This document shows, piece after piece, positions 1-64,000 of a stretch of DNA of 64,000 bases. The position numbers and the translations under genes are program-made. This DNA comes from Paragordius varius. Taxonomy: Eukaryota > Animalia > Nematomorpha. The notes under the pieces were generated by a model. It was not told the DNA's origin. It made no database searches and worked only from the letters and a program-made list of their open reading frames with translations. Numbering within the stretch: the first letter of the stretch is position 1; each line of letters opens with the position of its first letter. The stretch spans positions 9,920,001-9,984,000 of the forward strand of contig OZ176050.1 of NCBI GenBank assembly GCA_964247055.1. The letters run 5' to 3'.

Positions 1-418
1 AAAATTATGTTTTTATCTCAAAAATAAAACTCTTTAATTAAATAAAATAACCAAAAATTTAGATTTTAATTCTAGGGATTTAAAAAAATTCTTTTTAGTT
101 TAGTCAAAAGGTTATAAACAAATTTAATAAATAACACTTGTATAAATAATATTATGCCAAAAAATAAACATATGAAACGTAAATGTTGTTTTATTGATAT
201 TAAGAGATTTGAAAAATTTCTTAGATTTTAATTGTTTTACAATAGTAAAAGTTTTAAATGGTATAATTTCTGACTACAAGCTTTCTGCTACGTAATGGGT
301 ATTAAAGTGTCCAAAAAAGAAACAATTGAAATTGATTTGATTGAAAAAATTAAACTTATAATAAAAACATTTATCTAGTATTTTTAATTATATATATTTT
401 ACATTATTTTTGTCGTAG

Positions 419-2739
419 GATCTAATTAATGATTTAAAAAGTGAATTATCCGGAAAATTTGAGGCTGTTATATTGGCATTGATGACTCCAACCTATCAAT
501 ATGACGCCGAATTATTGAGACGTTCTATTAAAGTTTAGTACTTAAAAAAATATTTTTTCTAATCTTTTAATATATGATTTTATGGTTAACCTAAAAGATA
601 TATATATATAATGTAGGGTTTAGGTACAGATGAAGATTTGTTGATAGAAATTTTGTGTAGTCGCAATCCCGCTGATATACGGCAGATTAAACAAGTCTAT
701 CAACAAAGTAATACTTTTTATACTTGTTAATTAAATTAGAAGTGTAAAAAATTAAACAATGACTATTTAAATAGAAAAAATTTAAAGAATAAGTTGCAAA
801 ATTATACTAGAGCGGCATGAAACTTTTTTCATATGATTTTTTTGTAAATGTTTTTAAGTTCAAAAAACATATTTTTTCTTTTTATTTTTTGTTTATATGC
901 CAAGTTTATTTCGTATGTTGTGTAGTTTTTTCATAATATTATGCATATAAATTTAATTTATATTAGTTAATTAACAAATTTTTTATAATTCTAACTTGAT
1001 TAGTGTACAACCGTGACTTGGAAAAGGATATTATAAATGACACATCCGGTCATTTTCGACGTTTGCTTGTTTCATTAGCCACGGTATAACCAATTTCTTA
1101 TTCATATAATAATAATTTAATAATATTGCTATTTTATCTTATATAATTGATACAATAAATAATTTATACCATACGGTTTTCATACAATAATATTAATAAT
1201 ATTTTTTTTATTGCATTAGGGAATGCGTGACGAAAATAATAATGTGGATATGGGATTGGCGAAGCGAGATGCAGAGGTAAATAATTTTAATGATAATTTA
1301 TAATTTTAAGGCGCTTACGTATTAATAACCTTGTCATTTACACATATTACTTATCAATCCATAGGGTTGACTATTTGAATGGTTAAAATTAAAACGTATA
1401 TGACTGCATGAATGTGCAGTCATTAATCAAATTTGCAACAATATAAATATATTTTATAACTAAATAAAGTTCAAATACATTATTAACAATAAACCAGGCT
1501 TTGATTTTAAATCTCTTTTTTTATCATATTGAAAAATTTACTATCATTATTCGAACCCAACACCATTAATATATTACTAACCCCGCTTAAAAGTAAGATA
1601 CTTAAAATGGCGGATATATGGATATATATTGTTTAGGCACTTATTCAGGCTGGCGTAAAGAAAATAGGGACGGACGAAAGTACTTTTAATGCCGTTCTCG
1701 CTTCACGCAGTTTCCCTCAACTGCGAGCCACTATCGATACATACAGACAATTGACGGGCCATACGCTAGAACAAGCTATTAGAAGCGAAATGTCTGGAGA
1801 TTTGGCCGCAGGAATGATTGCAGTTGGTAAGTTTAATTTTTAGCGCTTTTATATTACGATGTACATATTTGCGAAAAATTAATTTACAATATTCAAGTTA
1901 GTTTTTTATAAATGTTTTTGAGTGGCTAAAATGTTGATAATTTTAGTTATACATATATGCGACGAATGTTATTGAAAAACTAAACAAATCTCAATTGCAT
2001 GATAAAAGTATTTAAATTTTTAACAATGTGATGTTTAGTATGGGTAAATTTGATATTATTTAAAAAAAACATATAAAAACCCTTGTTAAAGATAAAAATA
2101 TTGAATCGTATCATATATTTAGCTAAATGTGCTTATTACCGCCCAGCCTATTTTGCTGAACGCCTCTATTTTTCTATGAAGGTAATACATGGTTTTATCC
2201 TATTTTAAATTATATGGTTCATTTAACATATATATATAAACCAAAAAATATCTAATTCTTTAGGGGATGGGTACCAATGATGATATGCTTATCCGGACAG
2301 TGGTTACAAGATGTGAGGTGGATATGTCTCTCATTAGAAGTGAATTTCAACGAATGTATGGCAAATCATTGGAATCATTTATTGCGGTATTTATCTCACA
2401 TTCATATGTTTAAAAACTTAAGCAAAATTTTTTTGGGTAAAACAACAGTTGAAAATTTGAGTAACTCTTAGGCAAACAATGTATTTTTTTGTGGGGGCAA
2501 GTAATATTTTTTAAAATTTTCATTACATCAATTGTAATGGTACCATTTAAGGAATATATATATATATATATATATATAATACATATAATATCGAAGATAA
2601 TTTTTTATGGCCATATCTTTTATTAAGTTCTTTTTTCTATAAAAAATCTTATTTATACAAATATTCATTCTTATTTTAGGGCGACTGTTCGGGTGATTAC
2701 AAAAATGTGCTTATATCTCTAGTCCAAGGAAACTTTTGA
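419..2739 (+). CDS. Annexin, 3' part (5' exons lie upstream of the window); 8 exons
   Basis: GT-AG exons 419-532, 617-707, 1004-1083, 1220-1276, 1637-1826, 2123-2181, 2264-2386, 2680-2739 join in frame. They give annexin repeat motifs [66 protein letters not shown] and [13 protein letters not shown]-stop. Confidence 0.95.
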
Positions 2740-2929
2740 GGATAAAATTAGTCATAACTAATACTTAATTGCTATCATAATTTATGTTATTTACATTTAT
2801 ATTTTTTTGAAAATCCACTGATATTTATAGTAAATCACCATGCCAAACATTATTCCATTTAATTTTGTAAATTTTAGTATATGCCTTTTTATTAATTTAT
2901 ATTTATTTAGATTAGACAAATCATATGAA

Positions 2930-2941
2930 AATAAATTTATT
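2930..2941. terminator. Candidate bidirectional poly(A) signal AATAAATTTATT between the convergent annexin and RAE1 genes
   Basis: Perfect palindrome carrying AATAAA on both strands, lying between the annexin stop (2739) and the RAE1 stop (2974). Confidence 0.4.
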
Positions 2942-2973
2942 TATCCGAAATATAAATATAATCTGATTAATCA

Positions 2974-5900
2974 TTATTTTTTCTTGGGTTTCATTTCTTC
3001 AAATGCTGGATGCATGTATATAGCAGACTTCTTTTCTGGCTTATTAAATTCATGTCCCTAAAAATTAAATATAAAATCTCTATATAATCTATCGTAACGA
3101 TCATATTAGTTATTTGTATTTTCCCAATGTTAAAGTAAATTAGCCAACACAACAATTTTAATAAAATTATAAATTTTTATCACATATTTTAATTGATTTA
3201 TGTGATTTTAAAAACGTTATCCAAACGGTGAATAAAATTATAGTTTATATGTTATGATGAAAAATCTGTAATTTATACCAACAAATCCCAAAATAGAATA
3301 CAATAAACATATATCCAATAAATATTTGTGGCTTTTTTTATCCACTTAAAGCTTCTTAAGTCTCCATATATTCGACAAATTCCTAAAACTATTAATGCAA
3401 ACTATATAATTGATTCCCATAAAATACATAAAAAAAACTATTGAAACAATATCCCAATCAATCTTAATACAATAAAACATTTTTCCAGTTAATCTAGACA
3501 TATTCTCAGCCAATCTTTTCCTTTTCAATTTAATACAAATATGATATCGTTTCGATTAATTGGAAAAACGTTTGGATTGACTGGGAAAATGTTTTTAACA
3601 AAAAAAACTTTTTAGGACTGCGAAAAAGGAGTATATAGTATAAAATCAACCTTTGACCAATCATAACCCGTGGCATATGCAAAGATATGACCAGAGGGAT
3701 TAAAACAGCAACTCGTTATTGGTTCTGCAGGGTTGGCGTCCCCAGTTTTAAGTTTGGTTCGTGAATCTTTGTCCCAAAAATTGTATTTCCCATCACTACC
3801 CACAGTAACTAACGTATTATGAACCGGATGAAAGGCTATATCATTTACCTATATATGAAAAAAATTTAATTTTTTTAGGGTAAACGAATTGAGTAATCGC
3901 ATGAGGAAAACTAACTATATGTATATATTTCTAAAATGTATTAAGCGACATATTTTAAGAAAAAAATTGTCTTCATAAAATAAATTTAAATTTTAAGTTC
4001 TAGAAAAATTGTTAAAACACTTGGATGCAACATATTCATTTCAGTCATTTAATTCAAATTGGTTCTTTGGGGACCCCAGGCCTGATTAACAGTAAATATT
4101 TCTAAAAATATGGAACTCGCCAAAGTTTGTAATTATATAACAGAATTAATCTAACACAAAAAATGTTTTAAAATAAAAATGGTGTAAGTTGTTTGATATG
4201 GAACTTTTTTTAAAAAATTTTTTTTATTTGGTTAAAGCATAAATTTAATTTGGAATCGCTTCGTTTTGGAGTTTATTAAAAATATCTATATATAATCTGG
4301 GGTCGCTAAATACCCCAATTAAAATTGAAGTGTTAAAAGAACAATCTAAAAATTACAGATGTAATATTTTTAACAAAACAAGAGCGGACTAAAATTAAAT
4401 TCGTAAATAAAAAAAATCACCCTTATGTATATATCATATTTCGTGCACCGTAATTAATATATATATTTTAATGAAAAAAAACAAAAATTTACTGGAAAAA
4501 CATCTTGAACACCATTTACCAGTTCAGTGGATCGATGACATTTGAAGGTAAAATTATCTTTGGAATTGGTTGTATTCAATACATTTATACTGCAGCGGCC
4601 TAATAAAAAGGTTTTTACATCAAATACTAAAAAAACGTAAAAATAAATACCATAAACTAAAAAAAATATTTTTTATAAAGACACCTATACCCTTTAAAAC
4701 TTTGATTTTTTCTATATAACTAAATTAATCACAGCTATATAATATATGATAGATTGTGTTATTAATTTAAATATTATTCAATATTTGGCAACTCAAAACG
4801 GTGAGATAGTTAATAAAATTAAGGTAAATATGGTTCGTTATTAATATATTGGTCTTGAATTTATATTATCTCCTTATAAATTCGATTTTTACTAAATTAG
4901 TTTTTCCACATAAATAACTTTACAAAAGTGTTAATTTATTTAAATATTCTAAAAAAAATTATCAACCTTCAATGGAACCAATAGCAAACCCAGCCGGTGG
5001 ATTAGAGGCCACTGATTTATCATGGAAGATTGAAACGGATCGTAACTAAAACACGCATAGAAACAATCAATAATTAATTTTGTAAGAAAAGGTATGATTA
5101 ATATTATTATTATTATATACTTGATATTTAAGGGTACATTCTACTTTTCTTATTTCACGCGGAGTTCCTTCAAGAGAAAATAATACAATATTTTTGTTAG
5201 CCGTACCCACCACCGCGACTGGATAAACCTATTATATAAACATGGGCAAAATCAAAAAATTCATAATATTTTCAATTCAATTACGGTATAATCAATACAT
5301 CGTAGATTAAAAATATTTTATAAAGATTAAAATTATTTCTCAATAAAGTTTATACATTAATCCATTTTATATTTACCAGACCCCTATTTATTTTTCATTT
5401 GTAATTAATAATATTACCAATTGTTTTTTGCTTTTACTATTTTATAGCCAAGTATTTAAAATATATTAAGTATAAAGATGAAAATACCGCATCTGCGCAA
5501 TAACATCGTTCAGGTAACTGGAGGGTAATCATAGGATTTGGTGACCTCATATCCCAAAACTAAATATATAATGGGCATTTCATAAAAACAAGTAAAAATT
5601 AAAATCAATTATTAAATAAAATTTTGTTGAATCATCAATGTTTTTGAGTTAATTAAACGGGATAAGGAAATAAAAGATTACAACATTGGGATATATATGA
5701 TTCAGTTGGAATAAATTATTTTTTAATTTTTTTAGCAATATTGTTGGTTAATAAACCTTGAAATGCATAGAATTAATATAACTAAATTGTACTTTTAAGG
5801 TTTTATCCCAACTCCCGGTTAATATAGAAGTGTAATTGAGAGCTTTTACGTAGTGTACAATTTTAATAGGCGCATCATGCTATAACAACAATAATAAATT

Positions 5901-8900
5901 ATCAAAAATAGTATTAAATTTAAAAAAATTGATAAAATATCTCAGGGATATTTGTGCAGCTCGCGGAAAATTTAGAAAATTATCTCAAATACAGAGTTTC
6001 ATAATTTTCAAAAAAAATGCTATTTTCAAAATCTGAAAAATTTATTCTTCCCAAATTTTAGCAACAAACTAGTGAACTTTGGTTAAATAAATAGTATTTG
6101 TGTATGTAATTTTACAGTCTTATGTTTAACTCTCCAATACCTTTTCGGGTAGTTTTATATCCCATAGAGATTCTAATTCGAATATCTTAAAAAATATTTG
6201 AGCTATTAAGCTGCGTTTAAAAATATGCTTTCTTTAGTTTTTAGGTGCATTATGCAAACAAATTTTTTTAAAACATATAAAATTGTAAAAAAATCCTCAT
6301 ATCAAACTTTTTGCCGCCATTTTTTTCTCGCTAATGCCACAGGGAAATTAATGCATATTATGGTATGAAAAGGTAAATAATTAATTTTTTAAAGCTTTCA
6401 GGCTATATTTTACCAGCAAAAACTTGATATATTTTGATTTTAGATCAGCTGTCCATGTCAATCGTATTTTGGAGTTATCCTAATGTTAGAGTCTATAGGT
6501 CACAAAACTGTAATCAATATAAGTTTCATTTTTATATAATACATAAAAACAATGTTGGATAAAATTTTAGCTAAAATGAGTTTCAAAACTGTAGTTGATT
6601 TACAAAATTGATATCTGGGATATAAGACTACCTTAAAGGGTAAACTAGGGCAAAAGATAAGGTAATGAAGTGTTAAATCAAATAAAATCTATGTACATGT
6701 ATTTATTAATTGCAGCCCGCCGGTTGCTTTAAGTCAAAAATATGGCCCGCAAAGCAAATTTTGGCAGTATGATTTAATTAAATAATTATAATTTTGTAAA
6801 TGACTTATCAAGTGCCGCAAAAATTCATCAAAGATCTCATAAAAATAATTCAAAAGTTAAAAAGACTATTTCAATTAAATCTTTTAATTGGTGCAAAAAA
6901 ATTTAATTAACCTGTGCAATTTGAACTACTTGATTTGATGCCAAATCCCACATACGAGATGTTTTGTCGCAACCAGCAGTAAATATTTTTGTTCCATCCT
7001 ATAATTATATTATCATAATTGATAGTACTTCACTCCAACATGCAGACAATATTGGAGCATCTAATTTTTGCATTGCTTTTGGGACACATGCTCCAGTACT
7101 TTGAACCTCCCACACGCGCACCTAAAAGTATAATAAATTGATTAATACTAATGTAGTATATGGAAAATCGTGTGCCTTTTAAATATGAGAAGAACACACC
7201 AGAACCATGGAATACATTTTATATTTTTATACTTTAGGAATATGGATGATTCTTTATTTGTTAGAGTGCAATCTAAAGAGGCTTATTACCCTAATGAAGT
7301 TTTACGGTACTCGGAAATGAATTCTTTTTTAATAAAAGTTGAGTCACCCGTATAACTTCAGTTGTTTAGGGGAACAGTACCTATGCCACAGGAAAATCAA
7401 AGATAAGTACCTTTTTTACTAACTTATTTATTTAATAATCTTTTAACCATATATTCTTATAATTATTTGGGTTATCGTCTGCTCGGTTAAATTATTATTT
7501 TTTGTCGTTAACGTTTCATTTAATTAAAACTATTGTCGCTTATCAACAACTCAATTACACTGGACAACAAATTTTTCTGCCACTCGAGCTTTTTGCATTT
7601 TCTGATATTTAGTATCATTTTAAAGTAAATATGAAATAAAAATTATAACTCGATGGAAGAATTTCGTATAATTTGATTTTTTGATTATGCGCCCTCTTTA
7701 TCAAAATTTTACTAAAAAATGTTTTTCTTTGAAAATATACAAGTAATGCCCATTTGTAATATATCATTAGAAAGAGTAATAAAAACTCTATAAAATGCAT
7801 ACTAATATGTATTACATCGACAGTTAATATTGGGCACAAAGAGCGACAAACGCGCGAAGCAAGAGCATTTTTTTTAATTATTATATTTTTAAAACTAATG
7901 GATGAAAATAGCTCAAACTTTGTTTAGATGGTGATGAATGTCCAAAAAAGATAACACAAGAAAGTTTTTTTGATTAAAACATTTTTTATTGCTTTTATGT
8001 CACTCAAAACAGCCATTTTTAAGTTTTTTGTTTTTTAAAAATTACCATCTCATCAATATTAATTTTACGAGGCTGATAATTTGGGAATTTTGAAGATAAA
8101 AACGAAGTCTAAGGTATTTTTGATTTTTTATAGCCATTATGTAATAAATTTACAGTTATAACTATATATTTTAGTATCCACTAAGTAAAATATTTATGAT
8201 AATAATAATTTTTATTGAAAAAGCAAACCAAAAGCTTTTTCAAACATTTTTTTTAAATTTAATACTAAAATAACCCTAATAATTATAATAAAATAATTTA
8301 TATAATTTTCAAATTAGTTTGTCAGTAAAAATTCTTGACTTATTTAAGGATTGAAAATTTCGACCAGTTAAATCCAAATAATTTTTACATACGATTGATT
8401 TAAATGACTTACTACCATTTAAAAGATGCAGTTTTTTGCGCTCTTTCGAATGATATAAAATACATGGCATCATATCTAAAACTTTTAATTTTCGAATTTT
8501 CGAGTTTAATGTTAAATCGGGGCCAATTATCGATAAACTCTAATATAAAAAAATTCTTGCATGCTAGACCAATTTTCTTTTCAGATATACTAATTATCTA
8601 CTTTAATGAAATAAATTTTAAATTTACAAGAATGGCAGTTAAAAAAAGTTAAAATTTGTTGTCTAGTGTTATCAAACCTCTGTTGCAAAAATCAAACAAT
8701 AATGTCCTTTCCAAAACGCAGGTTATGTACGTTTTTTTAATTCCCTTTTTTCTAATCAAATTTAATAACACTAATTACAGTAAAAAATTAATCATAATAT
8801 TATTTTATATACAAATATTTGCAATCATAAAAATTTTATTAGAAAAAGTTTTTTTCCCAATACTTATATAGATCACGGTACTCTAACAATTGGTTCACCA

Positions 8901-9266
8901 GTTGTACGAAGGGGTATACCCCGTGCCATTGTCATTGTAGTATATGGATTACATGAACGCAAACAGGAAGCATGATAAATATGATAACTTAAATTTTAAA
9001 ATGTGAGCAAAATAAATTATTAAAACCGTTTGATCCCAGCTCGATGCCAACATGTAATTTACAGAGCTCCCTGGGCCCCCTGGACTAACAAATCTTAAAG
9101 CTGTCACAGTATCATCAGGTGGTTGCGGAACTTCCATGTCTTTAGCCGCATTTTGCGATAAATTAGAAGATCCTGAAGGAGGTGGTAGTGGTATTGCTGC
9201 TTGTTGTCCAAACGTAGAACCAAAGGGAGTAGAACTTGAAAATTGCTGAGACCCAAATATAGCCAT
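2974..9266 (-). CDS. RAE1: mRNA export factor Rae1/Gle2 (WD40); 10 exons
   Basis: Exons 9027-9266, 7029-7121, 6912-6998, 5793-5879, 5488-5559, 5121-5228, 4967-5045, 4493-4599, 3651-3848, 2974-3057. Motifs [74 protein letters not shown] and [13 protein letters not shown]. Intron 2 is 30 nt. Confidence 0.96.
7558..8668. mobile_element. Non-autonomous Chapaev3-type DNA element in RAE1 intron 1
   Basis: Inverted termini CACTGGACAACAAATTTT and (reverse complement) CACTAGACAACAAATTTT, with TTA duplication at 7555-7557 and 8669-8671. The termini resemble the element at 16636 (CACTGTGCAACAAATTTT). No transposase ORF. Confidence 0.8.
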
Positions 9267-9589
9267 GACTTAAAATTTAAAAATAATTAATGTGAACCAT
9301 ATGATTCAATATAAATGTATTGATGGATTTTGGAATATATATTAATGTGTAATTACAAAAAATCCACATTACAAATTCTGGTTCCAAAATTTTGAATTTT
9401 TTTTAAAATTGATGTTTTTTTTAGTTTTTGCATACGATTCCATTTTAAAACATTTCGTATCCCAAAGCTTTTTTAAAAATACTGTTTTAAAAGTTGCAGC
9501 TTTAATATAATTATTAAGCATTTAAATCCTATATTAGTTAAAATATATTATATATTTTACAGTTTTCTAACTAAGAGTCCAAAATTAGG

Positions 9590-10331
9590 ATGTGCTCGAA
9601 ACCCAATGCGTAACGACTTTCCCGTAGTTCATATTGTTTGCGATCTCGGGTCCTCCGACGAACTGGCTTTCTTGATAGAATCATTTCCAAACAAAATTTA
9701 TCCCTTGAATTACTCATCGACGAAGCAAACATAACCCATCTAAATCTAATTACCTAATGTTCAGTTACCATTAACACACTTTGTCTCCTCTATCGGCTTA
9801 ACCGATTATGCAAATATTTAGGATCCATCATCCAGCTGGGTTGACGGCAGTTCGGATCCAGAGATCCAAGCGCGACTTGGATAAGGATGCGCAACCATGG
9901 GAAAAATGTCCAGAAGACTTTCAACCAAACTTGCTATTTTAAAGGCAATAGTTTAGTTGTTCATAGTTATGAATCATGAATATGTAAACCCATTAATAGA
10001 ATTAGTTCATTTATGTGGTGCCTTCGGATCGCACAAAATTATTAACTTTATCAAACCCAAATTCTTTTTTTTTAATTTCAAAATCTACAAACAATTAGAA
10101 TATCATGGTATTCTACTATCCGGTCTCCTTGTAAAAAAAACATTATCCTCGGAATGGAGGCATAAGTGGCCGCCCAAATAAGCGGTGGTTTGGTATTCCC
10201 AAAAGAGTTACAAACATTTCCCGACCCCATATAATTCTGAGGTCACGAGATCATATGAACCGGAAAACGCTGTCTATGAAAAAGCTAAAATTCGCCACGC
10301 GACAAGCTTAAAACACACACGCGCACACACC
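9590..10331 (+). pseudogene. Decayed RTE-like non-LTR retrotransposon (LINE), 3' fragment
   Basis: Frameshifted RT C-terminal motifs KYLGSII, DPEIQARLG*..TMGKM..STKLAILKAIV, FMWCLRI and GRPNKRW, ending in an ACAC/GC-type repeat tail. Confidence 0.7.
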
Positions 10332-11251
10332 ACAATATACATTCATTTTCTTGTTGTTTTAAAAAAACTATTGGCAAAAAACAATGGAGGAGGATTTTTC
10401 CAATTTATATAATCATCCGCTTAAAAAATAAAGAAAGCATATTTGAAATTTAGCTTGAATTTATAACTTTGGGATACAAAACTATCCCCAAAATGTAAAA
10501 AGTCTAAAAAAGCCAAAGAAAAGAATGGCGCGGAAAAGTTTATTAGAAATTTTCAATCATTCGCCTTCAAGGCTAAAAAATGCATATTTTAAATTTGAGA
10601 TGGTAAATTAAACTTTTTCACCAAATTATATAAAAAAGATTTTTTTGCATTTAAAAAGAAATCTATGTAACAAATAGAATGTATTTTAGTATTATTCTTA
10701 AATTTTAGAAAAAAAACATATTTAAAAAATATATAAAATCAACGAATACTAAACATAAATTAACCGGCTATTTTTCCCAAAATGTACCATACTCCTTGTT
10801 TTAAAAACTCTTGGGTATCTCATCTAAAACAAAAATTAAAAACGACGTTTTGGCCAATATTTTGACACATGGCATATGTTATTAGTAACAATGTTTTGAA
10901 GTATTCAACGTGTGGACCCATTTATCCAATAATAGCCATTAATATTTTATGGCGCTAAGTACAGTGAATTTATTGTTTAAAATTAGGTTTAGTCCATACT
11001 CTGTAAAATTATTTTTTAGAGACCCATAAATCGCGATTTTCAAGCGATTTTTTGGCGTAGACCGATATGGATTTCTTTAAATTTCATTTATATACGTATA
11101 GCTATTATCATGCACTTTCTTAAATTAGCCCATGGGTATTTAGCTTAAAGAATTAGAGTTACACTATTATAGGTGATATCTGTAACTAAATGGCTTAAGG
11201 GGTATTATACATGTCAAACACCATGTATGAGACTTTTATTGCTTTCTAATT

Positions 11252-11282
<31 letters not shown>

Positions 11283-11961
11283 GTCAATGATATCCTAACT
11301 CATTATGTAGGTAATAAAAATAATGAATAAGGTTTGTGTAAAATAGCGCAAAAGATTAAATAAATGATAAACACGAGGTTTAACATGAAAATATGCATGA
11401 TTGCTTAAATAGAAAATAGTTATTTAATTATACCCTTTTATTTTAGCTTAAATACAGATTCTTTAAAATATCATCCGCATTAATTTGTTTCAAAATAATA
11501 TATATTCGCGGACCTTTTCAACGATAAAATTAAAACTGAGTGCATTTTATTAGCCAAAATTTATTTACAGGAGCGTGCATTTATTTAAATTTGTTATAGA
11601 GAAGTGGTGCTCACCAAAATTTTTTAACGAGCAAAATTTTTTTTGTCTCACGGGCTGGACACATTGGCAGCTAAATAACATCAAAGATGTAAAAATAATT
11701 TAGGGCCATAAGGACTTTTATGGTGGCATGCTGCCCTTGGGCCATGGCTAGAATATCCCTGTTTTAGAGTTTGTTAGATACTGAATTAGGTTAATTGTAC
11801 TGGTTTAGAGCCTATTACACTGCTATTTTTCTGTTTAAGCTAGATGTCCATTGTATGTCATAATATGGGTTCTAGTATTCTTTTTTACTACATATTAACA
11901 CTTAATATATAATTTAATTTTATATTTTTTTTCATATCCTTCCACCTCATCCATAATTCTA

Positions 11962-13807
11962 ATGGCAACTACGTTTCAGTATACGCCCGGTGACAATAGT
12001 AACCCTGCTATTAGTTTTAGAGTTGATTCCAATTGGGTTCAAAACAATAAATTAAAACGTTATTTTTCCGACATAACCAATTTCATTTCGACAAATTTCA
12101 ACTTTGATCAAAAATCTTGGGCAATTATATTTGCTATAGGTATGTCACCTTATTATTATTTTTGCAATTTGTTAAATAATAAGGGTATTTGTTAAAAAAA
12201 TACTATATAATAAAAAATCTTCATTCTGGCTTCATAATTTAGTATTTAGTTGCCAAACTCTATGTACTAACTACAGAAAAGCTAATTAAATTAATAAATC
12301 ATAATATTTATACAACTAAATAACTGACTCAGAGTGTCTGTAGATAAATAATATTAAAAAATTCTAACTATCATTTATCACAATTATTATAATATGGTTT
12401 TTACTTAGCCGTTTTTCACATGGTTAATGATTATTAGGTTTAGTGGGAATATCGCTTGCTTTCCTCCTAATTGGTTATGGTGCCATGTGTCTATCTGTCT
12501 TCTTTGGATTCATGTATCCCTTATATCTTTCGTGAGTGATTTATTTAAAAAAAAATTTTACATCCGCATTTTGCGTACGATTGCTTAGGCGTTAATATTG
12601 ATTTGAATATATTAACAAATTATTTTTTCCATGAATATATTTATTAAGGTATAAATAATGGGTGTTTGCTAGAAAAATGCAAAATTTTATATAATTGACT
12701 TATGCAAATTCACGTGCATCCCAATCTATCTCAATGATGTGAAGATTGAATTTAAATAGCTTGCTTATGTTTTCGTGAATATATAGCATTATTAGTGAAC
12801 TATATATAAAATTTAGCATTATTCAAATTTATTTATACGGTAGGCTCTATTAATTTTTGGTTTTTTGAGTTTATTCGTATGTGTGTGTATATATATAATG
12901 AAGTTATAAATATTCCTTATTTTAAAATATATATTTTAGCGGTACTCATTAGTATATAAAAATGCGATGTAAGAAATGTTTCAAATGTCCAGTTAATTAT
13001 AATAGAAATAGCTTTAAAACTTTGTAGGATTTCTTTGATTACTATTTTTGACCAAAACCTTGAAAATGTTGCATTATAATTTGTATATATATATTATATA
13101 TATATATATATACGGGTTCGTATCCATAAATTATTTTATAAAACAATTTATCTAGATTAAAAAATTTAATAATGTATTAGGCTTTTTACAATTCTTATTT
13201 TATTTTGTCAAGGCTTAATATATTGGAAGAAGGCAATAGTGAAGAGTATAAACCTTTACTCATCTATTGGACAGTCTATGCGTCGGTGAAAATGGTGGAT
13301 TGGATTACAGACATGGTCTTAGGAAGTTTCTTTTGGTATTGGATTGCAAAGGTTGTAAGTTTTTATCTTATGTTTTTGCTAGATATATGCAAAAATAATT
13401 TAACTAATTTTTTTTTTATGTTAATAAAATGCCACATGCTAATGCATAGTTTGATTTTGTTATAGAGTTTTAATTGTATTATCCAAACATTATATAAATT
13501 AATTAAATTTATTTTATTAGACACGGCGTAAAAAACACATTATACATATCCATTTTTTAATATAATTTGTGTCTTTGTTTGTTCACGTAACATTAGGCTT
13601 GTTTCCTGCTCTGGTGTGTTGGATATAGTCGAAAGTTCCCTGGAGCTTTGCGTTTGTACGAAGACGTACTCCAACCTTTTTACAAAGCTCATCACAGTTT
13701 GCTCAAAGAATTTGAGAAGACATGGGATTCAGTTATATCTAAAGTAAAAATAAACCAGCTACTGATTAATTATAGCTTATTAACCTCTTTGTGCTAAAAC
13801 TCATAAA
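11962..13807 (+). CDS. REEP5/6 (TB2/DP1/HVA22/Yop1) family ER-shaping protein; 3' end uncertain
   Basis: Exons 11962-12139, 12438-12531, 13213-13351, 13597-about 13743 or later. Motifs LIGYGA..FGFMYPLYLS, LLIYWTVYA, FWYWIAK-ACFLLWC, GALRLYEDVLQPF. Confidence 0.85.
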
Positions 13808-14473
13808 TACGGAACATAATAATGATATGTTTGGCAAAGTCCAAATATAGTTACAGTTGATCTAATTTTTCATTTTATAGTTTAATTAATGTATTTAGGT
13901 AAGACTTTTATGAATGTGGATACAATCGGGGTAGTTGACTAAACAAGCCCTATTTAGTATCATATGTTTTGAATGGGTCAAAAATATAGATAGCTTTAAA
14001 TGGTTTCATATGCCAATAGCAAAACTATGACCTGTTTATTTTTCTGCCTCTTTATTGTTTATAAAATATATAACAGTCTAAAATAAAATTAAGGACAAAT
14101 TATTAAACCATTTTCCTTTTTTAAGCTGTTAATGCATGAATAAAATATTAATGATGGAATCAACCCGGAAGCTTAAATTTATTTTAAATAGTAGTTTTTG
14201 CGCATACTTAAAAATTAGCCGTCAACCACCCTAATTATGTATCGAAGTGGAAAGGGTCTTTAAGGCCGAGTCTTAAACATTACTGTATTTAAACATAATT
14301 ATATATATATAACGAATCGAGAGCTATTATTGGCCATTTAGTTAATAGATTGGCTAAAAGTGGATTTAACTTACAAGTCTGTTGGCATCTGTTAAATTTT
14401 AATATTTATTGGTTATAACAAAACTAATCCTAACATTTTTATTGCAAATAGGCGCCACCGTATTTTTTTTTTA

Positions 14474-14684
14474 CAGTACGCTGTGTGCTTATTTCACACT
14501 ATAGTCGGGCAATTTGCAACACAGTAGAGTATGGAAAAAAACAACAAAAATATTGAATAAAATTTACAAAGTAGTGTGAGAAAGGAAAAAATTGTTTATT
14601 CAACATTTTGTTTTTTTCATACACTAATGTGTTGCGAATCGCCCAATTATAGTGTCAAATAAGCAACTATTTAAATGCATACTG
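14474..14684. mobile_element. Tc1/mariner-type MITE
   Basis: CAGTA(C/T)GC termini, an imperfect inverted repeat of about 90 bp, and TA on both flanks. Confidence 0.7.
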
Positions 14685-16635
14685 TAAATACGTAAGGTAA
14701 CTAATAAAATCAAAATAAGAGACATGATTAAATCTATTTCAACCTAATGAACAACCGAAATGGCTAATAATAGCTTTCCTTATTGTAATGTTTTTTAGAT
14801 TTTTGTGCTATCTAAAGAAAATGTCAAGAAAATGGCTACTCAAAATGAACTTTCTCTCACAAGAGAATTAAAACTAAAATAGCAAAAAGATGATAAAGTA
14901 CAATGGTTTCAAACAAATAATTAATTAATTTAATTTACACTTTATTGTTACAATATCTAAAAAAGCTGTTGCAACTCCTCGCAATGTTTACAACACAATA
15001 AATGTTTTCCTTTTCTCAACAAATAAAACCACACTTATTGTAAAATTTTGATAAATATTAGTTATTATCATCGTTTGTTAACTTATAATGACATGTTACT
15101 CAATAGATTAATCAATCAGCGATCAAAGTTTAACAAACAAATCTACCTTGAACAACTGTATTATTTGTTGATAAGGTGGATTAATAGATTAAATACATTT
15201 AACATTTTTCAAAATATTGTGACACGTTTGATAAATTATATATATAACAGATGAGCGATAATTGCTTTATTGAAATTTTACGGATATTTTAATCTGCTGA
15301 AGCAACCATATTTTAAGGTTAAAATTAAAACAACCACACTAAAAAGTAGTTAGACCTAAGGCTACACCTCAGTGTGTAGAAAAAAATTATATGATGACTT
15401 GAATGTTTCAATTTAAAGTTTACATGCTAAACATATCATTTCAGAGTTAAGATAAAATTTAAACTGTTTAAGTTGAGAAACAATTTTGAATAATTGACCT
15501 TGACACTTTCAGCCAATTTTTAATCGTTCATAGTTATAAATCCTATTTAAGATAGTTTTATTTTTTAAATGAAAATAAAGGAGGGGATTATGGTCACGTT
15601 ATAAAATTTATATCCACTGAAAAAAATTTAATAATATTTTTAAGGAATGCACAAGTTGTTTAATATTATTTCTTTATAATTATTTTGCTTGAATGTATAA
15701 TTTCCCAAGACAATTATTATTAAATGGTGTAAATTATTATTTTTATTATTATTATTCCAACCTTTCATATTTACATATGTGTCAGTCCATGTTGTTTATG
15801 TTTCCTTTCTTGGTTGGGAGGGAAAAATTACTAAACTATAAAATATGTACTGACTTTTTCGAGCAAAAAATTGCGTTTTAATTTATTTTGATCCTAACAA
15901 ATTATTAAAATATGTTTTTTCGGTATTTTCCTGAGAGCATACACATAAATAATTTTATTTTTTATGTTTGACAGTTTGCACTTTTGATCGTTCCGTTTTT
16001 TTTGGTTAATATGAAAAATATATTTTTTTTATTAATTTTAATGTATAAATATTTTTTTGTGCAATATAATTTTTGTTAGGCGCCTCTATTTAAACTACAA
16101 TAATTTGTTAATTCATAACTATAAAAGTAGAAATTTTTTTGACCATATGTTTTGGCTGTCAAAATGTTTAAATGAAGCTCAAAAAAATATCCGAAATAAT
16201 AACAAAAAATTATATTCTAAAATAATTTCCCCCATTCATGTTTTCCGTGTAAATTATATTTTTTTCTAAAAAATAAACAACAAAGCTTTTATCAAAAATT
16301 TCCACATCTATTTTGTTGTACTATATAGGTTATTATTATAAATAAATTATCGTTGTGAAAGCTTTAAATATTTTATACCAATTTTTAAAGTAAATTTTTG
16401 AAATCGGAAAAATATTTGTCCAAAATAAATTACTTTGACCCTGGTTAATTTCGCAAATGTTGGGATTCGGTAACCACCATTTGAAATAACTTATGTTATG
16501 GCTTATGCCTAAATTAATTTTTATAAAAATAGTTTACTTGTCCATTTTTTGAATGACGCTTAAAATATTTAAGTTTCCTATAATTATCTTGACCGAATAC
16601 TCAACAAATAAAGAGGTAATAAATATTAATTATTA

Positions 16636-19600
16636 CACTGTGCAACAAATTTTATCCTTTTCTTTTAGACCAGAGTGAAAATTACGATATCTTATAGAGA
16701 ATTTTTTTCTGAAAATAATGATATATTTATTATTTTCCTAGCACATTTTCACGAGCCGCTAAAAGGTTTCAAAAATCCAAAAACCATCAAAAATGCCTGT
16801 TTTTGTAACCCTATAACTTTTTGAATTATATAGCTTATTATATTTTTTGGTGGGAATATTACAAATTATATTTTAAAATTCATGTAACATTTTAAAATTT
16901 TTAAAAGTCTCTACTACTTTTTGATTTATTTGGAAAAAACGAAACTTAGCTCCAAAAAAATAGCGTTTCAAAACAATGAAAAATTAAAAGACCTACTGGC
17001 ATCATTTGATTGACAGCTTTTCATTATACATTACTAAAATAATAAAATTTGTTTTTTTCTAAATATGAAAAATAGTATATATATTCAATGTTATAATAAA
17101 TTTAATATTAAAATGGTAATATTTTTAAATTTATTAATATTAATGGATAATAAACTCTGTGTTTGAATTAATATTATATGATTTTTAGTAATATTTCAAT
17201 TATGTTATTATATACTTGTTATTAATTTAAAAGTAAATTTAGTTATTCTAAAATAAGGTTTTAAAAATTTAATACAGAAATGATTTCAAAATTATAAATA
17301 TATTAAAATATTTTTAATTAAAACACAATATACGAATATATTTATTATTAAAATTGATACTTGTTACATATTAATTGCATATATCAAATTTAAATTGTGT
17401 ATAACCATATTAAATGCATAAAAATATTTATTATGAAAATTGATAAATGTTACATATTAATTGCATCAATATATCATATTTATTACATGTTAAATAAAAT
17501 AAATGCATTAATTTATAAATTTGTATCAGATATTATAACATTATATATTATACAAGTATGAAAATTATTTTAAAAAGAAACATTTTTTGTAATTTTTCAG
17601 TTTATGATCTATATCAGGAACGCGATAAAGTGTCCAAATATAATCTGCCAACATCGCCGTATCACATTTCCCGTGATATCTATCTTCCATAGCTAAAATC
17701 TCCTGATGGAAGCGCTCCCCCTGTTCATCACTAAATGCCCCTAAGTTATCTGGAAAATACTCCAGATGAGCATGAAGGAAGTGAATTTTAAGAGACATGC
17801 GCACTCCAAACTCCTGAAAACATTTCATCATTTCGGCCACACCATCCTTATAACACGGGGATTTGACATTTCCTTAAAAAGTGATGTTCAATATATTATT
17901 ATTTTTTTAAAGAATTAGATATAACAAAAATTACCTAAGAAATTTCGGCAAACCCATATTACAGATTTCCAAGTTCTTAATTCTATATCACCCAAAAGTG
18001 ACATAAACTTATCATCATCAAATAATTTCCTTATCTGAGGGCCGACAAAAATACCCTCTTTAATCTTAGAGTCCGATATCTTGGGAAATATCTGACTAAG
18101 ATATTGAAATCCACGAGTGTCTAACTTCGCCATTGCTTTGACCAGATTTTTTACTAATCCAAGCTTTATATGTAACGGCGGAAGTAATATATTTTTTGTA
18201 TCTAACAGAGGAATTCGGCCTATGCTAAAATTACCTGGAGCATAATCATTACGCATAGGAAAGATTTTTTGATAATGATTTGTTGTATCCCTGCTATCCC
18301 AGCAACAGAGAAAACAACAAAATTTAACAAAACCAAAATTAAGACCTGCTAGAATTGCGGTTACTTTTAAATCCGTACAAATTTGCCACTGAAACTTCGG
18401 ATATTGTAACAACGTCAAAAATTTAGATAAATTTTCGTAGTTTTCCTTTTTGCAACGAGCATATGCAACAGGAATACTCGGTAAGTTGTTGTTATTATCC
18501 AAAAGGACGGCTTTAAAACTTGTTTTGGATGAATCCAAAAACAAACGCCATTCTTTGGGTTCCATTGGATATTGCAGGAAATTGAACATTCCCTCAATGT
18601 CCTGACAAAAAGTTATACCATCTTCTTCATTAAAATATTTCGTGAGATGGTCACTGCGCCCTCTATAGGATGTGCGCACACCAAAATCCAATGCATCATA
18701 TTCCGCAAGTCGAGAACCTTTAAATATAAAATACTATACCAAGGACATCAGCGTTTCGTTTGGATAAATTTAAATCTTTAACCAAATTATCCAATGCATT
18801 TTGATTCATTTTACGTTTTACTATAGTTAGACGGGAAGTGGTGGATAAAGTTTCAACGTCGTCAGAAATTATATCAGTGTTTTCTTCCTGCCCGCTAAAA
18901 ATGGGGGGTGTAGTGGACGAAGTATTGGCATATAAAATTTGTTTTTTAGCAGATTTGTTGAATTTGGAAATGTTAGAACAGCAAAAATAGCAATCCGTTA
19001 TATGGTCTTTCGGTTCATGCCAGACCATAGGTTCTTCAATTTTCAAAATTTTTTTATCAGGCCATGCCAATAAACCATTGTAGCATGTTTGACATAATGA
19101 ATGCGGGCTCCATGGCTTGTCTTGGTCCATTAAAGGTAGATTGAATTTCGCCTCGTAGGCAGCTTTAGCCCTTTCACTTATTTTTCGTCTTCGTGAGTTT
19201 CTGAATATGTATTGTCCACAGACGTGGCAAAACGAATTAGGGTCCCTCAAACATTTGCGCCGCTAAAAATAAATGCATATAATAACTTCACCTGTAACAA
19301 CGCGACAGAAATACTGTTTCAAGTTATGTTATGGATTGAAAAATGTAATTAAATTTTATTTAAACGTGCCACAATTAATAAAGGGTAAATTTAAATTAAA
19401 AAAATTGATTATATTGAATTTATTTAACTATAAAATGTTCTAATATAATATAAAAAATCACCTCATTGGAATTCATGGATATAAAATTTATGAAAGTTAT
19501 TTCCGGGAAAAAAACAAATGAATGCCTTTTTTGCTTTTCTGTTAGTTCAACATTTCAGTTTATATATATTTGCATGTTTATATTTTTTGTTTGTTGAAAA

Positions 19601-20290
19601 AAACTTTCGTATATTAAAAAACAAAATTTCATGATTCATATAATCACGTACAATACATAATAAATAAATTTGCATGTTTAAAATTAATTTTTAATTATAA
19701 ATAATATATATCAAATTAATATTATATATTTATTATTTTATTAATTATTTTATAAATATACTTGATTTATTCCTAAAATTAATATTTACATTTTTTAATT
19801 AATATTAACATATATTTATTATTTTATTAATTAAACTATAAATATACTAATTTATTCCTAAAATTAATATTTACATTTTTTAATTAATATTAACATTAAA
19901 TTTTTCCATTTTGTTATGTATTAAAAATGGTATGGTGCCTGCACGTCTCTTAATTTTTCATTGTTTTGAAACGCTATTTTTTTGGAGCTAAGTTTCGTTT
20001 TTTCCAAATAAATCAAAAAGTAGTAGAGACTTTTAAAAATTTTAAAATGTTACATGAATTTTAAAATATAATTTGTAATATCCTCCAAAAAATAAATAAT
20101 AAGCTATAAAATTCAAAAAATTATAGGGTTACAAAAACAGGCATTTTTGATGGTTTTTGGATTTTTGAAACCTTTTAGCGGCTCGTGAAAATGTGCTAGG
20201 AAAATATTAAATATATCATTATTTTCAGAAAAAAATTCTCTATAAGATGTAGTAATTTTCACTCTGGTCTAAAAATCGTGTTGCACAGTG
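16636..20290 (-). mobile_element. Full-length Chapaev3-type (CMC superfamily) DNA transposon
   Basis: CACTGTGCAACA...TGTTGCACAGTG termini. Near-identical terminal inverted repeats of about 350 bp (16636-about 16992; about 19945-20290). TTA target-site duplication at 16633-16635 and 20291-20293. Internal transposase gene. Confidence 0.93.
17565..19476 (-). CDS. Chapaev3 transposase, 542 aa after splicing 4 exons
   Basis: Exons 19462-19476, 18740-19262, 17935-18717, 17565-17872 (1629 nt, open). N-terminal Zn-binding domain CHVCG...DQDKPWSPHSLCQTC...HITDCYFC, and core motifs LFLDSSK, ICTDLK, LPPLHIKLG and KIHFLHAHL..SDEQGERFHQ. Introns are 199, 22 and 62 nt. Confidence 0.9.
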
Positions 20291-23213
20291 TTATTAAACC
20301 CAATCGACTTTTGGAAAAAGTATATATTGTTCCATTACGGCTTAATATAATGTCGTCATACTAGTATAAATTCATTCATTTGACTCCTATTTTCTCAAAA
20401 GAATAGCTAATGATGTGAATCAAAAATATAAAATTATTTCCTATTGAGTATTTTCATGGTGTTATAATTTTACTGTTTTTTAATAATTTGGTATCATTGT
20501 GTGTAATTAAACCTCCTATCCAATAACTTCTATTAAAAACCGTATATGATTGCTCGTCTCATAATTGGAAACTCATAACAATTATAATAATAAATTTGTT
20601 GATATAAAACAAAAATATAATTCAAAGATGTTTGCATTGGTTTAATTTTATTATATGGCTCTGACATCTATATAAATATTTGAAGTCTTAAAAGGTACAA
20701 AATGAACTCCGAAATTTAAGACATTACGTGTAATTTATATACTTCTAATATATATTATATTTGGTAATTACAGAAGTTTTCAAAAGAAAAAAATTTAGTT
20801 TTTTACTGCATGAATGATATTTATTAATGTAAGTGTAATTAAAAAACATAAGCATAAGCACGTAAGTATGTAAGTATTACTTACGCCCTTACTTTAATAT
20901 GGGTCGTAATCAACGCTTATGAAGTTATATATATTCATATATAAATATATAATACCGATTTCGCAAGTTATAGCGATGAATATAGATGATTTTTTATATG
21001 TAAAATATTTTTCCAATAATACATTAATGGAAGTTTTTAATGTTTTTTGAGTCTACGAGAGAGCCTCAACACCTAAAAATTGTAGCAAGTGTGAAAAATT
21101 ACCCGCTTTTCACACTGCAGCAAATTTAAACAGTAACCTTTGGGGAGCGCAATATTTTGATGATAAGGAAAGCGTAAAAAAACTTAAGAACCAAAGCCCT
21201 AAAAAAAATACCACAATACCTATTTCGAATAAAAAGTTGTCGGATAGTACCATTTTTATCATTTATTTTTTATATATATAGGTTACTTTTGGCATAATTA
21301 GATTATGATAAAAACTATATGTATTTAAGAACTTGTGATTTCACCCAAAAAAACTCCAGGATAGGTTTACTGTGGTTACATCAATCAAATAAAATGATTC
21401 ACCAGCAAAGAATATTAGAATTATCTAAAAAAATAACCGATTTAAAGTTTCTTATTTTTTAAAAGTGTAAAGACTTAACTTGTTTATCAAACCCATAAAA
21501 ACTTTGACACTCGCCTACCCAGCGGGGCATGGAAAAATGCCTATTTTTGGGGTTCAAAATCAGGTAGATCACACAAACAGTATAGATGCCCTGAGAGTTC
21601 CCCGATCTGCAAAAAGAGTTTTAATAATTTGGATTTTTTGAGTGATAACTACATTTTTACAGATTATAAGCGGAAACTAAATTATATTTCATGGGTCTCT
21701 TTACGAAAAAATAATGATTAGACTTAACATATTTTATATCTTATTAATAGCTAAAAATATTATTTCGTTTCTAACGGGGTTTCATCTAAATGTCATTTCA
21801 TGGTGGATCATAATTTTCTAGCACTTATAAAGATAATCCTTTCTAAAAAGTCATTTAATTACATAAAATTAATAGATTCTCATGCATTATTTATGAATTT
21901 AAACAATTATATTAATATAACTAACCATTTGTCATTTAAGAAACAACTTTCTAAATCTTGATAACAAAATACGCTTGTCTATAAATAATGGAAACCGGGT
22001 ATTTTACAGATTCCTGAAACTTAATCAAGTTAATGTGCAACATTATCAATTACCTTATACATAGGTTTTATAATCGCAACAGATTTAGAAATCTGTCAGA
22101 TATGGCTGGGAATTTTTTCAAAATCTTTGACGAGGAAAACCAATTTAATAATATAATTTATTAATTTTTGTTAACCATAAGTTAATGAAAATTATCAAAT
22201 ATTATAATATAAGTATTTGTTATAAAGGTTCGAACAAAATTGTTTTTTGGCATAAAAAAATTACATACATAAAAATATGACGATAAAATTGATATAATGT
22301 GAAAATCCCTTTTCGATGGTAATATTAATAATTTTATAATATAATTGGGATAAAATAACACAAAACAGAGACATATATGGGAAAAGAGAGCAAGCGCTAT
22401 ATATGCTCAATTTCATTCATGACAAATGACGTTGCGGTGTCAGAAACGAATCATTATATATATACTTTTTTTTGTCAATTTAGGGAATATCATGTATAAT
22501 AATAAATATAACTGAGTGATCAAATATGATAGATATTTGGAAAAGATAAGAATTGTTATCTAATAAAAAATTCCCTAGTGTAACTTAATGTTGAATATTT
22601 CGCATAGATGCCGCCGGATATAAATTACGGTAATTCTTTAAATGATGCTGATGATGCTTACTATGGTTATAACGATATGGTTTAAGGTTACCATTTTGCA
22701 AGGGTTGTTCTATCATAATTTCTTTTACCATTATTTCTTTAACTCTAAAATACAAATAGGCATAAAATAGTTTTCTATAATAAGTTTAAGTAATTATTGC
22801 ATTAGGATGCAAAAGGCCATTAAAATTTAATTTGAAATTTTGAATTTTTAAAAATTAAGACACCTTTGCTTAGTGTGCCTAATTGGATCACGACGCGCCC
22901 ATTATGGTAAACAACATATGGTTTTAAATGTCATACATTTAATCAAATATTCTTTAAATATTACTAACTTAAAAGCCCAATAAAATTATTGATAAACCTT
23001 TAAAAATTATTTTTTTTTAAATAATATTATTGTTTTTATTATGAAATATGAATTAATAATAATTTTAGAAAAAAATGTAACGTCAACAATTCTTTTTACC
23101 CTTTCATCAGATGCATGCCGGACTAATTGTCAATATATAACCAATTAATGCAATTTAAGCTTAATCACCTGTAACAATAGTGTTAGTGTTAATAAACAAA
23201 AATATTAGCTAAA

Positions 23214-24405
23214 TTACCCTTGATGATATTTTTTGTCAATGTTTTTGGCCACATAATAATGATAAGGATATTGTCGTCCACGTTTATGTATGCGTCGATT
23301 TCGTGAAAAGTAATGCTTCAATTGTTTGCGAAATTTTGGATTTAAAAAACAGTAGGAGATTGGATTACAACAAGCAGACACGTAACTGATGAGATGTATA
23401 ACGGAAATAAGGGTGGAACCGCGGAGTCGGTCTAATAACGTCGTAGGACTGTGCACGTACCATGTTGTAATGATGTACAACGGTGTCCAACATATAAAAA
23501 ATTCGAGTACCACAATGCATAACATTCCAATGATACGCCTTTTAACCTGAAAACTACGGAGGGCCGCACTCTCACTCGCATATCTTCGGACCACAGTGAT
23601 TGGAGATGCTTCTTCTTTCCCAGCTAAATTGGTTACAATGATTGCATTATTAATATTATTTTTGGGTATATTGTTGTTGGTTGCTGTTGTACTAATCGAT
23701 CCTCGATAATTAAAGGTGTGCTAGGGGAAAAAATGTAAGCAATTATGTTGAGTTTAAAAAACTTTAAATGGTGTAAGCATGTGCAAACATTCAAAAATTT
23801 ACGATAGATAAAATTAACTTAGTACATAAATTTGAACAATTATGGTGATTGATGGAAAGAGGATGTCCTAACTGTATTAAATGAACCGGTTAAATTAGAC
23901 GCACACAAAATCTAATAAGCGATAAATTAAAAAAACATCGAAAATTTATATTTTTTGGAACCAATTAATTACGTTTTATTCACCTGAAAATTGTAATACG
24001 TGCGGTTAAAGTTAGATAATCAATTTTAGCGGTTGTTTTGTATTTAATTTTTGTTAAATCCGAAGCTTAACTCATTTTTACATTGGGTATCAGCACTTAA
24101 GGTTACTATATAAATCGATAAATCATGATAAAAAATGTGTAAGTTTTTAAAAATATATATTTAAATAGATCACAATATCCATGCGATTTATATTTTTTTT
24201 AAAACTGATGTACTATATTTAACCACGGAAATGTTATTTTTCTACCATAAAAAATTTTATTATTATTTTTTCAATTATTTATTTTTAATTAATTTTAATG
24301 TCTCCAAGCAAATAATACCATCTATACAATATGTATACTGTGTTGGTAGGAGTATTATTATTTCTACGCAGTTGGAATTTCATATTTAATTAAGAATTCA
24401 AAGAA

Positions 24406-24468
<63 letters not shown>

Positions 24469-27400
24469 AGTCTACAATTTCACTTCAAACAAAAATTTTA
24501 ACCATATTACTATTTTTATTTTACACCACAGAGTTTAAAGTTATATACAACACACACTCTCACAATTTTAAATTATATAATTACTTTATTTGGTGATTCC
24601 TCCATAGTGACATTCTTTGTCACAACAGAAAAAAGTGTATTTTTATTCCAAGATATAGATGGTTTGCTTAACACGTAACTTGGCAAGAGTATGGTGGAAC
24701 GCCTTTTAGCTTTTGTATTTATTTGAGGTGCAATCGATTTTAAGCGTTCTTCTCTGACCAAAGGTCTTGTACAAGATTGAGATCTTTTAACTTTTCGGCA
24801 TGTTAAATCATGCCCCACCAATATTTTGTCAATTGGCGGGGTATTTTGTCGTTTTTTTAACTTGAACTGAGGTGTCTTAATACTAGAAACGTCTGTTTTT
24901 GCTATCGAGGTCGACGTTGTAGTTTTGAAAGAACTAAATAAGGAGAACCGTTGTTTAACAAACGAACCCAAAAACGAGTTACGGAAGGACGAATTATAGC
25001 TATTTTTGTGATTTATAATTGTAATGGTAGGGGATGATGATGTTATGAGATTGCTAGGTTTATTCAAATAATTTAACCAACATTGTGAAACATGGCCCAA
25101 TTTATACCAAAAACTTTCGGAAGATGGTATGTTTGATGATGATGTCAATTTTTTCCTTCTGGATAAATAAGAATAATGCGTTGGTGTGGAAGGAGAAGAT
25201 TTGAATAGGGTAGCAGATTCAGGTCCTAGAAATCATAAAATGATATTTTAAACAATTAGTATAACGCATTTATCTAAAACAGGGGTGCCCAACAAAAATT
25301 TGCGGCTGCCGAATTTCAGACCAAAAATTTTTGACGGGCCGCATTTAAAACATACATGGGCATTAATAAATATTTTATCAAATTCCAACATAAAACTGTG
25401 CAAAAAATACTATAAAAACTATGTATTTCACCAATTTTGAAATTCCTTCCCAATACATGGAAAGACTTATTAAATTTTGAATTGAGAATTATTCTTTTTT
25501 TTGGCAAATTTTAATATTTTTCGTGGGCCGCGCAAATATCATGGAGGGATTCATGTTAAACACCCTTGGTTATAAACACACACATTATTTTTCTTTTTTT
25601 AGAACAAAGGGATCCATAAAGTATTAACATAGTTTATCGTCAATTTTCGGGCAAAAAAAATCAATTAGTTTTCATTTCAAACATTTTTATGGTTTAAAAT
25701 ATAACATCTTATCTTTTTTATAATTTTTATGACGCCTGGGGTGAATTCTAATTTCAGACAAACAACAATATGTGGTAGCATATATGGAATGTATAAATTT
25801 AAGAATCAAAAATAAGGGGCCGAAATCAATATATGAATAAAGAGTCTGAGTCAACCATTTATTTAACACATGAAATTTTTTATTAAATATCTTTATCGTA
25901 ATTTGTATAAAAATATTTTAATCGTTTTTTTGCTAATACCTAACTATAAACATTATTTTATCTTAAAAGTTTTTCCTCCTCTTTCCTATTTTGCATTTAT
26001 ATGTTAATGCAATTCGAAGTTAATTTAATGTAAAATTATCAATTTATATTAGTGGTTATCAAACTACGGCCCTAAAAATGCTTCTTTATGGCCCTGAAAT
26101 ACTTATTTAATTTTTTTCGTAATTTATATAAATATCTTCAAAAGTATCAAATAGCAATATACTAGTATTTATCGGTATTACAGCCCTTGAGAAAATAAAA
26201 ATATATATTTTGGCCCTTTGAAATTTTTTGGTGAGTACTACGTATCTATATTGTTTTATGGGAGAATTAAAATTAAAAAAAATTGGCGGCAAAAGCTTTG
26301 AGATAAAGGTTTTTTTAATTTTACATAAATATTTTTTGAAACACACTTAATGGCCATTGAATGTATATTTTTGGAATAAAAACCTAACTTTGTCTTTCGT
26401 AACATAGAATTGCTTTGGATAAAATATATCATCTACCTTAAATGTATTTAAACGTTTAATATAGGATATACCATCTCTTTGATTCTGTTTTTCACGTTTG
26501 ATAGCTCTTAACAGGACAATACTTATTTTGGTGTAAGTGAAAATCATAATCACTAGCGGAGTAATAAGAAGTGCAAAATTAAGGAACCAAGTGTACATTA
26601 ATTCTTGCCTCGGTTTTTGCCATAACTCTCTACAAGCATAAGTAAGGGTACTTTTTGTTGAAAGAAAAGAATTGCGATTATCATTTATGTTTGTTATTAG
26701 TTGTTTGGGCGAATTTTGCAGTGTAGCATGTATTGTAGTAAGGTTATTAGTATTGTTATTATAAATATAATTATATTTAGTTTCAAGCTTGGTATAAGTG
26801 CCGCCATATCCAATTTGTTTAAGATCACTGACTAAAATGATGGGAAAAGTTATGCAAAACGCATTGATCCAAATGATAATGAGCGTATTTAGCGAGTGTT
26901 TAATAGTTTGCCATCGACGAGAATAAAATGGTTTGCAAATGGCAAAATATCGTTCCAATGAAATTGTAACTAGTGTCCATACACTCAAAGCAACCGAAAA
27001 AGCTAAAGGTTAACAATGGAAATTGATTTAAAAGTTTCAAAAAAAAATTAACACTACAAAATAATAAAACAGCAATAATAATTAGTCGGCAATTTATTTA
27101 AAAATTAAACAAAAATTAAATAGTTACTGAAAACGAGACTTTAAATTTTTACATTCATTGCTGTAAAATAAAACTTAATCTTCATTTTATTCAAAAAAAT
27201 GGACCAATGCCTTTTCAAACTATATACCTTGAAATATTGAAATTCAGGAAATGTATACCTTGTAAAAAAGGGATAATTTTGCACAACACTCGCCCAAAAA
27301 TAAAATTTTTCAAAATGTGTCCAATCAATGTGAATGGTATACACATGATAGCTAAAATTAAATCGCTAACAGCCAAATTGATTAAATAAATATTCGTAAT

Positions 27401-27526
27401 GGTATAAGTTGATCGCCGGCGTGATAAAACCAATATAACTAATATATTTCCAATCAATGATAAAACAAAAATCACGATATAACCGATGATTATAACCAAG
27501 GATCGAATATCAATGATAAAATTCAT
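23214..27526 (-). CDS. Cholecystokinin/sulfakinin-type neuropeptide GPCR; 4 exons, exact C-terminus uncertain
   Basis: Exons 27259-27526, 26472-27002, 24585-25225, 23214-23720 join in frame. Motifs GNILV, TNIYLINLAVSDL..CIPFTL, CKIIPFLQ, SVWTLVTISLERYFAICKP, KRRIIGML..FFICWTPLY and ISYVSACCNPISYCFLNPKFR. Confidence 0.88.
24408..24465. repeat. (TA)n microsatellite
   Basis: Perfect dinucleotide run in GPCR intron 3. Similar runs occur near 2553, 11250, 30985, 35472 and 53622. Confidence 0.95.
25280..25568. mobile_element. Degenerate hAT-type MITE
   Basis: CAGGGGTG...CACCCTTG termini with internal GGGCCGC motifs, in GPCR intron 2. TSD not conserved. Confidence 0.5.
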
Positions 27527-27877
27527 TGGGACACAGAAAAATTAAAAGTTAAATGAAGTTTCACAGTAATCAAAAAATAATTTATTTCTAAAAAGACGAA
27601 CTCTGCTTATATGATTTTGTAAAGTAAATTATAGATTATATATTATGGTTTACTTTTCTAGTATTTTTTTACTAAATACTGTTAATGCAGAATGGTCACT
27701 TAAAAACACAATAAATGCTTTTCCATAATAATGTATAACAAACAGATAAGGTTACAAATTAAACAATTTATTCAGACGTTTTTTTATATGACATATATAC
27801 ATGCACATATTTTGGTTTGCGCAATATCACAATGGAAATACATATAAAATTAAGATTTTTGTGCAAAAATAAATCAT

Positions 27878-29425
27878 TCACGGATGAGAAGCATCAACCT
27901 GAGAACCTTGCAATTTTTGCCACTGAGCTTGAGCAAGCCAAGCCTTCAATTGACTCTTATCTACATTGCGGTCCGCTAACCAAGCTTGAACTTTAGAAAC
28001 CAAAGTTGGATCCAATAAATTGGCGGGTTGATATGGGCCTTGTGTGTTTGGATACAAGGGAGGAGGTTGTACAGATGGTCCAGGATAAGTCGTTTGCGGT
28101 CCAACTGGTATATATCGCTGATCAACTACACTACCCGATGGGAATGGGGGATAAGTTGGATCGGTTTGAGGAGGCAAATACGCACTAGTTGGGCGATTAG
28201 GCTGCAAGCTGCCATATCCAACATTCGGGATTGGTTGTCTGGGCGTTGGTAAAACTTTACCAACTTGTGATAAATCAAGGTGTGTTGGACCTTGATTCAC
28301 AGTGACAGGGATGTTTGGATTCAAAAATGGTGGAACATTGGGACCAGTTTGAAAACCTGTTGTCACAGTATCAATCGTATTGGCCGAACGCGGAAAAGGT
28401 TGTTGAGAGGCAAACCCTGGTGGTCCCCCAAACGGTGGCTGCGATATATCACCAGCATTGCTTATAATCGATGGTTGAGGCGGGAAAGGGGATTTAGAGA
28501 AATCAGCATTTGGTGGATAGCCATTAAATGATTCTAACGGCGTTACAACAGAAGTACCAGTCACAACTTGAGATATCGTTGGATGTGTATCTGGTGAGCC
28601 TGGGAGCTCAGTAATAACTGGTGGTGTTTCATAAGCTTGACCAACGACCTTGTTTGTCACTAGGTTGGGAAATGCAATCGGCTGGTACCATTTAACAATG
28701 TAATCACGAGGTAGCAAATTCAAACCCAACTGTTGTTCGGTTATAGGGACATACCTTGTGTTAGTAAGTGAATACTGTTTGGGTACATCGGTGATTGTCG
28801 TAACCGGAGTTTGAATTATGTTAAATCGAACACCGGTGCCTGTATAAGTTTTTGGTACCAATTGATAGTCCTGCACATACTTTTCAACCAACGTATTGGT
28901 GACACCGGTTTTAAGTTCTTCGTGTGGAACATATTGCACATCATAACCGGTTACAGACTTGGGTTTATAAATGATTTGTTGCTCTTCTCTGGTCTGAGGA
29001 ACAAGAGAATATTCAGTAGTTTGATATGATTTTGGTTTTAAAGTTAATTGTTTGATTATTTGACTAACAGGAACTTGTTTGGTTTTGACAACATTTTCAA
29101 CGTTTGGGATATATTTCACGGTTTGAACTTGATTCACTTGCGGGATACTAGCAACACCTTGAAAATTTAAGGTTCCGGGAACGTAATTAATTGTGGGAAC
29201 ATTCTGGACAGTTGGTTGAACACCCAGTGTTTTGTAATAATATTCTACAGGTTTTTCGACATAGCCATGAATGTGAGCCACTGAATCACTATACGTTTGA
29301 TCATTGTAGGGTATGATAGGAGACACAGGGTATATGGGGCCGTTTGAAGGCAAATTTTTAAAATCTGGCAAATTTTGAGCCCACAAAAAACTACTTAGTA
29401 AAGTATACAAAAAATATTGAAACAT
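27878..29425 (-). CDS. Intronless, probably secreted Pro/Val/Gln/Tyr-rich structural protein (515 aa) with 12-residue repeats, articulin/platein-like
   Basis: Single 1548-nt ORF, GC-richer than its flanks. Hydrophobic N-terminus MFQYFLYTLLSSFLWA. Pro occurs at 14 of 16 consecutive 12-residue positions (59-239). The C-terminal half is Pro-rich. Confidence 0.8.
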   Translation of the reverse strand: MFQYFLYTLLSSFLWAQNLPDFKNLPSNGPIYPVSPIIPYNDQTYSDSVAHIHGYVEKPVEYYYKTLGVQPTVQNVPTINYVPGTLNFQGVASIPQVNQVQTVKYIPNVENVVKTKQVPVSQIIKQLTLKPKSYQTTEYSLVPQTREEQQIIYKPKSVTGYDVQYVPHEELKTGVTNTLVEKYVQDYQLVPKTYTGTGVRFNIIQTPVTTITDVPKQYSLTNTRYVPITEQQLGLNLLPRDYIVKWYQPIAFPNLVTNKVVGQAYETPPVITELPGSPDTHPTISQVVTGTSVVTPLESFNGYPPNADFSKSPFPPQPSIISNAGDISQPPFGGPPGFASQQPFPRSANTIDTVTTGFQTGPNVPPFLNPNIPVTVNQGPTHLDLSQVGKVLPTPRQPIPNVGYGSLQPNRPTSAYLPPQTDPTYPPFPSGSVVDQRYIPVGPQTTYPGPSVQPPPLYPNTQGPYQPANLLDPTLVSKVQAWLADRNVDKSQLKAWLAQAQWQKLQGSQVDASHP

Positions 29426-30387
29426 TTAGTTAAATTTATAACTTATAAATTAAGTTTCGAAAATCCGGTATTTATATCCTCAATATTAGATTTGAATAAA
29501 TTACAAGTACTCAAGGTAATATGCATTCAAATTATTAATTTCAAATAATAAATTGTTTTTCTATCCCTATAAAAATATTTTAGATATAATTAACAGATAT
29601 AAGTTTTGAATAATAAATAGATTTAGTATAAAAATAAATATAATTTGAATAAGGGTTGAATATTTATAAAAACATTTTTATTAGCCAAACTTTGGATAGA
29701 ATAATACAAAAACATTAAAATATTCAAAAAATTGAAAATCTAGATTACCACAACAATTTATGCAAATAAAATTATAATACAAAATAAATTTTATACTTTT
29801 AGTAAATGCAATAACACGTTTTTTAAGTATTCTTAATCGTCTGCTTGAGCTGTTAAATGAAACGTGTTAAAGAGACACCGATAATGGAAGAATTAAGGTA
29901 CAATACGGACATATTTATTAAAGAAGGCAAATAATTCAAACGAATCCGATAGTGTCTTATAAAAGCTTGGGTGTGTTAAAAAACGTTAAAGCAGTTACTA
30001 ATACTATATCTTTTTATATAACTTTCGGTATATTATAATGATTAAAATTTAAAGGTTATGTTGATAATGTCAAACAAATCAAACCAACGACATACTCTGT
30101 TTGCATCAGGGATAAAAAAGATGTTTTGAATTTCATTTATTTCGATATAGTATGTTTTGTAATAAAAATATATTAATTAATATTAATAGGATAAAAGGAA
30201 TAATATTGCACGCGGACAGCTCCTTAGGTTTAAATGAGTATTAATTATTGTTATAGATGCGTGTTAAAATGGAATAAATTGGCCAACGTGTTTCATTGTA
30301 TTAGATGGAGAATCACAACTAAATTTGAAATGGATAAAAGCTTATTGGAGTCAGACATATAGCTATATCATAAAAATTAATAAATAT

Positions 30388-30983
30388 TTAGGTTTTTTCA
30401 ATTGGTTCAGGTTGATCAATGCGACAAACTGTTTGTACAGGTATAAAATATCCTTCATAAGAACACAAATCAGGTGTTGTATCGTAATGATAGTGTCCTC
30501 CATATTTGATGTTTTCATAATCAAATGGTTGTGACGATCTAACATAGTCAGAAAAAAAGAATACTGATTTTTATCTTCGGAGGCGTTAGAGGGGGAATTA
30601 GATCCACTAATGGTTTGCGGATCTGCTGTGGTTTGAAAGCAATGCGCATGTTTGCACCTTAATCCCAAATTCTGATAAAATTAAATATATATATATATCA
30701 TATTAGTTCGGTCCTTTTGTGTATTAATATTTGGTATTTAAAAATTTAACTCTAAGAAATGGTTTTAAATATAAAAAAAACCATGATCCGTTTTATCATT
30801 CCTTATACTGAGTTGGAAAAAGAAGAATAATATATATAAACAATAAATTCACATCCCAAATTATACTTTATAGTCCTTATTTACTAAGACACCGACGCAG
30901 GTAAGCGGTGCAGGAACATGAAAAAAACGCAACCATTCCATCATTTTTTCATCTGAGTCAAGAGGATCTGGGCAGAAATTTGG

Positions 30984-31046
<63 letters not shown>

Positions 31047-34000
31047 TTATGTTTTACGACTGTGTGTATTTTTATGTAACTTTTCACTGTACTTAAAACA
31101 AAGGTTAAATAATTGGTGAATATATTTTGAAACCATAATAGTGTTTAATATATTCTTCTAGTACTACAATATTCAAATAATTCCTATGTCAACCACAAGA
31201 GCCTTTTTACAAATTAAACTCGTATTTTATAAAATTCCATCTATGGTGTTTATAAATCGTTTATTGTTAAATATGGGCTATCTTTTTGTTTTTAGAAGAT
31301 TGACTAGAAATGCCAATTTACTCCTTAGTAAAAGACATTCATCTGTATGTTTTAAAAAAATAATAGATATGGAATAATATCGTTAGGGTAGAAAAAATAG
31401 TGTAAACTGTGATGAGTCGTGAATAAATTAATAAAGAAATTTGTATGTTAATATTAGCGGATGTTATTAAACTTTTTTGACTATCCTATGTATATTACAA
31501 CTATCAAAGGATAATTCTTAATTTCATATTTTTCTGGATACTGCTTAACAGAAAAAAAGTTTCTGTGGGTTATCGATCATACAAATTTAATATAAAACAA
31601 TAAATATATAATCACATTTAAAGAAAGTTCAATGCAATCAACTCCGTTTTCATTATAAATTTTTTAATCTAATAGCAGAAACAATAAGATTAACCCTATT
31701 AGATCAGATGTTTCCATAAGCTAGTAAATAAAATATCAATAATCACATTATATTTTCAAAATTAAACATAAAAAAGAAAAATTGCCTAGCATACAATGAA
31801 TCTTATGTACCTATCACAAGGAAAAGAAAAGTGCCAATTCGTCAAAACATACAAATAAACATTTGATGGTCAAAAAACTTTGTGTGTCTCTAAAATTATT
31901 ATATTAGTATAACATAGGGGTGATCCTCATGCGGCTGTCCAAGACATTATGTGCGGCCCGCGAACAAAATCCCATAAAATTTTAGTTAAATTTATTTTTC
32001 GCAGATAGATTTTTGAAATATTATATCCAAATGACAAGAATGATTAAACATCTGTTTGCATTTTACAGCTATGATTAAAATCTAATAAAATATTTATAAA
32101 TGCTTGCATATATATTTCGAATGTGGTCCATCAGTTTTTTTGTGTTCAAAATGCGGCCCATGCAGCCATTTGTGATAGACACCCCTGGTTTAACAGAATA
32201 TTTTTTCCATAAACTCGTTATAAATTTTTTTTATTAGGAACATTTACCAATCAATTTAAACATGTAATTTTTCATCTGGTATTTAAATAATTTTTTTCCA
32301 TTATTAGATACGAAATTAACGTTGTGACTTATAATATCATGATAAGGGTTGAGTTTCGACTGGTCGAAAAAATATAACAGGTCTGACCGCATATGAATGC
32401 AGTATGGTCTGATTAAGCAGACATTTTACCACAAAAATTGGTTTTGTTAGTTATAATTTCCTAATACTATTACTTAAAAATTAAATTTAGGTAATTCCTT
32501 AATTATGACATTCAATATAAAATTTATACTAATATACAGTATTAATTTTGTTAGGTTTTAAATTATATTTCAAAGTATTTGACTAATTTTTTAGGTCACA
32601 GTCAACCGCATTTATGGACCCAAGCCCCCAAAATATTTTATACATTATTCATACCATGATGTGAATTTTGGCCGTTCCCGTTTTTAAAACAAACACACCA
32701 CCAAGCCCAATAAATTTGTCGGCATAATCTTCTTTGAGACAATCTCGGATAACTTCTAGAAAATCGGTATTTTCTGGATGCAAACTTTTGCTAACAGAAA
32801 TTCTGATGGCCTAGATTTTAATAATTACAGTTATAAGGAAAATGAAAAAATTAGCAGATATTTTTTATAAAAACAACCATATTTTATGATCCTTGTTTTT
32901 TTTATAAATGACTCATCGTTTTAGGTTGCGAAACAAGAAATGGAGATGTAAATTTGCAGCATCTCCTTTATTATATATTTTACAATTGTAAATTTAAAGG
33001 TTTAAAAAAATTAAGGTATAAAAAGGTATGACCGTCTAGTTTTCATGTTTTTAATTTCTACTAAAATAAAATAATACTTTTCCCGGCATGCCTTTCGTAG
33101 CCAAAAAATTTCCGAGCAAACCGAATTGGGTGGAATTGAGGCGATCAATTGAAGGCAAACTTTCTTCTGCATTATCCTTAAATTAAAAAATCATATTACA
33201 ACAAAAACTACCAAAAATCAAATATGGTAATATAAAGAAATTAAAAATATAATCGTAAATAAAGAATAAATATAATACTGTACCGTTTCTCCATACCTTT
33301 TAGTTAAAATTACTGCATGGATAAATTTATTGATCAATTTTTATAAATATATAGATATCTTGTTTCATGTAATTATTATCAATTAATTTATAATAAAACA
33401 GAAGTGTACCAAAGTTAAATTTATAGAAAAAGAGTATATTTTATAGCCAATTAATTATTATGTTTCATGTTTTAGAAATTAATTAAACTCATTTACTAGT
33501 AAAAATTATACCAGTACATAACATTTAAATAAAAGAAATTATATTAGTTGGATATAATAATATATACCGAAGGTACAATCTTGGCTATATAAGATAAATT
33601 TTTTTCGATAACATAATTTTTCCCAAATTTCATGTTGGCAATAAGCTTTAATTTATATCAGTTTTAAATACTTCACTATTAGTTTTGATTTCATTGAATG
33701 GACCTGCTCCAGCACCTATGTAAAAACCTTCGGACATATCAACCAAGGTTGATATTACGCGTAAATCGTAAACTTTTTCCAAATTAGGTGAAGGACTTAA
33801 ATATGCCTGACCACCAACGTCAAGTAATTTGGGATATCCACATATACCTAAAATTACAATATACAAATTACCAGGAGCGGCTAAATGGAAAGGGGATTTT
33901 GTAAGATCGGGTACATTATTAACACTAACATCGGATATCTGAAAATGTTTCCCAATGTTTTTCTTAATTACTAAAATAAAATTATTGAATGCCTTCCGCA

Positions 34001-34047
34001 ATTTCGATCATGTTTATGTTTGGGACTATTTCTTGAACAACCTTCAT
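30388..34047 (-). CDS. C11orf54: Ester hydrolase C11orf54/PTD012 homolog (DUF1907), 345 aa; 9 exons
   Basis: Exons 33993-34047, 33872-33970, 33672-33847, 33568-33645, 33078-33176, 32655-32810, 30867-30983, 30565-30671, 30388-30538 (1038 nt, open). Motifs PDLTKSPF..GICG, VYDL, IGAGAGPF, IGLGGVF and HAH...GGHYHYDTTPD..YEGYF.P...RIDQP. Introns are 22 (GC-AG), 24, 26, 391, 267, 1671, 195 and 26 nt. Confidence 0.93.
30985..31038. repeat. (TA)27 microsatellite abutting a 3' splice site
   Basis: The run ends directly in the AG acceptor (30984-30985, minus strand) of C11orf54 exon 7. Confidence 0.9.
31915..32187. mobile_element. hAT (Charlie-like) MITE
   Basis: TAGGGGTG...CACCCCTG termini, internal GCGGCCC motifs, and 8-bp flanks GTATAACA / GTTTAACA (7/8 identical). 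Confidence 0.7.
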
Positions 34048-34167
34048 ATTTCATATGGTAATTTCAACTGTTTTTAGGCATGCAAAGATTGCCATAAGAT
34101 AGCATTTTAAAACCATATTTAAATCCACCCTTAATTTTTTTGAAGTCTACACTAATATTTATTAGTC
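34048..34167. promoter_or_regulatory. Compact bidirectional promoter region, C11orf54/MRPS25
   Basis: 120 nt separate the two divergent ATGs. No specific promoter motif was identified. Confidence 0.6.
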
Positions 34168-34774
34168 ATGCCTTTAATGAAAGGGCCGGCGCCCATAAGA
34201 CACACGCTCAAATACCTGGAAGCTGGTTCATTATATCTTAAAAACTTTGTAAAAATAATGATAATACATCACAATGATCCCGAGAAAGATCCAAATAAAT
34301 TTTGTACTGGCATATCGTAACCTATTTCTTTAATGATTTTAGGCAAATGATATTTTGGGACTTACCTCAAATACAATATAAAAATCCAAAAGTTCAAATT
34401 ATGCAAATTAAAAATATGACACCTACACCCTTTATATTATTTTATTTTGGTATATGATTTTTTCATTAAAATTAGATGATAAACAGAAAATGTATATGGA
34501 TATATTTAACAAAACACGTTCGGAAATTATGGATTTCATAAGAAATAACATCGCGAAAACGACGGAAGAATTGAAAGAAGAACGTGAAAAATCACGCAAA
34601 ATATTGAATCCTGCAAATTTTGGCACAGATTACGATAGAGAATGCATTTCATTAATTCCTGGCCAAGTTTTTAATTATTCTCTTCACCAACTCCCAGACA
34701 GAATGCGTGGAAAAATGATTCACCCAGAAGGCCGCTCCAAAAAACCTTCACGAGCCGTGTGGGCTATTCAGTGA
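34168..34774 (+). CDS. MRPS25: Mitochondrial ribosomal protein S25, 184 aa; 3 exons
   Basis: Exons 34168-34316, 34343-34449, 34476-34774 (555 nt, open). Motifs [51 protein letters not shown]...GQV and MRGK. Both introns are 26 nt. Confidence 0.94.
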
Positions 34775-35468
34775 TTTTTCTTTTTGATACGTGCAAAATA
34801 AATTTTTAATACATTTTTGGATGAGTGCTAAATTTGAGGACGATTTTTGCGTTATTGTCCCTTTTCTAATCTAAAATGTTTCCATTAAGATATTGAAACA
34901 TATATGGATATCTTTTAAATATTTCTTTTTCTATAATACCTTTTGGCATCTTAGATACAACTTGTGCATCAAAGCTGATTAAACCGGCACGCTTAATATA
35001 GATAAAAAGCTTATAGAGCAAATAGAGAAATGATTAATGCCGTTTATAGATTTTACCTTTAGGATCTTTTTATTGTGAAAGTTTGTTGCAGACATTGCAA
35101 TATACATCTAGGTTTAAGCCATTTTTATGAACCAAAAACATCAATAGTTATTATTTTCCACATGTCTCCGGAATAAAATATTAATTCTTGATAAAAAGCC
35201 ATATTATTCATTATTTAATTTTGTCAAATCAAATTGATACATTTGGCTTCTAGATTATCTCATGTTGTTGTCCCATGTATAATAACCGCAGATGTCACTT
35301 TTTTGTTTGGCTTAGATTAAGTTAACATTTTTTCAAAGTTGAATTTATTACGAAATTTATATTTATCCGTTCAACTATTAGTTTCGTATTTTAAATGACT
35401 TCCATATTTTCCAGAATATACAAGAAATTTTTATTTTAGAGTATTTATCTTATTTTTGACCTAATACC

Positions 35469-35507
<39 letters not shown>

Positions 35508-35732
35508 GACAACCTATCTAAAAAGTAGATCAACAATAATCATAAAATTATGGATGAATAAATTCACCAATAATTTTAAAAGAAAATATATAAAATACCA
35601 TAACCTGGATTAATTTACATAAATAAATAAGTAATCATATTTATTACTTATAAAATATATATTATACATTACCAACATAAACAATATATGTTGGCTAAAA
35701 TGTTATCAAATATGAAAATTATCTCCCGATAA

Positions 35733-38700
35733 CTATTTTCGACTGTTGGCAACATTTTTGGTATTGATCGGTGTTTTTTGGGAAGTTGCTGGACCCCACG
35801 GATTATTATGGTTTAAAGCGACAGGGAAAGGATCTGTTAAATCTTCCATTTCATGATTTTTGGTTTCGCCGCCAAAGTGCGAATCATTGAATGTTCTAGA
35901 ACGGAGAGAGCGTGTATTTTCAATTATTTCATCATCCACTGTTGCTTTAGTAATGACCATCATTTCATCCTTTGGCATAATATTAAGTTAATAAATATAA
36001 CGAAAAATATAAATATATGATGCGCAATTCTGGATGTGTTCAACAAACAACATTTACAGTGGACAGGACGTTATAAGTAAACTTTTATAGCGCCTTTATG
36101 AATTAGCTTGCTGATTACACTAGACAACAACTTTTGAATTTAACTAGTTTAAATCATCTAAATCCGAAATTTGGTTCTGACTCCACACATATAGATTTAA
36201 ATTAATATTTTTTGAATTTAAAAATCGGAACGGACACATGAACAGATATTTCATAAGATAAAAAGATATCGTTATGAAACACTTATATAATTAAATAAAG
36301 CAAAAAACTATCTTTTTTATATATATTATACAAGCTTTCATTAAAATTCATAATTTGACCAAAATGTGAGCTCCAAAAACGTTAAATATGTCCGAATGTA
36401 ATGATAACATAATTACATTATAGATTAAAATATGAGCTTTCAGAATATATATTGTTTTTGTCCAATTTTAGTATTTAAAGTTATAAGCCAGTTTAAGTAT
36501 ATCAGTAGCGAAAAACCCAACATTTACGTCAAAATATATTTTCCTCGGATACTTTTATACTTTTTGAATGAGAGGGATTGCTATTAACATTATATAGAAT
36601 CGACTGTATTAAAATGGTTAAATAAGTCGAAAAATCTATTGGGCAATGAAAATAAATGCTTTCGTAAAGAAAATACTTATTAGATTTATTTAATCGAAAA
36701 TAAACACATTTTGAATCACATTTAATTTACCTATTGTTTTATATATACAGTGATGTATCCTTTATTTTATCAAAAATTTATTTTTTTCGTTAACTGGGTA
36801 CAAATATTTGGTAAAGAATCGAAAAAACAAGAGCTTTATGGTATTCTTATTTTTTGATGAATTTGATATTGTTAATACCACAGAGCTCCTGTTTTTTCCA
36901 TTCTTTACCAAATATTTATACTCATTTAACGAATAAATTTTTGATAAAATAAAGGATACATGACTGAAAAAAAAAATTAATCTTATATAAACTCAGTTCT
37001 GGTTGTATCTATTTTCATTCTCGAGTCTTGGTGCATCCTTTCACCCAGTATTATATTTCAATAATTTTTCTTGGTGATCGTCAACCATGTGCATTTTCAT
37101 GCTCATTAGACAATCTATATTTTAGATGAGAAACCCAGATCTTGAAAACTTCTTAAAAAAATCTAGCCAATACCTTATATCGGGGGGCAATTTGTGTGAT
37201 TGATCCTATGACTATAATAAGAACGTGCATACTATATAAAAAAAGATTGTTGGGGTTCCAGTTCCTTCATAATTAGATCGAATAGTTGTTCAAGGGGACC
37301 CCTCATCGATATTAACAAAGTCTACGTTCCCTATTTAAATGTTTAAATTTTTTTTCAGTTTTTATAAAAAACCTGGACAAAACATCTATATCATTTAAGC
37401 AATTTAGATTAAAATTTATAGTCACCCAGGCTAAAGCAGAGGCCGACGTGGTAACGGGATCCATGATCAAAAAGATATATACAAGGCAAGCATTTGATGC
37501 TATGCAAAAATTTGATTTTAGGTTTTAGGTATGTATATTTTTATTATAAGATCAACAATTTATTTTGCTTTCAGTTTCGCACCGATATAAAGAATTGGCA
37601 GAATATTTTATTAAAAGTTTTAATGATATGGGTATTTCATTATTTTTAATCTAGTCGTCAAATGTGCATGAATAGGCACATAGTTTACGAACACCTAGAT
37701 AAATTTCCATTTGTTACAGAGTGGGTGAAAGGATGCGCCAAGACTTAAGAAGATTTGAAAATAGATAGAACCAGAAAAATAGTATAAAAATATTTTCTGA
37801 TTTTATATAAAATGATAGTACACAATTTATTTATATGCGATATAATAAAACAATAAATAAATGTGATTCCAACTGTATTTATTATTAATTAGATTTATTT
37901 AGCATGAAAAGATTTCTCTGCCATAATGATAATAATAAATTATAAAAACCAGAAAGTAGCGTTAACACCATAACCCAATAGATTTTTCAACGTATGTAAG
38001 TTATTTAAAATCTATAAAGTCCATTCATATAAATGTTAGTATATCATATCTATCTAGTTCAATTTCAATAATAAAAGTATATACGAGGAAAATATTCTGA
38101 CTTGAAGTTAGTGTGAGTTTTTTGTAACTGATGTACTTGAATTGACTCATAACTTTAAGATAAAAGAATTAGACAAAAACTAATATATATTCTGAGAGCT
38201 GATATAATCTGTAAAATAATTGTTTTCATAACATTCTGACATATTTTACGTTTGAGCTCGCAAAACAAAAAATTGGACTATGATTATCTAAAATGTGCAA
38301 TTAAGTGAGAGCGTATATTATATATTAATATTAAAAAGATAGAAATTTGGATACCTTAGTTAATGATATAAATTATTCTCAATATCTTTCTATTTTAAAA
38401 AATATTTCATCAAGTGTCCGATATTTGGGAATTTTACAAAATATTAATTTGCTCAAAAATGTGTCGAGTCAAAAAAAATTCGGATTCGGATTTAAAACAT
38501 TTAGTTAAGATTTTCAGAAATTCCAGTTAAAAATTTGACTAATTATCATGCATTCCGATAATTAAATAAAGGTTAGTACGAAGTTGAAGCACCTTAAGTT
38601 TATGGGTATATAGACCCCTTAAAACGACCCAAAAATTATATATAAAAATTAAACATTTTTATTGAATATCTGTAACATTTTATTAATTATTTATTATAAC

Positions 38701-41700
38701 TAAATTTTGAAAAAATTTAAATTTTTTATATCTATTAAAAAGGTCATATGAGAATAATAACCCATGTAATTTCCCACAATCGAAATCATGTGAATTCACT
38801 TTATATTTTTTAGCATTGGAACCAAGTATTAATTAACCAGCAGCGAATTAATCCATTTATTGACGTTATTTACTTCACTAGGTAAATACTTTTTTTATTA
38901 AGCAATAGGCCTATGTATAAAGATTATTTACCTCTTCGATATCGCTGGTAGGTATTGGTTGATATTCTCTGTATCGCTTAGGTGGTTCTTTTTTACGGGC
39001 TGAAGTTGGATGTTTATTGATGATTGTAGATGTTGGCAACATAATGTCAGAATATTCAGGGGGAGATAGGGTTGGCATTACCTTTCTATATCGCAAGGGA
39101 AAGTGAGATGATGGAGCCTTATTCGATGAAGATTTATTGCGCTTTTCCGCTGATCCTTGGATAAATATTTGTTAAAACTTAAAATATGAGAATGAACATA
39201 ATATTAAAATTTTCCCCCTTAAAACATATTTTATGTTCGAAGAATAAAAATTTTTTATTTAAAACTTACACCATCATGAGAGATTCATATACAGTGCGAG
39301 CAAGTATACATTGCTAATTTTCATTAATTATTGTCTATAGAGCAAAATGGGTATTATTGGCTTAAAGTTTTTTCTTTATTTTTATTTGCCTAAAATAATG
39401 CTTTTGCTGTTTATGCTAACTGGAAATATTAAATGAAAAACGAGCCCATTTTGCAATACTATTACACGGAATTTGTCATTCGTATAAAATTTAATTAAAC
39501 ATTCTATAGAGCTCATTGTAAATTTTAACAATTTAAATCGATAAAAATACATCCCTTACTTGCCTAAATCAACAAATTTTTAAGGTGATTCACTATCAAA
39601 AAGCCATGTTTAAATTCAAAGAAATCAAAACAAAACATAAACCTTAAATTTAATCTTTTAACGCTATATCTTGAAGTAGTAACCTGGGTATCGATATGGA
39701 CTCAGCTCACCATCTTCATTGTAATAGACTGGGCTTGAGGGGGGACTTTTTTTCTTAGAATCATCTCTGGATGTAAGGTTATCATCACTAGAAATTTCAA
39801 ATGTATCGTCATTATCACCCTTTTCTAATTTCTATTTTGAAAATTAATATTTATGTTTTTTTAATGTATATTGTATATATCAGTTAAATTTAAAATGATT
39901 TTTAACCGTTTCGCTTTACAATAAGTTTTATGTTTTGTAAATAATATATATATTTCTAGTATACCTATAATAGGTTCATTCTGGACAAAGATCAGATAAA
40001 TTAATATAAAAACATTCAAAATTAGTGGCCATATCATTTCGTTGTTTATAAAATATAAAAATTTAAATATTTATAAGTACCTGTTTGTTTTTTGAGTGAC
40101 TACCATCATCCAATGTTTTTGATGCATTTTTTCTAGCGATAGCACAAATTCATATAAAATAAGATTATTAAAAAAAAACTCAGATTAATATGGATTTTAC
40201 ATTCGAATATATGGTGGACACTGAGCCCCCAATTGTGGGAAAAATACATGATTCAATATACGCATCATACTCCTCTTTGAAAATAAATAAAATAAAGTTT
40301 TTAATTATTATATTAATTTCAATTATATAATTAATGTTAAATTTTATCAAACAATATCAATAATATTAAACAAATATTTGTAAAATATATTATTATTTTT
40401 TCATTTTTAGATCATCATGAGTATTTCATAATACCTATAAACTGGTGTAAGGTGCAAAGGTGTGATCAACTTTGTACTATTATAATTTATAAATTAAGTC
40501 TTGTTTAAACATAGGAAAAGTGTATGATTATCAGCATGAGTTCATAGTTTGGCAATGTTTATTAAAAAAAACTTATAACAAAAAAGTACCTATGTGATCG
40601 TACTTTTCCAGATTTTTTGGCAGTTTTTCCTGTATCTTTATCGTCAGATGAAGTGCTACTTATTTTTTCTGCCTCATCTTCTTCTGTACTTTCAACATTC
40701 TCCAATTTGGACGACATTTCTTGCGTGTCTTTTTTCACAGCAAAAGGTTTTGGAATTAAACTTATCGTTGACTGGGTAGATTTTTTTGTTTCGCTTTCAT
40801 TAGTAAGTTTTTCCAAAGAATTTTTACCCTAATAATATTGGAAAAATTATGAATAATTGAATGTAAAAAAACAACTTTGATAAACACATGTAATTTAAAT
40901 TAATTTCTGATTTAAAGCCTAAAAAATAACAATTTTTATTTTATAAATGAAATTTTATTTTTATCCAATCACTTAGTGTATTTTATGAACCAATAATCTG
41001 GAGTAAAACATAAATAATTTACGAGTAAAGATCTTTGTTGATTTCTACCCATGAGATTTGGTCGTAGTAATGTATGGGTCCCTTTGCTTTTTCTTACTCG
41101 TACAAGTGTGTGAGAATCTATAGAAATTAAAATTATATAAAAAATTAATTATGATTTTGTATAAGAATTTAAAGAACCATTAATTTTATACATACTATGA
41201 AAATGAAAAACTCATTAACAGGCGTTTTAGAAAAAGAGCAAACATACTAAGAGAATGAAAAACTCATTAACAAGCGTTTTAGCAAAAGAGCAAACGATGA
41301 AATAATTTGTTTTGCACAACCAAAAAGTGATATGTAATAAATATTTAATTGAAAAAAAAATAAAATTTAGGTTGGTAATAACCATTTTTCATTTGGGTAT
41401 GCTTTGTGGATGTGGTCGCAATCTCGTCATTTTCATCATCGAAATATTTGTAATCTTTTGATTTTAATTCTTGATCGCTAAAATCTTGCTCGCCTTCTAA
41501 ATCGTAATCAAGGGTAGTTTGCTCAATAGTCAATTTTTTGGTCTCATTTGAATCTGATCAAAAATTATAATTTTAACACTTACAAAAAACATTAAAATGG
41601 TTAGGACTTTATAAAATTGAAAACTTATATTTTTTAGTATAATTATATGATTTCAATCATTTATAAAATTGAGTGTGTTGCTTTCATATATCGATTTTAA

Positions 41701-44700
41701 CCGATATACATATATAAATTCAAAAAGATTGTGTTTCCTTATAAAAAAAATTTAATCATTTTTAATTATTAAAAACTTATTAAGAATGATGAATTTTTCC
41801 ATATTGATTACATTTATAAAACAAGAAACATTACCAGTTTTTGATGTTTCCGGATTAGGAGATTTTCGATCTGAAATTTTATCTAAAAAAATTACAATAG
41901 TTTATATTTTATAACACAAAACAATTGACAAATATCACAAATATTCTCAATATGTTATGCTTATGGTTAATAGAATTTGGACATTTACCTTTACAAATGT
42001 AATTATATTATTCAAATTAATTAACAAAATTTATATCAATATATAGTCTATAAATGTCGGTGAGAATTCGTAGAGTTGTACGCTTGTCTTCTTTTATTGA
42101 TAATAAACAGAATTTATTTTTCTTGGTTTTTAATTTCGTTAAAATTGGAACAATTCAAGTGTTTAAACGGCAAAAGACAATTTTTATAATATTTGTAATC
42201 CTCAATTCATGAGTTATTAACTAAAATTTAACTCTCATATATTAAGCAAAACAGTATTATGTAAATTCATCTCAAGCTGTTTTATGTGTCATATTAACTG
42301 GTATTTTAACCTTGAATATAAAAATGTACAAATGTATAAAGTAACATTTTCACATAATTGGCATATATAATATAATTATTATGACAGTTTGTCTAAAATC
42401 AATGTCTAAATATAAAAAGAATGATTTCAGCGAAATTTTGAAATGTGGTAATTAGTGTATTTATGCAAATATCATGATGTTTTGAGATCTCAAAAACTTG
42501 AACAATAAAGTAAACTTAGTTATACACTGATGCCATTTTGCAATATTTTTTGTCAAAATCGTATGAATCAAGTGTTGATATTAAAAGTTGTAAGGGAAAA
42601 ATTATTAATGGTGCAGACAATCAGAAAGTGATGCAATTTATTAAAACCTATGTGATCTATGTATCTTTAGTTTTCAACTGTTCCTCAAAATCTTTTGTTT
42701 CTAGTCTTTGTTTTTAATTTATAGTTTGTTTGGTCAACTATTAAAAAAGTATTGCACATTAAATTAATGTCTTTAATTTGTTTATATTTACTGAGAAATG
42801 TTAGAGTTGATGTGAAAATTTCAAGAACAATTCCGGTAACTCATGATTAATATTTTTATTATCAATAAAATAAAAAATTCAATTAACCAAAAATTTCGAT
42901 TTTCTAAGTCATTTTTTTCCCAAAAAAAGATAATGGCTAATATATAAATTAAAGTTATACCCATATTTTCATCATTAAATTCAGGTAACTCTGAAGATGA
43001 AATGCTAATTTGATCTTCATCATCTAGGGAAAGATCGCTAGTGTGCACTGAACTTACTGTAATTTCATCATCATCGATTTCAACAACTAATATATACCAT
43101 TTACAGTTCAAATTCACCCTTAAACAATTTAAATTCACCCTTGAACAATTCAAATTCACCCTCGAACAATTCAAATTCACCCTCGAACAATTCAAATTCA
43201 CCCTCAAATAAATAACATGTTTTTTAAGATTAAAAAATACCTATATTTTAATATATTTTTAAAAAATAAATTTTGTTTTAAATTAAAATAATACTGAAAA
43301 AAATAATAAATTATGCCATAAAGATATATTTTATATTTATAATGAGTTATATTAGATCGAAAACACATAATTTATTTTTAGGGTGAATTTGAATTGTTCG
43401 AGGGTGAATTTGAATTGTTCAAGGGTGAATTTGAATTGTTCGAGGGTGAATTTGAATTGTTTAAGGGTGAATTTGAACTGTAAATGGTTGTAAATAAATT
43501 TAGGTAGTTTTATATTAAAACTGTCAATCTATTTTGTATAATATTATTTTTGATAATCAATATGTGTGGACTAGCTATATATATATATATATATATTCAT
43601 TAAAAAACTTTATTCAAAACGCAAACTTTACAGTTTTATGAACGAAATGGTTTTGTTTCATTGTTTTTTGGTAAATCAATCTTAACTAATCTGGTTTCCA
43701 TTTTATGGCATATTTGATATTAAAAATCGAAAAAAGTCTTTAATAATACCTACCTTTAGAAACATCGTGTTTAATAATATTGCTGTTTTTAGTTTCAGAT
43801 TTTTCCTCTCCGTCTGTGATATTATGAGCTTTAGCTATCAAAGCGTCCAAATCAAGGTTAAGGACAGATAAATCAAGACCACCTCCGCTACTATTTACGC
43901 CATTGTTTGAACCAAATATTAGTTGATTTGATGTATCTATAATAATAATAATAGAATGTAGTTAGAGCCAAAGTTACTTTGATGGGTTTAGTAATGTAAA
44001 AAGATTATTATAATTAGACAAGGTTGATGTTAGTATTTAATTCCAATTGATATGTTTATTTTGAATTATTTTATAGAAACTATATATATTAACGCGGAGC
44101 TCATACCTCTACCTCAAGAGTCTTTTACAACGCTAAAAATTAATTGGTATTTCTCATGACTTTCCTGATTTCTAAATAAATCGTAATTTTCCAGCAACCG
44201 TTAAGAGCGTATACCACCTTATCACAAACTAGTTTTTGGTTTTTAAACTATCATAACACTAGGCAACAAATTTTGACTTTTAAGTGTTTTTGTAATTTTA
44301 AATTTATTTTATGAAAGTACATTAATAGTATATCTGAAAAAAATTAGTCAAACACCTAAGATTTTACTAGGGTTACCGAAAATTTTTAGCCACAATTTAA
44401 CATTAAACTACTTCAAAATTAAAGGTTATAGATATAAGTCAAGTATTATATATCATTCGAAAGAGGGCAAAAACTAAATATTTCGAATAGTGATTCATTG
44501 AAATCAATTTGATATAAAAGTTGTTTGGTTTATATGGTCAAAATTTTCAACCCTTAATAAGTAAAAATTTTATTATCTAATTTAGAAATCATGAAATTAT
44601 TTTAATATAATTATTAGGGGGCATTAGTATAAAATATGTTAAAAATCGTTGAAAAAGGTTTTTGTTTGGGTTTTTAATAGAAATTATTATTAAAATTATT

Positions 44701-47700
44701 TTACCTAGAGGATACTAAATTGTATATAACTGTAAATTTGTTACATTATGGTTATAGATCAAAAATACCTTAAAATTTTTTCTAGTCCATGAAATAATAT
44801 AATTTTATGCTTTCTAATAAAACAATTAATAAAAAAATAAATGTGGCTGTTTCGAATTACATAAAAACAATAAATAAATGTTTTAATCTTCTTGTGCAAT
44901 ATTTTTTAAATATTCATTGCCATCTACACAAATTTACATTTAGTTTTAAAAATTTATTAATTGAGAAAAAAGCTTTCGCTTTGCGGGTTTTTCGCTTGCT
45001 ATTTCCTATGTTAACTATCAATATAAAACATGTTGGTATGCATTTTATAAAGTTTTCATCATTTTTCAAATAATATATTACAAATGACCATTTGTTGTAT
45101 ATTTTCGAAGATAAATATTTTTTAGTAAAATTTTGATAAAGACTGCATCTAAATAAAAAAATTATGATAAAAATTTCTTAGGTAATAATTTCTAATTTAC
45201 ATTTACTGTTAAAATGATAGTAAATATCAAAAAATGCAAAGAACCAAAGTGCCAGAAAAATATGTTATCAAGTAAATAGGCAAAAACAAAATTTACAATA
45301 AATGAAATTTTAATGTTAATAAATATAAACAAATATCTAATATTAGTTAATTTAATACCAAATTAAAAATGGTAAAAATAATACAAATTGTCTAATTTTA
45401 TTAATTATATCCTATTTGAATATTATATAAATTTTAAATTTTTTTATTCATAATGGATTATATAAAATTTGTAAATAACGCATATACCTTCAGAAATATT
45501 ATTCTCATTATTTTCAAGAACTGAGTTCGTAGTATTAGTGTTATTACAGTTAAATAATTGGGCCAATTTATTCCGAATCATATCTAGGGCTTGAAGGGCG
45601 GCTGGATTATCGGTCGTAACGTTTGTCCCATCAATTCCTAAGAAAAAAAAATAAAATTTAAAAATAGGAGTAATAATGGGTGATAAGAGATTTATTATAT
45701 ACGGAATAATAATTTAATATGTAAAACATAAATATATTAGGCAGTTTATATATTTTATTAAAAAGTTAAACAGTTAACCGTTCACAATGATTCCGAATGC
45801 GAGAAAAATACATAGTTCATTATCTGCATGATCAACCTTTATATAGTATAATTATGAATTTTTTGATTTAAATTTCAATATTATTTAATTTTAATAAATA
45901 ATATTAAATATTAATAATATTCCGCAGATATTTGAAAATTATTTAATTTTGACATGATAGCTTGTGTTCATAATACACACAAACTAAAAAATTTATGGGC
46001 AGGTGTGCCCAACTTTCAACGATTATAACTTAGAAAACAGACTATTTATTCAAACTCATTATAATGGGACTCCACACTATATAATTAGTTATTTCATGCT
46101 TAATATTATATTATATACTGTTAGAAAGGTAACAGAGGTATAAAACGTAAAACTTGAAAAGATATTTATTCGGTTTTTTTGTGCTTTATATATACTATTT
46201 TTAAGTGAACATAATTTGCATTATAACAATAAAATTTCGAGTAACAAAGCATATGATATTTACATAGTACAAAAAAATATAAAAATAAGACAATTCAAAT
46301 CCCACAGAAAATTACAATATACAAACAAAATATATATTTAAAATTTGCATATATAATACATACCAAAATCTTTCAAGTCATTGACTAGAGAAGAATTTGT
46401 CGTAGCTTCAGTATTAGTTGTTTCTAGAAGGCTAATACATTTACCACCACTATTTTCAACCACGTCAACAACCATCATTTCATCATCATCATCACCATCT
46501 TCAACAATATTTTTATCGATAATAAAAGCATCATTTCTATCGGTAGAGGGTTCTGGAGGTTTTTTCCCAGCCTCTATATTTTCAGCTGTGGATTGAACAC
46601 AGGAGTAAGGTAGGGGTGGAGGCAAAGGAGCAGCGGGGTGGAAATGTTCCCCATCTGTATTCTGGGGCAAAGGCGGTTGTTTAAATGGACTTGAGGAGGG
46701 TAGGGGTGGGCGCGGGCTAGAAAGAGTCCCTGCATTATTACCACTACTCCCTGTTATGTCTGCTTTAATATTTTTTTCGTTTTTATGGGTGTCAGTGGGT
46801 GATGGCATCTCATAATCTAAATGATAATAAATATATAATAATACACATCAATGGAAAAAGATACAATACATGTTATTACAGACAATTATGGTTAGGTATA
46901 GGTAGGGTTTAGTTTCTGACCGGTCTTATAATGAACGGTCCACCTACTTATAAATGCAGTCATTAATGGTTATAAGCAATTATACCATTTGCACTTCAAG
47001 AGTGTCCTTGAACAATTCAAGTTGGTCCTTGAACAGTTCAAGTTTGTCCTTGAACATTTCAAGTTGGTCCTTGAACAGTTCAAGTTGGTCCTTGAACAAT
47101 TCAAGTTGGTCCTTGAATAATTCAAGTTGGTCCTTGAACACTTCAAGTTGGTCCTTAAAATTTATAAATTTTGATTTAACCATAATTTTTGCATTTATTT
47201 TTTTATTTTATTATTTATTGTCCTAATTTTCTTTATTTATTATATATTTATTCAATTAAAAATAAAAAATTTTATTTAAAAACCACTTTTTTGTTTTAAA
47301 CTATTTTTTTTTCAATTGAACAAAATTATTGACTTTTAAATGTTTTTAATGAAAAATTTTAATTAATAACCCAGAAAAATTATATATTTTTTATTTCGTG
47401 TTAAAATCTCATAAATATCCAATATTTTGAGAAATTAATAAAGATATACGGTTTCTCAAAGTTTAAAAATTGACGATTTAAAATTTATGTTAAATAATAA
47501 AAAATAGGTAAAAAACAATAAAATAGATGAATTATTTACGATTTGATTGATAAAAGTTAAAAACGAAACAAAAAAGTCAAAGTACCAACTTGAAGTGTTC
47601 AAGGACCAACTTGAAATGTTATAGGACTAACTTGAACTGTTTAAGGACCAATTTGAACTGTTCAAGGACACTCTTGAAGTGCAAATGGTATATCTTCACA

Positions 47701-48907
47701 AATGTAAAATTAATATGTATGCTAATTCATCCAAATAAATCAAACGTCCAAATTTGTTTTAATAACGTCAAAAATTAATAACAATCAATCGAAAATTGGA
47801 TATTTTAAAATTACACAACTTCCTATTATATTTAAGTTTACCATTATTTGATATTCAATTCAAGTTGCCTATTATTTTATTAGTTATCACAGGATAAATA
47901 TATGTTTAAAGTTTTGACTGGTTAAGTGGTTAGTCACACACGATCGGAGCAGTTAGACCAACCAAGCCTAATTAAAATCAAACCAAGTATTATTGCGATA
48001 ATAGGCTTTTAATCGAATCCAAATTATTATATGGAAAGATGTAGTAAATTAAAGACAATATTATTAGATCCTATATGATTTTTAGAAATTTTATTAATTA
48101 TAATTGGAATTAAATATATTTTTCATGAATCACAAAAAATGATATTGTAACAAAATATAATTATTGATAAAGAGTCTCACCGGTAATTTTAATCGTGAAT
48201 GTAACCGCTTAAATAATAATTGCCTAAGGCAAAACAAAAAATTATATGTAACAAAATTTATTTAATCGTTAAAATAAATTTAAAAATAACATTTGCTCTA
48301 TTTAATTATTTTTTTAAAAAAAACTTGGGTATATCAGAGATATCATTATTATATTAACTGATTGTATCTATAATAATTAAACCAAATATTGCGATTTTAA
48401 ATACAATTAAAATATAAATTAAAACAAATAATAGTTATAAACACCAAATGGTTATTATTAAAAATATAAGGGTAAATAAATTAAATGTTACCTTTATCTC
48501 CGTGTATTATATAATCCGGAATTTTTTTATCATTTAATAAATGATCTTCCATGAATCGCAATATATCTAAACTAAATTTTGAGCGGAGGTTAACATTAAC
48601 TGCATGATTGACAATATAATTTATTTGATCGGATAAAATTTTTGATTGCAAAACATCGGTACGCATTTTATTTCTAATTTCATTTTTACTTAGTAAATTA
48701 TTCCATTCTATATTCATAAGATGGGAGGCAACTGATGACTCCACTTGTTGCTTAAGGGTAAAATAGAATGGCTAATATTAATTGTGTAAAAACTTTTGTA
48801 TCAATTTCAGAAAAAGCCTCCTGTCGCAACTTGTCAAATATACCCTTGGATTTAAAAACATCCATGTATTTTAAAATTTCCTCCTCTGGCACATCTGAAT
48901 CGCTCAT
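35733..48907 (-). CDS. BOD1L1: BOD1L-like protein (N-terminal COMPASS Shg1/Bod1 domain plus long low-complexity tail); about 16 exons
   Basis: Exon 1 48794-48907, a 22-nt intron, then exon 2 48492-48771 give KGIFDKLRQEAFSEIDTKPFYFTLKQQVESSVASHL...EIRNKMR. A later exon carries ITVSSVHTSDLS. Phase-compatible exons include 46364-46816, about 45488-45637, about 43754-43938, about 42960-43087 and onward to 35733-35969. Middle and 3' exon boundaries are less certain. Confidence 0.78.
36748..36966. mobile_element. Tc1/mariner-type MITE, family shared with the copy at 63942
   Basis: TIR CAGT(G/C)ATGTATCCTTTATTTTATCAAAAATTTA at both ends, with TA on the left flank. Confidence 0.8.
37130..37750 (+). 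pseudogene. Divergent, decayed Chapaev-like transposase remnant inside the last BOD1L intron (antisense)
   Basis: TQAKAEADVVTGSMIKKIYTRQAFD and RYKELAEYFIKSFNDMG..QMCMNRHIVYEHLDKFP align by eye with SDSKIKEGIFVGPQIRKLF and MMKCFQEFGVRMSLKIHFLHAHLEYFP of the 17565-19476 transposase. Stops and a frame mismatch are present. Confidence 0.5.
41191..41300. repeat. Two-copy direct duplication, period 52 bp, intronic
   Basis: ATGAAAAACTCATTAACA(G/A)GCGTTTTAG(A/C)AAAAGAGCAAAC starts at 41203 and at 41255. Confidence 0.85.
43095..43489. mobile_element. Foldback-type element A with inverted arrays of a 21-bp repeat
   Basis: TACCATTTACAGTTC...GAACTGTAAATGGT termini. About 5 units of (C/T)TGAACAATTCAAATTCACCC lie in each arm, around an AT-rich core. 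Confidence 0.8.
46983..47690. mobile_element. Foldback-type element B with inverted arrays of a related 21-bp repeat
   Basis: TACCATTTGCACTTCAAGAGTGTCC...GGACACTCTTGAAGTGCAAATGGTA termini with TA on both flanks. Unit TTGAACAATTCAAGTTGGTCC, about 8 copies on the left and about 5 on the right. Confidence 0.85.
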
Positions 48908-49556
48908 AATGAAATGTGTTGATGCATATAACAAGCTGTGTATAAAATTAACATTCAATCTCTTTAACGCTTAAATTCAGCTTATTAAATGGTATAATTA
49001 TTTAAACCATTTATTCATAACTATTAAGTATTTATCCTATCGCTAATGTTACATTCAAAGAAAACCTTCTGGTGATAAACTCTTCATCAGTAGTGCTTAA
49101 CAAAATTAATAAAGAATATATTTTGTGCAACAGCCGTGCACTATATACTAATGTGACCAGATATTTAGAACCCTGGCGCAGTACAAAATTAAAACATACT
49201 TTGCCTATTTTTACACCGGATTTTTGGTTATATTAAGCGATATTGTTCGTTACTCTCATTAGAAACAATTAAAATATCCAACAATAAATTTATTAAAAAC
49301 TTAACACTTCGATTCGAATTGGGATCTAAATACCCCAGACTATATTTAAATTTATATTTTTAAAAAACTACTGAAAGAAACGGTCCCAATTTAAATTTAA
49401 GCTTCTACCCTAATAAAAATTATATAAATGAACCAAAATATCTAAATAAAATTTGGTTTTGAAAAAAAAGTTCCATATCAAACTACTTCGACCCCATTTT
49501 TATTATTTTTGTAAAATATCGTGTTTATTCGATTTTAAAGATAAAATCAAAACTAA

Positions 49557-50335
49557 TTATTGTAGCAAAGATCGTTGTCGATTTATTGCTTTTTCGAAGG
49601 TGTATTTTCTCCAGTTTATTCGATTGTAAATGAGTGATGTTAGCTGTTGTAAAGAGAGATTGGTTTCTTTGGTTAGGTTTTCGATCCTCTGGTAATGTGA
49701 CCAAAGTATGATAATTTCATTTTGAGGCACATGCCAATCAGGTGTATCTCGGGGTTTATTTTGTCAAGGATTACAGTGTTCTTTATTTTGTCTTTCCAAG
49801 TGATTCGAAGTATCTTCCGCCAGCACCAGATTTCGAAGGCGTTAATGCATTTTTCGTCTACCTTTTTTATTGTCCAGCTTTCTGATGCATATAGCATGCA
49901 AGGAAATATTAGGACTTTAACTAAACGGATTTTTGTTTTAAGTTTGATGTCGTGTGATGACCATAGTTTATTATATTTTATCATTTTTGTCTTAGCAATT
50001 CCTATTCTTCTTTTGATGTCTGGGGTGCTGTTGTTAGTTGTATTTATAAGACTGCCTAGGTAAGTGTATTGGGACACTACTTCTATTTGTTGGTTGTGAA
50101 AAGATAAGTTGTTATAGTGGTTATGAGCGTTTATAATCATGATTTTAGTTTTTTTAAAGTTGATCGTCAATCCAAATTTTTGACATTCGTTTGAGAATTT
50201 AGTTAAGAGTTTTTTTAGGTTGTCCACTGAGTTTGACAGCAGTATAGTGTCATCAGCATAGTGAAGTGATGATATAATATTGCCGGCAATGCTTATACCA
50301 TTAGTTTTATCTATGTTTCGTAATACGCTTTTTAT
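49557..50335 (-). pseudogene. 5'-truncated RTE-like LINE (RT domain 3' half to C-terminus)
   Basis: LHYADDTILL, GLTINFKKTKIM, YTYLGS, IKRRIGIAK, YASESWT, AFEIWCWRKILRITW, YFGHITR, then after an internal deletion NRINWRK. Confidence 0.9.
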
Positions 50336-51090
50336 TTAAATTACATCTAACATTGATAGAAATAAAAAAGCGGTTTATTTTGTATTATTTTTCAATTTTA
50401 CCATTGCACACATGTCACGTTGACTAAATTTTTACCTTTCGGTTTTAGTTTAAAATAAGTAATATCAAGTTTTTTGAATAAAATTTTTTATATATTTCGG
50501 TTTATTTATATTATATGAGTATAAAATTTTGCCATGGTTTGTACTTCTATATTTTTTAAAGAATATAATTTTAAACATGTCTGGGATAAACTACCCCAAT
50601 TTGAATCGAATGACTAAAATGAATGTGTTGTATCCAAGTGTTAATAAATATATGTACATATAATTATATCATATGTTATGTATATGGGTATATAATAATA
50701 ATAATATAATGGTATGTTTGTTTTAAAAAATGCTAATTGTCAAACACAATATTATACCAAATACATGATTACAAAAATAGAGGGCAATATATCTGGTTTT
50801 TATAAGATGTTGCTGTGCAGATAAAATTTTTCACACACGATCTTATGAAAGTTCTGTTCCATAGCTTTTTTAAAAAAATGACTATGTGACAGCAGATAAA
50901 ACTATTCGTTGCTAAAAACGATAGGTGAATGGATATAAAATTATTTAAATGCCGACTTTGCTACAGTGTAAAATTCAAAAATAATTCAAATAATTCTCAG
51001 TCTACTCCAATGGTTATGACGTGACATATAATTATTATTAATAAATAATTATTTTTATATAACAGTAACAATATCTAAAAAAATAATAAA

Positions 51091-51260
51091 TTATAAATAT
51101 TTTTCCAATTTATGTATTTGTCCCAATAACTTATGGTTTTGCGAAATTTTATCTAAAAAAGATTCACAATTTTCTTCTGTATTATGTTTGACCATTACAA
51201 TTGCTTTCAAGTTATCTATTGTGAGTTGTGTTTTTTCCATAGTCCACATTTTGTTTATAA
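51091..51260 (-). pseudogene. hAT transposase C-terminal remnant
   Basis: FLINKMWTMEKTQLTIDNLKAIVMVKHN...CESFLDKI...LLGQIHKLEKY* resembles the C-terminal dimerisation region of hAT-like transposases. Confidence 0.55.
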
Positions 51261-52309
51261 GAAAAAAAAAATAAATATGGTAAAAAATATAATGTTACCT
51301 GTGTAGAATCGTTCCATGCTTTTATAAATTTATAGTCCCTATGGTTGCTATTAAATTTGTTGTAACGCCTCATTAAACACAAAGGGACGGAAAAGTGTGC
51401 CAAAATTAAAATAGGGTTTATGCAGGAAAGAATAAAAAGATAATTGGCTACAAATTAAAGTTTAGGGAAGCAAAAAATTAAGTAACATACCTCCCACCTA
51501 AAACATAAAAAAGTTTTCCCTACAAAAAAAGGTTATATCGAAATTATAAGCCAAATATAATGAATTTTAACAATAATTTATAATTTTAAAAATTTTCCGT
51601 TTGATAAATATAATTAAAGTAAACTGGCACAAAATTTAATTTAGCTGAAATTTATATGAGACAAAAATGATTTTTCAAAAAATCAAATTACTAAAATATT
51701 TTATTTTGTGTTTATTTTTGAGGTCGCTTTTGCGGAAGCCCTGAGTGAAAGGTTGGCCTAAATCTAGAATCTGTTATTATAGTTCCGCCACTGCGCGAAT
51801 TTGACCGGTTCAAACCTAACTCCATGTATAATATGCAGAAATTAAAATAATAAAATTAAAAAAGGCCTTAGTTTTTTACCGCAAAAGGAATCATTTATTT
51901 TAACAAAAGGTACTCTATCAAATTCTACAAAAAAAATTGTATAAATAAAATGTAATTAAGACATATTTATAAAAAAACTTATTTCAAAATCAGTGCAAAT
52001 GTCAGCAGGCGCGGTTTTTTTTCGAAAACCCAGTACTGTACTGCGAAAAACAGCCTATTTGGTCACTACTATATACCGATAATATTTCATAGTTAATACT
52101 TTTGCAGATATTTATGCTCCAAATAACTGCATCAAAAAATGTGATACATCAAAAACCACTTGAGCCGGGTTTGAGTATCACTGCTCTATTGCGCCATTGT
52201 ACCAATATCTATGTCTTTGGTAATTCATTTTTTAGTTTATTTAACTATTTTAACCTAAATCGTTTTGAAGAGCCTATTATTTTTACGACATTATAGCTAT
52301 CATATAACA

Positions 52310-53408
52310 CAGTGTCCCAAAATAAGCTGATGTATGTATTCTGATAGAAAATTGTATCAGGATTATCATGGTGCTTTTGTTTTTGGCTAGAGGTGATTTT
52401 AGAAAGTTATTTACACATTTATGATGAGTGCTTCATTTGAGAAAATGACAAAATTTAGGCATATTTAAAATAAATTTGGTAAAAGATAGAGGCTTCATTC
52501 TAAAAAATATCACCAAAATATATTATAAACTACATATAAAAAGCAAAAAATATTTTTAAAAATTTAATTTTTAGATGTGGGCTCAAAAGTCCCAAACATT
52601 TTTGCTCTTTTAATATGGGCTATTTCTCTTAAAATAAAAGCAAAAATGCCGAGACTCAGGGCTAAATTTAAATAAATAATTTTCATTTGCATGCTTTTTT
52701 TAGAAATTGCGATTTTTAGCAAAATTTAGTGTACATACTTTTTTGAGGCATGATGGAAAGGGTATAAACATAAACACTTTTTCTATATATTTCAATATTT
52801 CCGAACATATCCATTACCTCATAAAATATTCGTCCTTTTCAAATGCATGTTAAATATAATCTGGCTTTTTTACAAAAAAACAACAAAATTAGAAAGCAAA
52901 CGAATTTTTAATTAAAATTTGAGGTGATAGAAATGTTCCATCGAAATATGTAGAAAAAGTGTTTTCATAATATCTAAAAGCGTGTTTCTACCGTTTCCAT
53001 CATGGCTCAAAATAGTATACGCTTCAACAAAATAAAAATTAAATTTTTGAAAAAGTATGCATATTATTAAAAATATTATCAAAATTCATATAAATATTTA
53101 AAAAAAATTATCGCGCGATCCCAGCATTTTTGCGTTTAATTTAAGATGACTAGCCCATAGTAAAACAAAAAAGTTTGGGACTTTAAAAGCTCACATCTAA
53201 AAATTAAATTTTTTTTGTAAATATTGTGCTTTTTATATGTATATGCCACTAGCTTTTGCCAAAAAAATATAAATATGTGTGCGAATTTTGACACACTCAT
53301 CAGTGTAATTAACTTTCTTAAATCACTTGTAAGAGCCAAAAGTAAAACACCATAAAAATTCTTATACATTTCTCAATATATATTATCAGGATATTTTTAT
53401 AACCCCTG
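52310..53408. mobile_element. About 1.1-kb degenerate foldback/MITE (long imperfect inverted repeat)
   Basis: Arm pairs such as ATTTTTAGATGTGGGCTC..AAGTCCCAAAC..ATGGGCTA versus TAGCCCAT..GTTTGGGACTT..GCTCACATCTAAAAAT, and CATGATGGAAA versus TTTCCATCATG. Termini are CAG...CTG. Confidence 0.65.
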
Positions 53409-53537
53409 ATTTTAAACGCAGTATTATTACAAATTTCCCTTTAATAAATATTTTAGCCGCATAGATTTGATGAAAGTGCCCTTAATTACCATATTGATTT
53501 CTCTTTACAATGTTATTTTGTCTAGTTTCCTTATTAC

Positions 53538-53620
53538 TATTAACTGGGGACGACAATGTAAAGGTAACGGTAAATAAATTTAGTATATATTGTATATCAC
53601 AAAAACAATGCTTTATATCA

Positions 53621-53657
<37 letters not shown>

Positions 53658-53891
53658 TAATTAGGTTTAATGTATTCACATATATCAAGGTGAGATGTTT
53701 GCTTATATACAATTATCTCAAGGTATAATAATAATATTCACAAGTGGTGGGGAGGTTATAATAATATAATAATAGTACACAGATAAGTTAATAGGTTAAT
53801 GTACTAATATATAACGAATGTTGTTTGTGTGGTTAATCTAATCGTGTAATAACAGGTCTATTTAAATTAGCCTGTCAGTTACACTCTAACA
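53538..53891 (-). repeat. 3' LTR (354 bp, with a 45-nt TA-rich segment absent from the 5' LTR)
   Basis: Matches 57793-58101 apart from 5 substitutions and the extra segment 53616-53660. Confidence 0.95.
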
Positions 53892-53902
53892 TCACTTCCC
53901 CC

Positions 53903-56900
53903 CTAACGAAAGCGGGCAGGTTTCTGCCGACTTCTTGTCGGGTACCGTCGTTCTTGTGTTTTAGCGGGGGAGTAGATTGTCTCAGGTTTCTGGGTATTAT
54001 CATTATTTGGACTTTCGGCTGTCGGAGTAATTGGTTCGATTTCGTCCCTTGAATTGATCGTGTTTGGTTGCGTTTCAGCGATTGTTCCATCATCCGTGAC
54101 TGTGTTTACCTTCTCCTCATTTGTGTTGCTGGCAGTGGTCGGCTGTGGTTGTTTTACTATTTGGTCAGCGTGTTTCCTCACAACTTTGTCTCGGTCCTTG
54201 TCCCATACCTTGTATGAAAATAACCCTGTACGGTGCGTAATCTCTCTGGCGCGCCACCCTGGACTTAATTCATTTTTAATCATTACCTGGTCATTAATGG
54301 CAAACTGCCGTCGGGGGGTCGGTGCATCTAACAATCTCTCCCTACTATTTAACCAGGTTAAGGGCGTATGGGGGGTACGCTTGAACATTAACTGGGCCGG
54401 GGTTTCTTTCGTTGTTGAGTGTATAGAAATTCTATACGCCCATAGTCTAGTGTTAAACGCTTCGTGGGTGGATATCCCATTATTTTTTATTCTTGTGTAT
54501 TTATTTTTTATTGTACCTACTAACCTTTCTACCATCCCATTACTCTTAGGGTGGTATGGGGTAACCTTAATATGTTTAACCCCTAACGTACTTGACGTAA
54601 AGTACTCATTACTGAAATACGAAGCGTTATCGCTCACGATCTCTCTTGCAAAGCCAAACCTTGCAAACGTTTCTTCCAATTTGTGGATTATTTTCGCTGC
54701 GGTTACCTTTTTCAAAATAAATCCTTCTGCCCATTTCGAGGCACTATCAATTATCAACAACCAATACAAACCGTCTACCGTTCCGGCTATATCAATATGC
54801 AAACGCTCCCACACAGCAACATTATGATCCCACTGATACGTGGAATTCTGAGTAACATTCGGCCTACTACGTTGGCACGATTCGCATTGACTACTGGCTT
54901 TTACCAGGTCATTTTCTAATTCTGGCCAATAACACGTAAATCTGGCCATCGCTTTCATGGTCTCTACGTTGTTATGCCCGCTGTGTAGGTATCTCACCAC
55001 CTCTTTTTGGAGGAGCTTCGGAATTACTATCCGATCATTTAAACTTAATAATCCATATTGATATGCCAACTCGTCTTTACGGTTAACAAACTTTTCTAAT
55101 TCTGGAGAACTCCAGTCATGGTTGTTTAACGCTTTAATTACTTTTTATAATACTGAATCTAATGCGGTTTCTTTTCGAATTTCATCTCTGCTTAACCGCA
55201 CGTTATGACAATTCAAAAATCTCAAATATCTGGTAACTGCATGATCTTCATCATAGGCAACGATCTCGTCAATCGGCCATCTCGATAAATAATCAGCTCT
55301 ATTTTGAGCCCCTTATGACTTATTTCAAAGTCGTATTCATTTATCATATTAATCCACCTTAGTATTTTAGCATTATGTATCACTTTTAAATTTCGATCTC
55401 TATTTATTAACTTTACTAAAGGTAAATGGTCAGTTAATATTATAAATTTTCTACCATATATGAAACTATGAAACTTTCGTAACGCAAATAATATTGCTTT
55501 TAATTCCTTCTCTATAGTGGAATAATTTCTTTCAGCGTTGCTACACTTTTGTGAGGCATACGCTATCGGTAACCTTTCACTATTGATGACTTAAAATACA
55601 CCCGAATCCTAAATCTGACGCATCAGTTTCTATTATCAATTTCCTATTCGGATTATATGGTGTTAAAAACACTTTTTCGCTTAACAAATTCTTAGCTGCT
55701 ACCCAGCTTTTCTCATGTTTCTCGGTCCAACACCATCTCGTATTTTTACTAGTTAATTCATGTAAGGGACCGACTATCATTTGTAATTTTGGTATAAAGC
55801 GTTCATGAAATGTCAAAAAAGCTAAAAAACTACGTAACGACTTTTTATCCACCGGCCTTTTTAGTTCCTTAATTGCTTTGATTTTGCTTTCACACGGGCT
55901 TATATCCTTTTTCGATATTACAAACCCTAAATAGTTTACTGATTCTGCGCCTATCATTATTTTATCTTGTCTTAATTTAAATCCGGCCTTATCGAGACGA
56001 CTTAATACGTTATTTAAATTGTTAATGTGCACATTTTCCGTCCTACCAGTCACTAGGACGTCATCTAAATATACGCAAGTTCCCGGACTTTCAGCCAGCA
56101 ATTGTTCCATCACTCTTTGGAAGATGATAGGTGCCGTGGCCAGTCCAAACGGCATGCGTTTGTATCTAAAAAAACCTTTATGTGTTTAGATAGTTAACAA
56201 TTCTTGACACTCCTCTGTCACTGGCATCTGGAGGTAAGCATCTTTTAAATCAATTTTCGTGAATGTGATACCTTCACCTATTTTCGACACCAACTCATCA
56301 AACGTGGGGATTATGTGGGAGTCTTCTTGCAACCACTTATTAATAGTTACCCGAAAATCACTACATATTCTTAATTCGCTATTCTGTTTAAGTACATTGA
56401 CCGTAGGCGTGGCCCATGTCACAGGTGTGGTGTTAGGATCAACCGGTTCTAAAATGCCTAACTTTTCTAGCCTCGTCAGCTCTTTCTCCACCTTTTCTCT
56501 TAATGGAAAAGGCACCCTGCGACATTTCGGGATCGCATTCGCTGCAATGCGAATTTTTACAGGGTCCTTATAGCACCCTAACTTATTTTCGAATAAATTT
56601 TTAAAATTTTCACAAATATCATTCAATTTAAGATAATTAACTTTAACCTGTGGCATCTCAATCTGTTTCGCCATCCAGTCCAGTCCACAGATTAGCGGGG
56701 CCATCTTTTGCTTAGGCATAAGTCCCCGACTATTTGTTTACCATTTACTTGGACCTTGACACTTGCTGTCCCCATCATTGGCACTGTGGTATTGTTGTAC
56801 GATTTTACTGGGGGTGTCGGACGCAGCTTGGGTTTACCGATTTGCTCCCATGTGGCAAAGTTTATTACACTAATGTCCGAACCGAGATAAAGTCTTTTTT

Positions 56901-57780
56901 TAACCCGTTTATTACTAGTGTTATCAATAAGGGAGTTAGCGCCTTATGACCCACGTTAACTTCCTTTAATAATTGCCTATTGAAGTTGGGTCTTTGTCTT
57001 TTGGCCACACACATTCTCGCAAAATGGTTTAGCTTTCCGCATTTGTTGCAGGATCGTCTCCAGGCTGGATACTTGTTGGGTGGGTGTGTGGTGCCGCAAT
57101 ATTTACATGTGGTAGGTTTTATTATTGTTTGTCCATTGGATTTATTATGTTGTAACCGATTGATATTATTATTGCTGTTACTGTATCGAATGCTATTGAT
57201 ATTACTATTATTGTTATTCTGTAATCCAGCCTTAGCAGACATGTAGTGCGAGATCTACGATTGTTTCTAGTGGAACAGGAATACCGTTTATCAAAGCATC
57301 TGGATACCTGGAATGGATATCCATCTCTAGTTGAGGCTGTCGCAGTCCTATTACGAATGCATCACGAATACGTTGTTCTATGGCTTCAGTAAATTGAGCT
57401 TCTTCAGCTCCTATCTTGACACGCTCAAGAAATTGGGTAAAACTTTCACCCTCGTTGCGTACCAGCCTATAAAATTCAAGACTTTGGAATTTTGATTTTG
57501 TCGGATTGAATATTTTTTTGCCTGTTTCCGTGATCTCCGCCCATGTGGCGTCTTTTATTTTCTTGGAATAAAGGTGTTGGTTAATCTTTCTTACTATCAT
57601 GAATCCGCCATATGCTAGTATCGTTGATTTAAGCGTTCTTTCGGTTACTGGAATATCCTTTGCCTCGAGTACGTTGCTAATATACTCGAGGTACTCTTCA
57701 AATTTATTATTATCGTTATATTTTTCTATGGCCGCAATACTAGTATGAGGAGCTGTGGTGTTCATTGGTTCGTCAGCCAT
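53903..57780 (-). pseudogene. Gypsy gag-pol, broken by frameshifts and stops
   Basis: Gag with CxxC..H and CNKCGKLNHFARMC knuckles; protease with the D-T-G Asp apparently deleted (..GSDISVI); RT WATPTV/LRICSDFR/KIDLKDAYLQ/MPFGL/YLDDVL; RNase H ETDASDLG; integrase HSGH..CESCQ, WERLHID, IVSDN, PYHPKSNGMVER. Confidence 0.9.
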
Positions 57781-57792
57781 TTTGGCCACCAA

Positions 57793-58101
57793 TATTAACT
57801 AGGGACGACAATGTAAAGGTAACGGTAAATAAATTTATTATATATTGTATATCACAAAAACAATGCTTTATTAGGTTTAATGTATTCACATATATCAAGG
57901 TGAGATGTTTGCTAATATACAATTATCTCAAGGTATAATAATAATATTCACAAGTGGTGGGGAGGTTATAATAATATAATAATAGTACACAGATAAGTTA
58001 ATAGGTTAATGTACTAATATATAACGAATGTTGTTTGTGTGGTTAATCTAATCGTGTAATAACAGGTCTATTCAAATTAACCTGTCAGTTACACTCTAAC
58101 A
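57793..58101 (-). repeat. 5' LTR (309 bp)
   Basis: Direct repeat of 53538-53891. Confidence 0.95.
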
Positions 58102-58106
58102 ATTAC

Positions 58107-58370
58107 TTATATCGATTAAAATTCCTTCAATTTTTCTGCACTCAAGCATCTAAAAGACATATCTAAATGGACTTGCGATCTAAGACTTTTGATAAATAAG
58201 TTAGATAAATATATAATTTCAAAGTCATTTCCACCTATTAAATTTTGCGTCAGCATCAGGAATTAATATAGTTATGTAAAAATATTCTGTTTTTCTGCGC
58301 CTAAGTCTATTCCTCTCTGAAGGGCATAAATCCAATACATCCCGGGAGATATGTAAAGATCTTTTAACTA
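58107..58370 (-). pseudogene. Possible heavily decayed LINE RT fragment interrupted by the Gypsy insertion
   Basis: Weak RT-like strings ALQRGIDLGAEKQNIF and GILIDISN|KETR, the latter read across the removed LTR element. Confidence 0.3.
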
Positions 58371-59674
58371 ATTCAAATTCTGAAATGGTTAATTGCTCGC
58401 GTTACAATATAAAAAGATGAAACGTTATTGCTAAATGCTCATTGTTGTTGTTGCTAAGGTCGATTCCGACTAACTTTAAGAATTTAAGTTACCAATGAAA
58501 AATTCAACTCTATATCATTGTTCCACGAATAAAGTTAATTATTGGTAAATTAATCTACTAGAATGAGAAGAAGTGTCTAAAAAAAGATAACATAATCTAT
58601 AAAAGAGCGATATTGTAAAGAGTTATATAAGTTTTAATCAATTGATGATTATTTTAATTATATTAGATTCCTTTATTCCTAACCATTATAAGAAAATTGG
58701 TAGTTTTATATTAAAATTTTTAAAACTTAGATTTTTTTAAGCCCGAATTTTAGGGAGTATGAGGAAGTAGGTCGTTAAATTAATTAAGGCCTTGCTACTT
58801 TATTTGTTTTTGTAAAAGAAACAAATTGAACTCCCATGTTTTCTATAAAGTTTCCTAAAAAACTAGTTATTTTTAACTTGAATTTTTCAAAATCCTAGTT
58901 TTGCATAAAATGGCGCTTTTGTAGGGTCGAAAAAAATACGACTACGATCACTTCATTTAAAGTTGGAATATTTGGGACAATACTATAATTTAATAAATAA
59001 ATGCTCAGGCTTTCTGGAATTTCATAAAACCATATTTTGCAGTTTAAAGAAGCAAAATTCTCTTTTACAATCTGTTAAAATATTATCTAAAATATTTGTG
59101 AATTTTCCATATGGTATCACAAGCTATAATAAAACTGACAAATATAACATTATTAGGCTTTTTGATAGAAGATAAAAGAAAAAAACATTGATATCTTTAT
59201 ATTAAATTAAACATGCAATTTTACTGTTATAATTATAAATTAGGCTTCATCAAGACTAGTCATTACCTACCTTTTGTTTTTTAGGTTAGTAATAATTGAT
59301 ATATAACGATCCCAGTATAGCGTTATAAAACTGAAATATCTTTTAAGTAACTACAAAAGACATAACCAAATCTATTAAATAAAGTGTTGGCTTTGAGACA
59401 ATTGTATGGTCAATGAAAAGACCCACTCAAATTTTATATGCCAAATATCGAGCCTTTTTAAATTTACCCCAAAATTTAACTGCTCCCCAATTATAGTCAC
59501 GTTTTTCGTTAAGAAAATCCTTAGAAATATACCGATTTCTCGAAACATATGGGGAATGGAGATTTTAACATTCTAAGCCTTTTCTTAGACTAGCCTTTGA
59601 GCAGAACTTTACACGAAGTAAAATACGCCTTCAAAGAAAAAACTACCCTCAAATAAGTAATAATTCCTCTAAAA

Positions 59675-60075
59675 CAGGGCTTCTTAAACTATGGGGCCCC
59701 ACCCAATTTGGGGTCGCGAGTGATAAAAATTCAATCTAACAAAAAATGCTTTTTAACTTGTAAAATTATTGTTATAAACAAAAATAACAATCATCTTAGA
59801 TAATTATATCAGAATTAAGACGGTCAAAATCCACTTTCGTTTTTGAAACTAAAATAAAAACATTTCTATATCATTTTGTGCAAATTTCAATTTTAGATTT
59901 TTATATGAAACGAATTCTAAATTTATATATTTTCATGTGCATATGTATATTGTTACCTAATAAATATATATTCAAAAAATGTTAATTTATTTTTCTTTTA
60001 TATTTGTTGGGGCCGTTAAGAAACTTGCAATCATAAATGGGGTCGGGAATTACAACAAAAGTTCAAGAAGCCCTG
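59675..60075. mobile_element. hAT (Charlie-like) MITE
   Basis: TIR CAGGGCTTCTTAAACT / AGTTCAAGAAGCCCTG with internal GGGGTCGCG motifs. TSD degenerate. Confidence 0.7.
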
Positions 60076-60249
60076 GTCTGAACAATGATAACTAATTAGA
60101 ACTGACCGACTTTAGAATCAATCCCAAAAAACGGGAATGGTAGCATTATTTTGTGAAAAACAATGATTTACAATACCATAACCCAAAAAATGATATCGAA
60201 TATAAAATAATGAAGTGAAAAATTTTAAAATATAATTCTTTTATTAAAA

Positions 60250-60890
60250 TTAATAAATTTCATCTGATATAACATCGATCTCAGCTTCTGAAATACTTTT
60301 ATTAATTGAATTTTTCCGCCGTTCTAAAGCGATTTTTCTGTTAAATTCAATTTTTTGTTTAATTTCATCATCGATTGATTTTTCAGGGACCCTTTCTGTT
60401 TCTAGCGATGTAATTTCATCAAAATCAGTAGAAAGTGGAGTTGAAGTGTTATATTCTGTGAGTATTTGGGAAATAGCATTCTTATATATGACATTCTAAT
60501 ATACTTTTATATCCTTTTTCTGGCCTAAAGTTTCGATTTTCTCTATAACATCATTAAATGAATATTTTGGAAACAAACGAAATGACCAATACTCATAAAG
60601 CCCAATAATCTTATTTATGTCTTTAAGCTGAATATATAATCATTCAAACCTCATAACCTTTGCCCTTTAATTTAACTTTGGAAAAAAGGCCTGGTATAGT
60701 TTTTAAACCATTGTTTCCCAGTAATCTAATATATAAAACGACAAACTTTTCAGAATTGAGTTTTTGTCTTTCTCTGACAATTTTATTATTTTCGTTCCAA
60801 CTTTCTTCAAGCGATAACTGATTTAATTGTGTTTTATCTATTTCTTTTATAAAAATTACTTTTGGTGGTATTTTCAAATTCGAAATCCAT
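60250..60890 (-). CDS. TIPIN: TIPIN/Swi3/Csm3 replication-fork protection protein, 183 aa; 5 exons
   Basis: Exons 60860-60890, 60747-60837, 60650-60725, 60505-60627, 60250-60480 (552 nt, open). Swi3 domain RQKLNSEKLLGNNGL...KVKLKGKGYELKDI..IIGLYEYWSFRLFPKYSFNDVIEKIETLGQKKDIK. Introns are 22, 21, 22 and 24 nt. Confidence 0.92.
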
Positions 60891-60921
60891 TATAAAACAG
60901 ATGCTTTACATAGTTTGGTAA
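60891..60921. promoter_or_regulatory. 31-nt spacer between the divergent start codons of TIPIN and NDUFA12
   Basis: ATGs at 60888-60890 (-) and 60922-60924 (+). Confidence 0.6.
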
Positions 60922-62046
60922 ATGCGAAGCTTGATCAAAATTTATTTCGACAAATATAAACGTTTGGTTGATATATTTAAATTTAATGGGGGTATAAAAC
61001 AATCTTTTTTGCAATTATATTAGTAATGTTAATTTTAAAATTTTAGTACCGATGATTTGAAAGTAGGCCGACTTATTGGTGAAGATAACCTGGGAAATAA
61101 ATATTACGAAGATAATTCATATTTTTTCGGTTATATTTTATATTTAAAAAATATTTAGCTGTACATTATGCTTTACATTTATTCATATAGGGAGGAATAG
61201 ATGGGTGGTATACAACCGTAAAGTTGGCTTAGATTATGATGCAAGTCAAGTTGAACCAGGATGGTTTATTTTGCTTTTAATTATATTTATTTTATATCAA
61301 TATATTGCCAAATTTTTTTATATCATGCAATAAAAATTTATATTCGGGACAGGGATTACGGTTAATATTTGTGATTAGGGTTTTGCTCAAAAATAATTTT
61401 GGGCACGTTTTTTTCTCCCAAAATTTTAAAAATGTTTGTGGTAAAAAATTTGAAATCTTACTAAATTATATTTGTTATAAATAGATTGGTATTATTTTTT
61501 ACAAAATTAGCTATTAACAAATTAAGCACTTAGGACTGTTTAGATTAAAATAATGTCAAAAATTTTTACGATACATTTTTTTAAAAATAACCTAAAATTC
61601 AAATCTATTGTCCCTATATTTAAACGATTATTCGAATGCCGTAACTTTTTCTAGTTTTAGTTCCCAATCAATTTTTTTCTTTTATTTATAAAAAAGAAGG
61701 CACCAAATAAAATTGCGATTTTATGCAATATTAATTAAGGTTGGCCTGGCGCAGTCAACCCTTTAACCGTAATTTAATAACTTTATAAGGTTAATAAGTG
61801 TATTCCCTATTATTTTTAATATATTTAATAATGTGCTCATTTCCGCCATGAATCCATTTTTATAGGCATGCCTGGTTGCATAACATTACGGATGATATCC
61901 CAAACAGTAAAAAACTCATGTATGAATGGATGGAGCCTTATAAACCAAATCAATCAGGAACATTTGAAAAATATGTTCCTTATAGCACAACGCCTCAAAA
62001 AATAACTCCCTGGAAACCAGATAATTTTGTAAAAACACGTGTTTAA
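60922..62046 (+). CDS. NDUFA12: NADH dehydrogenase (ubiquinone) 1 alpha subcomplex subunit 12, 145 aa; 4 exons
   Basis: Exons 60922-61022, 61047-61129, 61191-61263, 61866-62046 (438 nt, open). Motifs [50 protein letters not shown] and YVPYSTT..KI.PWKP. Introns are 24, 61 and 602 nt. Confidence 0.95.
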
Positions 62047-63009
62047 TTTTAATATATATATATTTTAATGTTTAATACGCTATTATCATATTTATTCGAC
62101 TTGTGTAATAAACAAATATATGATATCTAAATAAATTAAAATTATTATGCCACAGTATAAATTTTTACTTCATACTTATAAATTAACAATATTTATTTTC
62201 ATATAACCTTTACACCAAATTTTAATTCCTTAGGGGTTTTAATCAGATTGCGATTAATTATAACAGTTGCCCAAAGAACAATGATTAAAAGAACCTTTGG
62301 TATAACATCAAATTCAAAACGGTTTATGATATACTTTAAAATTGTCTTATTAAAGAAGTGACCGATATTTAAAACAAAGCAACGATCGCCTAACTTATAA
62401 TTTTAGAGTTGTCAATTGTCAATAATTTTGTTAATTCCAATAAGAATATCATTAAAAATTTGGACATTTACATATATTTCAGTAAGGCCTCCCAAAGCTA
62501 ATCCATTACTTTTTAGTATCAAATCCGATATTCCTCATAGGCATGCTACACAAAAACGTTTTATTATTTGTCCAAACCGCTTTAAGACGTTAAATTTGGT
62601 AGAGAGCCCTTAACTCATTAAAATTCCAAACAAAAAAAATACTTTTATATAGACCGCATCTCGCGTCTCTAAAAACCGGGTAAAATGCTATAAAATTTGG
62701 GACCGGATTCCATAGCAAAATAACATTGCCTTAAGTTAACTTATCATCAAAAATAAAGGATTTAAATTTATTGTAAATAATTTACACATAACATCATATA
62801 AATATTATGTTATAATAATATTACTAAATTAAATAATTATGGTTGGTTTTTGTACTCAAATATTATTATGCTTTGCTTAATATTTATTGCACTTTCCTTC
62901 TAATATAATTTGGTATGTATTCAATAGGTCGTATAAACCGGAATATATCTTGAGAATGCAAAACATGTTTTTTTGTAATTTTAAAGAAGTTTCGTCTTGC
63001 CGCGTAAAA

Positions 63010-63904
63010 TTAAAATTGGTACCATTTTTTATCTTTGTATTTAAGCATAATATCGTGGGCCGTTTTAGAATAATTTTCTGATTGAGCTAACATTTGGGCT
63101 GTTCGTTCATCCAAATGACCAAGTTTTTCTCCTCTTTCACCCAAAGCCTATTATTGAAGTATGGTACCATACAATTCAATAAATTGATTAAATATTATCA
63201 AAATTATAATATATTTTTAGGAATTTTATAATAAAAAACAGGTAAAATCACATTAATTTCAAAACTAATATAGAATTATATAATAAATCCGCAACATACT
63301 GACTATATAAAAATAAGGACCGTGTGCATAAAGTAATATCGGATGTCTTTATGAAATGGTTCACTTGTAAATTTTAAAAAAAATATAAAGCAATTTAAAT
63401 GATTAAATTGGTATAAAATACCCAATTTTTCACATTATTAAATTTACATAATTCAATTCTTTGTAAAAGACCAATTTTAGCCCATCTACTTTACTATTAG
63501 GCACACATTTTTATAAATTAAAAATTATTTTACCAATCTAGCTTTTTGAACTGGTCCAGATGCGGTTGCTTGCGCCTTCAAATTTGCATCTTTCAACAAA
63601 ACGGCTGCTGATCTTTGGGCTTTTCCTGCCCCAGCCTCCCCAACTATCAAATAAATGAATAAAGTAAAAAATAAAGTATAGATAATAAACTTTTTATGTT
63701 TTATCTAATTTAAAACCCTATTTTCGTTCAAAACTAATTAAAAACAGGATTAACATAAAATATGGATATAAATACTTACATAATTCCTCTCTATCAATCG
63801 ATGTATTACGTGATGAAAATAGAGTGGCAAAAAAGCTGGTTTTTGGTGGTTCTGGGGTCTCCATAAATTTGTAAATTTTACATTGCATATCAGGTAGGTG
63901 TTTG
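63010..63904 (-). CDS. STXBP5: Tomosyn / syntaxin-binding protein 5, last three exons (gene continues beyond the window)
   Basis: Exons 63780-63904, 63534-63643, 63010-63147: ETPEPPKTSFFATLF...DREELFGE, ARLALGERGEKLGHLDERTAQML...AHDIMLKYKDKKWYQF*. Confidence 0.93.
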
Positions 63905-63941
63905 CTATGTAGGAGAAATATTGACTTACATTTAAAATATA

Positions 63942-64000
63942 CAGTCATGTATCCTTTATTTTATCAAAAATTTAATTTTTTTTCTTTAAATGGGTATAAA
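63942..64000. mobile_element. Second copy of the 36748 MITE family, cut by the window edge
   Basis: TA|CAGTCATGTATCCTTTATTTTATCAAAAATTTA, identical to the right TIR of 36748-36966. Confidence 0.75.

What the first reader, a model, noticed from the sequence alone, without database searches (positions are those of the whole stretch)
6999..61046. A distinct class of 21-30 nt spliceosomal micro-introns in a bilaterian animal, coexisting with normal introns
Seen in sequence: 14 tiny GT/GC...AG segments whose removal restores the frame or gap-free homology. They are RAE1 6999-7028 (30 nt); transposase 18718-18739 (22); C11orf54 33971-33992 (22, GC-AG), 33848-33871 (24), 33646-33671 (26) and 30539-30564 (26); MRPS25 34317-34342 and 34450-34475 (26 each); BOD1L 48772-48793 (22); TIPIN 60838-60859 (22), 60726-60746 (21), 60628-60649 (22) and 60481-60504 (24); NDUFA12 61023-61046 (24). 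That is about a quarter of the roughly 59 introns I could model. The next shortest are 61, 62, about 68, 75, 82 and 84 nt, the longest is about 3 kb, and none fall between 31 and 60 nt. The micro-introns are almost pure A/T with no visible branch-point or polypyrimidine consensus. Established: most animal spliceosomes are thought to need longer introns than this. Introns this small are known from ciliates (Paramecium, Stentor), chlorarachniophyte nucleomorphs, microsporidia and, among animals, dicyemids. Inference: this lineage has a spliceosome or accessory pathway that handles about 22-nt introns while still splicing kb-scale ones. If the source is not a dicyemid this may be undescribed, and pipelines with a minimum-intron cut-off would mis-annotate these genes as frameshifted.
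Basis: partly seen in the sequence, partly recalled or inferred. Interest (0 to 1): 0.93.

Follow-up and report, generated by a model that had tools for sequence, protein, structure and literature searches.

The report
Tiny 21-30 nt introns in a horsehair worm
Fourteen segments of only 21-30 bases in this horsehair-worm (Nematomorpha) genome window look like real spliceosomal introns, shrunken versions of the roughly 40-base introns of a related worm. That would add a third animal lineage with introns under the supposed 30-base minimum, but I obtained no RNA evidence.

Summary
All 14 segments sit at the stated coordinates, have GT/GC..AG ends on the coding strand, and join open reading frames.

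- **Homology:** ten junctions are supported by gap-free homology: RAE1, C11orf54 a-d, MRPS25 a-b, TIPIN c, BOD1-like, and NDUFA12 in part.
- **Genomic DNA:** the five TIPIN/NDUFA12 segments are present, at unchanged length, in contigs of three independent runs that read as genomic DNA. They are not assembly errors.
- **Source organism:** the closest protein among 1.8 billion representatives is C11orf54 of Gordionus sp. (Nematomorpha), about 70% identical; the next best is about 50%. The source is not a dicyemid, flatworm or myxozoan.
- **Comparison with Gordionus:** its annotated gene has eight introns at the same positions. They measure 37, 41, 43, 49, 11156, 188, 125 and 318 nt, against 22, 24, 26, about 400, 267, 1671, 195 and 26 nt here. 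Micro-introns a-c are therefore shortened orthologues of accepted introns.
- **Sequence signal:** the set shows GTA at the 5' end, A at -7/-8 and T at -6 to -3.
- **Limits:** no RNA evidence was obtained. The "discrete class" claim rests on about 30 introns checked here. Other first-stage notes report the same class on other pieces of this genome.
- **Novelty:** new member of a known kind. No searchable paper links Nematomorpha with intron length.

The parts
6999..7028 (-). RAE1 micro-intron, 30 nt, GT-AG, phase 0
   Evidence: Joins 31+31 open codons, with an in-frame stop if retained. Flanking exons match human RAE1 residues 67-96 and 97-125 with no gap.
18718..18739 (-). Micro-intron in a transposase gene, 22 nt, GT-AG, phase 1
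   Evidence: Joins open frames of 174 and 266 codons that lie in different frames. No homology test was possible. A second intron of 62 nt follows at 17873-17934.
33971..33992 (-). C11orf54 intron 1, 22 nt, GC-AG, phase 1
   Evidence: Orthologous to the 37-nt first intron of Gordionus. Exon 1 is 55 nt and exon 2 is 99 nt in both species.
33848..33871 (-). C11orf54 intron 2, 24 nt, GT-AG, phase 1
   Evidence: Retention gives an exact 8-residue insertion against human 1XCR and against Gordionus. Orthologous to a 41-nt Gordionus intron that two independent annotations both contain.
33646..33671 (-). C11orf54 intron 3, 26 nt, GT-AG, phase 0
   Evidence: Orthologous to the 43-nt Gordionus intron. 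Exon 3 is 176 nt in both species.
30539..30564 (-). C11orf54 last intron, 26 nt, GT-AG, phase 2
   Evidence: Splicing gives a protein of the same length as Gordionus through this region. The same-phase Gordionus intron (318 nt) lies 5 codons upstream in a poorly conserved stretch. An alternative 26-nt placement at the exact Gordionus position lacks GT..AG ends.
34317..34342 (+). MRPS25 intron 1, 26 nt, GT-AG, phase 2
   Evidence: There is a stop one codon into the intron. Flanking exons match human mS25 residues 3-36 and 47-80, and are locally collinear at the junction.
34450..34475 (+). MRPS25 intron 2, 26 nt, GT-AG, phase 1
   Evidence: Human mS25 residues 47-80 | 81 (split codon) | 82-163 follow without a gap.
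48772..48793 (-). Micro-intron in the BOD1/BOD1L-like gene, 22 nt, GT-AG, phase 0
   Evidence: Joins 59+96 open codons. The COMPASS-Shg1 profile runs 4-26 to the end of the upstream exon, and from position 27 (aligned from 29) in the downstream exon.
60838..60859 (-). TIPIN intron 1, 22 nt, GT-AG, phase 1
   Evidence: Only with this intron removed does exon 2 get an in-frame ATG. Present in DNA contigs of X1 and X4. No homology test was possible, because exon 1 is 10 codons.
60726..60746 (-). TIPIN intron 2, 21 nt, GT-AG, phase 2
   Evidence: It is in frame and stop-free, so it rests on homology. The Swi3 and human TIPIN alignments start right after it. Present in DNA contigs of X1 and X4.
60628..60649 (-). 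TIPIN intron 3, 22 nt, GT-AG, phase 0
   Evidence: Swi3 profile positions 6-31 | 32-74 are continuous across it. Present in a contig of X4 that spans it and in an X3 contig.
60481..60504 (-). TIPIN intron 4, 24 nt, GT-AG, phase 0
   Evidence: There is a stop two codons into the intron. It joins 45+76 open codons. Present in DNA contigs of X1, X3 and X4.
61023..61046 (+). NDUFA12 intron 1, 24 nt, GT-AG, phase 2
   Evidence: There is an immediate stop if retained. Exon 2 matches human NDUFA12 from residue 29-30. Exon 1 runs from an ATG for 33 codons but has no detectable match. Present in an X4 contig that spans it; X1 and X3 contigs cover part.
61130..61190 (+). NDUFA12 intron 2, 61 nt: a member of the next length class
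   Evidence: Read from the sequence. GT..AG ends, and it joins '...YFFG' to 'RNRWVVY...'.
17873..17934 (-). Transposase intron 2, 62 nt: a member of the next length class
   Evidence: It is the shortest of several GT/GC..AG segments that join the two frames without a stop.
30388..34047 (-). C11orf54 gene model: 9 exons, with introns of 22, 24, 26, about 400, 267, 1671, 195 and 26 nt
   Evidence: Spliced model built against Gordionus P0001: 244 of 353 alignment columns identical, and 8 of 8 intron positions shared.
60250..60890 (-). TIPIN gene model: 5 exons, 183 codons, all four introns 21-24 nt
   Evidence: The spliced CDS is a complete ORF from ATG to stop.

Best explanation
The window comes from a horsehair worm (Nematomorpha). 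The 14 segments are ordinary U2-type GT/GC-AG spliceosomal introns that have reached an unusually small minimal length of about 22-26 nt (range 21-30) in this lineage. At least the first three C11orf54 micro-introns are direct orthologues of 37-43-nt introns in Gordionus, so they arose by shrinkage of existing short introns and not by new insertion.

The likely way they are recognised is inference only. The whole intron would be read as one unit (intron definition). The signals would be a reduced 5' site (GTA/GTT), a branch adenosine about 7-8 nt before the 3' end, a 3-4-nt T run standing in for a polypyrimidine tract, and (T/A)AG at the 3' end. They coexist in the same transcripts with a second short class of about 61-84 nt and with kb-scale introns.
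For: - **Splice ends and frames:** canonical ends and frame restoration at 14/14. The chance of such ends is about 0.0026 per site.
- **Homology:** gap-free across junctions.
- **Genomic reality:** present at constant length in genomic DNA of three runs, and no DNA form lacks them.
- **Source organism:** the closest relative is Gordionus sp., far ahead of all others.
- **Orthologous introns:** Gordionus introns mapped exactly from the RefSeq and ENA proteins are 37, 41, 43, 49, 11156, 188, 125 and 318 nt. The window's introns lie at the same eight positions, with exon lengths 55, 99, 176, 156 and 117 nt identical.
- **Composition and signal:** inner GC is 12% against 32% in the flanks. GTA in 11/14, A at -7 in 11/14 (p=0.0017 for one position), T at -6 to -3.
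- **Published parallel:** this signal matches what PMC13644364 reports for myxobolid and Dicyema ultra-short introns.
Against: - No transcript was seen.
- Three of the 14 (TIPIN a, TIPIN d, the transposase) rest on frame logic alone.
- The branch-point reading is a weak statistical signal in AT-rich sequence from 14 sites.
- C11orf54d is offset by 5 codons from the Gordionus intron.
- A blind ORF-joining scan of the window could not separate real sites from decoys, so the length class is not shown independently of the gene models.
Confidence: 0.85

Rival explanations
1. The introns are real but do not form a separate class. They are just the lower tail of one broad short-intron distribution, and the empty 31-60-nt range is a small-sample effect in one window.
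For: Only about 30 introns could be checked here. The blind scan shows only a mild, non-significant excess of GT..AG candidates at 21-30 nt: 27 against 14-20 in decoys. Gordionus short introns span 37-49 nt with no sharp mode in the one gene seen.
Against: Fourteen introns fall at 21-30 nt, none at 31-60, and the next are 61 and 62. Orthologous introns shift as a group from 37-43 to 22-26 nt. Other first-stage notes report the same two classes on other pieces of this genome, but these are unchecked leads. Flatworms show exactly such two-mode patterns.
Confidence: 0.2
2. The segments are not removed. The genes are frameshifted pseudogenes or carry small insertions, and the GT..AG ends are coincidental.
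For: No RNA evidence was obtained. A frameshift is common in decaying transposons, which fits the transposase case.
Against: The joint chance of the ends is about 1e-30 or less. Essential single-copy genes (mS25, NDUFA12, RAE1, TIPIN) would all be broken. The positions coincide with annotated introns of a relative. The flanks stay open and conserved in frames that only splicing connects.
Confidence: 0.04
3. The segments are assembly or sequencing artefacts, or are cut out at the DNA level (programmed DNA elimination, like ciliate internal eliminated sequences).
For: Ciliate eliminated sequences are of similar size. This rests on my own knowledge.
Against: Contigs from three runs, three samples and two organism labels carry the five tested segments with identical length, and no joint skips them. 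The ends are GT..AG, not TA..TA.
Confidence: 0.02

Closest known systems
Flatworm 'microintrons' (Gyrodactylus salaris modes about 32 and 58 nt; Opisthorchis felineus 37 and 90 nt; tapeworms): PMC4040987, PMC6530080
   Same: A short mode coexists with a second short mode and with long introns in the same genes. The short introns cluster next to each other, are often at the 5' end, have precise splice sites and lack a polypyrimidine tract. They are easily missed by annotation pipelines.
   Different: The mode here is about 22-26 nt, roughly 10 nt shorter. The lineage is Ecdysozoa (Nematomorpha), not Platyhelminthes. The introns are not strictly at the 5' end: C11orf54d is the last intron and the RAE1 one is the second.
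Ultra-short introns of myxobolid myxozoans and Dicyema japonicum: PMC13644364
   Same: Length under 30 nt in an animal. Signals are reduced to GTa...AG, with weakly conserved A residues a few bases before the AG. The lineage is parasitic, and the positions are conserved relative to longer introns in relatives.
   Different: In those lineages they are the majority (median 22-27 nt). Here they are about a quarter of introns, sharing transcripts with 60-nt to kb-scale introns. That paper reports no other animal with such introns among 51 genomes, and its main text does not mention Nematomorpha.
Orthologous short introns of Gordionus sp. m RMFG-2023 (locus L001)
   Same: Same gene, same eight positions and phases, AT-rich, and starting with GTA.
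   Different: They are 37-49 nt, with recognisable CTAAT-like branch motifs and 6-7-nt T runs. The window's versions are 22-26 nt with a 3-4-nt T run.
Tiny introns of ciliates (Paramecium 20-33 nt, Stentor 15-16 nt) and chlorarachniophyte nucleomorphs
   Same: Comparable length and minimal signals.
   Different: Those are unicellular lineages in which nearly all introns are tiny. There is no coexistence with long introns.

Membership tests
U2-type (GT-AG) spliceosomal intron | GT (rarely GC) at the 5' end and AG at the 3' end on the coding strand | tested here: met
   13 GT and 1 GC; 14 AG.
U2-type (GT-AG) spliceosomal intron | Removal restores the reading frame and collinearity with homologues | tested here: met
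   Frames at 14/14. Homology at 10 junctions.
U2-type (GT-AG) spliceosomal intron | Position shared with introns of orthologous genes | tested here: met
   C11orf54: 8 of 8 positions shared with Gordionus, one of them offset by 5 codons. Not tested for the other genes.
U2-type (GT-AG) spliceosomal intron | Absent from mature mRNA | not testable with these tools
   RNA-labelled run X8 held nothing here. No transcript-derived protein of this species is in the databases.
U2-type (GT-AG) spliceosomal intron | Branch-point adenosine and pyrimidine tract upstream of the 3' site | tested here: inconclusive
   A at -7 in 11/14 and at -8 in 9/14; T at -6 to -3. This is a weak signal in AT-rich sequence, and no lariat data exist.
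Flatworm-type microintron class | A discrete short length mode separate from other introns | tested here: inconclusive
   14 at 21-30 nt, none at 31-60, the next at 61 and 62. This comes from one window, and the blind scan was not discriminating.
Flatworm-type microintron class | Clustering within genes and a bias to the 5' end | tested here: met
   TIPIN 4 of 4; MRPS25 2 of 2; C11orf54 introns 1-3; NDUFA12 intron 1. Exceptions: C11orf54 last intron and RAE1 intron 2.
Flatworm-type microintron class | Mode of about 32-37 nt, in Platyhelminthes | tested here: not met
   The median here is 24 nt. The nearest relative is a nematomorph.
Myxobolid/dicyemid ultra-short introns | Most introns of the genome are under 30 nt (median 22-27) | tested here: not met
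   Roughly a quarter to a half of the introns modelled in this window. C11orf54 alone mixes 22-26 nt with 195-1671 nt.
Ciliate-type internal eliminated sequences (DNA excision) | TA-bounded, and absent from somatic DNA | tested here: not met
   GT..AG ends. Present in all DNA contigs, with no excised form.

The most novel reading that the evidence does not exclude
A gordiid horsehair worm has independently evolved a genome-wide class of 21-26-nt spliceosomal introns. This would be the third origin of introns under 30 nt in animals and the first in Ecdysozoa. They are spliced by the same machinery that handles 60-nt and kb-scale introns in the same pre-mRNA. The branch site would lie only about 7 nt from the 3' end, with essentially no polypyrimidine tract.

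Because the sister lineage Gordionus keeps the orthologous introns at 37-49 nt, the pair offers a natural experiment on what sets the minimal intron length. Gene finders that ignore such introns may also inflate the reported loss of universal genes in Nematomorpha.
Probability: 0.55. Interest if true: 0.8.

Novelty: new member of a known kind. Interest (0 to 1): 0.66.

Why it matters
- **The 30-nt limit.** The lower length limit of animal introns is usually put near 30 nt. Exceptions have been published only for dicyemids and myxobolid myxozoans, where nearly all introns are tiny. A lineage in which 22-nt and kilobase introns share one transcript constrains models of how the spliceosome measures and pairs splice sites.
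- **A tractable comparison.** Orthologous introns in a sequenced relative are about 17 nt longer. This makes it possible to ask which spliceosomal components changed.
- **Annotation.** Aligners and gene finders with a minimum intron length above about 20 nt will turn these genes into frameshifted fragments. That affects annotation and completeness scores, and therefore any claim of gene loss in this poorly studied phylum.

Tried and rejected
**RNA evidence**
- Both run searches listed the same holders (X1-X5), whose kind the tool left unknown, plus small 'RNA?' runs with no shared words.
- X8 laid nothing at 90% likeness or more.
- A scan of JGI metagenome contigs for the NDUFA12 exon 1-exon 2 junction, with a 0-30-nt gap allowed, found nothing.

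**Protein searches that found nothing**
- MRPS25 exon 3.
- BOD1-like exon.
- Exact look-up of the 515-aa ORF.
- MRPS25 is not next to C11orf54 in the Gordionus locus, so only one gene could be compared.

**Guesses at the organism, rejected by the Gordionus hit**
- Flatworm, prompted by other notes on micro-exon genes and 5' micro-introns.
- Rotifer, myxozoan and ciliate.

**Analyses that did not work**
- Blind window-wide scans for ORF-joining GT..AG segments, with a codon-usage score or with composition filters and decoy dinucleotides, could not separate signal from noise in this 28%-GC sequence.
- An alternative placement of C11orf54d at the exact Gordionus position lacks splice ends.
- Polymorphism in the TIPIN region (3 synonymous and 5 non-synonymous exon changes; 4 changes inside micro-introns, none at the ends) is too sparse to say anything.
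- Rfam found no RNA genes in the window.

Full report
**1. The observation**

On the coding strand, 13 begin with GT and one with GC, and all end with AG. Removing each one joins two open reading frames. The flanking open stretches run from 15 to 266 codons. In 11 of 14 cases, reading through hits a stop within 13 codons, usually inside the segment. The other three are the two stop-free in-frame segments (C11orf54b, TIPINb) and C11orf54d, where the shifted frame happens to stay open. In this window a random segment has such ends with probability about 0.0026, so 14 coincidences are out of the question.

**2. Homology across the junctions**

- RAE1: the two exons around 6999-7028 match human RAE1 residues 67-96 and 97-125 (3mmy_A), with no residue missing or added.
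- MRPS25: exon 2 matches human mS25 residues 47-80 and exon 3 matches from 82 onward (aligned from 85). The split codon fills residue 81. Exon 1 matches residues 3-36 and is locally collinear at its junction.
- TIPIN: the Swi3 profile runs 6-31 to the end of exon 3 and 32-74 from the start of exon 4. The spliced model is a complete 183-codon ORF.
- BOD1-like gene: the Shg1 profile reaches position 26 at the exon end and resumes at 27.
- C11orf54: retaining the 24-nt segment gives an exact 8-residue insertion against the human crystal-structure sequence 1XCR.
- NDUFA12: exon 2 aligns from human residue 29-30. Exon 1 is too divergent to detect.
- TIPIN a and d and the transposase segment rest on frame logic alone.

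**3. The segments are real DNA**

Logan contigs of runs X1, X3 and X4 (three samples, two organism labels) cover intergenic and coding sequence evenly, so they are genomic DNA. They run straight through the five TIPIN/NDUFA12 segments with no length change and no joint that skips them. The four substitutions inside the segments leave the terminal dinucleotides untouched. This excludes assembly artefact and DNA-level excision for those five.

**4. What organism this is**

A phmmer search of 1.84 billion cluster representatives with the 106-residue C11orf54 piece gave one outstanding hit. It was 76% identical at E=1.6e-36; the next was 49% at 3e-16. The hit is RefSeq XP_065316748.1 of Gordionus sp. 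m RMFG-2023, a horsehair worm (taxonomy). Searching with that protein found no other close relative; the next best was Priapulus at 39%. The window therefore comes from a nematomorph that is not Gordionus itself, since whole-protein identity is about 70%. It is not a dicyemid, flatworm or myxozoan, all of which I had considered.

**5. The comparative test**

I fetched the Gordionus locus (L001) and mapped the RefSeq and ENA proteins onto it exactly.

| Intron | 1 | 2 | 3 | 4 | 5 | 6 | 7 | 8 |
|---|---|---|---|---|---|---|---|---|
| Gordionus (nt) | 37 | 41 | 43 | 49 | 11156 | 188 | 125 | 318 |
| This window (nt) | 22 | 24 | 26 | about 400 | 267 | 1671 | 195 | 26 |

The 41- and 43-nt Gordionus introns are present in both independent annotations. 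A spliced model of the window's gene built against the Gordionus protein has eight introns at the same positions, and exons of 55, 99, 176, 156 and 117 nt are identical in length in the two species.

Micro-introns a, b and c are therefore orthologues of accepted introns of a relative, about 15-17 nt shorter. Micro-intron d matches, in phase, a 318-nt Gordionus intron that lies 5 codons away in a poorly conserved stretch. Placing it at the exact Gordionus position destroys the GT..AG ends. This is the strongest evidence available without RNA that the segments are introns. It also shows that they arose by shrinkage of existing introns.

**6. Anatomy**

- Lengths are 21, 22 (five times), 24 (three times), 26 (four times) and 30 nt; the median is 24.
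- Inner G+C is 12%, against 32% in the flanking 60 nt.
- Position 3 is A in 11/14. Position -7 is A in 11/14 (binomial p=0.0017 at one position). Position -8 is A in 9/14, positions -6 to -3 are mostly T, and position -3 is T in 10/14.
A weak A-A-T-T-T-T-A-G pattern exists. [quoted passage not shown]
- The Gordionus orthologues still carry CTAAT-like motifs and 6-7-nt T runs.

**7. The length classes**

The next shortest introns I could verify are 61 nt (NDUFA12 intron 2, read) and 62 nt (transposase intron 2). RAE1's other introns are roughly 75 nt to 1.8 kb, judged from exon positions. Among the roughly 30 introns I could check, none lies between 31 and 60 nt.

Two blind scans for ORF-joining GT..AG segments could not tell signal from noise in this composition. 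The class is therefore not shown independently of the gene models. Other first-stage notes on other pieces of this genome describe the same two classes and a 5' bias. They are unchecked leads, but they mean the scan has seen this before on other DNA.

**8. What is missing**

I obtained no RNA evidence.

- Both run searches returned the same holders (X1-X5), whose kind the tool left unknown, plus small RNA-labelled runs without shared words.
- No transcript-derived protein of this species is in the protein collections.
- A junction scan of metagenome contigs was empty.

Splicing is therefore inferred, with high but not complete confidence. Nothing here bears on whether the spliceosome is modified.

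**9. Comparison with what is known**

- Two short modes with 5'-biased, clustered micro-introns are published for flatworms. Gyrodactylus salaris has modes near 32 and 58 nt (PMC4040987). Opisthorchis felineus has 37 and 90 nt, with a note that annotation pipelines miss them (PMC6530080).
- Introns under 30 nt in animals are published for Dicyema and, in 2026, for myxobolid myxozoans. That survey of 51 genomes found no other case, and its main text does not mention Nematomorpha (PMC13644364).
- No paper in the searchable library connects Nematomorpha or hairworms with intron length. The library lacks most subscription journals, so this is not proof of absence.

The case combines the flatworm architecture (a minority class next to long introns) with the myxozoan/dicyemid length, in a third parasitic lineage and a new superphylum. 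I rate it a new member of a known kind.

**10. Verdict**

- It is unproven on the mechanism and on the discreteness of the class.
- It is overstated on novelty of kind.
- The comparison with Gordionus and the consequences for annotation make it worth following up with RNA data.

Noticed in passing
window 59800-60081: A very high-copy repeat. Summed contig depth in run X1 is 40,000-347,000, against about 600-1,300 for neighbouring single-copy DNA. Many variant copies and loose ends are visible. Run X6 (a third organism label) seems to share only this part.
   Followed up: no
window 61282-61433 and 62266-62437: Run X1 holds two contigs of about equal depth over the same non-coding stretches. One is identical to the window and one differs at about 5-7% of sites. 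This points to very high heterozygosity or a pooled sample.
   Followed up: no
the 14 micro-introns: Thirteen of the 14 lengths are even (22, 24, 26, 30), and only one is odd (21). Under equal odds this has p of about 0.001. I have no explanation, and other notes on this genome mention odd lengths, so it may be chance.
   Followed up: partly
window 17568-19262 (-): A transposase-like gene with long open frames and no Pfam match. It is interrupted by a host-style 22-nt intron and a 62-nt intron, so a mobile element carries both short intron classes.
   Followed up: partly
window 53900-57800 (-): A Gypsy-type LTR retrotransposon with gag, reverse transcriptase, RNase H and integrase domains. Its G+C of about 38% stands out from the 26-28% around it.
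   Followed up: no
window 60890 / 60922: TIPIN (-) and NDUFA12 (+) are head to head, with their start codons 31 nt apart. This implies a very compact bidirectional promoter.
   Followed up: no
window 43000-43530 and 46930-47780: Arrays of a short tandem repeat that reads as 'FKFTLEQ/LELFKDQ' in several frames on both strands. They lie inside or near introns of the large BOD1L-like gene.
   Followed up: no
window 27881-29425 (-): An intronless 515-codon ORF with a signal-like N-terminus, 41% G+C and no Pfam family. It is not on record in the protein collections.
   Followed up: partly
L001 8001-8677 (Gordionus): Gordionus C11orf54 also has its four shortest introns (37-49 nt) bunched at the 5' end, followed by an 11-kb intron. 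The 5' clustering of minimal introns therefore seems shared by nematomorphs.
   Followed up: partly

What the first reader, a model, noticed from the sequence alone, without database searches (positions are those of the whole stretch)
60250..60890. TIPIN gene in which all four introns are 21-24 nt
The four introns are gtaatttttataaaagaaatag (22), gtttgtcgttttatatattag (21), gtttgaatgattatatattcag (22) and gtatattagaatgtcatatataag (24). Removing them turns a region with only a 77-aa ORF into a complete 183-aa Swi3-domain protein. The 21-nt intron is in frame with no stop, but retaining it inserts 7 residues into the KLNSEK-LLG stretch that is ungapped in TIPIN orthologs as I recall them. The 24-nt intron has an in-frame TAG. 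This is the cleanest test case: 641 nt of genomic DNA should give a 552-nt CDS.
Basis: partly seen in the sequence, partly recalled or inferred. Interest (0 to 1): 0.82.

Follow-up and report, generated by a model that had tools for sequence, protein, structure and literature searches.

The report
Four tiny introns in hairworm TIPIN
An ordinary DNA-replication gene (TIPIN) of an animal that is most likely a horsehair worm is split by four very probably real introns of only 21-24 bases, a size published for just two other animal groups, but I found no RNA data to show the cutting directly.

Summary
Confirmed at DNA level. The minus-strand gene 60890-60250 has four GT-AG introns of 22, 21, 22 and 24 nt; without them the exons give 552 nt, a 183-aa TIPIN/Swi3 protein, the only Swi3 match in the genome. 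The hairworm Gordionus has introns of 40-43 nt at the same four codons and phases; turtle and frog share introns 2-4 exactly (exons of 76 and 123 nt). An aligner with no length preference picks the exact ends of introns 2-4. So these are ancestral introns that shrank. No RNA run covered the locus: splicing is inferred. In 15 other genes of this genome, 18 of 36 introns within 400 nt of the start codon are 23-36 nt, against 0 of 85 further down; none is 37-54 nt; the A-rich branch-like patch sits at -7 to -11 in tiny introns and -20 to -28 in long ones. Known before: myxobolids and Dicyema (PMC13644364). This would be a third animal lineage, with tiny introns limited to gene starts. The scan already noted this class on other DNA of this genome (SAMM50, SNRNP27, PDCD6); TIPIN is one more clean test case.

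The parts
60860..60890 (-). TIPIN exon 1 (31 nt, starts at ATG 60890)
   Evidence: only usable ATG upstream in frame; Gordionus exon 1 also ends in phase 1
60838..60859 (-). intron 1, 22 nt, GT-AG, phase 1 (alternative in-frame acceptor at 60844 would give 16 nt)
   Evidence: Gordionus has 40 nt at the equivalent codon
60747..60837 (-). TIPIN exon 2 (91 nt; Gordionus 94, turtle 94, frog 100)
60726..60746 (-). intron 2, 21 nt, GT-AG, phase 2, in frame and stop-free
   Evidence: chosen by 68 of 111 homologues with exact ends; 40 nt in Gordionus, 3773 in turtle, 307 in frog
60650..60725 (-). TIPIN exon 3 (76 nt; same length in Gordionus, turtle, frog); Swi3 profile 7-31
60628..60649 (-). intron 3, 22 nt, GT-AG, phase 0
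   Evidence: chosen by 105 of 111 homologues; 43 nt in Gordionus, 12098 in turtle, 131 in frog
60505..60627 (-). TIPIN exon 4 (123 nt; same length in Gordionus, turtle, frog); Swi3 profile 33-72, 48 bits
60481..60504 (-). intron 4, 24 nt, GT-AG, phase 0, in-frame TAG
   Evidence: chosen by 34 of 111 homologues; 42 nt in Gordionus, 49 in a beetle, 7968 in turtle, 812 in frog
60250..60480 (-). TIPIN exon 5 (231 nt to stop) with the C-terminal helix motif shared with other TIPINs; the fifth Gordionus intron (48 nt) has no counterpart
60240..60245 (-). AATAAA polyadenylation-like signal 4 nt after the stop
   Evidence: function inferred

Best explanation
This is the intact, single TIPIN (Swi3/Csm3) gene of a horsehair-worm-like animal. 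Its four segments of 21-24 nt are ancestral spliceosomal introns that shrank by deletion, to about half the length they have in Gordionus, and are removed from the pre-mRNA by the major (U2-type) spliceosome working across the intron. Shown: gene identity, GT-AG ends, ancestral positions and phases, canonical U1, U2 and U6. Inferred: the branch A lies about 8-10 nt from the 3' end, leaving only about 11-15 nt from donor to branch, so the polypyrimidine tract and the extended U2 and U6 helices of the human spliceosome cannot form in full. All four are tiny because in this genome introns within about 400 nt of the start codon often belong to the tiny class, and all TIPIN introns lie there (31, 144, 241, 386 nt from ATG). 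The simplest cause of that position effect is deletion bias and selection near gene starts, with transposon-driven growth further down; this step is inference.
For: Frame restoration; Pfam and human TIPIN colinearity across intron 3, profile 7-31 then 33-72; single Swi3 locus; same positions and phases in Gordionus, turtle, frog, beetle; length-neutral spliced alignment of 111 homologues; other haplotypes differ at 13 of about 700 nt with no gap inside the gene against 4-9% plus gaps in flanks, and a 3-nt deletion allele at 60251 keeps the stop in frame; canonical snRNA motifs; same class in CCT and proteasome alpha genes, 5' restriction p = 7e-12; A at -7..-11 in 63/130 tiny against 110/420 long positions, p = 4e-6.
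Against: No RNA evidence at this locus. Branch points are inferred from 26 introns in a 73% AT genome. Intron 1 lies in a poorly conserved region, no homologue's local alignment crossed it, and it has a second in-frame acceptor. The hairworm placement rests on a narrow best hit (48.7 against 47.1 bits), shared gene structure, and two blank cilia-family searches without positive control.
Confidence: 0.9

Rival explanations
1. Introns 1, 3 and 4 are spliced, but the stop-free 21-nt intron 2 is mostly retained and the protein carries a 7-residue insertion; or intron 1 uses the upstream acceptor (16 nt).
For: Both keep the frame. Intron 2 is the only stop-free one of nine 3n tiny introns found. 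Short introns in microsporidia and Paramecium are spliced less well (PMC13644364, PMC12862383).
Against: Intron 2 keeps GT and AG at the ancestral position; no homologue has an 11-residue spacer. The 22-nt form of intron 1 matches the Gordionus junction and nothing under 21 nt occurred in 26 tiny introns.
Confidence: 0.07
2. The gene is a decaying pseudogene or carries assembly indels, and the GT-AG pairs are chance.
For: No transcript seen; AT-rich DNA has many GT and AG.
Against: Only Swi3 locus in the genome; four breaks at four ancestral intron positions; contigs of other samples have the same segments without gaps and lower divergence than flanks.
Confidence: 0.015
3. The segments are removed by something other than the spliceosome: programmed DNA elimination in the soma, tRNA-type endonuclease splicing or ribosomal bypass.
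For: Donor-to-branch distance is far below the roughly 50 nt needed by the human spliceosome (PMC6692369).
Against: Invariant GT-AG at spliceosomal positions, branch-like A patch, no joined form among the listed joints of the three DNA-like runs (four joints were not shown); equally short spliceosomal introns are established in ciliates and myxobolids.
Confidence: 0.015

Closest known systems
Ultra-short introns of myxobolid myxozoans (Thelohanellus kitauei, Myxobolus rasmusseni, median 22 bp; Henneguya salminicola, 27 bp) - PMC13644364
   Same: Length, GT-AG ends, donor reduced to GT plus A or T, weak A patch upstream of AG, canonical U2, ancestral positions, parasitic animal.
   Different: Cnidarian against a probable ecdysozoan. 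There the tiny class sets the genome median; here it is 18 of 121 introns, confined to gene starts, beside introns of hundreds to thousands of nt, with a gap at 37-54 nt. The paper's main text reports short neighbours of short introns but no 5' restriction.
Dicyemid introns (Dicyema sp., median 27 bp, two thirds under 30 bp) - PMC6543705
   Same: Shrunken introns in a conserved exon-intron structure in a parasitic bilaterian.
   Different: Majority class in dicyemids; minority, position-dependent class here; different phylum.
Tiny introns of ciliates (Paramecium bursaria median 24 nt; Stentor 15-16 nt) - PMC12862383, PMC13644364
   Same: U2-type splicing of 21-24-nt introns is experimentally established there.
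   Different: Protists in which nearly all introns are tiny. The bias against stop-free 3n introns known from Paramecium (my recollection) is only hinted at here: 8 of 9 with stop against 6.0 expected, P = 0.09.
TIPIN gene of Gordionus sp. m RMFG-2023 (CAK9296609.1, GCA_954871325.2)
   Same: Best hit of exon 4; same four intron positions and phases; exons 3 and 4 of equal length; similar donors of introns 3 and 4.
   Different: Introns of 40, 40, 43, 42 and a fifth of 48 nt, a size range that is empty in my sample of this genome; protein 243 aa against 183.

Membership tests
TIPIN / Swi3 / Csm3 | Swi3 domain PF07962 above the curated cut-off | tested here: met
   exon 4 alone 48 bits against cut-off 25; exon 3 covers profile 7-31
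TIPIN / Swi3 / Csm3 | C-terminal helical motif shared by animal TIPINs | tested here: met
   exon 5 matches Gordionus 214-238 at 48% and several other homologues
TIPIN / Swi3 / Csm3 | binds TIMELESS at the replication fork | not testable with these tools
   inferred from family only
U2-type spliceosomal intron | GT-AG ends whose removal restores the frame | tested here: met
U2-type spliceosomal intron | position and phase shared with proven introns of orthologues | tested here: met
   introns 2-4 exact in Gordionus, turtle, frog; intron 1 exact in Gordionus, same phase in vertebrates
U2-type spliceosomal intron | branch-point adenosine | tested here: inconclusive
   A enriched at -7..-11 across 26 tiny introns; the branch base of each TIPIN intron is not determined
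U2-type spliceosomal intron | U1, U2, U6 snRNAs with canonical pairing motifs in the genome | tested here: met
   RED also present
U2-type spliceosomal intron | absent from mature mRNA | tested here: inconclusive
   the one RNA-like run laid (X6) gave no contig on the stretch
Myxobolid/dicyemid-type ultra-short animal introns | length under 30 nt with reduced donor and no clear pyrimidine tract | tested here: met
   21-24 nt; position +3 is A or T in 26 of 26, no conserved +4 to +6
Myxobolid/dicyemid-type ultra-short animal introns | tiny introns are the bulk of the genome's introns (median under 30) | tested here: not met
   84 of 121 introns in 15 conserved genes exceed 110 nt; 18 are 36 nt or less. 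Works like them, but is a separate case
Nematomorpha (source organism) | closest relatives are hairworms | tested here: inconclusive
   best hit among 1.84 billion representatives is Gordionus, by a small margin; no tree was built; genome size 110.6 Mb matches none of the three hairworm sizes in PMC11603191 (201, 288, 288 Mb)
Nematomorpha (source organism) | loss of cilia genes (cited in PMC12690905) | tested here: inconclusive
   B9-C2 and IFT57 not found, no positive control

The most novel reading that the evidence does not exclude
This hairworm runs two assembly routes of one major spliceosome side by side: a conventional route (introns of 55 nt or more, branch at -20 to -28) and a compact route (21-36 nt, branch at -7 to -11, donor-to-branch distance 11-25 nt) that works only near the transcript start, for instance with help from the cap-binding complex or early-elongation polymerase. 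TIPIN would be an mRNA made wholly by the compact route.
Probability: 0.3. Interest if true: 0.85.

Novelty: new variant of a known kind. Interest (0 to 1): 0.63.

Why it matters
A 2026 survey of 51 animal genomes found introns under 30 nt only in myxobolids and Dicyema (PMC13644364). A hairworm would be a third, independent lineage and the first where such introns are a minority class tied to gene starts beside ordinary long introns. The human spliceosome needs about 50 nt from donor to branch (PMC6692369); here the whole intron is 21-24 nt, and a relative has 40-43 nt at the same sites, so the shrinkage can be followed within one phylum. TIPIN is a 641-nt, single-copy gene for a one-tube RT-PCR or minigene test. 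Practically, gene finders with a 30-40-nt minimum would break the 5' ends of many genes in this genome. The TIPIN protein itself is ordinary.

Tried and rejected
Word search with exon 4 found no candidate (length filter excludes full-length kin), so the big representative search was used once. Word search with Gordionus TIPIN found no further hairworm or transcript-derived copy; with an MRPS25-like ORF nothing. A homology-free count of donor-acceptor distances over 200 kb showed no peak (too little sequence). No listed run was on record as RNA holder; X3 and X4 cover intergenic DNA evenly and behave as DNA; X6 laid nothing even at 80% likeness. Alignment A2 of separate exons was meaningless and not used. 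HSP60 was left out of the statistics for poor profile fit; its apparent 22-nt intron is doubtful. Three paper searches on hairworm intron size found nothing relevant; the supplement of PMC13644364 is not held, so I do not know if a hairworm was among its 51 genomes. The joined coding model was built only inside local scripts to check frame and stops; it was not sent to any search tool, and all searches were exon by exon by reference.

Full report
Observation. The gene lies on the minus strand, ATG at 60890, stop ending at 60250. Exons are 31, 91, 76, 123 and 231 nt, 552 in all, one open frame of 183 aa. Unspliced, the longest ORF is 77 aa. Retaining intron 1, 3 or 4 stops the product at 18, 67 or 109 aa; retaining intron 2 gives 190 aa; an AATAAA follows the stop by 4 nt. 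The joined model was used only in these local checks; every database search was done exon by exon by reference.

Gene identity. Exon 3 matches Pfam Swi3 positions 7-31 and exon 4 positions 33-72 (48 bits, cut-off 25). Human TIPIN in the PDB matches at 70-96 and 98-136. It is the only Swi3 match in the 110.6-Mb, 44-contig genome. Exon 5 holds the C-terminal motif of other TIPINs.

The introns are ancestral. The best relative of exon 4 among 1.84 billion representatives is TIPIN of the hairworm Gordionus. Its gene has introns of 40, 40, 43, 42 and 48 nt; the first four have phases 1, 2, 0, 0 at the same codons as here, with exons 3 and 4 again 76 and 123 nt. Turtle and frog TIPIN have introns 2-4 at the same codons (131 to 12098 nt) and a phase-1 intron before an exon of 94-100 nt; a beetle keeps intron 4 at 49 nt. 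The natural ORF that reads through intron 2 aligns to Gordionus with a gap of exactly 7 residues, and the spacer there is 4 residues in 48 of 52 homologues, never 11. Intron 1 was not crossed by any local alignment and has an in-frame alternative acceptor (16 nt); the Gordionus junction favours 22.

Not an artefact or a dead copy. Contigs of runs X1, X3 and X4 cross the introns without gaps. The X4 haplotype differs at 7 of 373 and 6 of 329 nt in the gene, against 28 of 310, 35 of 810, 14 of 379 and 14 of 298 plus gaps outside. A 3-nt deletion allele at 60251 in all three runs drops the last residue and keeps the stop in frame. The RNA-like run X6 laid nothing, so splicing is not shown.

Genome context. 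I aligned profiles to eight CCT genes (whole) and seven proteasome alpha genes (first 1.5 kb) of the same genome. Of 121 introns, 18 are 23-36 nt, none is 37-54 nt, 19 are 55-109 nt and 84 are longer. All 18 start within 400 nt of the start codon (18 of 36, against 0 of 85 beyond; Fisher p = 7e-12); the median length is 28-30 nt in the first 300 nt and about 410 nt beyond 450 nt. TIPIN's introns start 31, 144, 241 and 386 nt after its ATG, which accounts for all four being tiny. They are at the short end of the class (three shortest of 26; p = 0.003, but the gene was picked for this). The limit is not absolute: a 22-nt GT-AG segment in the window's transposase (18739-18718, minus) lies over 500 nt into its coding region (not checked against homologues).

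Mechanism. U1 5' end, U2 branch-pairing sequence and U6 ACAGAGA box are canonical, and RED is present, so the major spliceosome is the likely actor. In 26 tiny introns A is enriched at -7 to -11 (63/130, against 110/420 in long introns, p = 4e-6), while long introns have their A excess at -20 to -28 (p = 5e-8). If these patches mark the branch, TIPIN's introns have 11-15 nt from donor to branch, against about 50 nt required in human extract (PMC6692369). Recognition must then be across the intron, with little or no pyrimidine tract and shortened U2 and U6 helices; this is inference. The empty 37-54-nt range and the shift in branch position suggest two geometries rather than a continuum. Why the compact one is near gene starts is open: mutation and selection bias near promoters (my preferred reading, about 0.6, helped by the transposase exception) or dependence on the cap or early elongation (about 0.3). 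Eight of nine 3n tiny introns carry an in-frame stop, TIPIN intron 2 being the exception; shuffles give 6.0, P = 0.09, so no claim.

Organism. Probably a hairworm: best hit and shared gene structure with Gordionus, similar GC (25% against 27%), B9-C2 and IFT57 not found (cilia loss in hairworms is cited in PMC12690905). The margin of the best hit is small and no tree was built; I put it at about 0.85.

What is known. PMC13644364 reports introns under 30 nt in myxobolids (median 22-27) and Dicyema only, and predicts further groups; PMC6543705 gives a dicyemid median of 27. I found no paper on hairworm intron size in the library (most subscription journals are not searched). Earlier notes of this scan describe the same class in other genes of this genome; they gave me the hairworm and 5' leads, which I tested, and are not counted as support.

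Verdict. Real feature, about 0.9 that all four are spliced as drawn. New variant of a known kind: a probable third animal lineage, with a position-restricted minority class. Interest 0.63, held down by the lack of RNA evidence and by precedent for the size itself.

Noticed in passing
window 60891-60921: Only 31 nt separate the TIPIN ATG (60890, minus) from the NDUFA12 ATG (60922, plus); the 5' leaders must be very short or overlap the other gene. Gordionus has no called gene in the 8 kb upstream of TIPIN.
   Followed up: partly
window 60922-62046 (+): NDUFA12 (Pfam PF05071) has introns of 24, 61 and about 602 nt at 101, 208 and 342 nt from ATG: the same rise in length with distance.
   Followed up: yes
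window 18739-18718 (-): 22-nt GT-AG segment joining two ORFs of a DNA transposase, more than 500 nt into the coding region; a possible exception to the 5' restriction.
   Followed up: partly
window 33992-33971 (-): Apparent 22-nt GC-AG intron near the start of a DUF1907 (C11orf54-like) gene, head to head with an MRPS25-like gene (my recollection of the family) that also seems to have short introns near 34318 and 34451.
   Followed up: no
window 59676-60069 and 63813-64000: Very high contig depth: abundant repeats, one just downstream of TIPIN with inverted-strand joints at 59690/60049, MITE-like.
   Followed up: no
G000 C3:257000-527000, C2:11.95-11.99 Mb, C6:565000-633000: U2 (46 matches) and U1 (17 matches) occur in clusters of divergent copies, several near contig ends, while U6 has only two identical copies. 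Variant snRNAs could matter for two intron classes.
   Followed up: no
window 53903-57792 (-): Ty3/gypsy-like LTR retroelement with gag, RT, RNase H and integrase pieces in separate frames; observed only.
   Followed up: no
window 27878-29425 (-): Intronless 515-aa proline- and valine-rich ORF with a signal-like start and no Pfam match, next to a CCK/sulfakinin-receptor-like GPCR (23214-27526).
   Followed up: no
L045:14357-16250 (Gordionus VPS35 3' end): The last two visible exons are about 1.7 kb apart, hinting that Gordionus too has long downstream introns beside its 40-nt class; one case only.
   Followed up: partly
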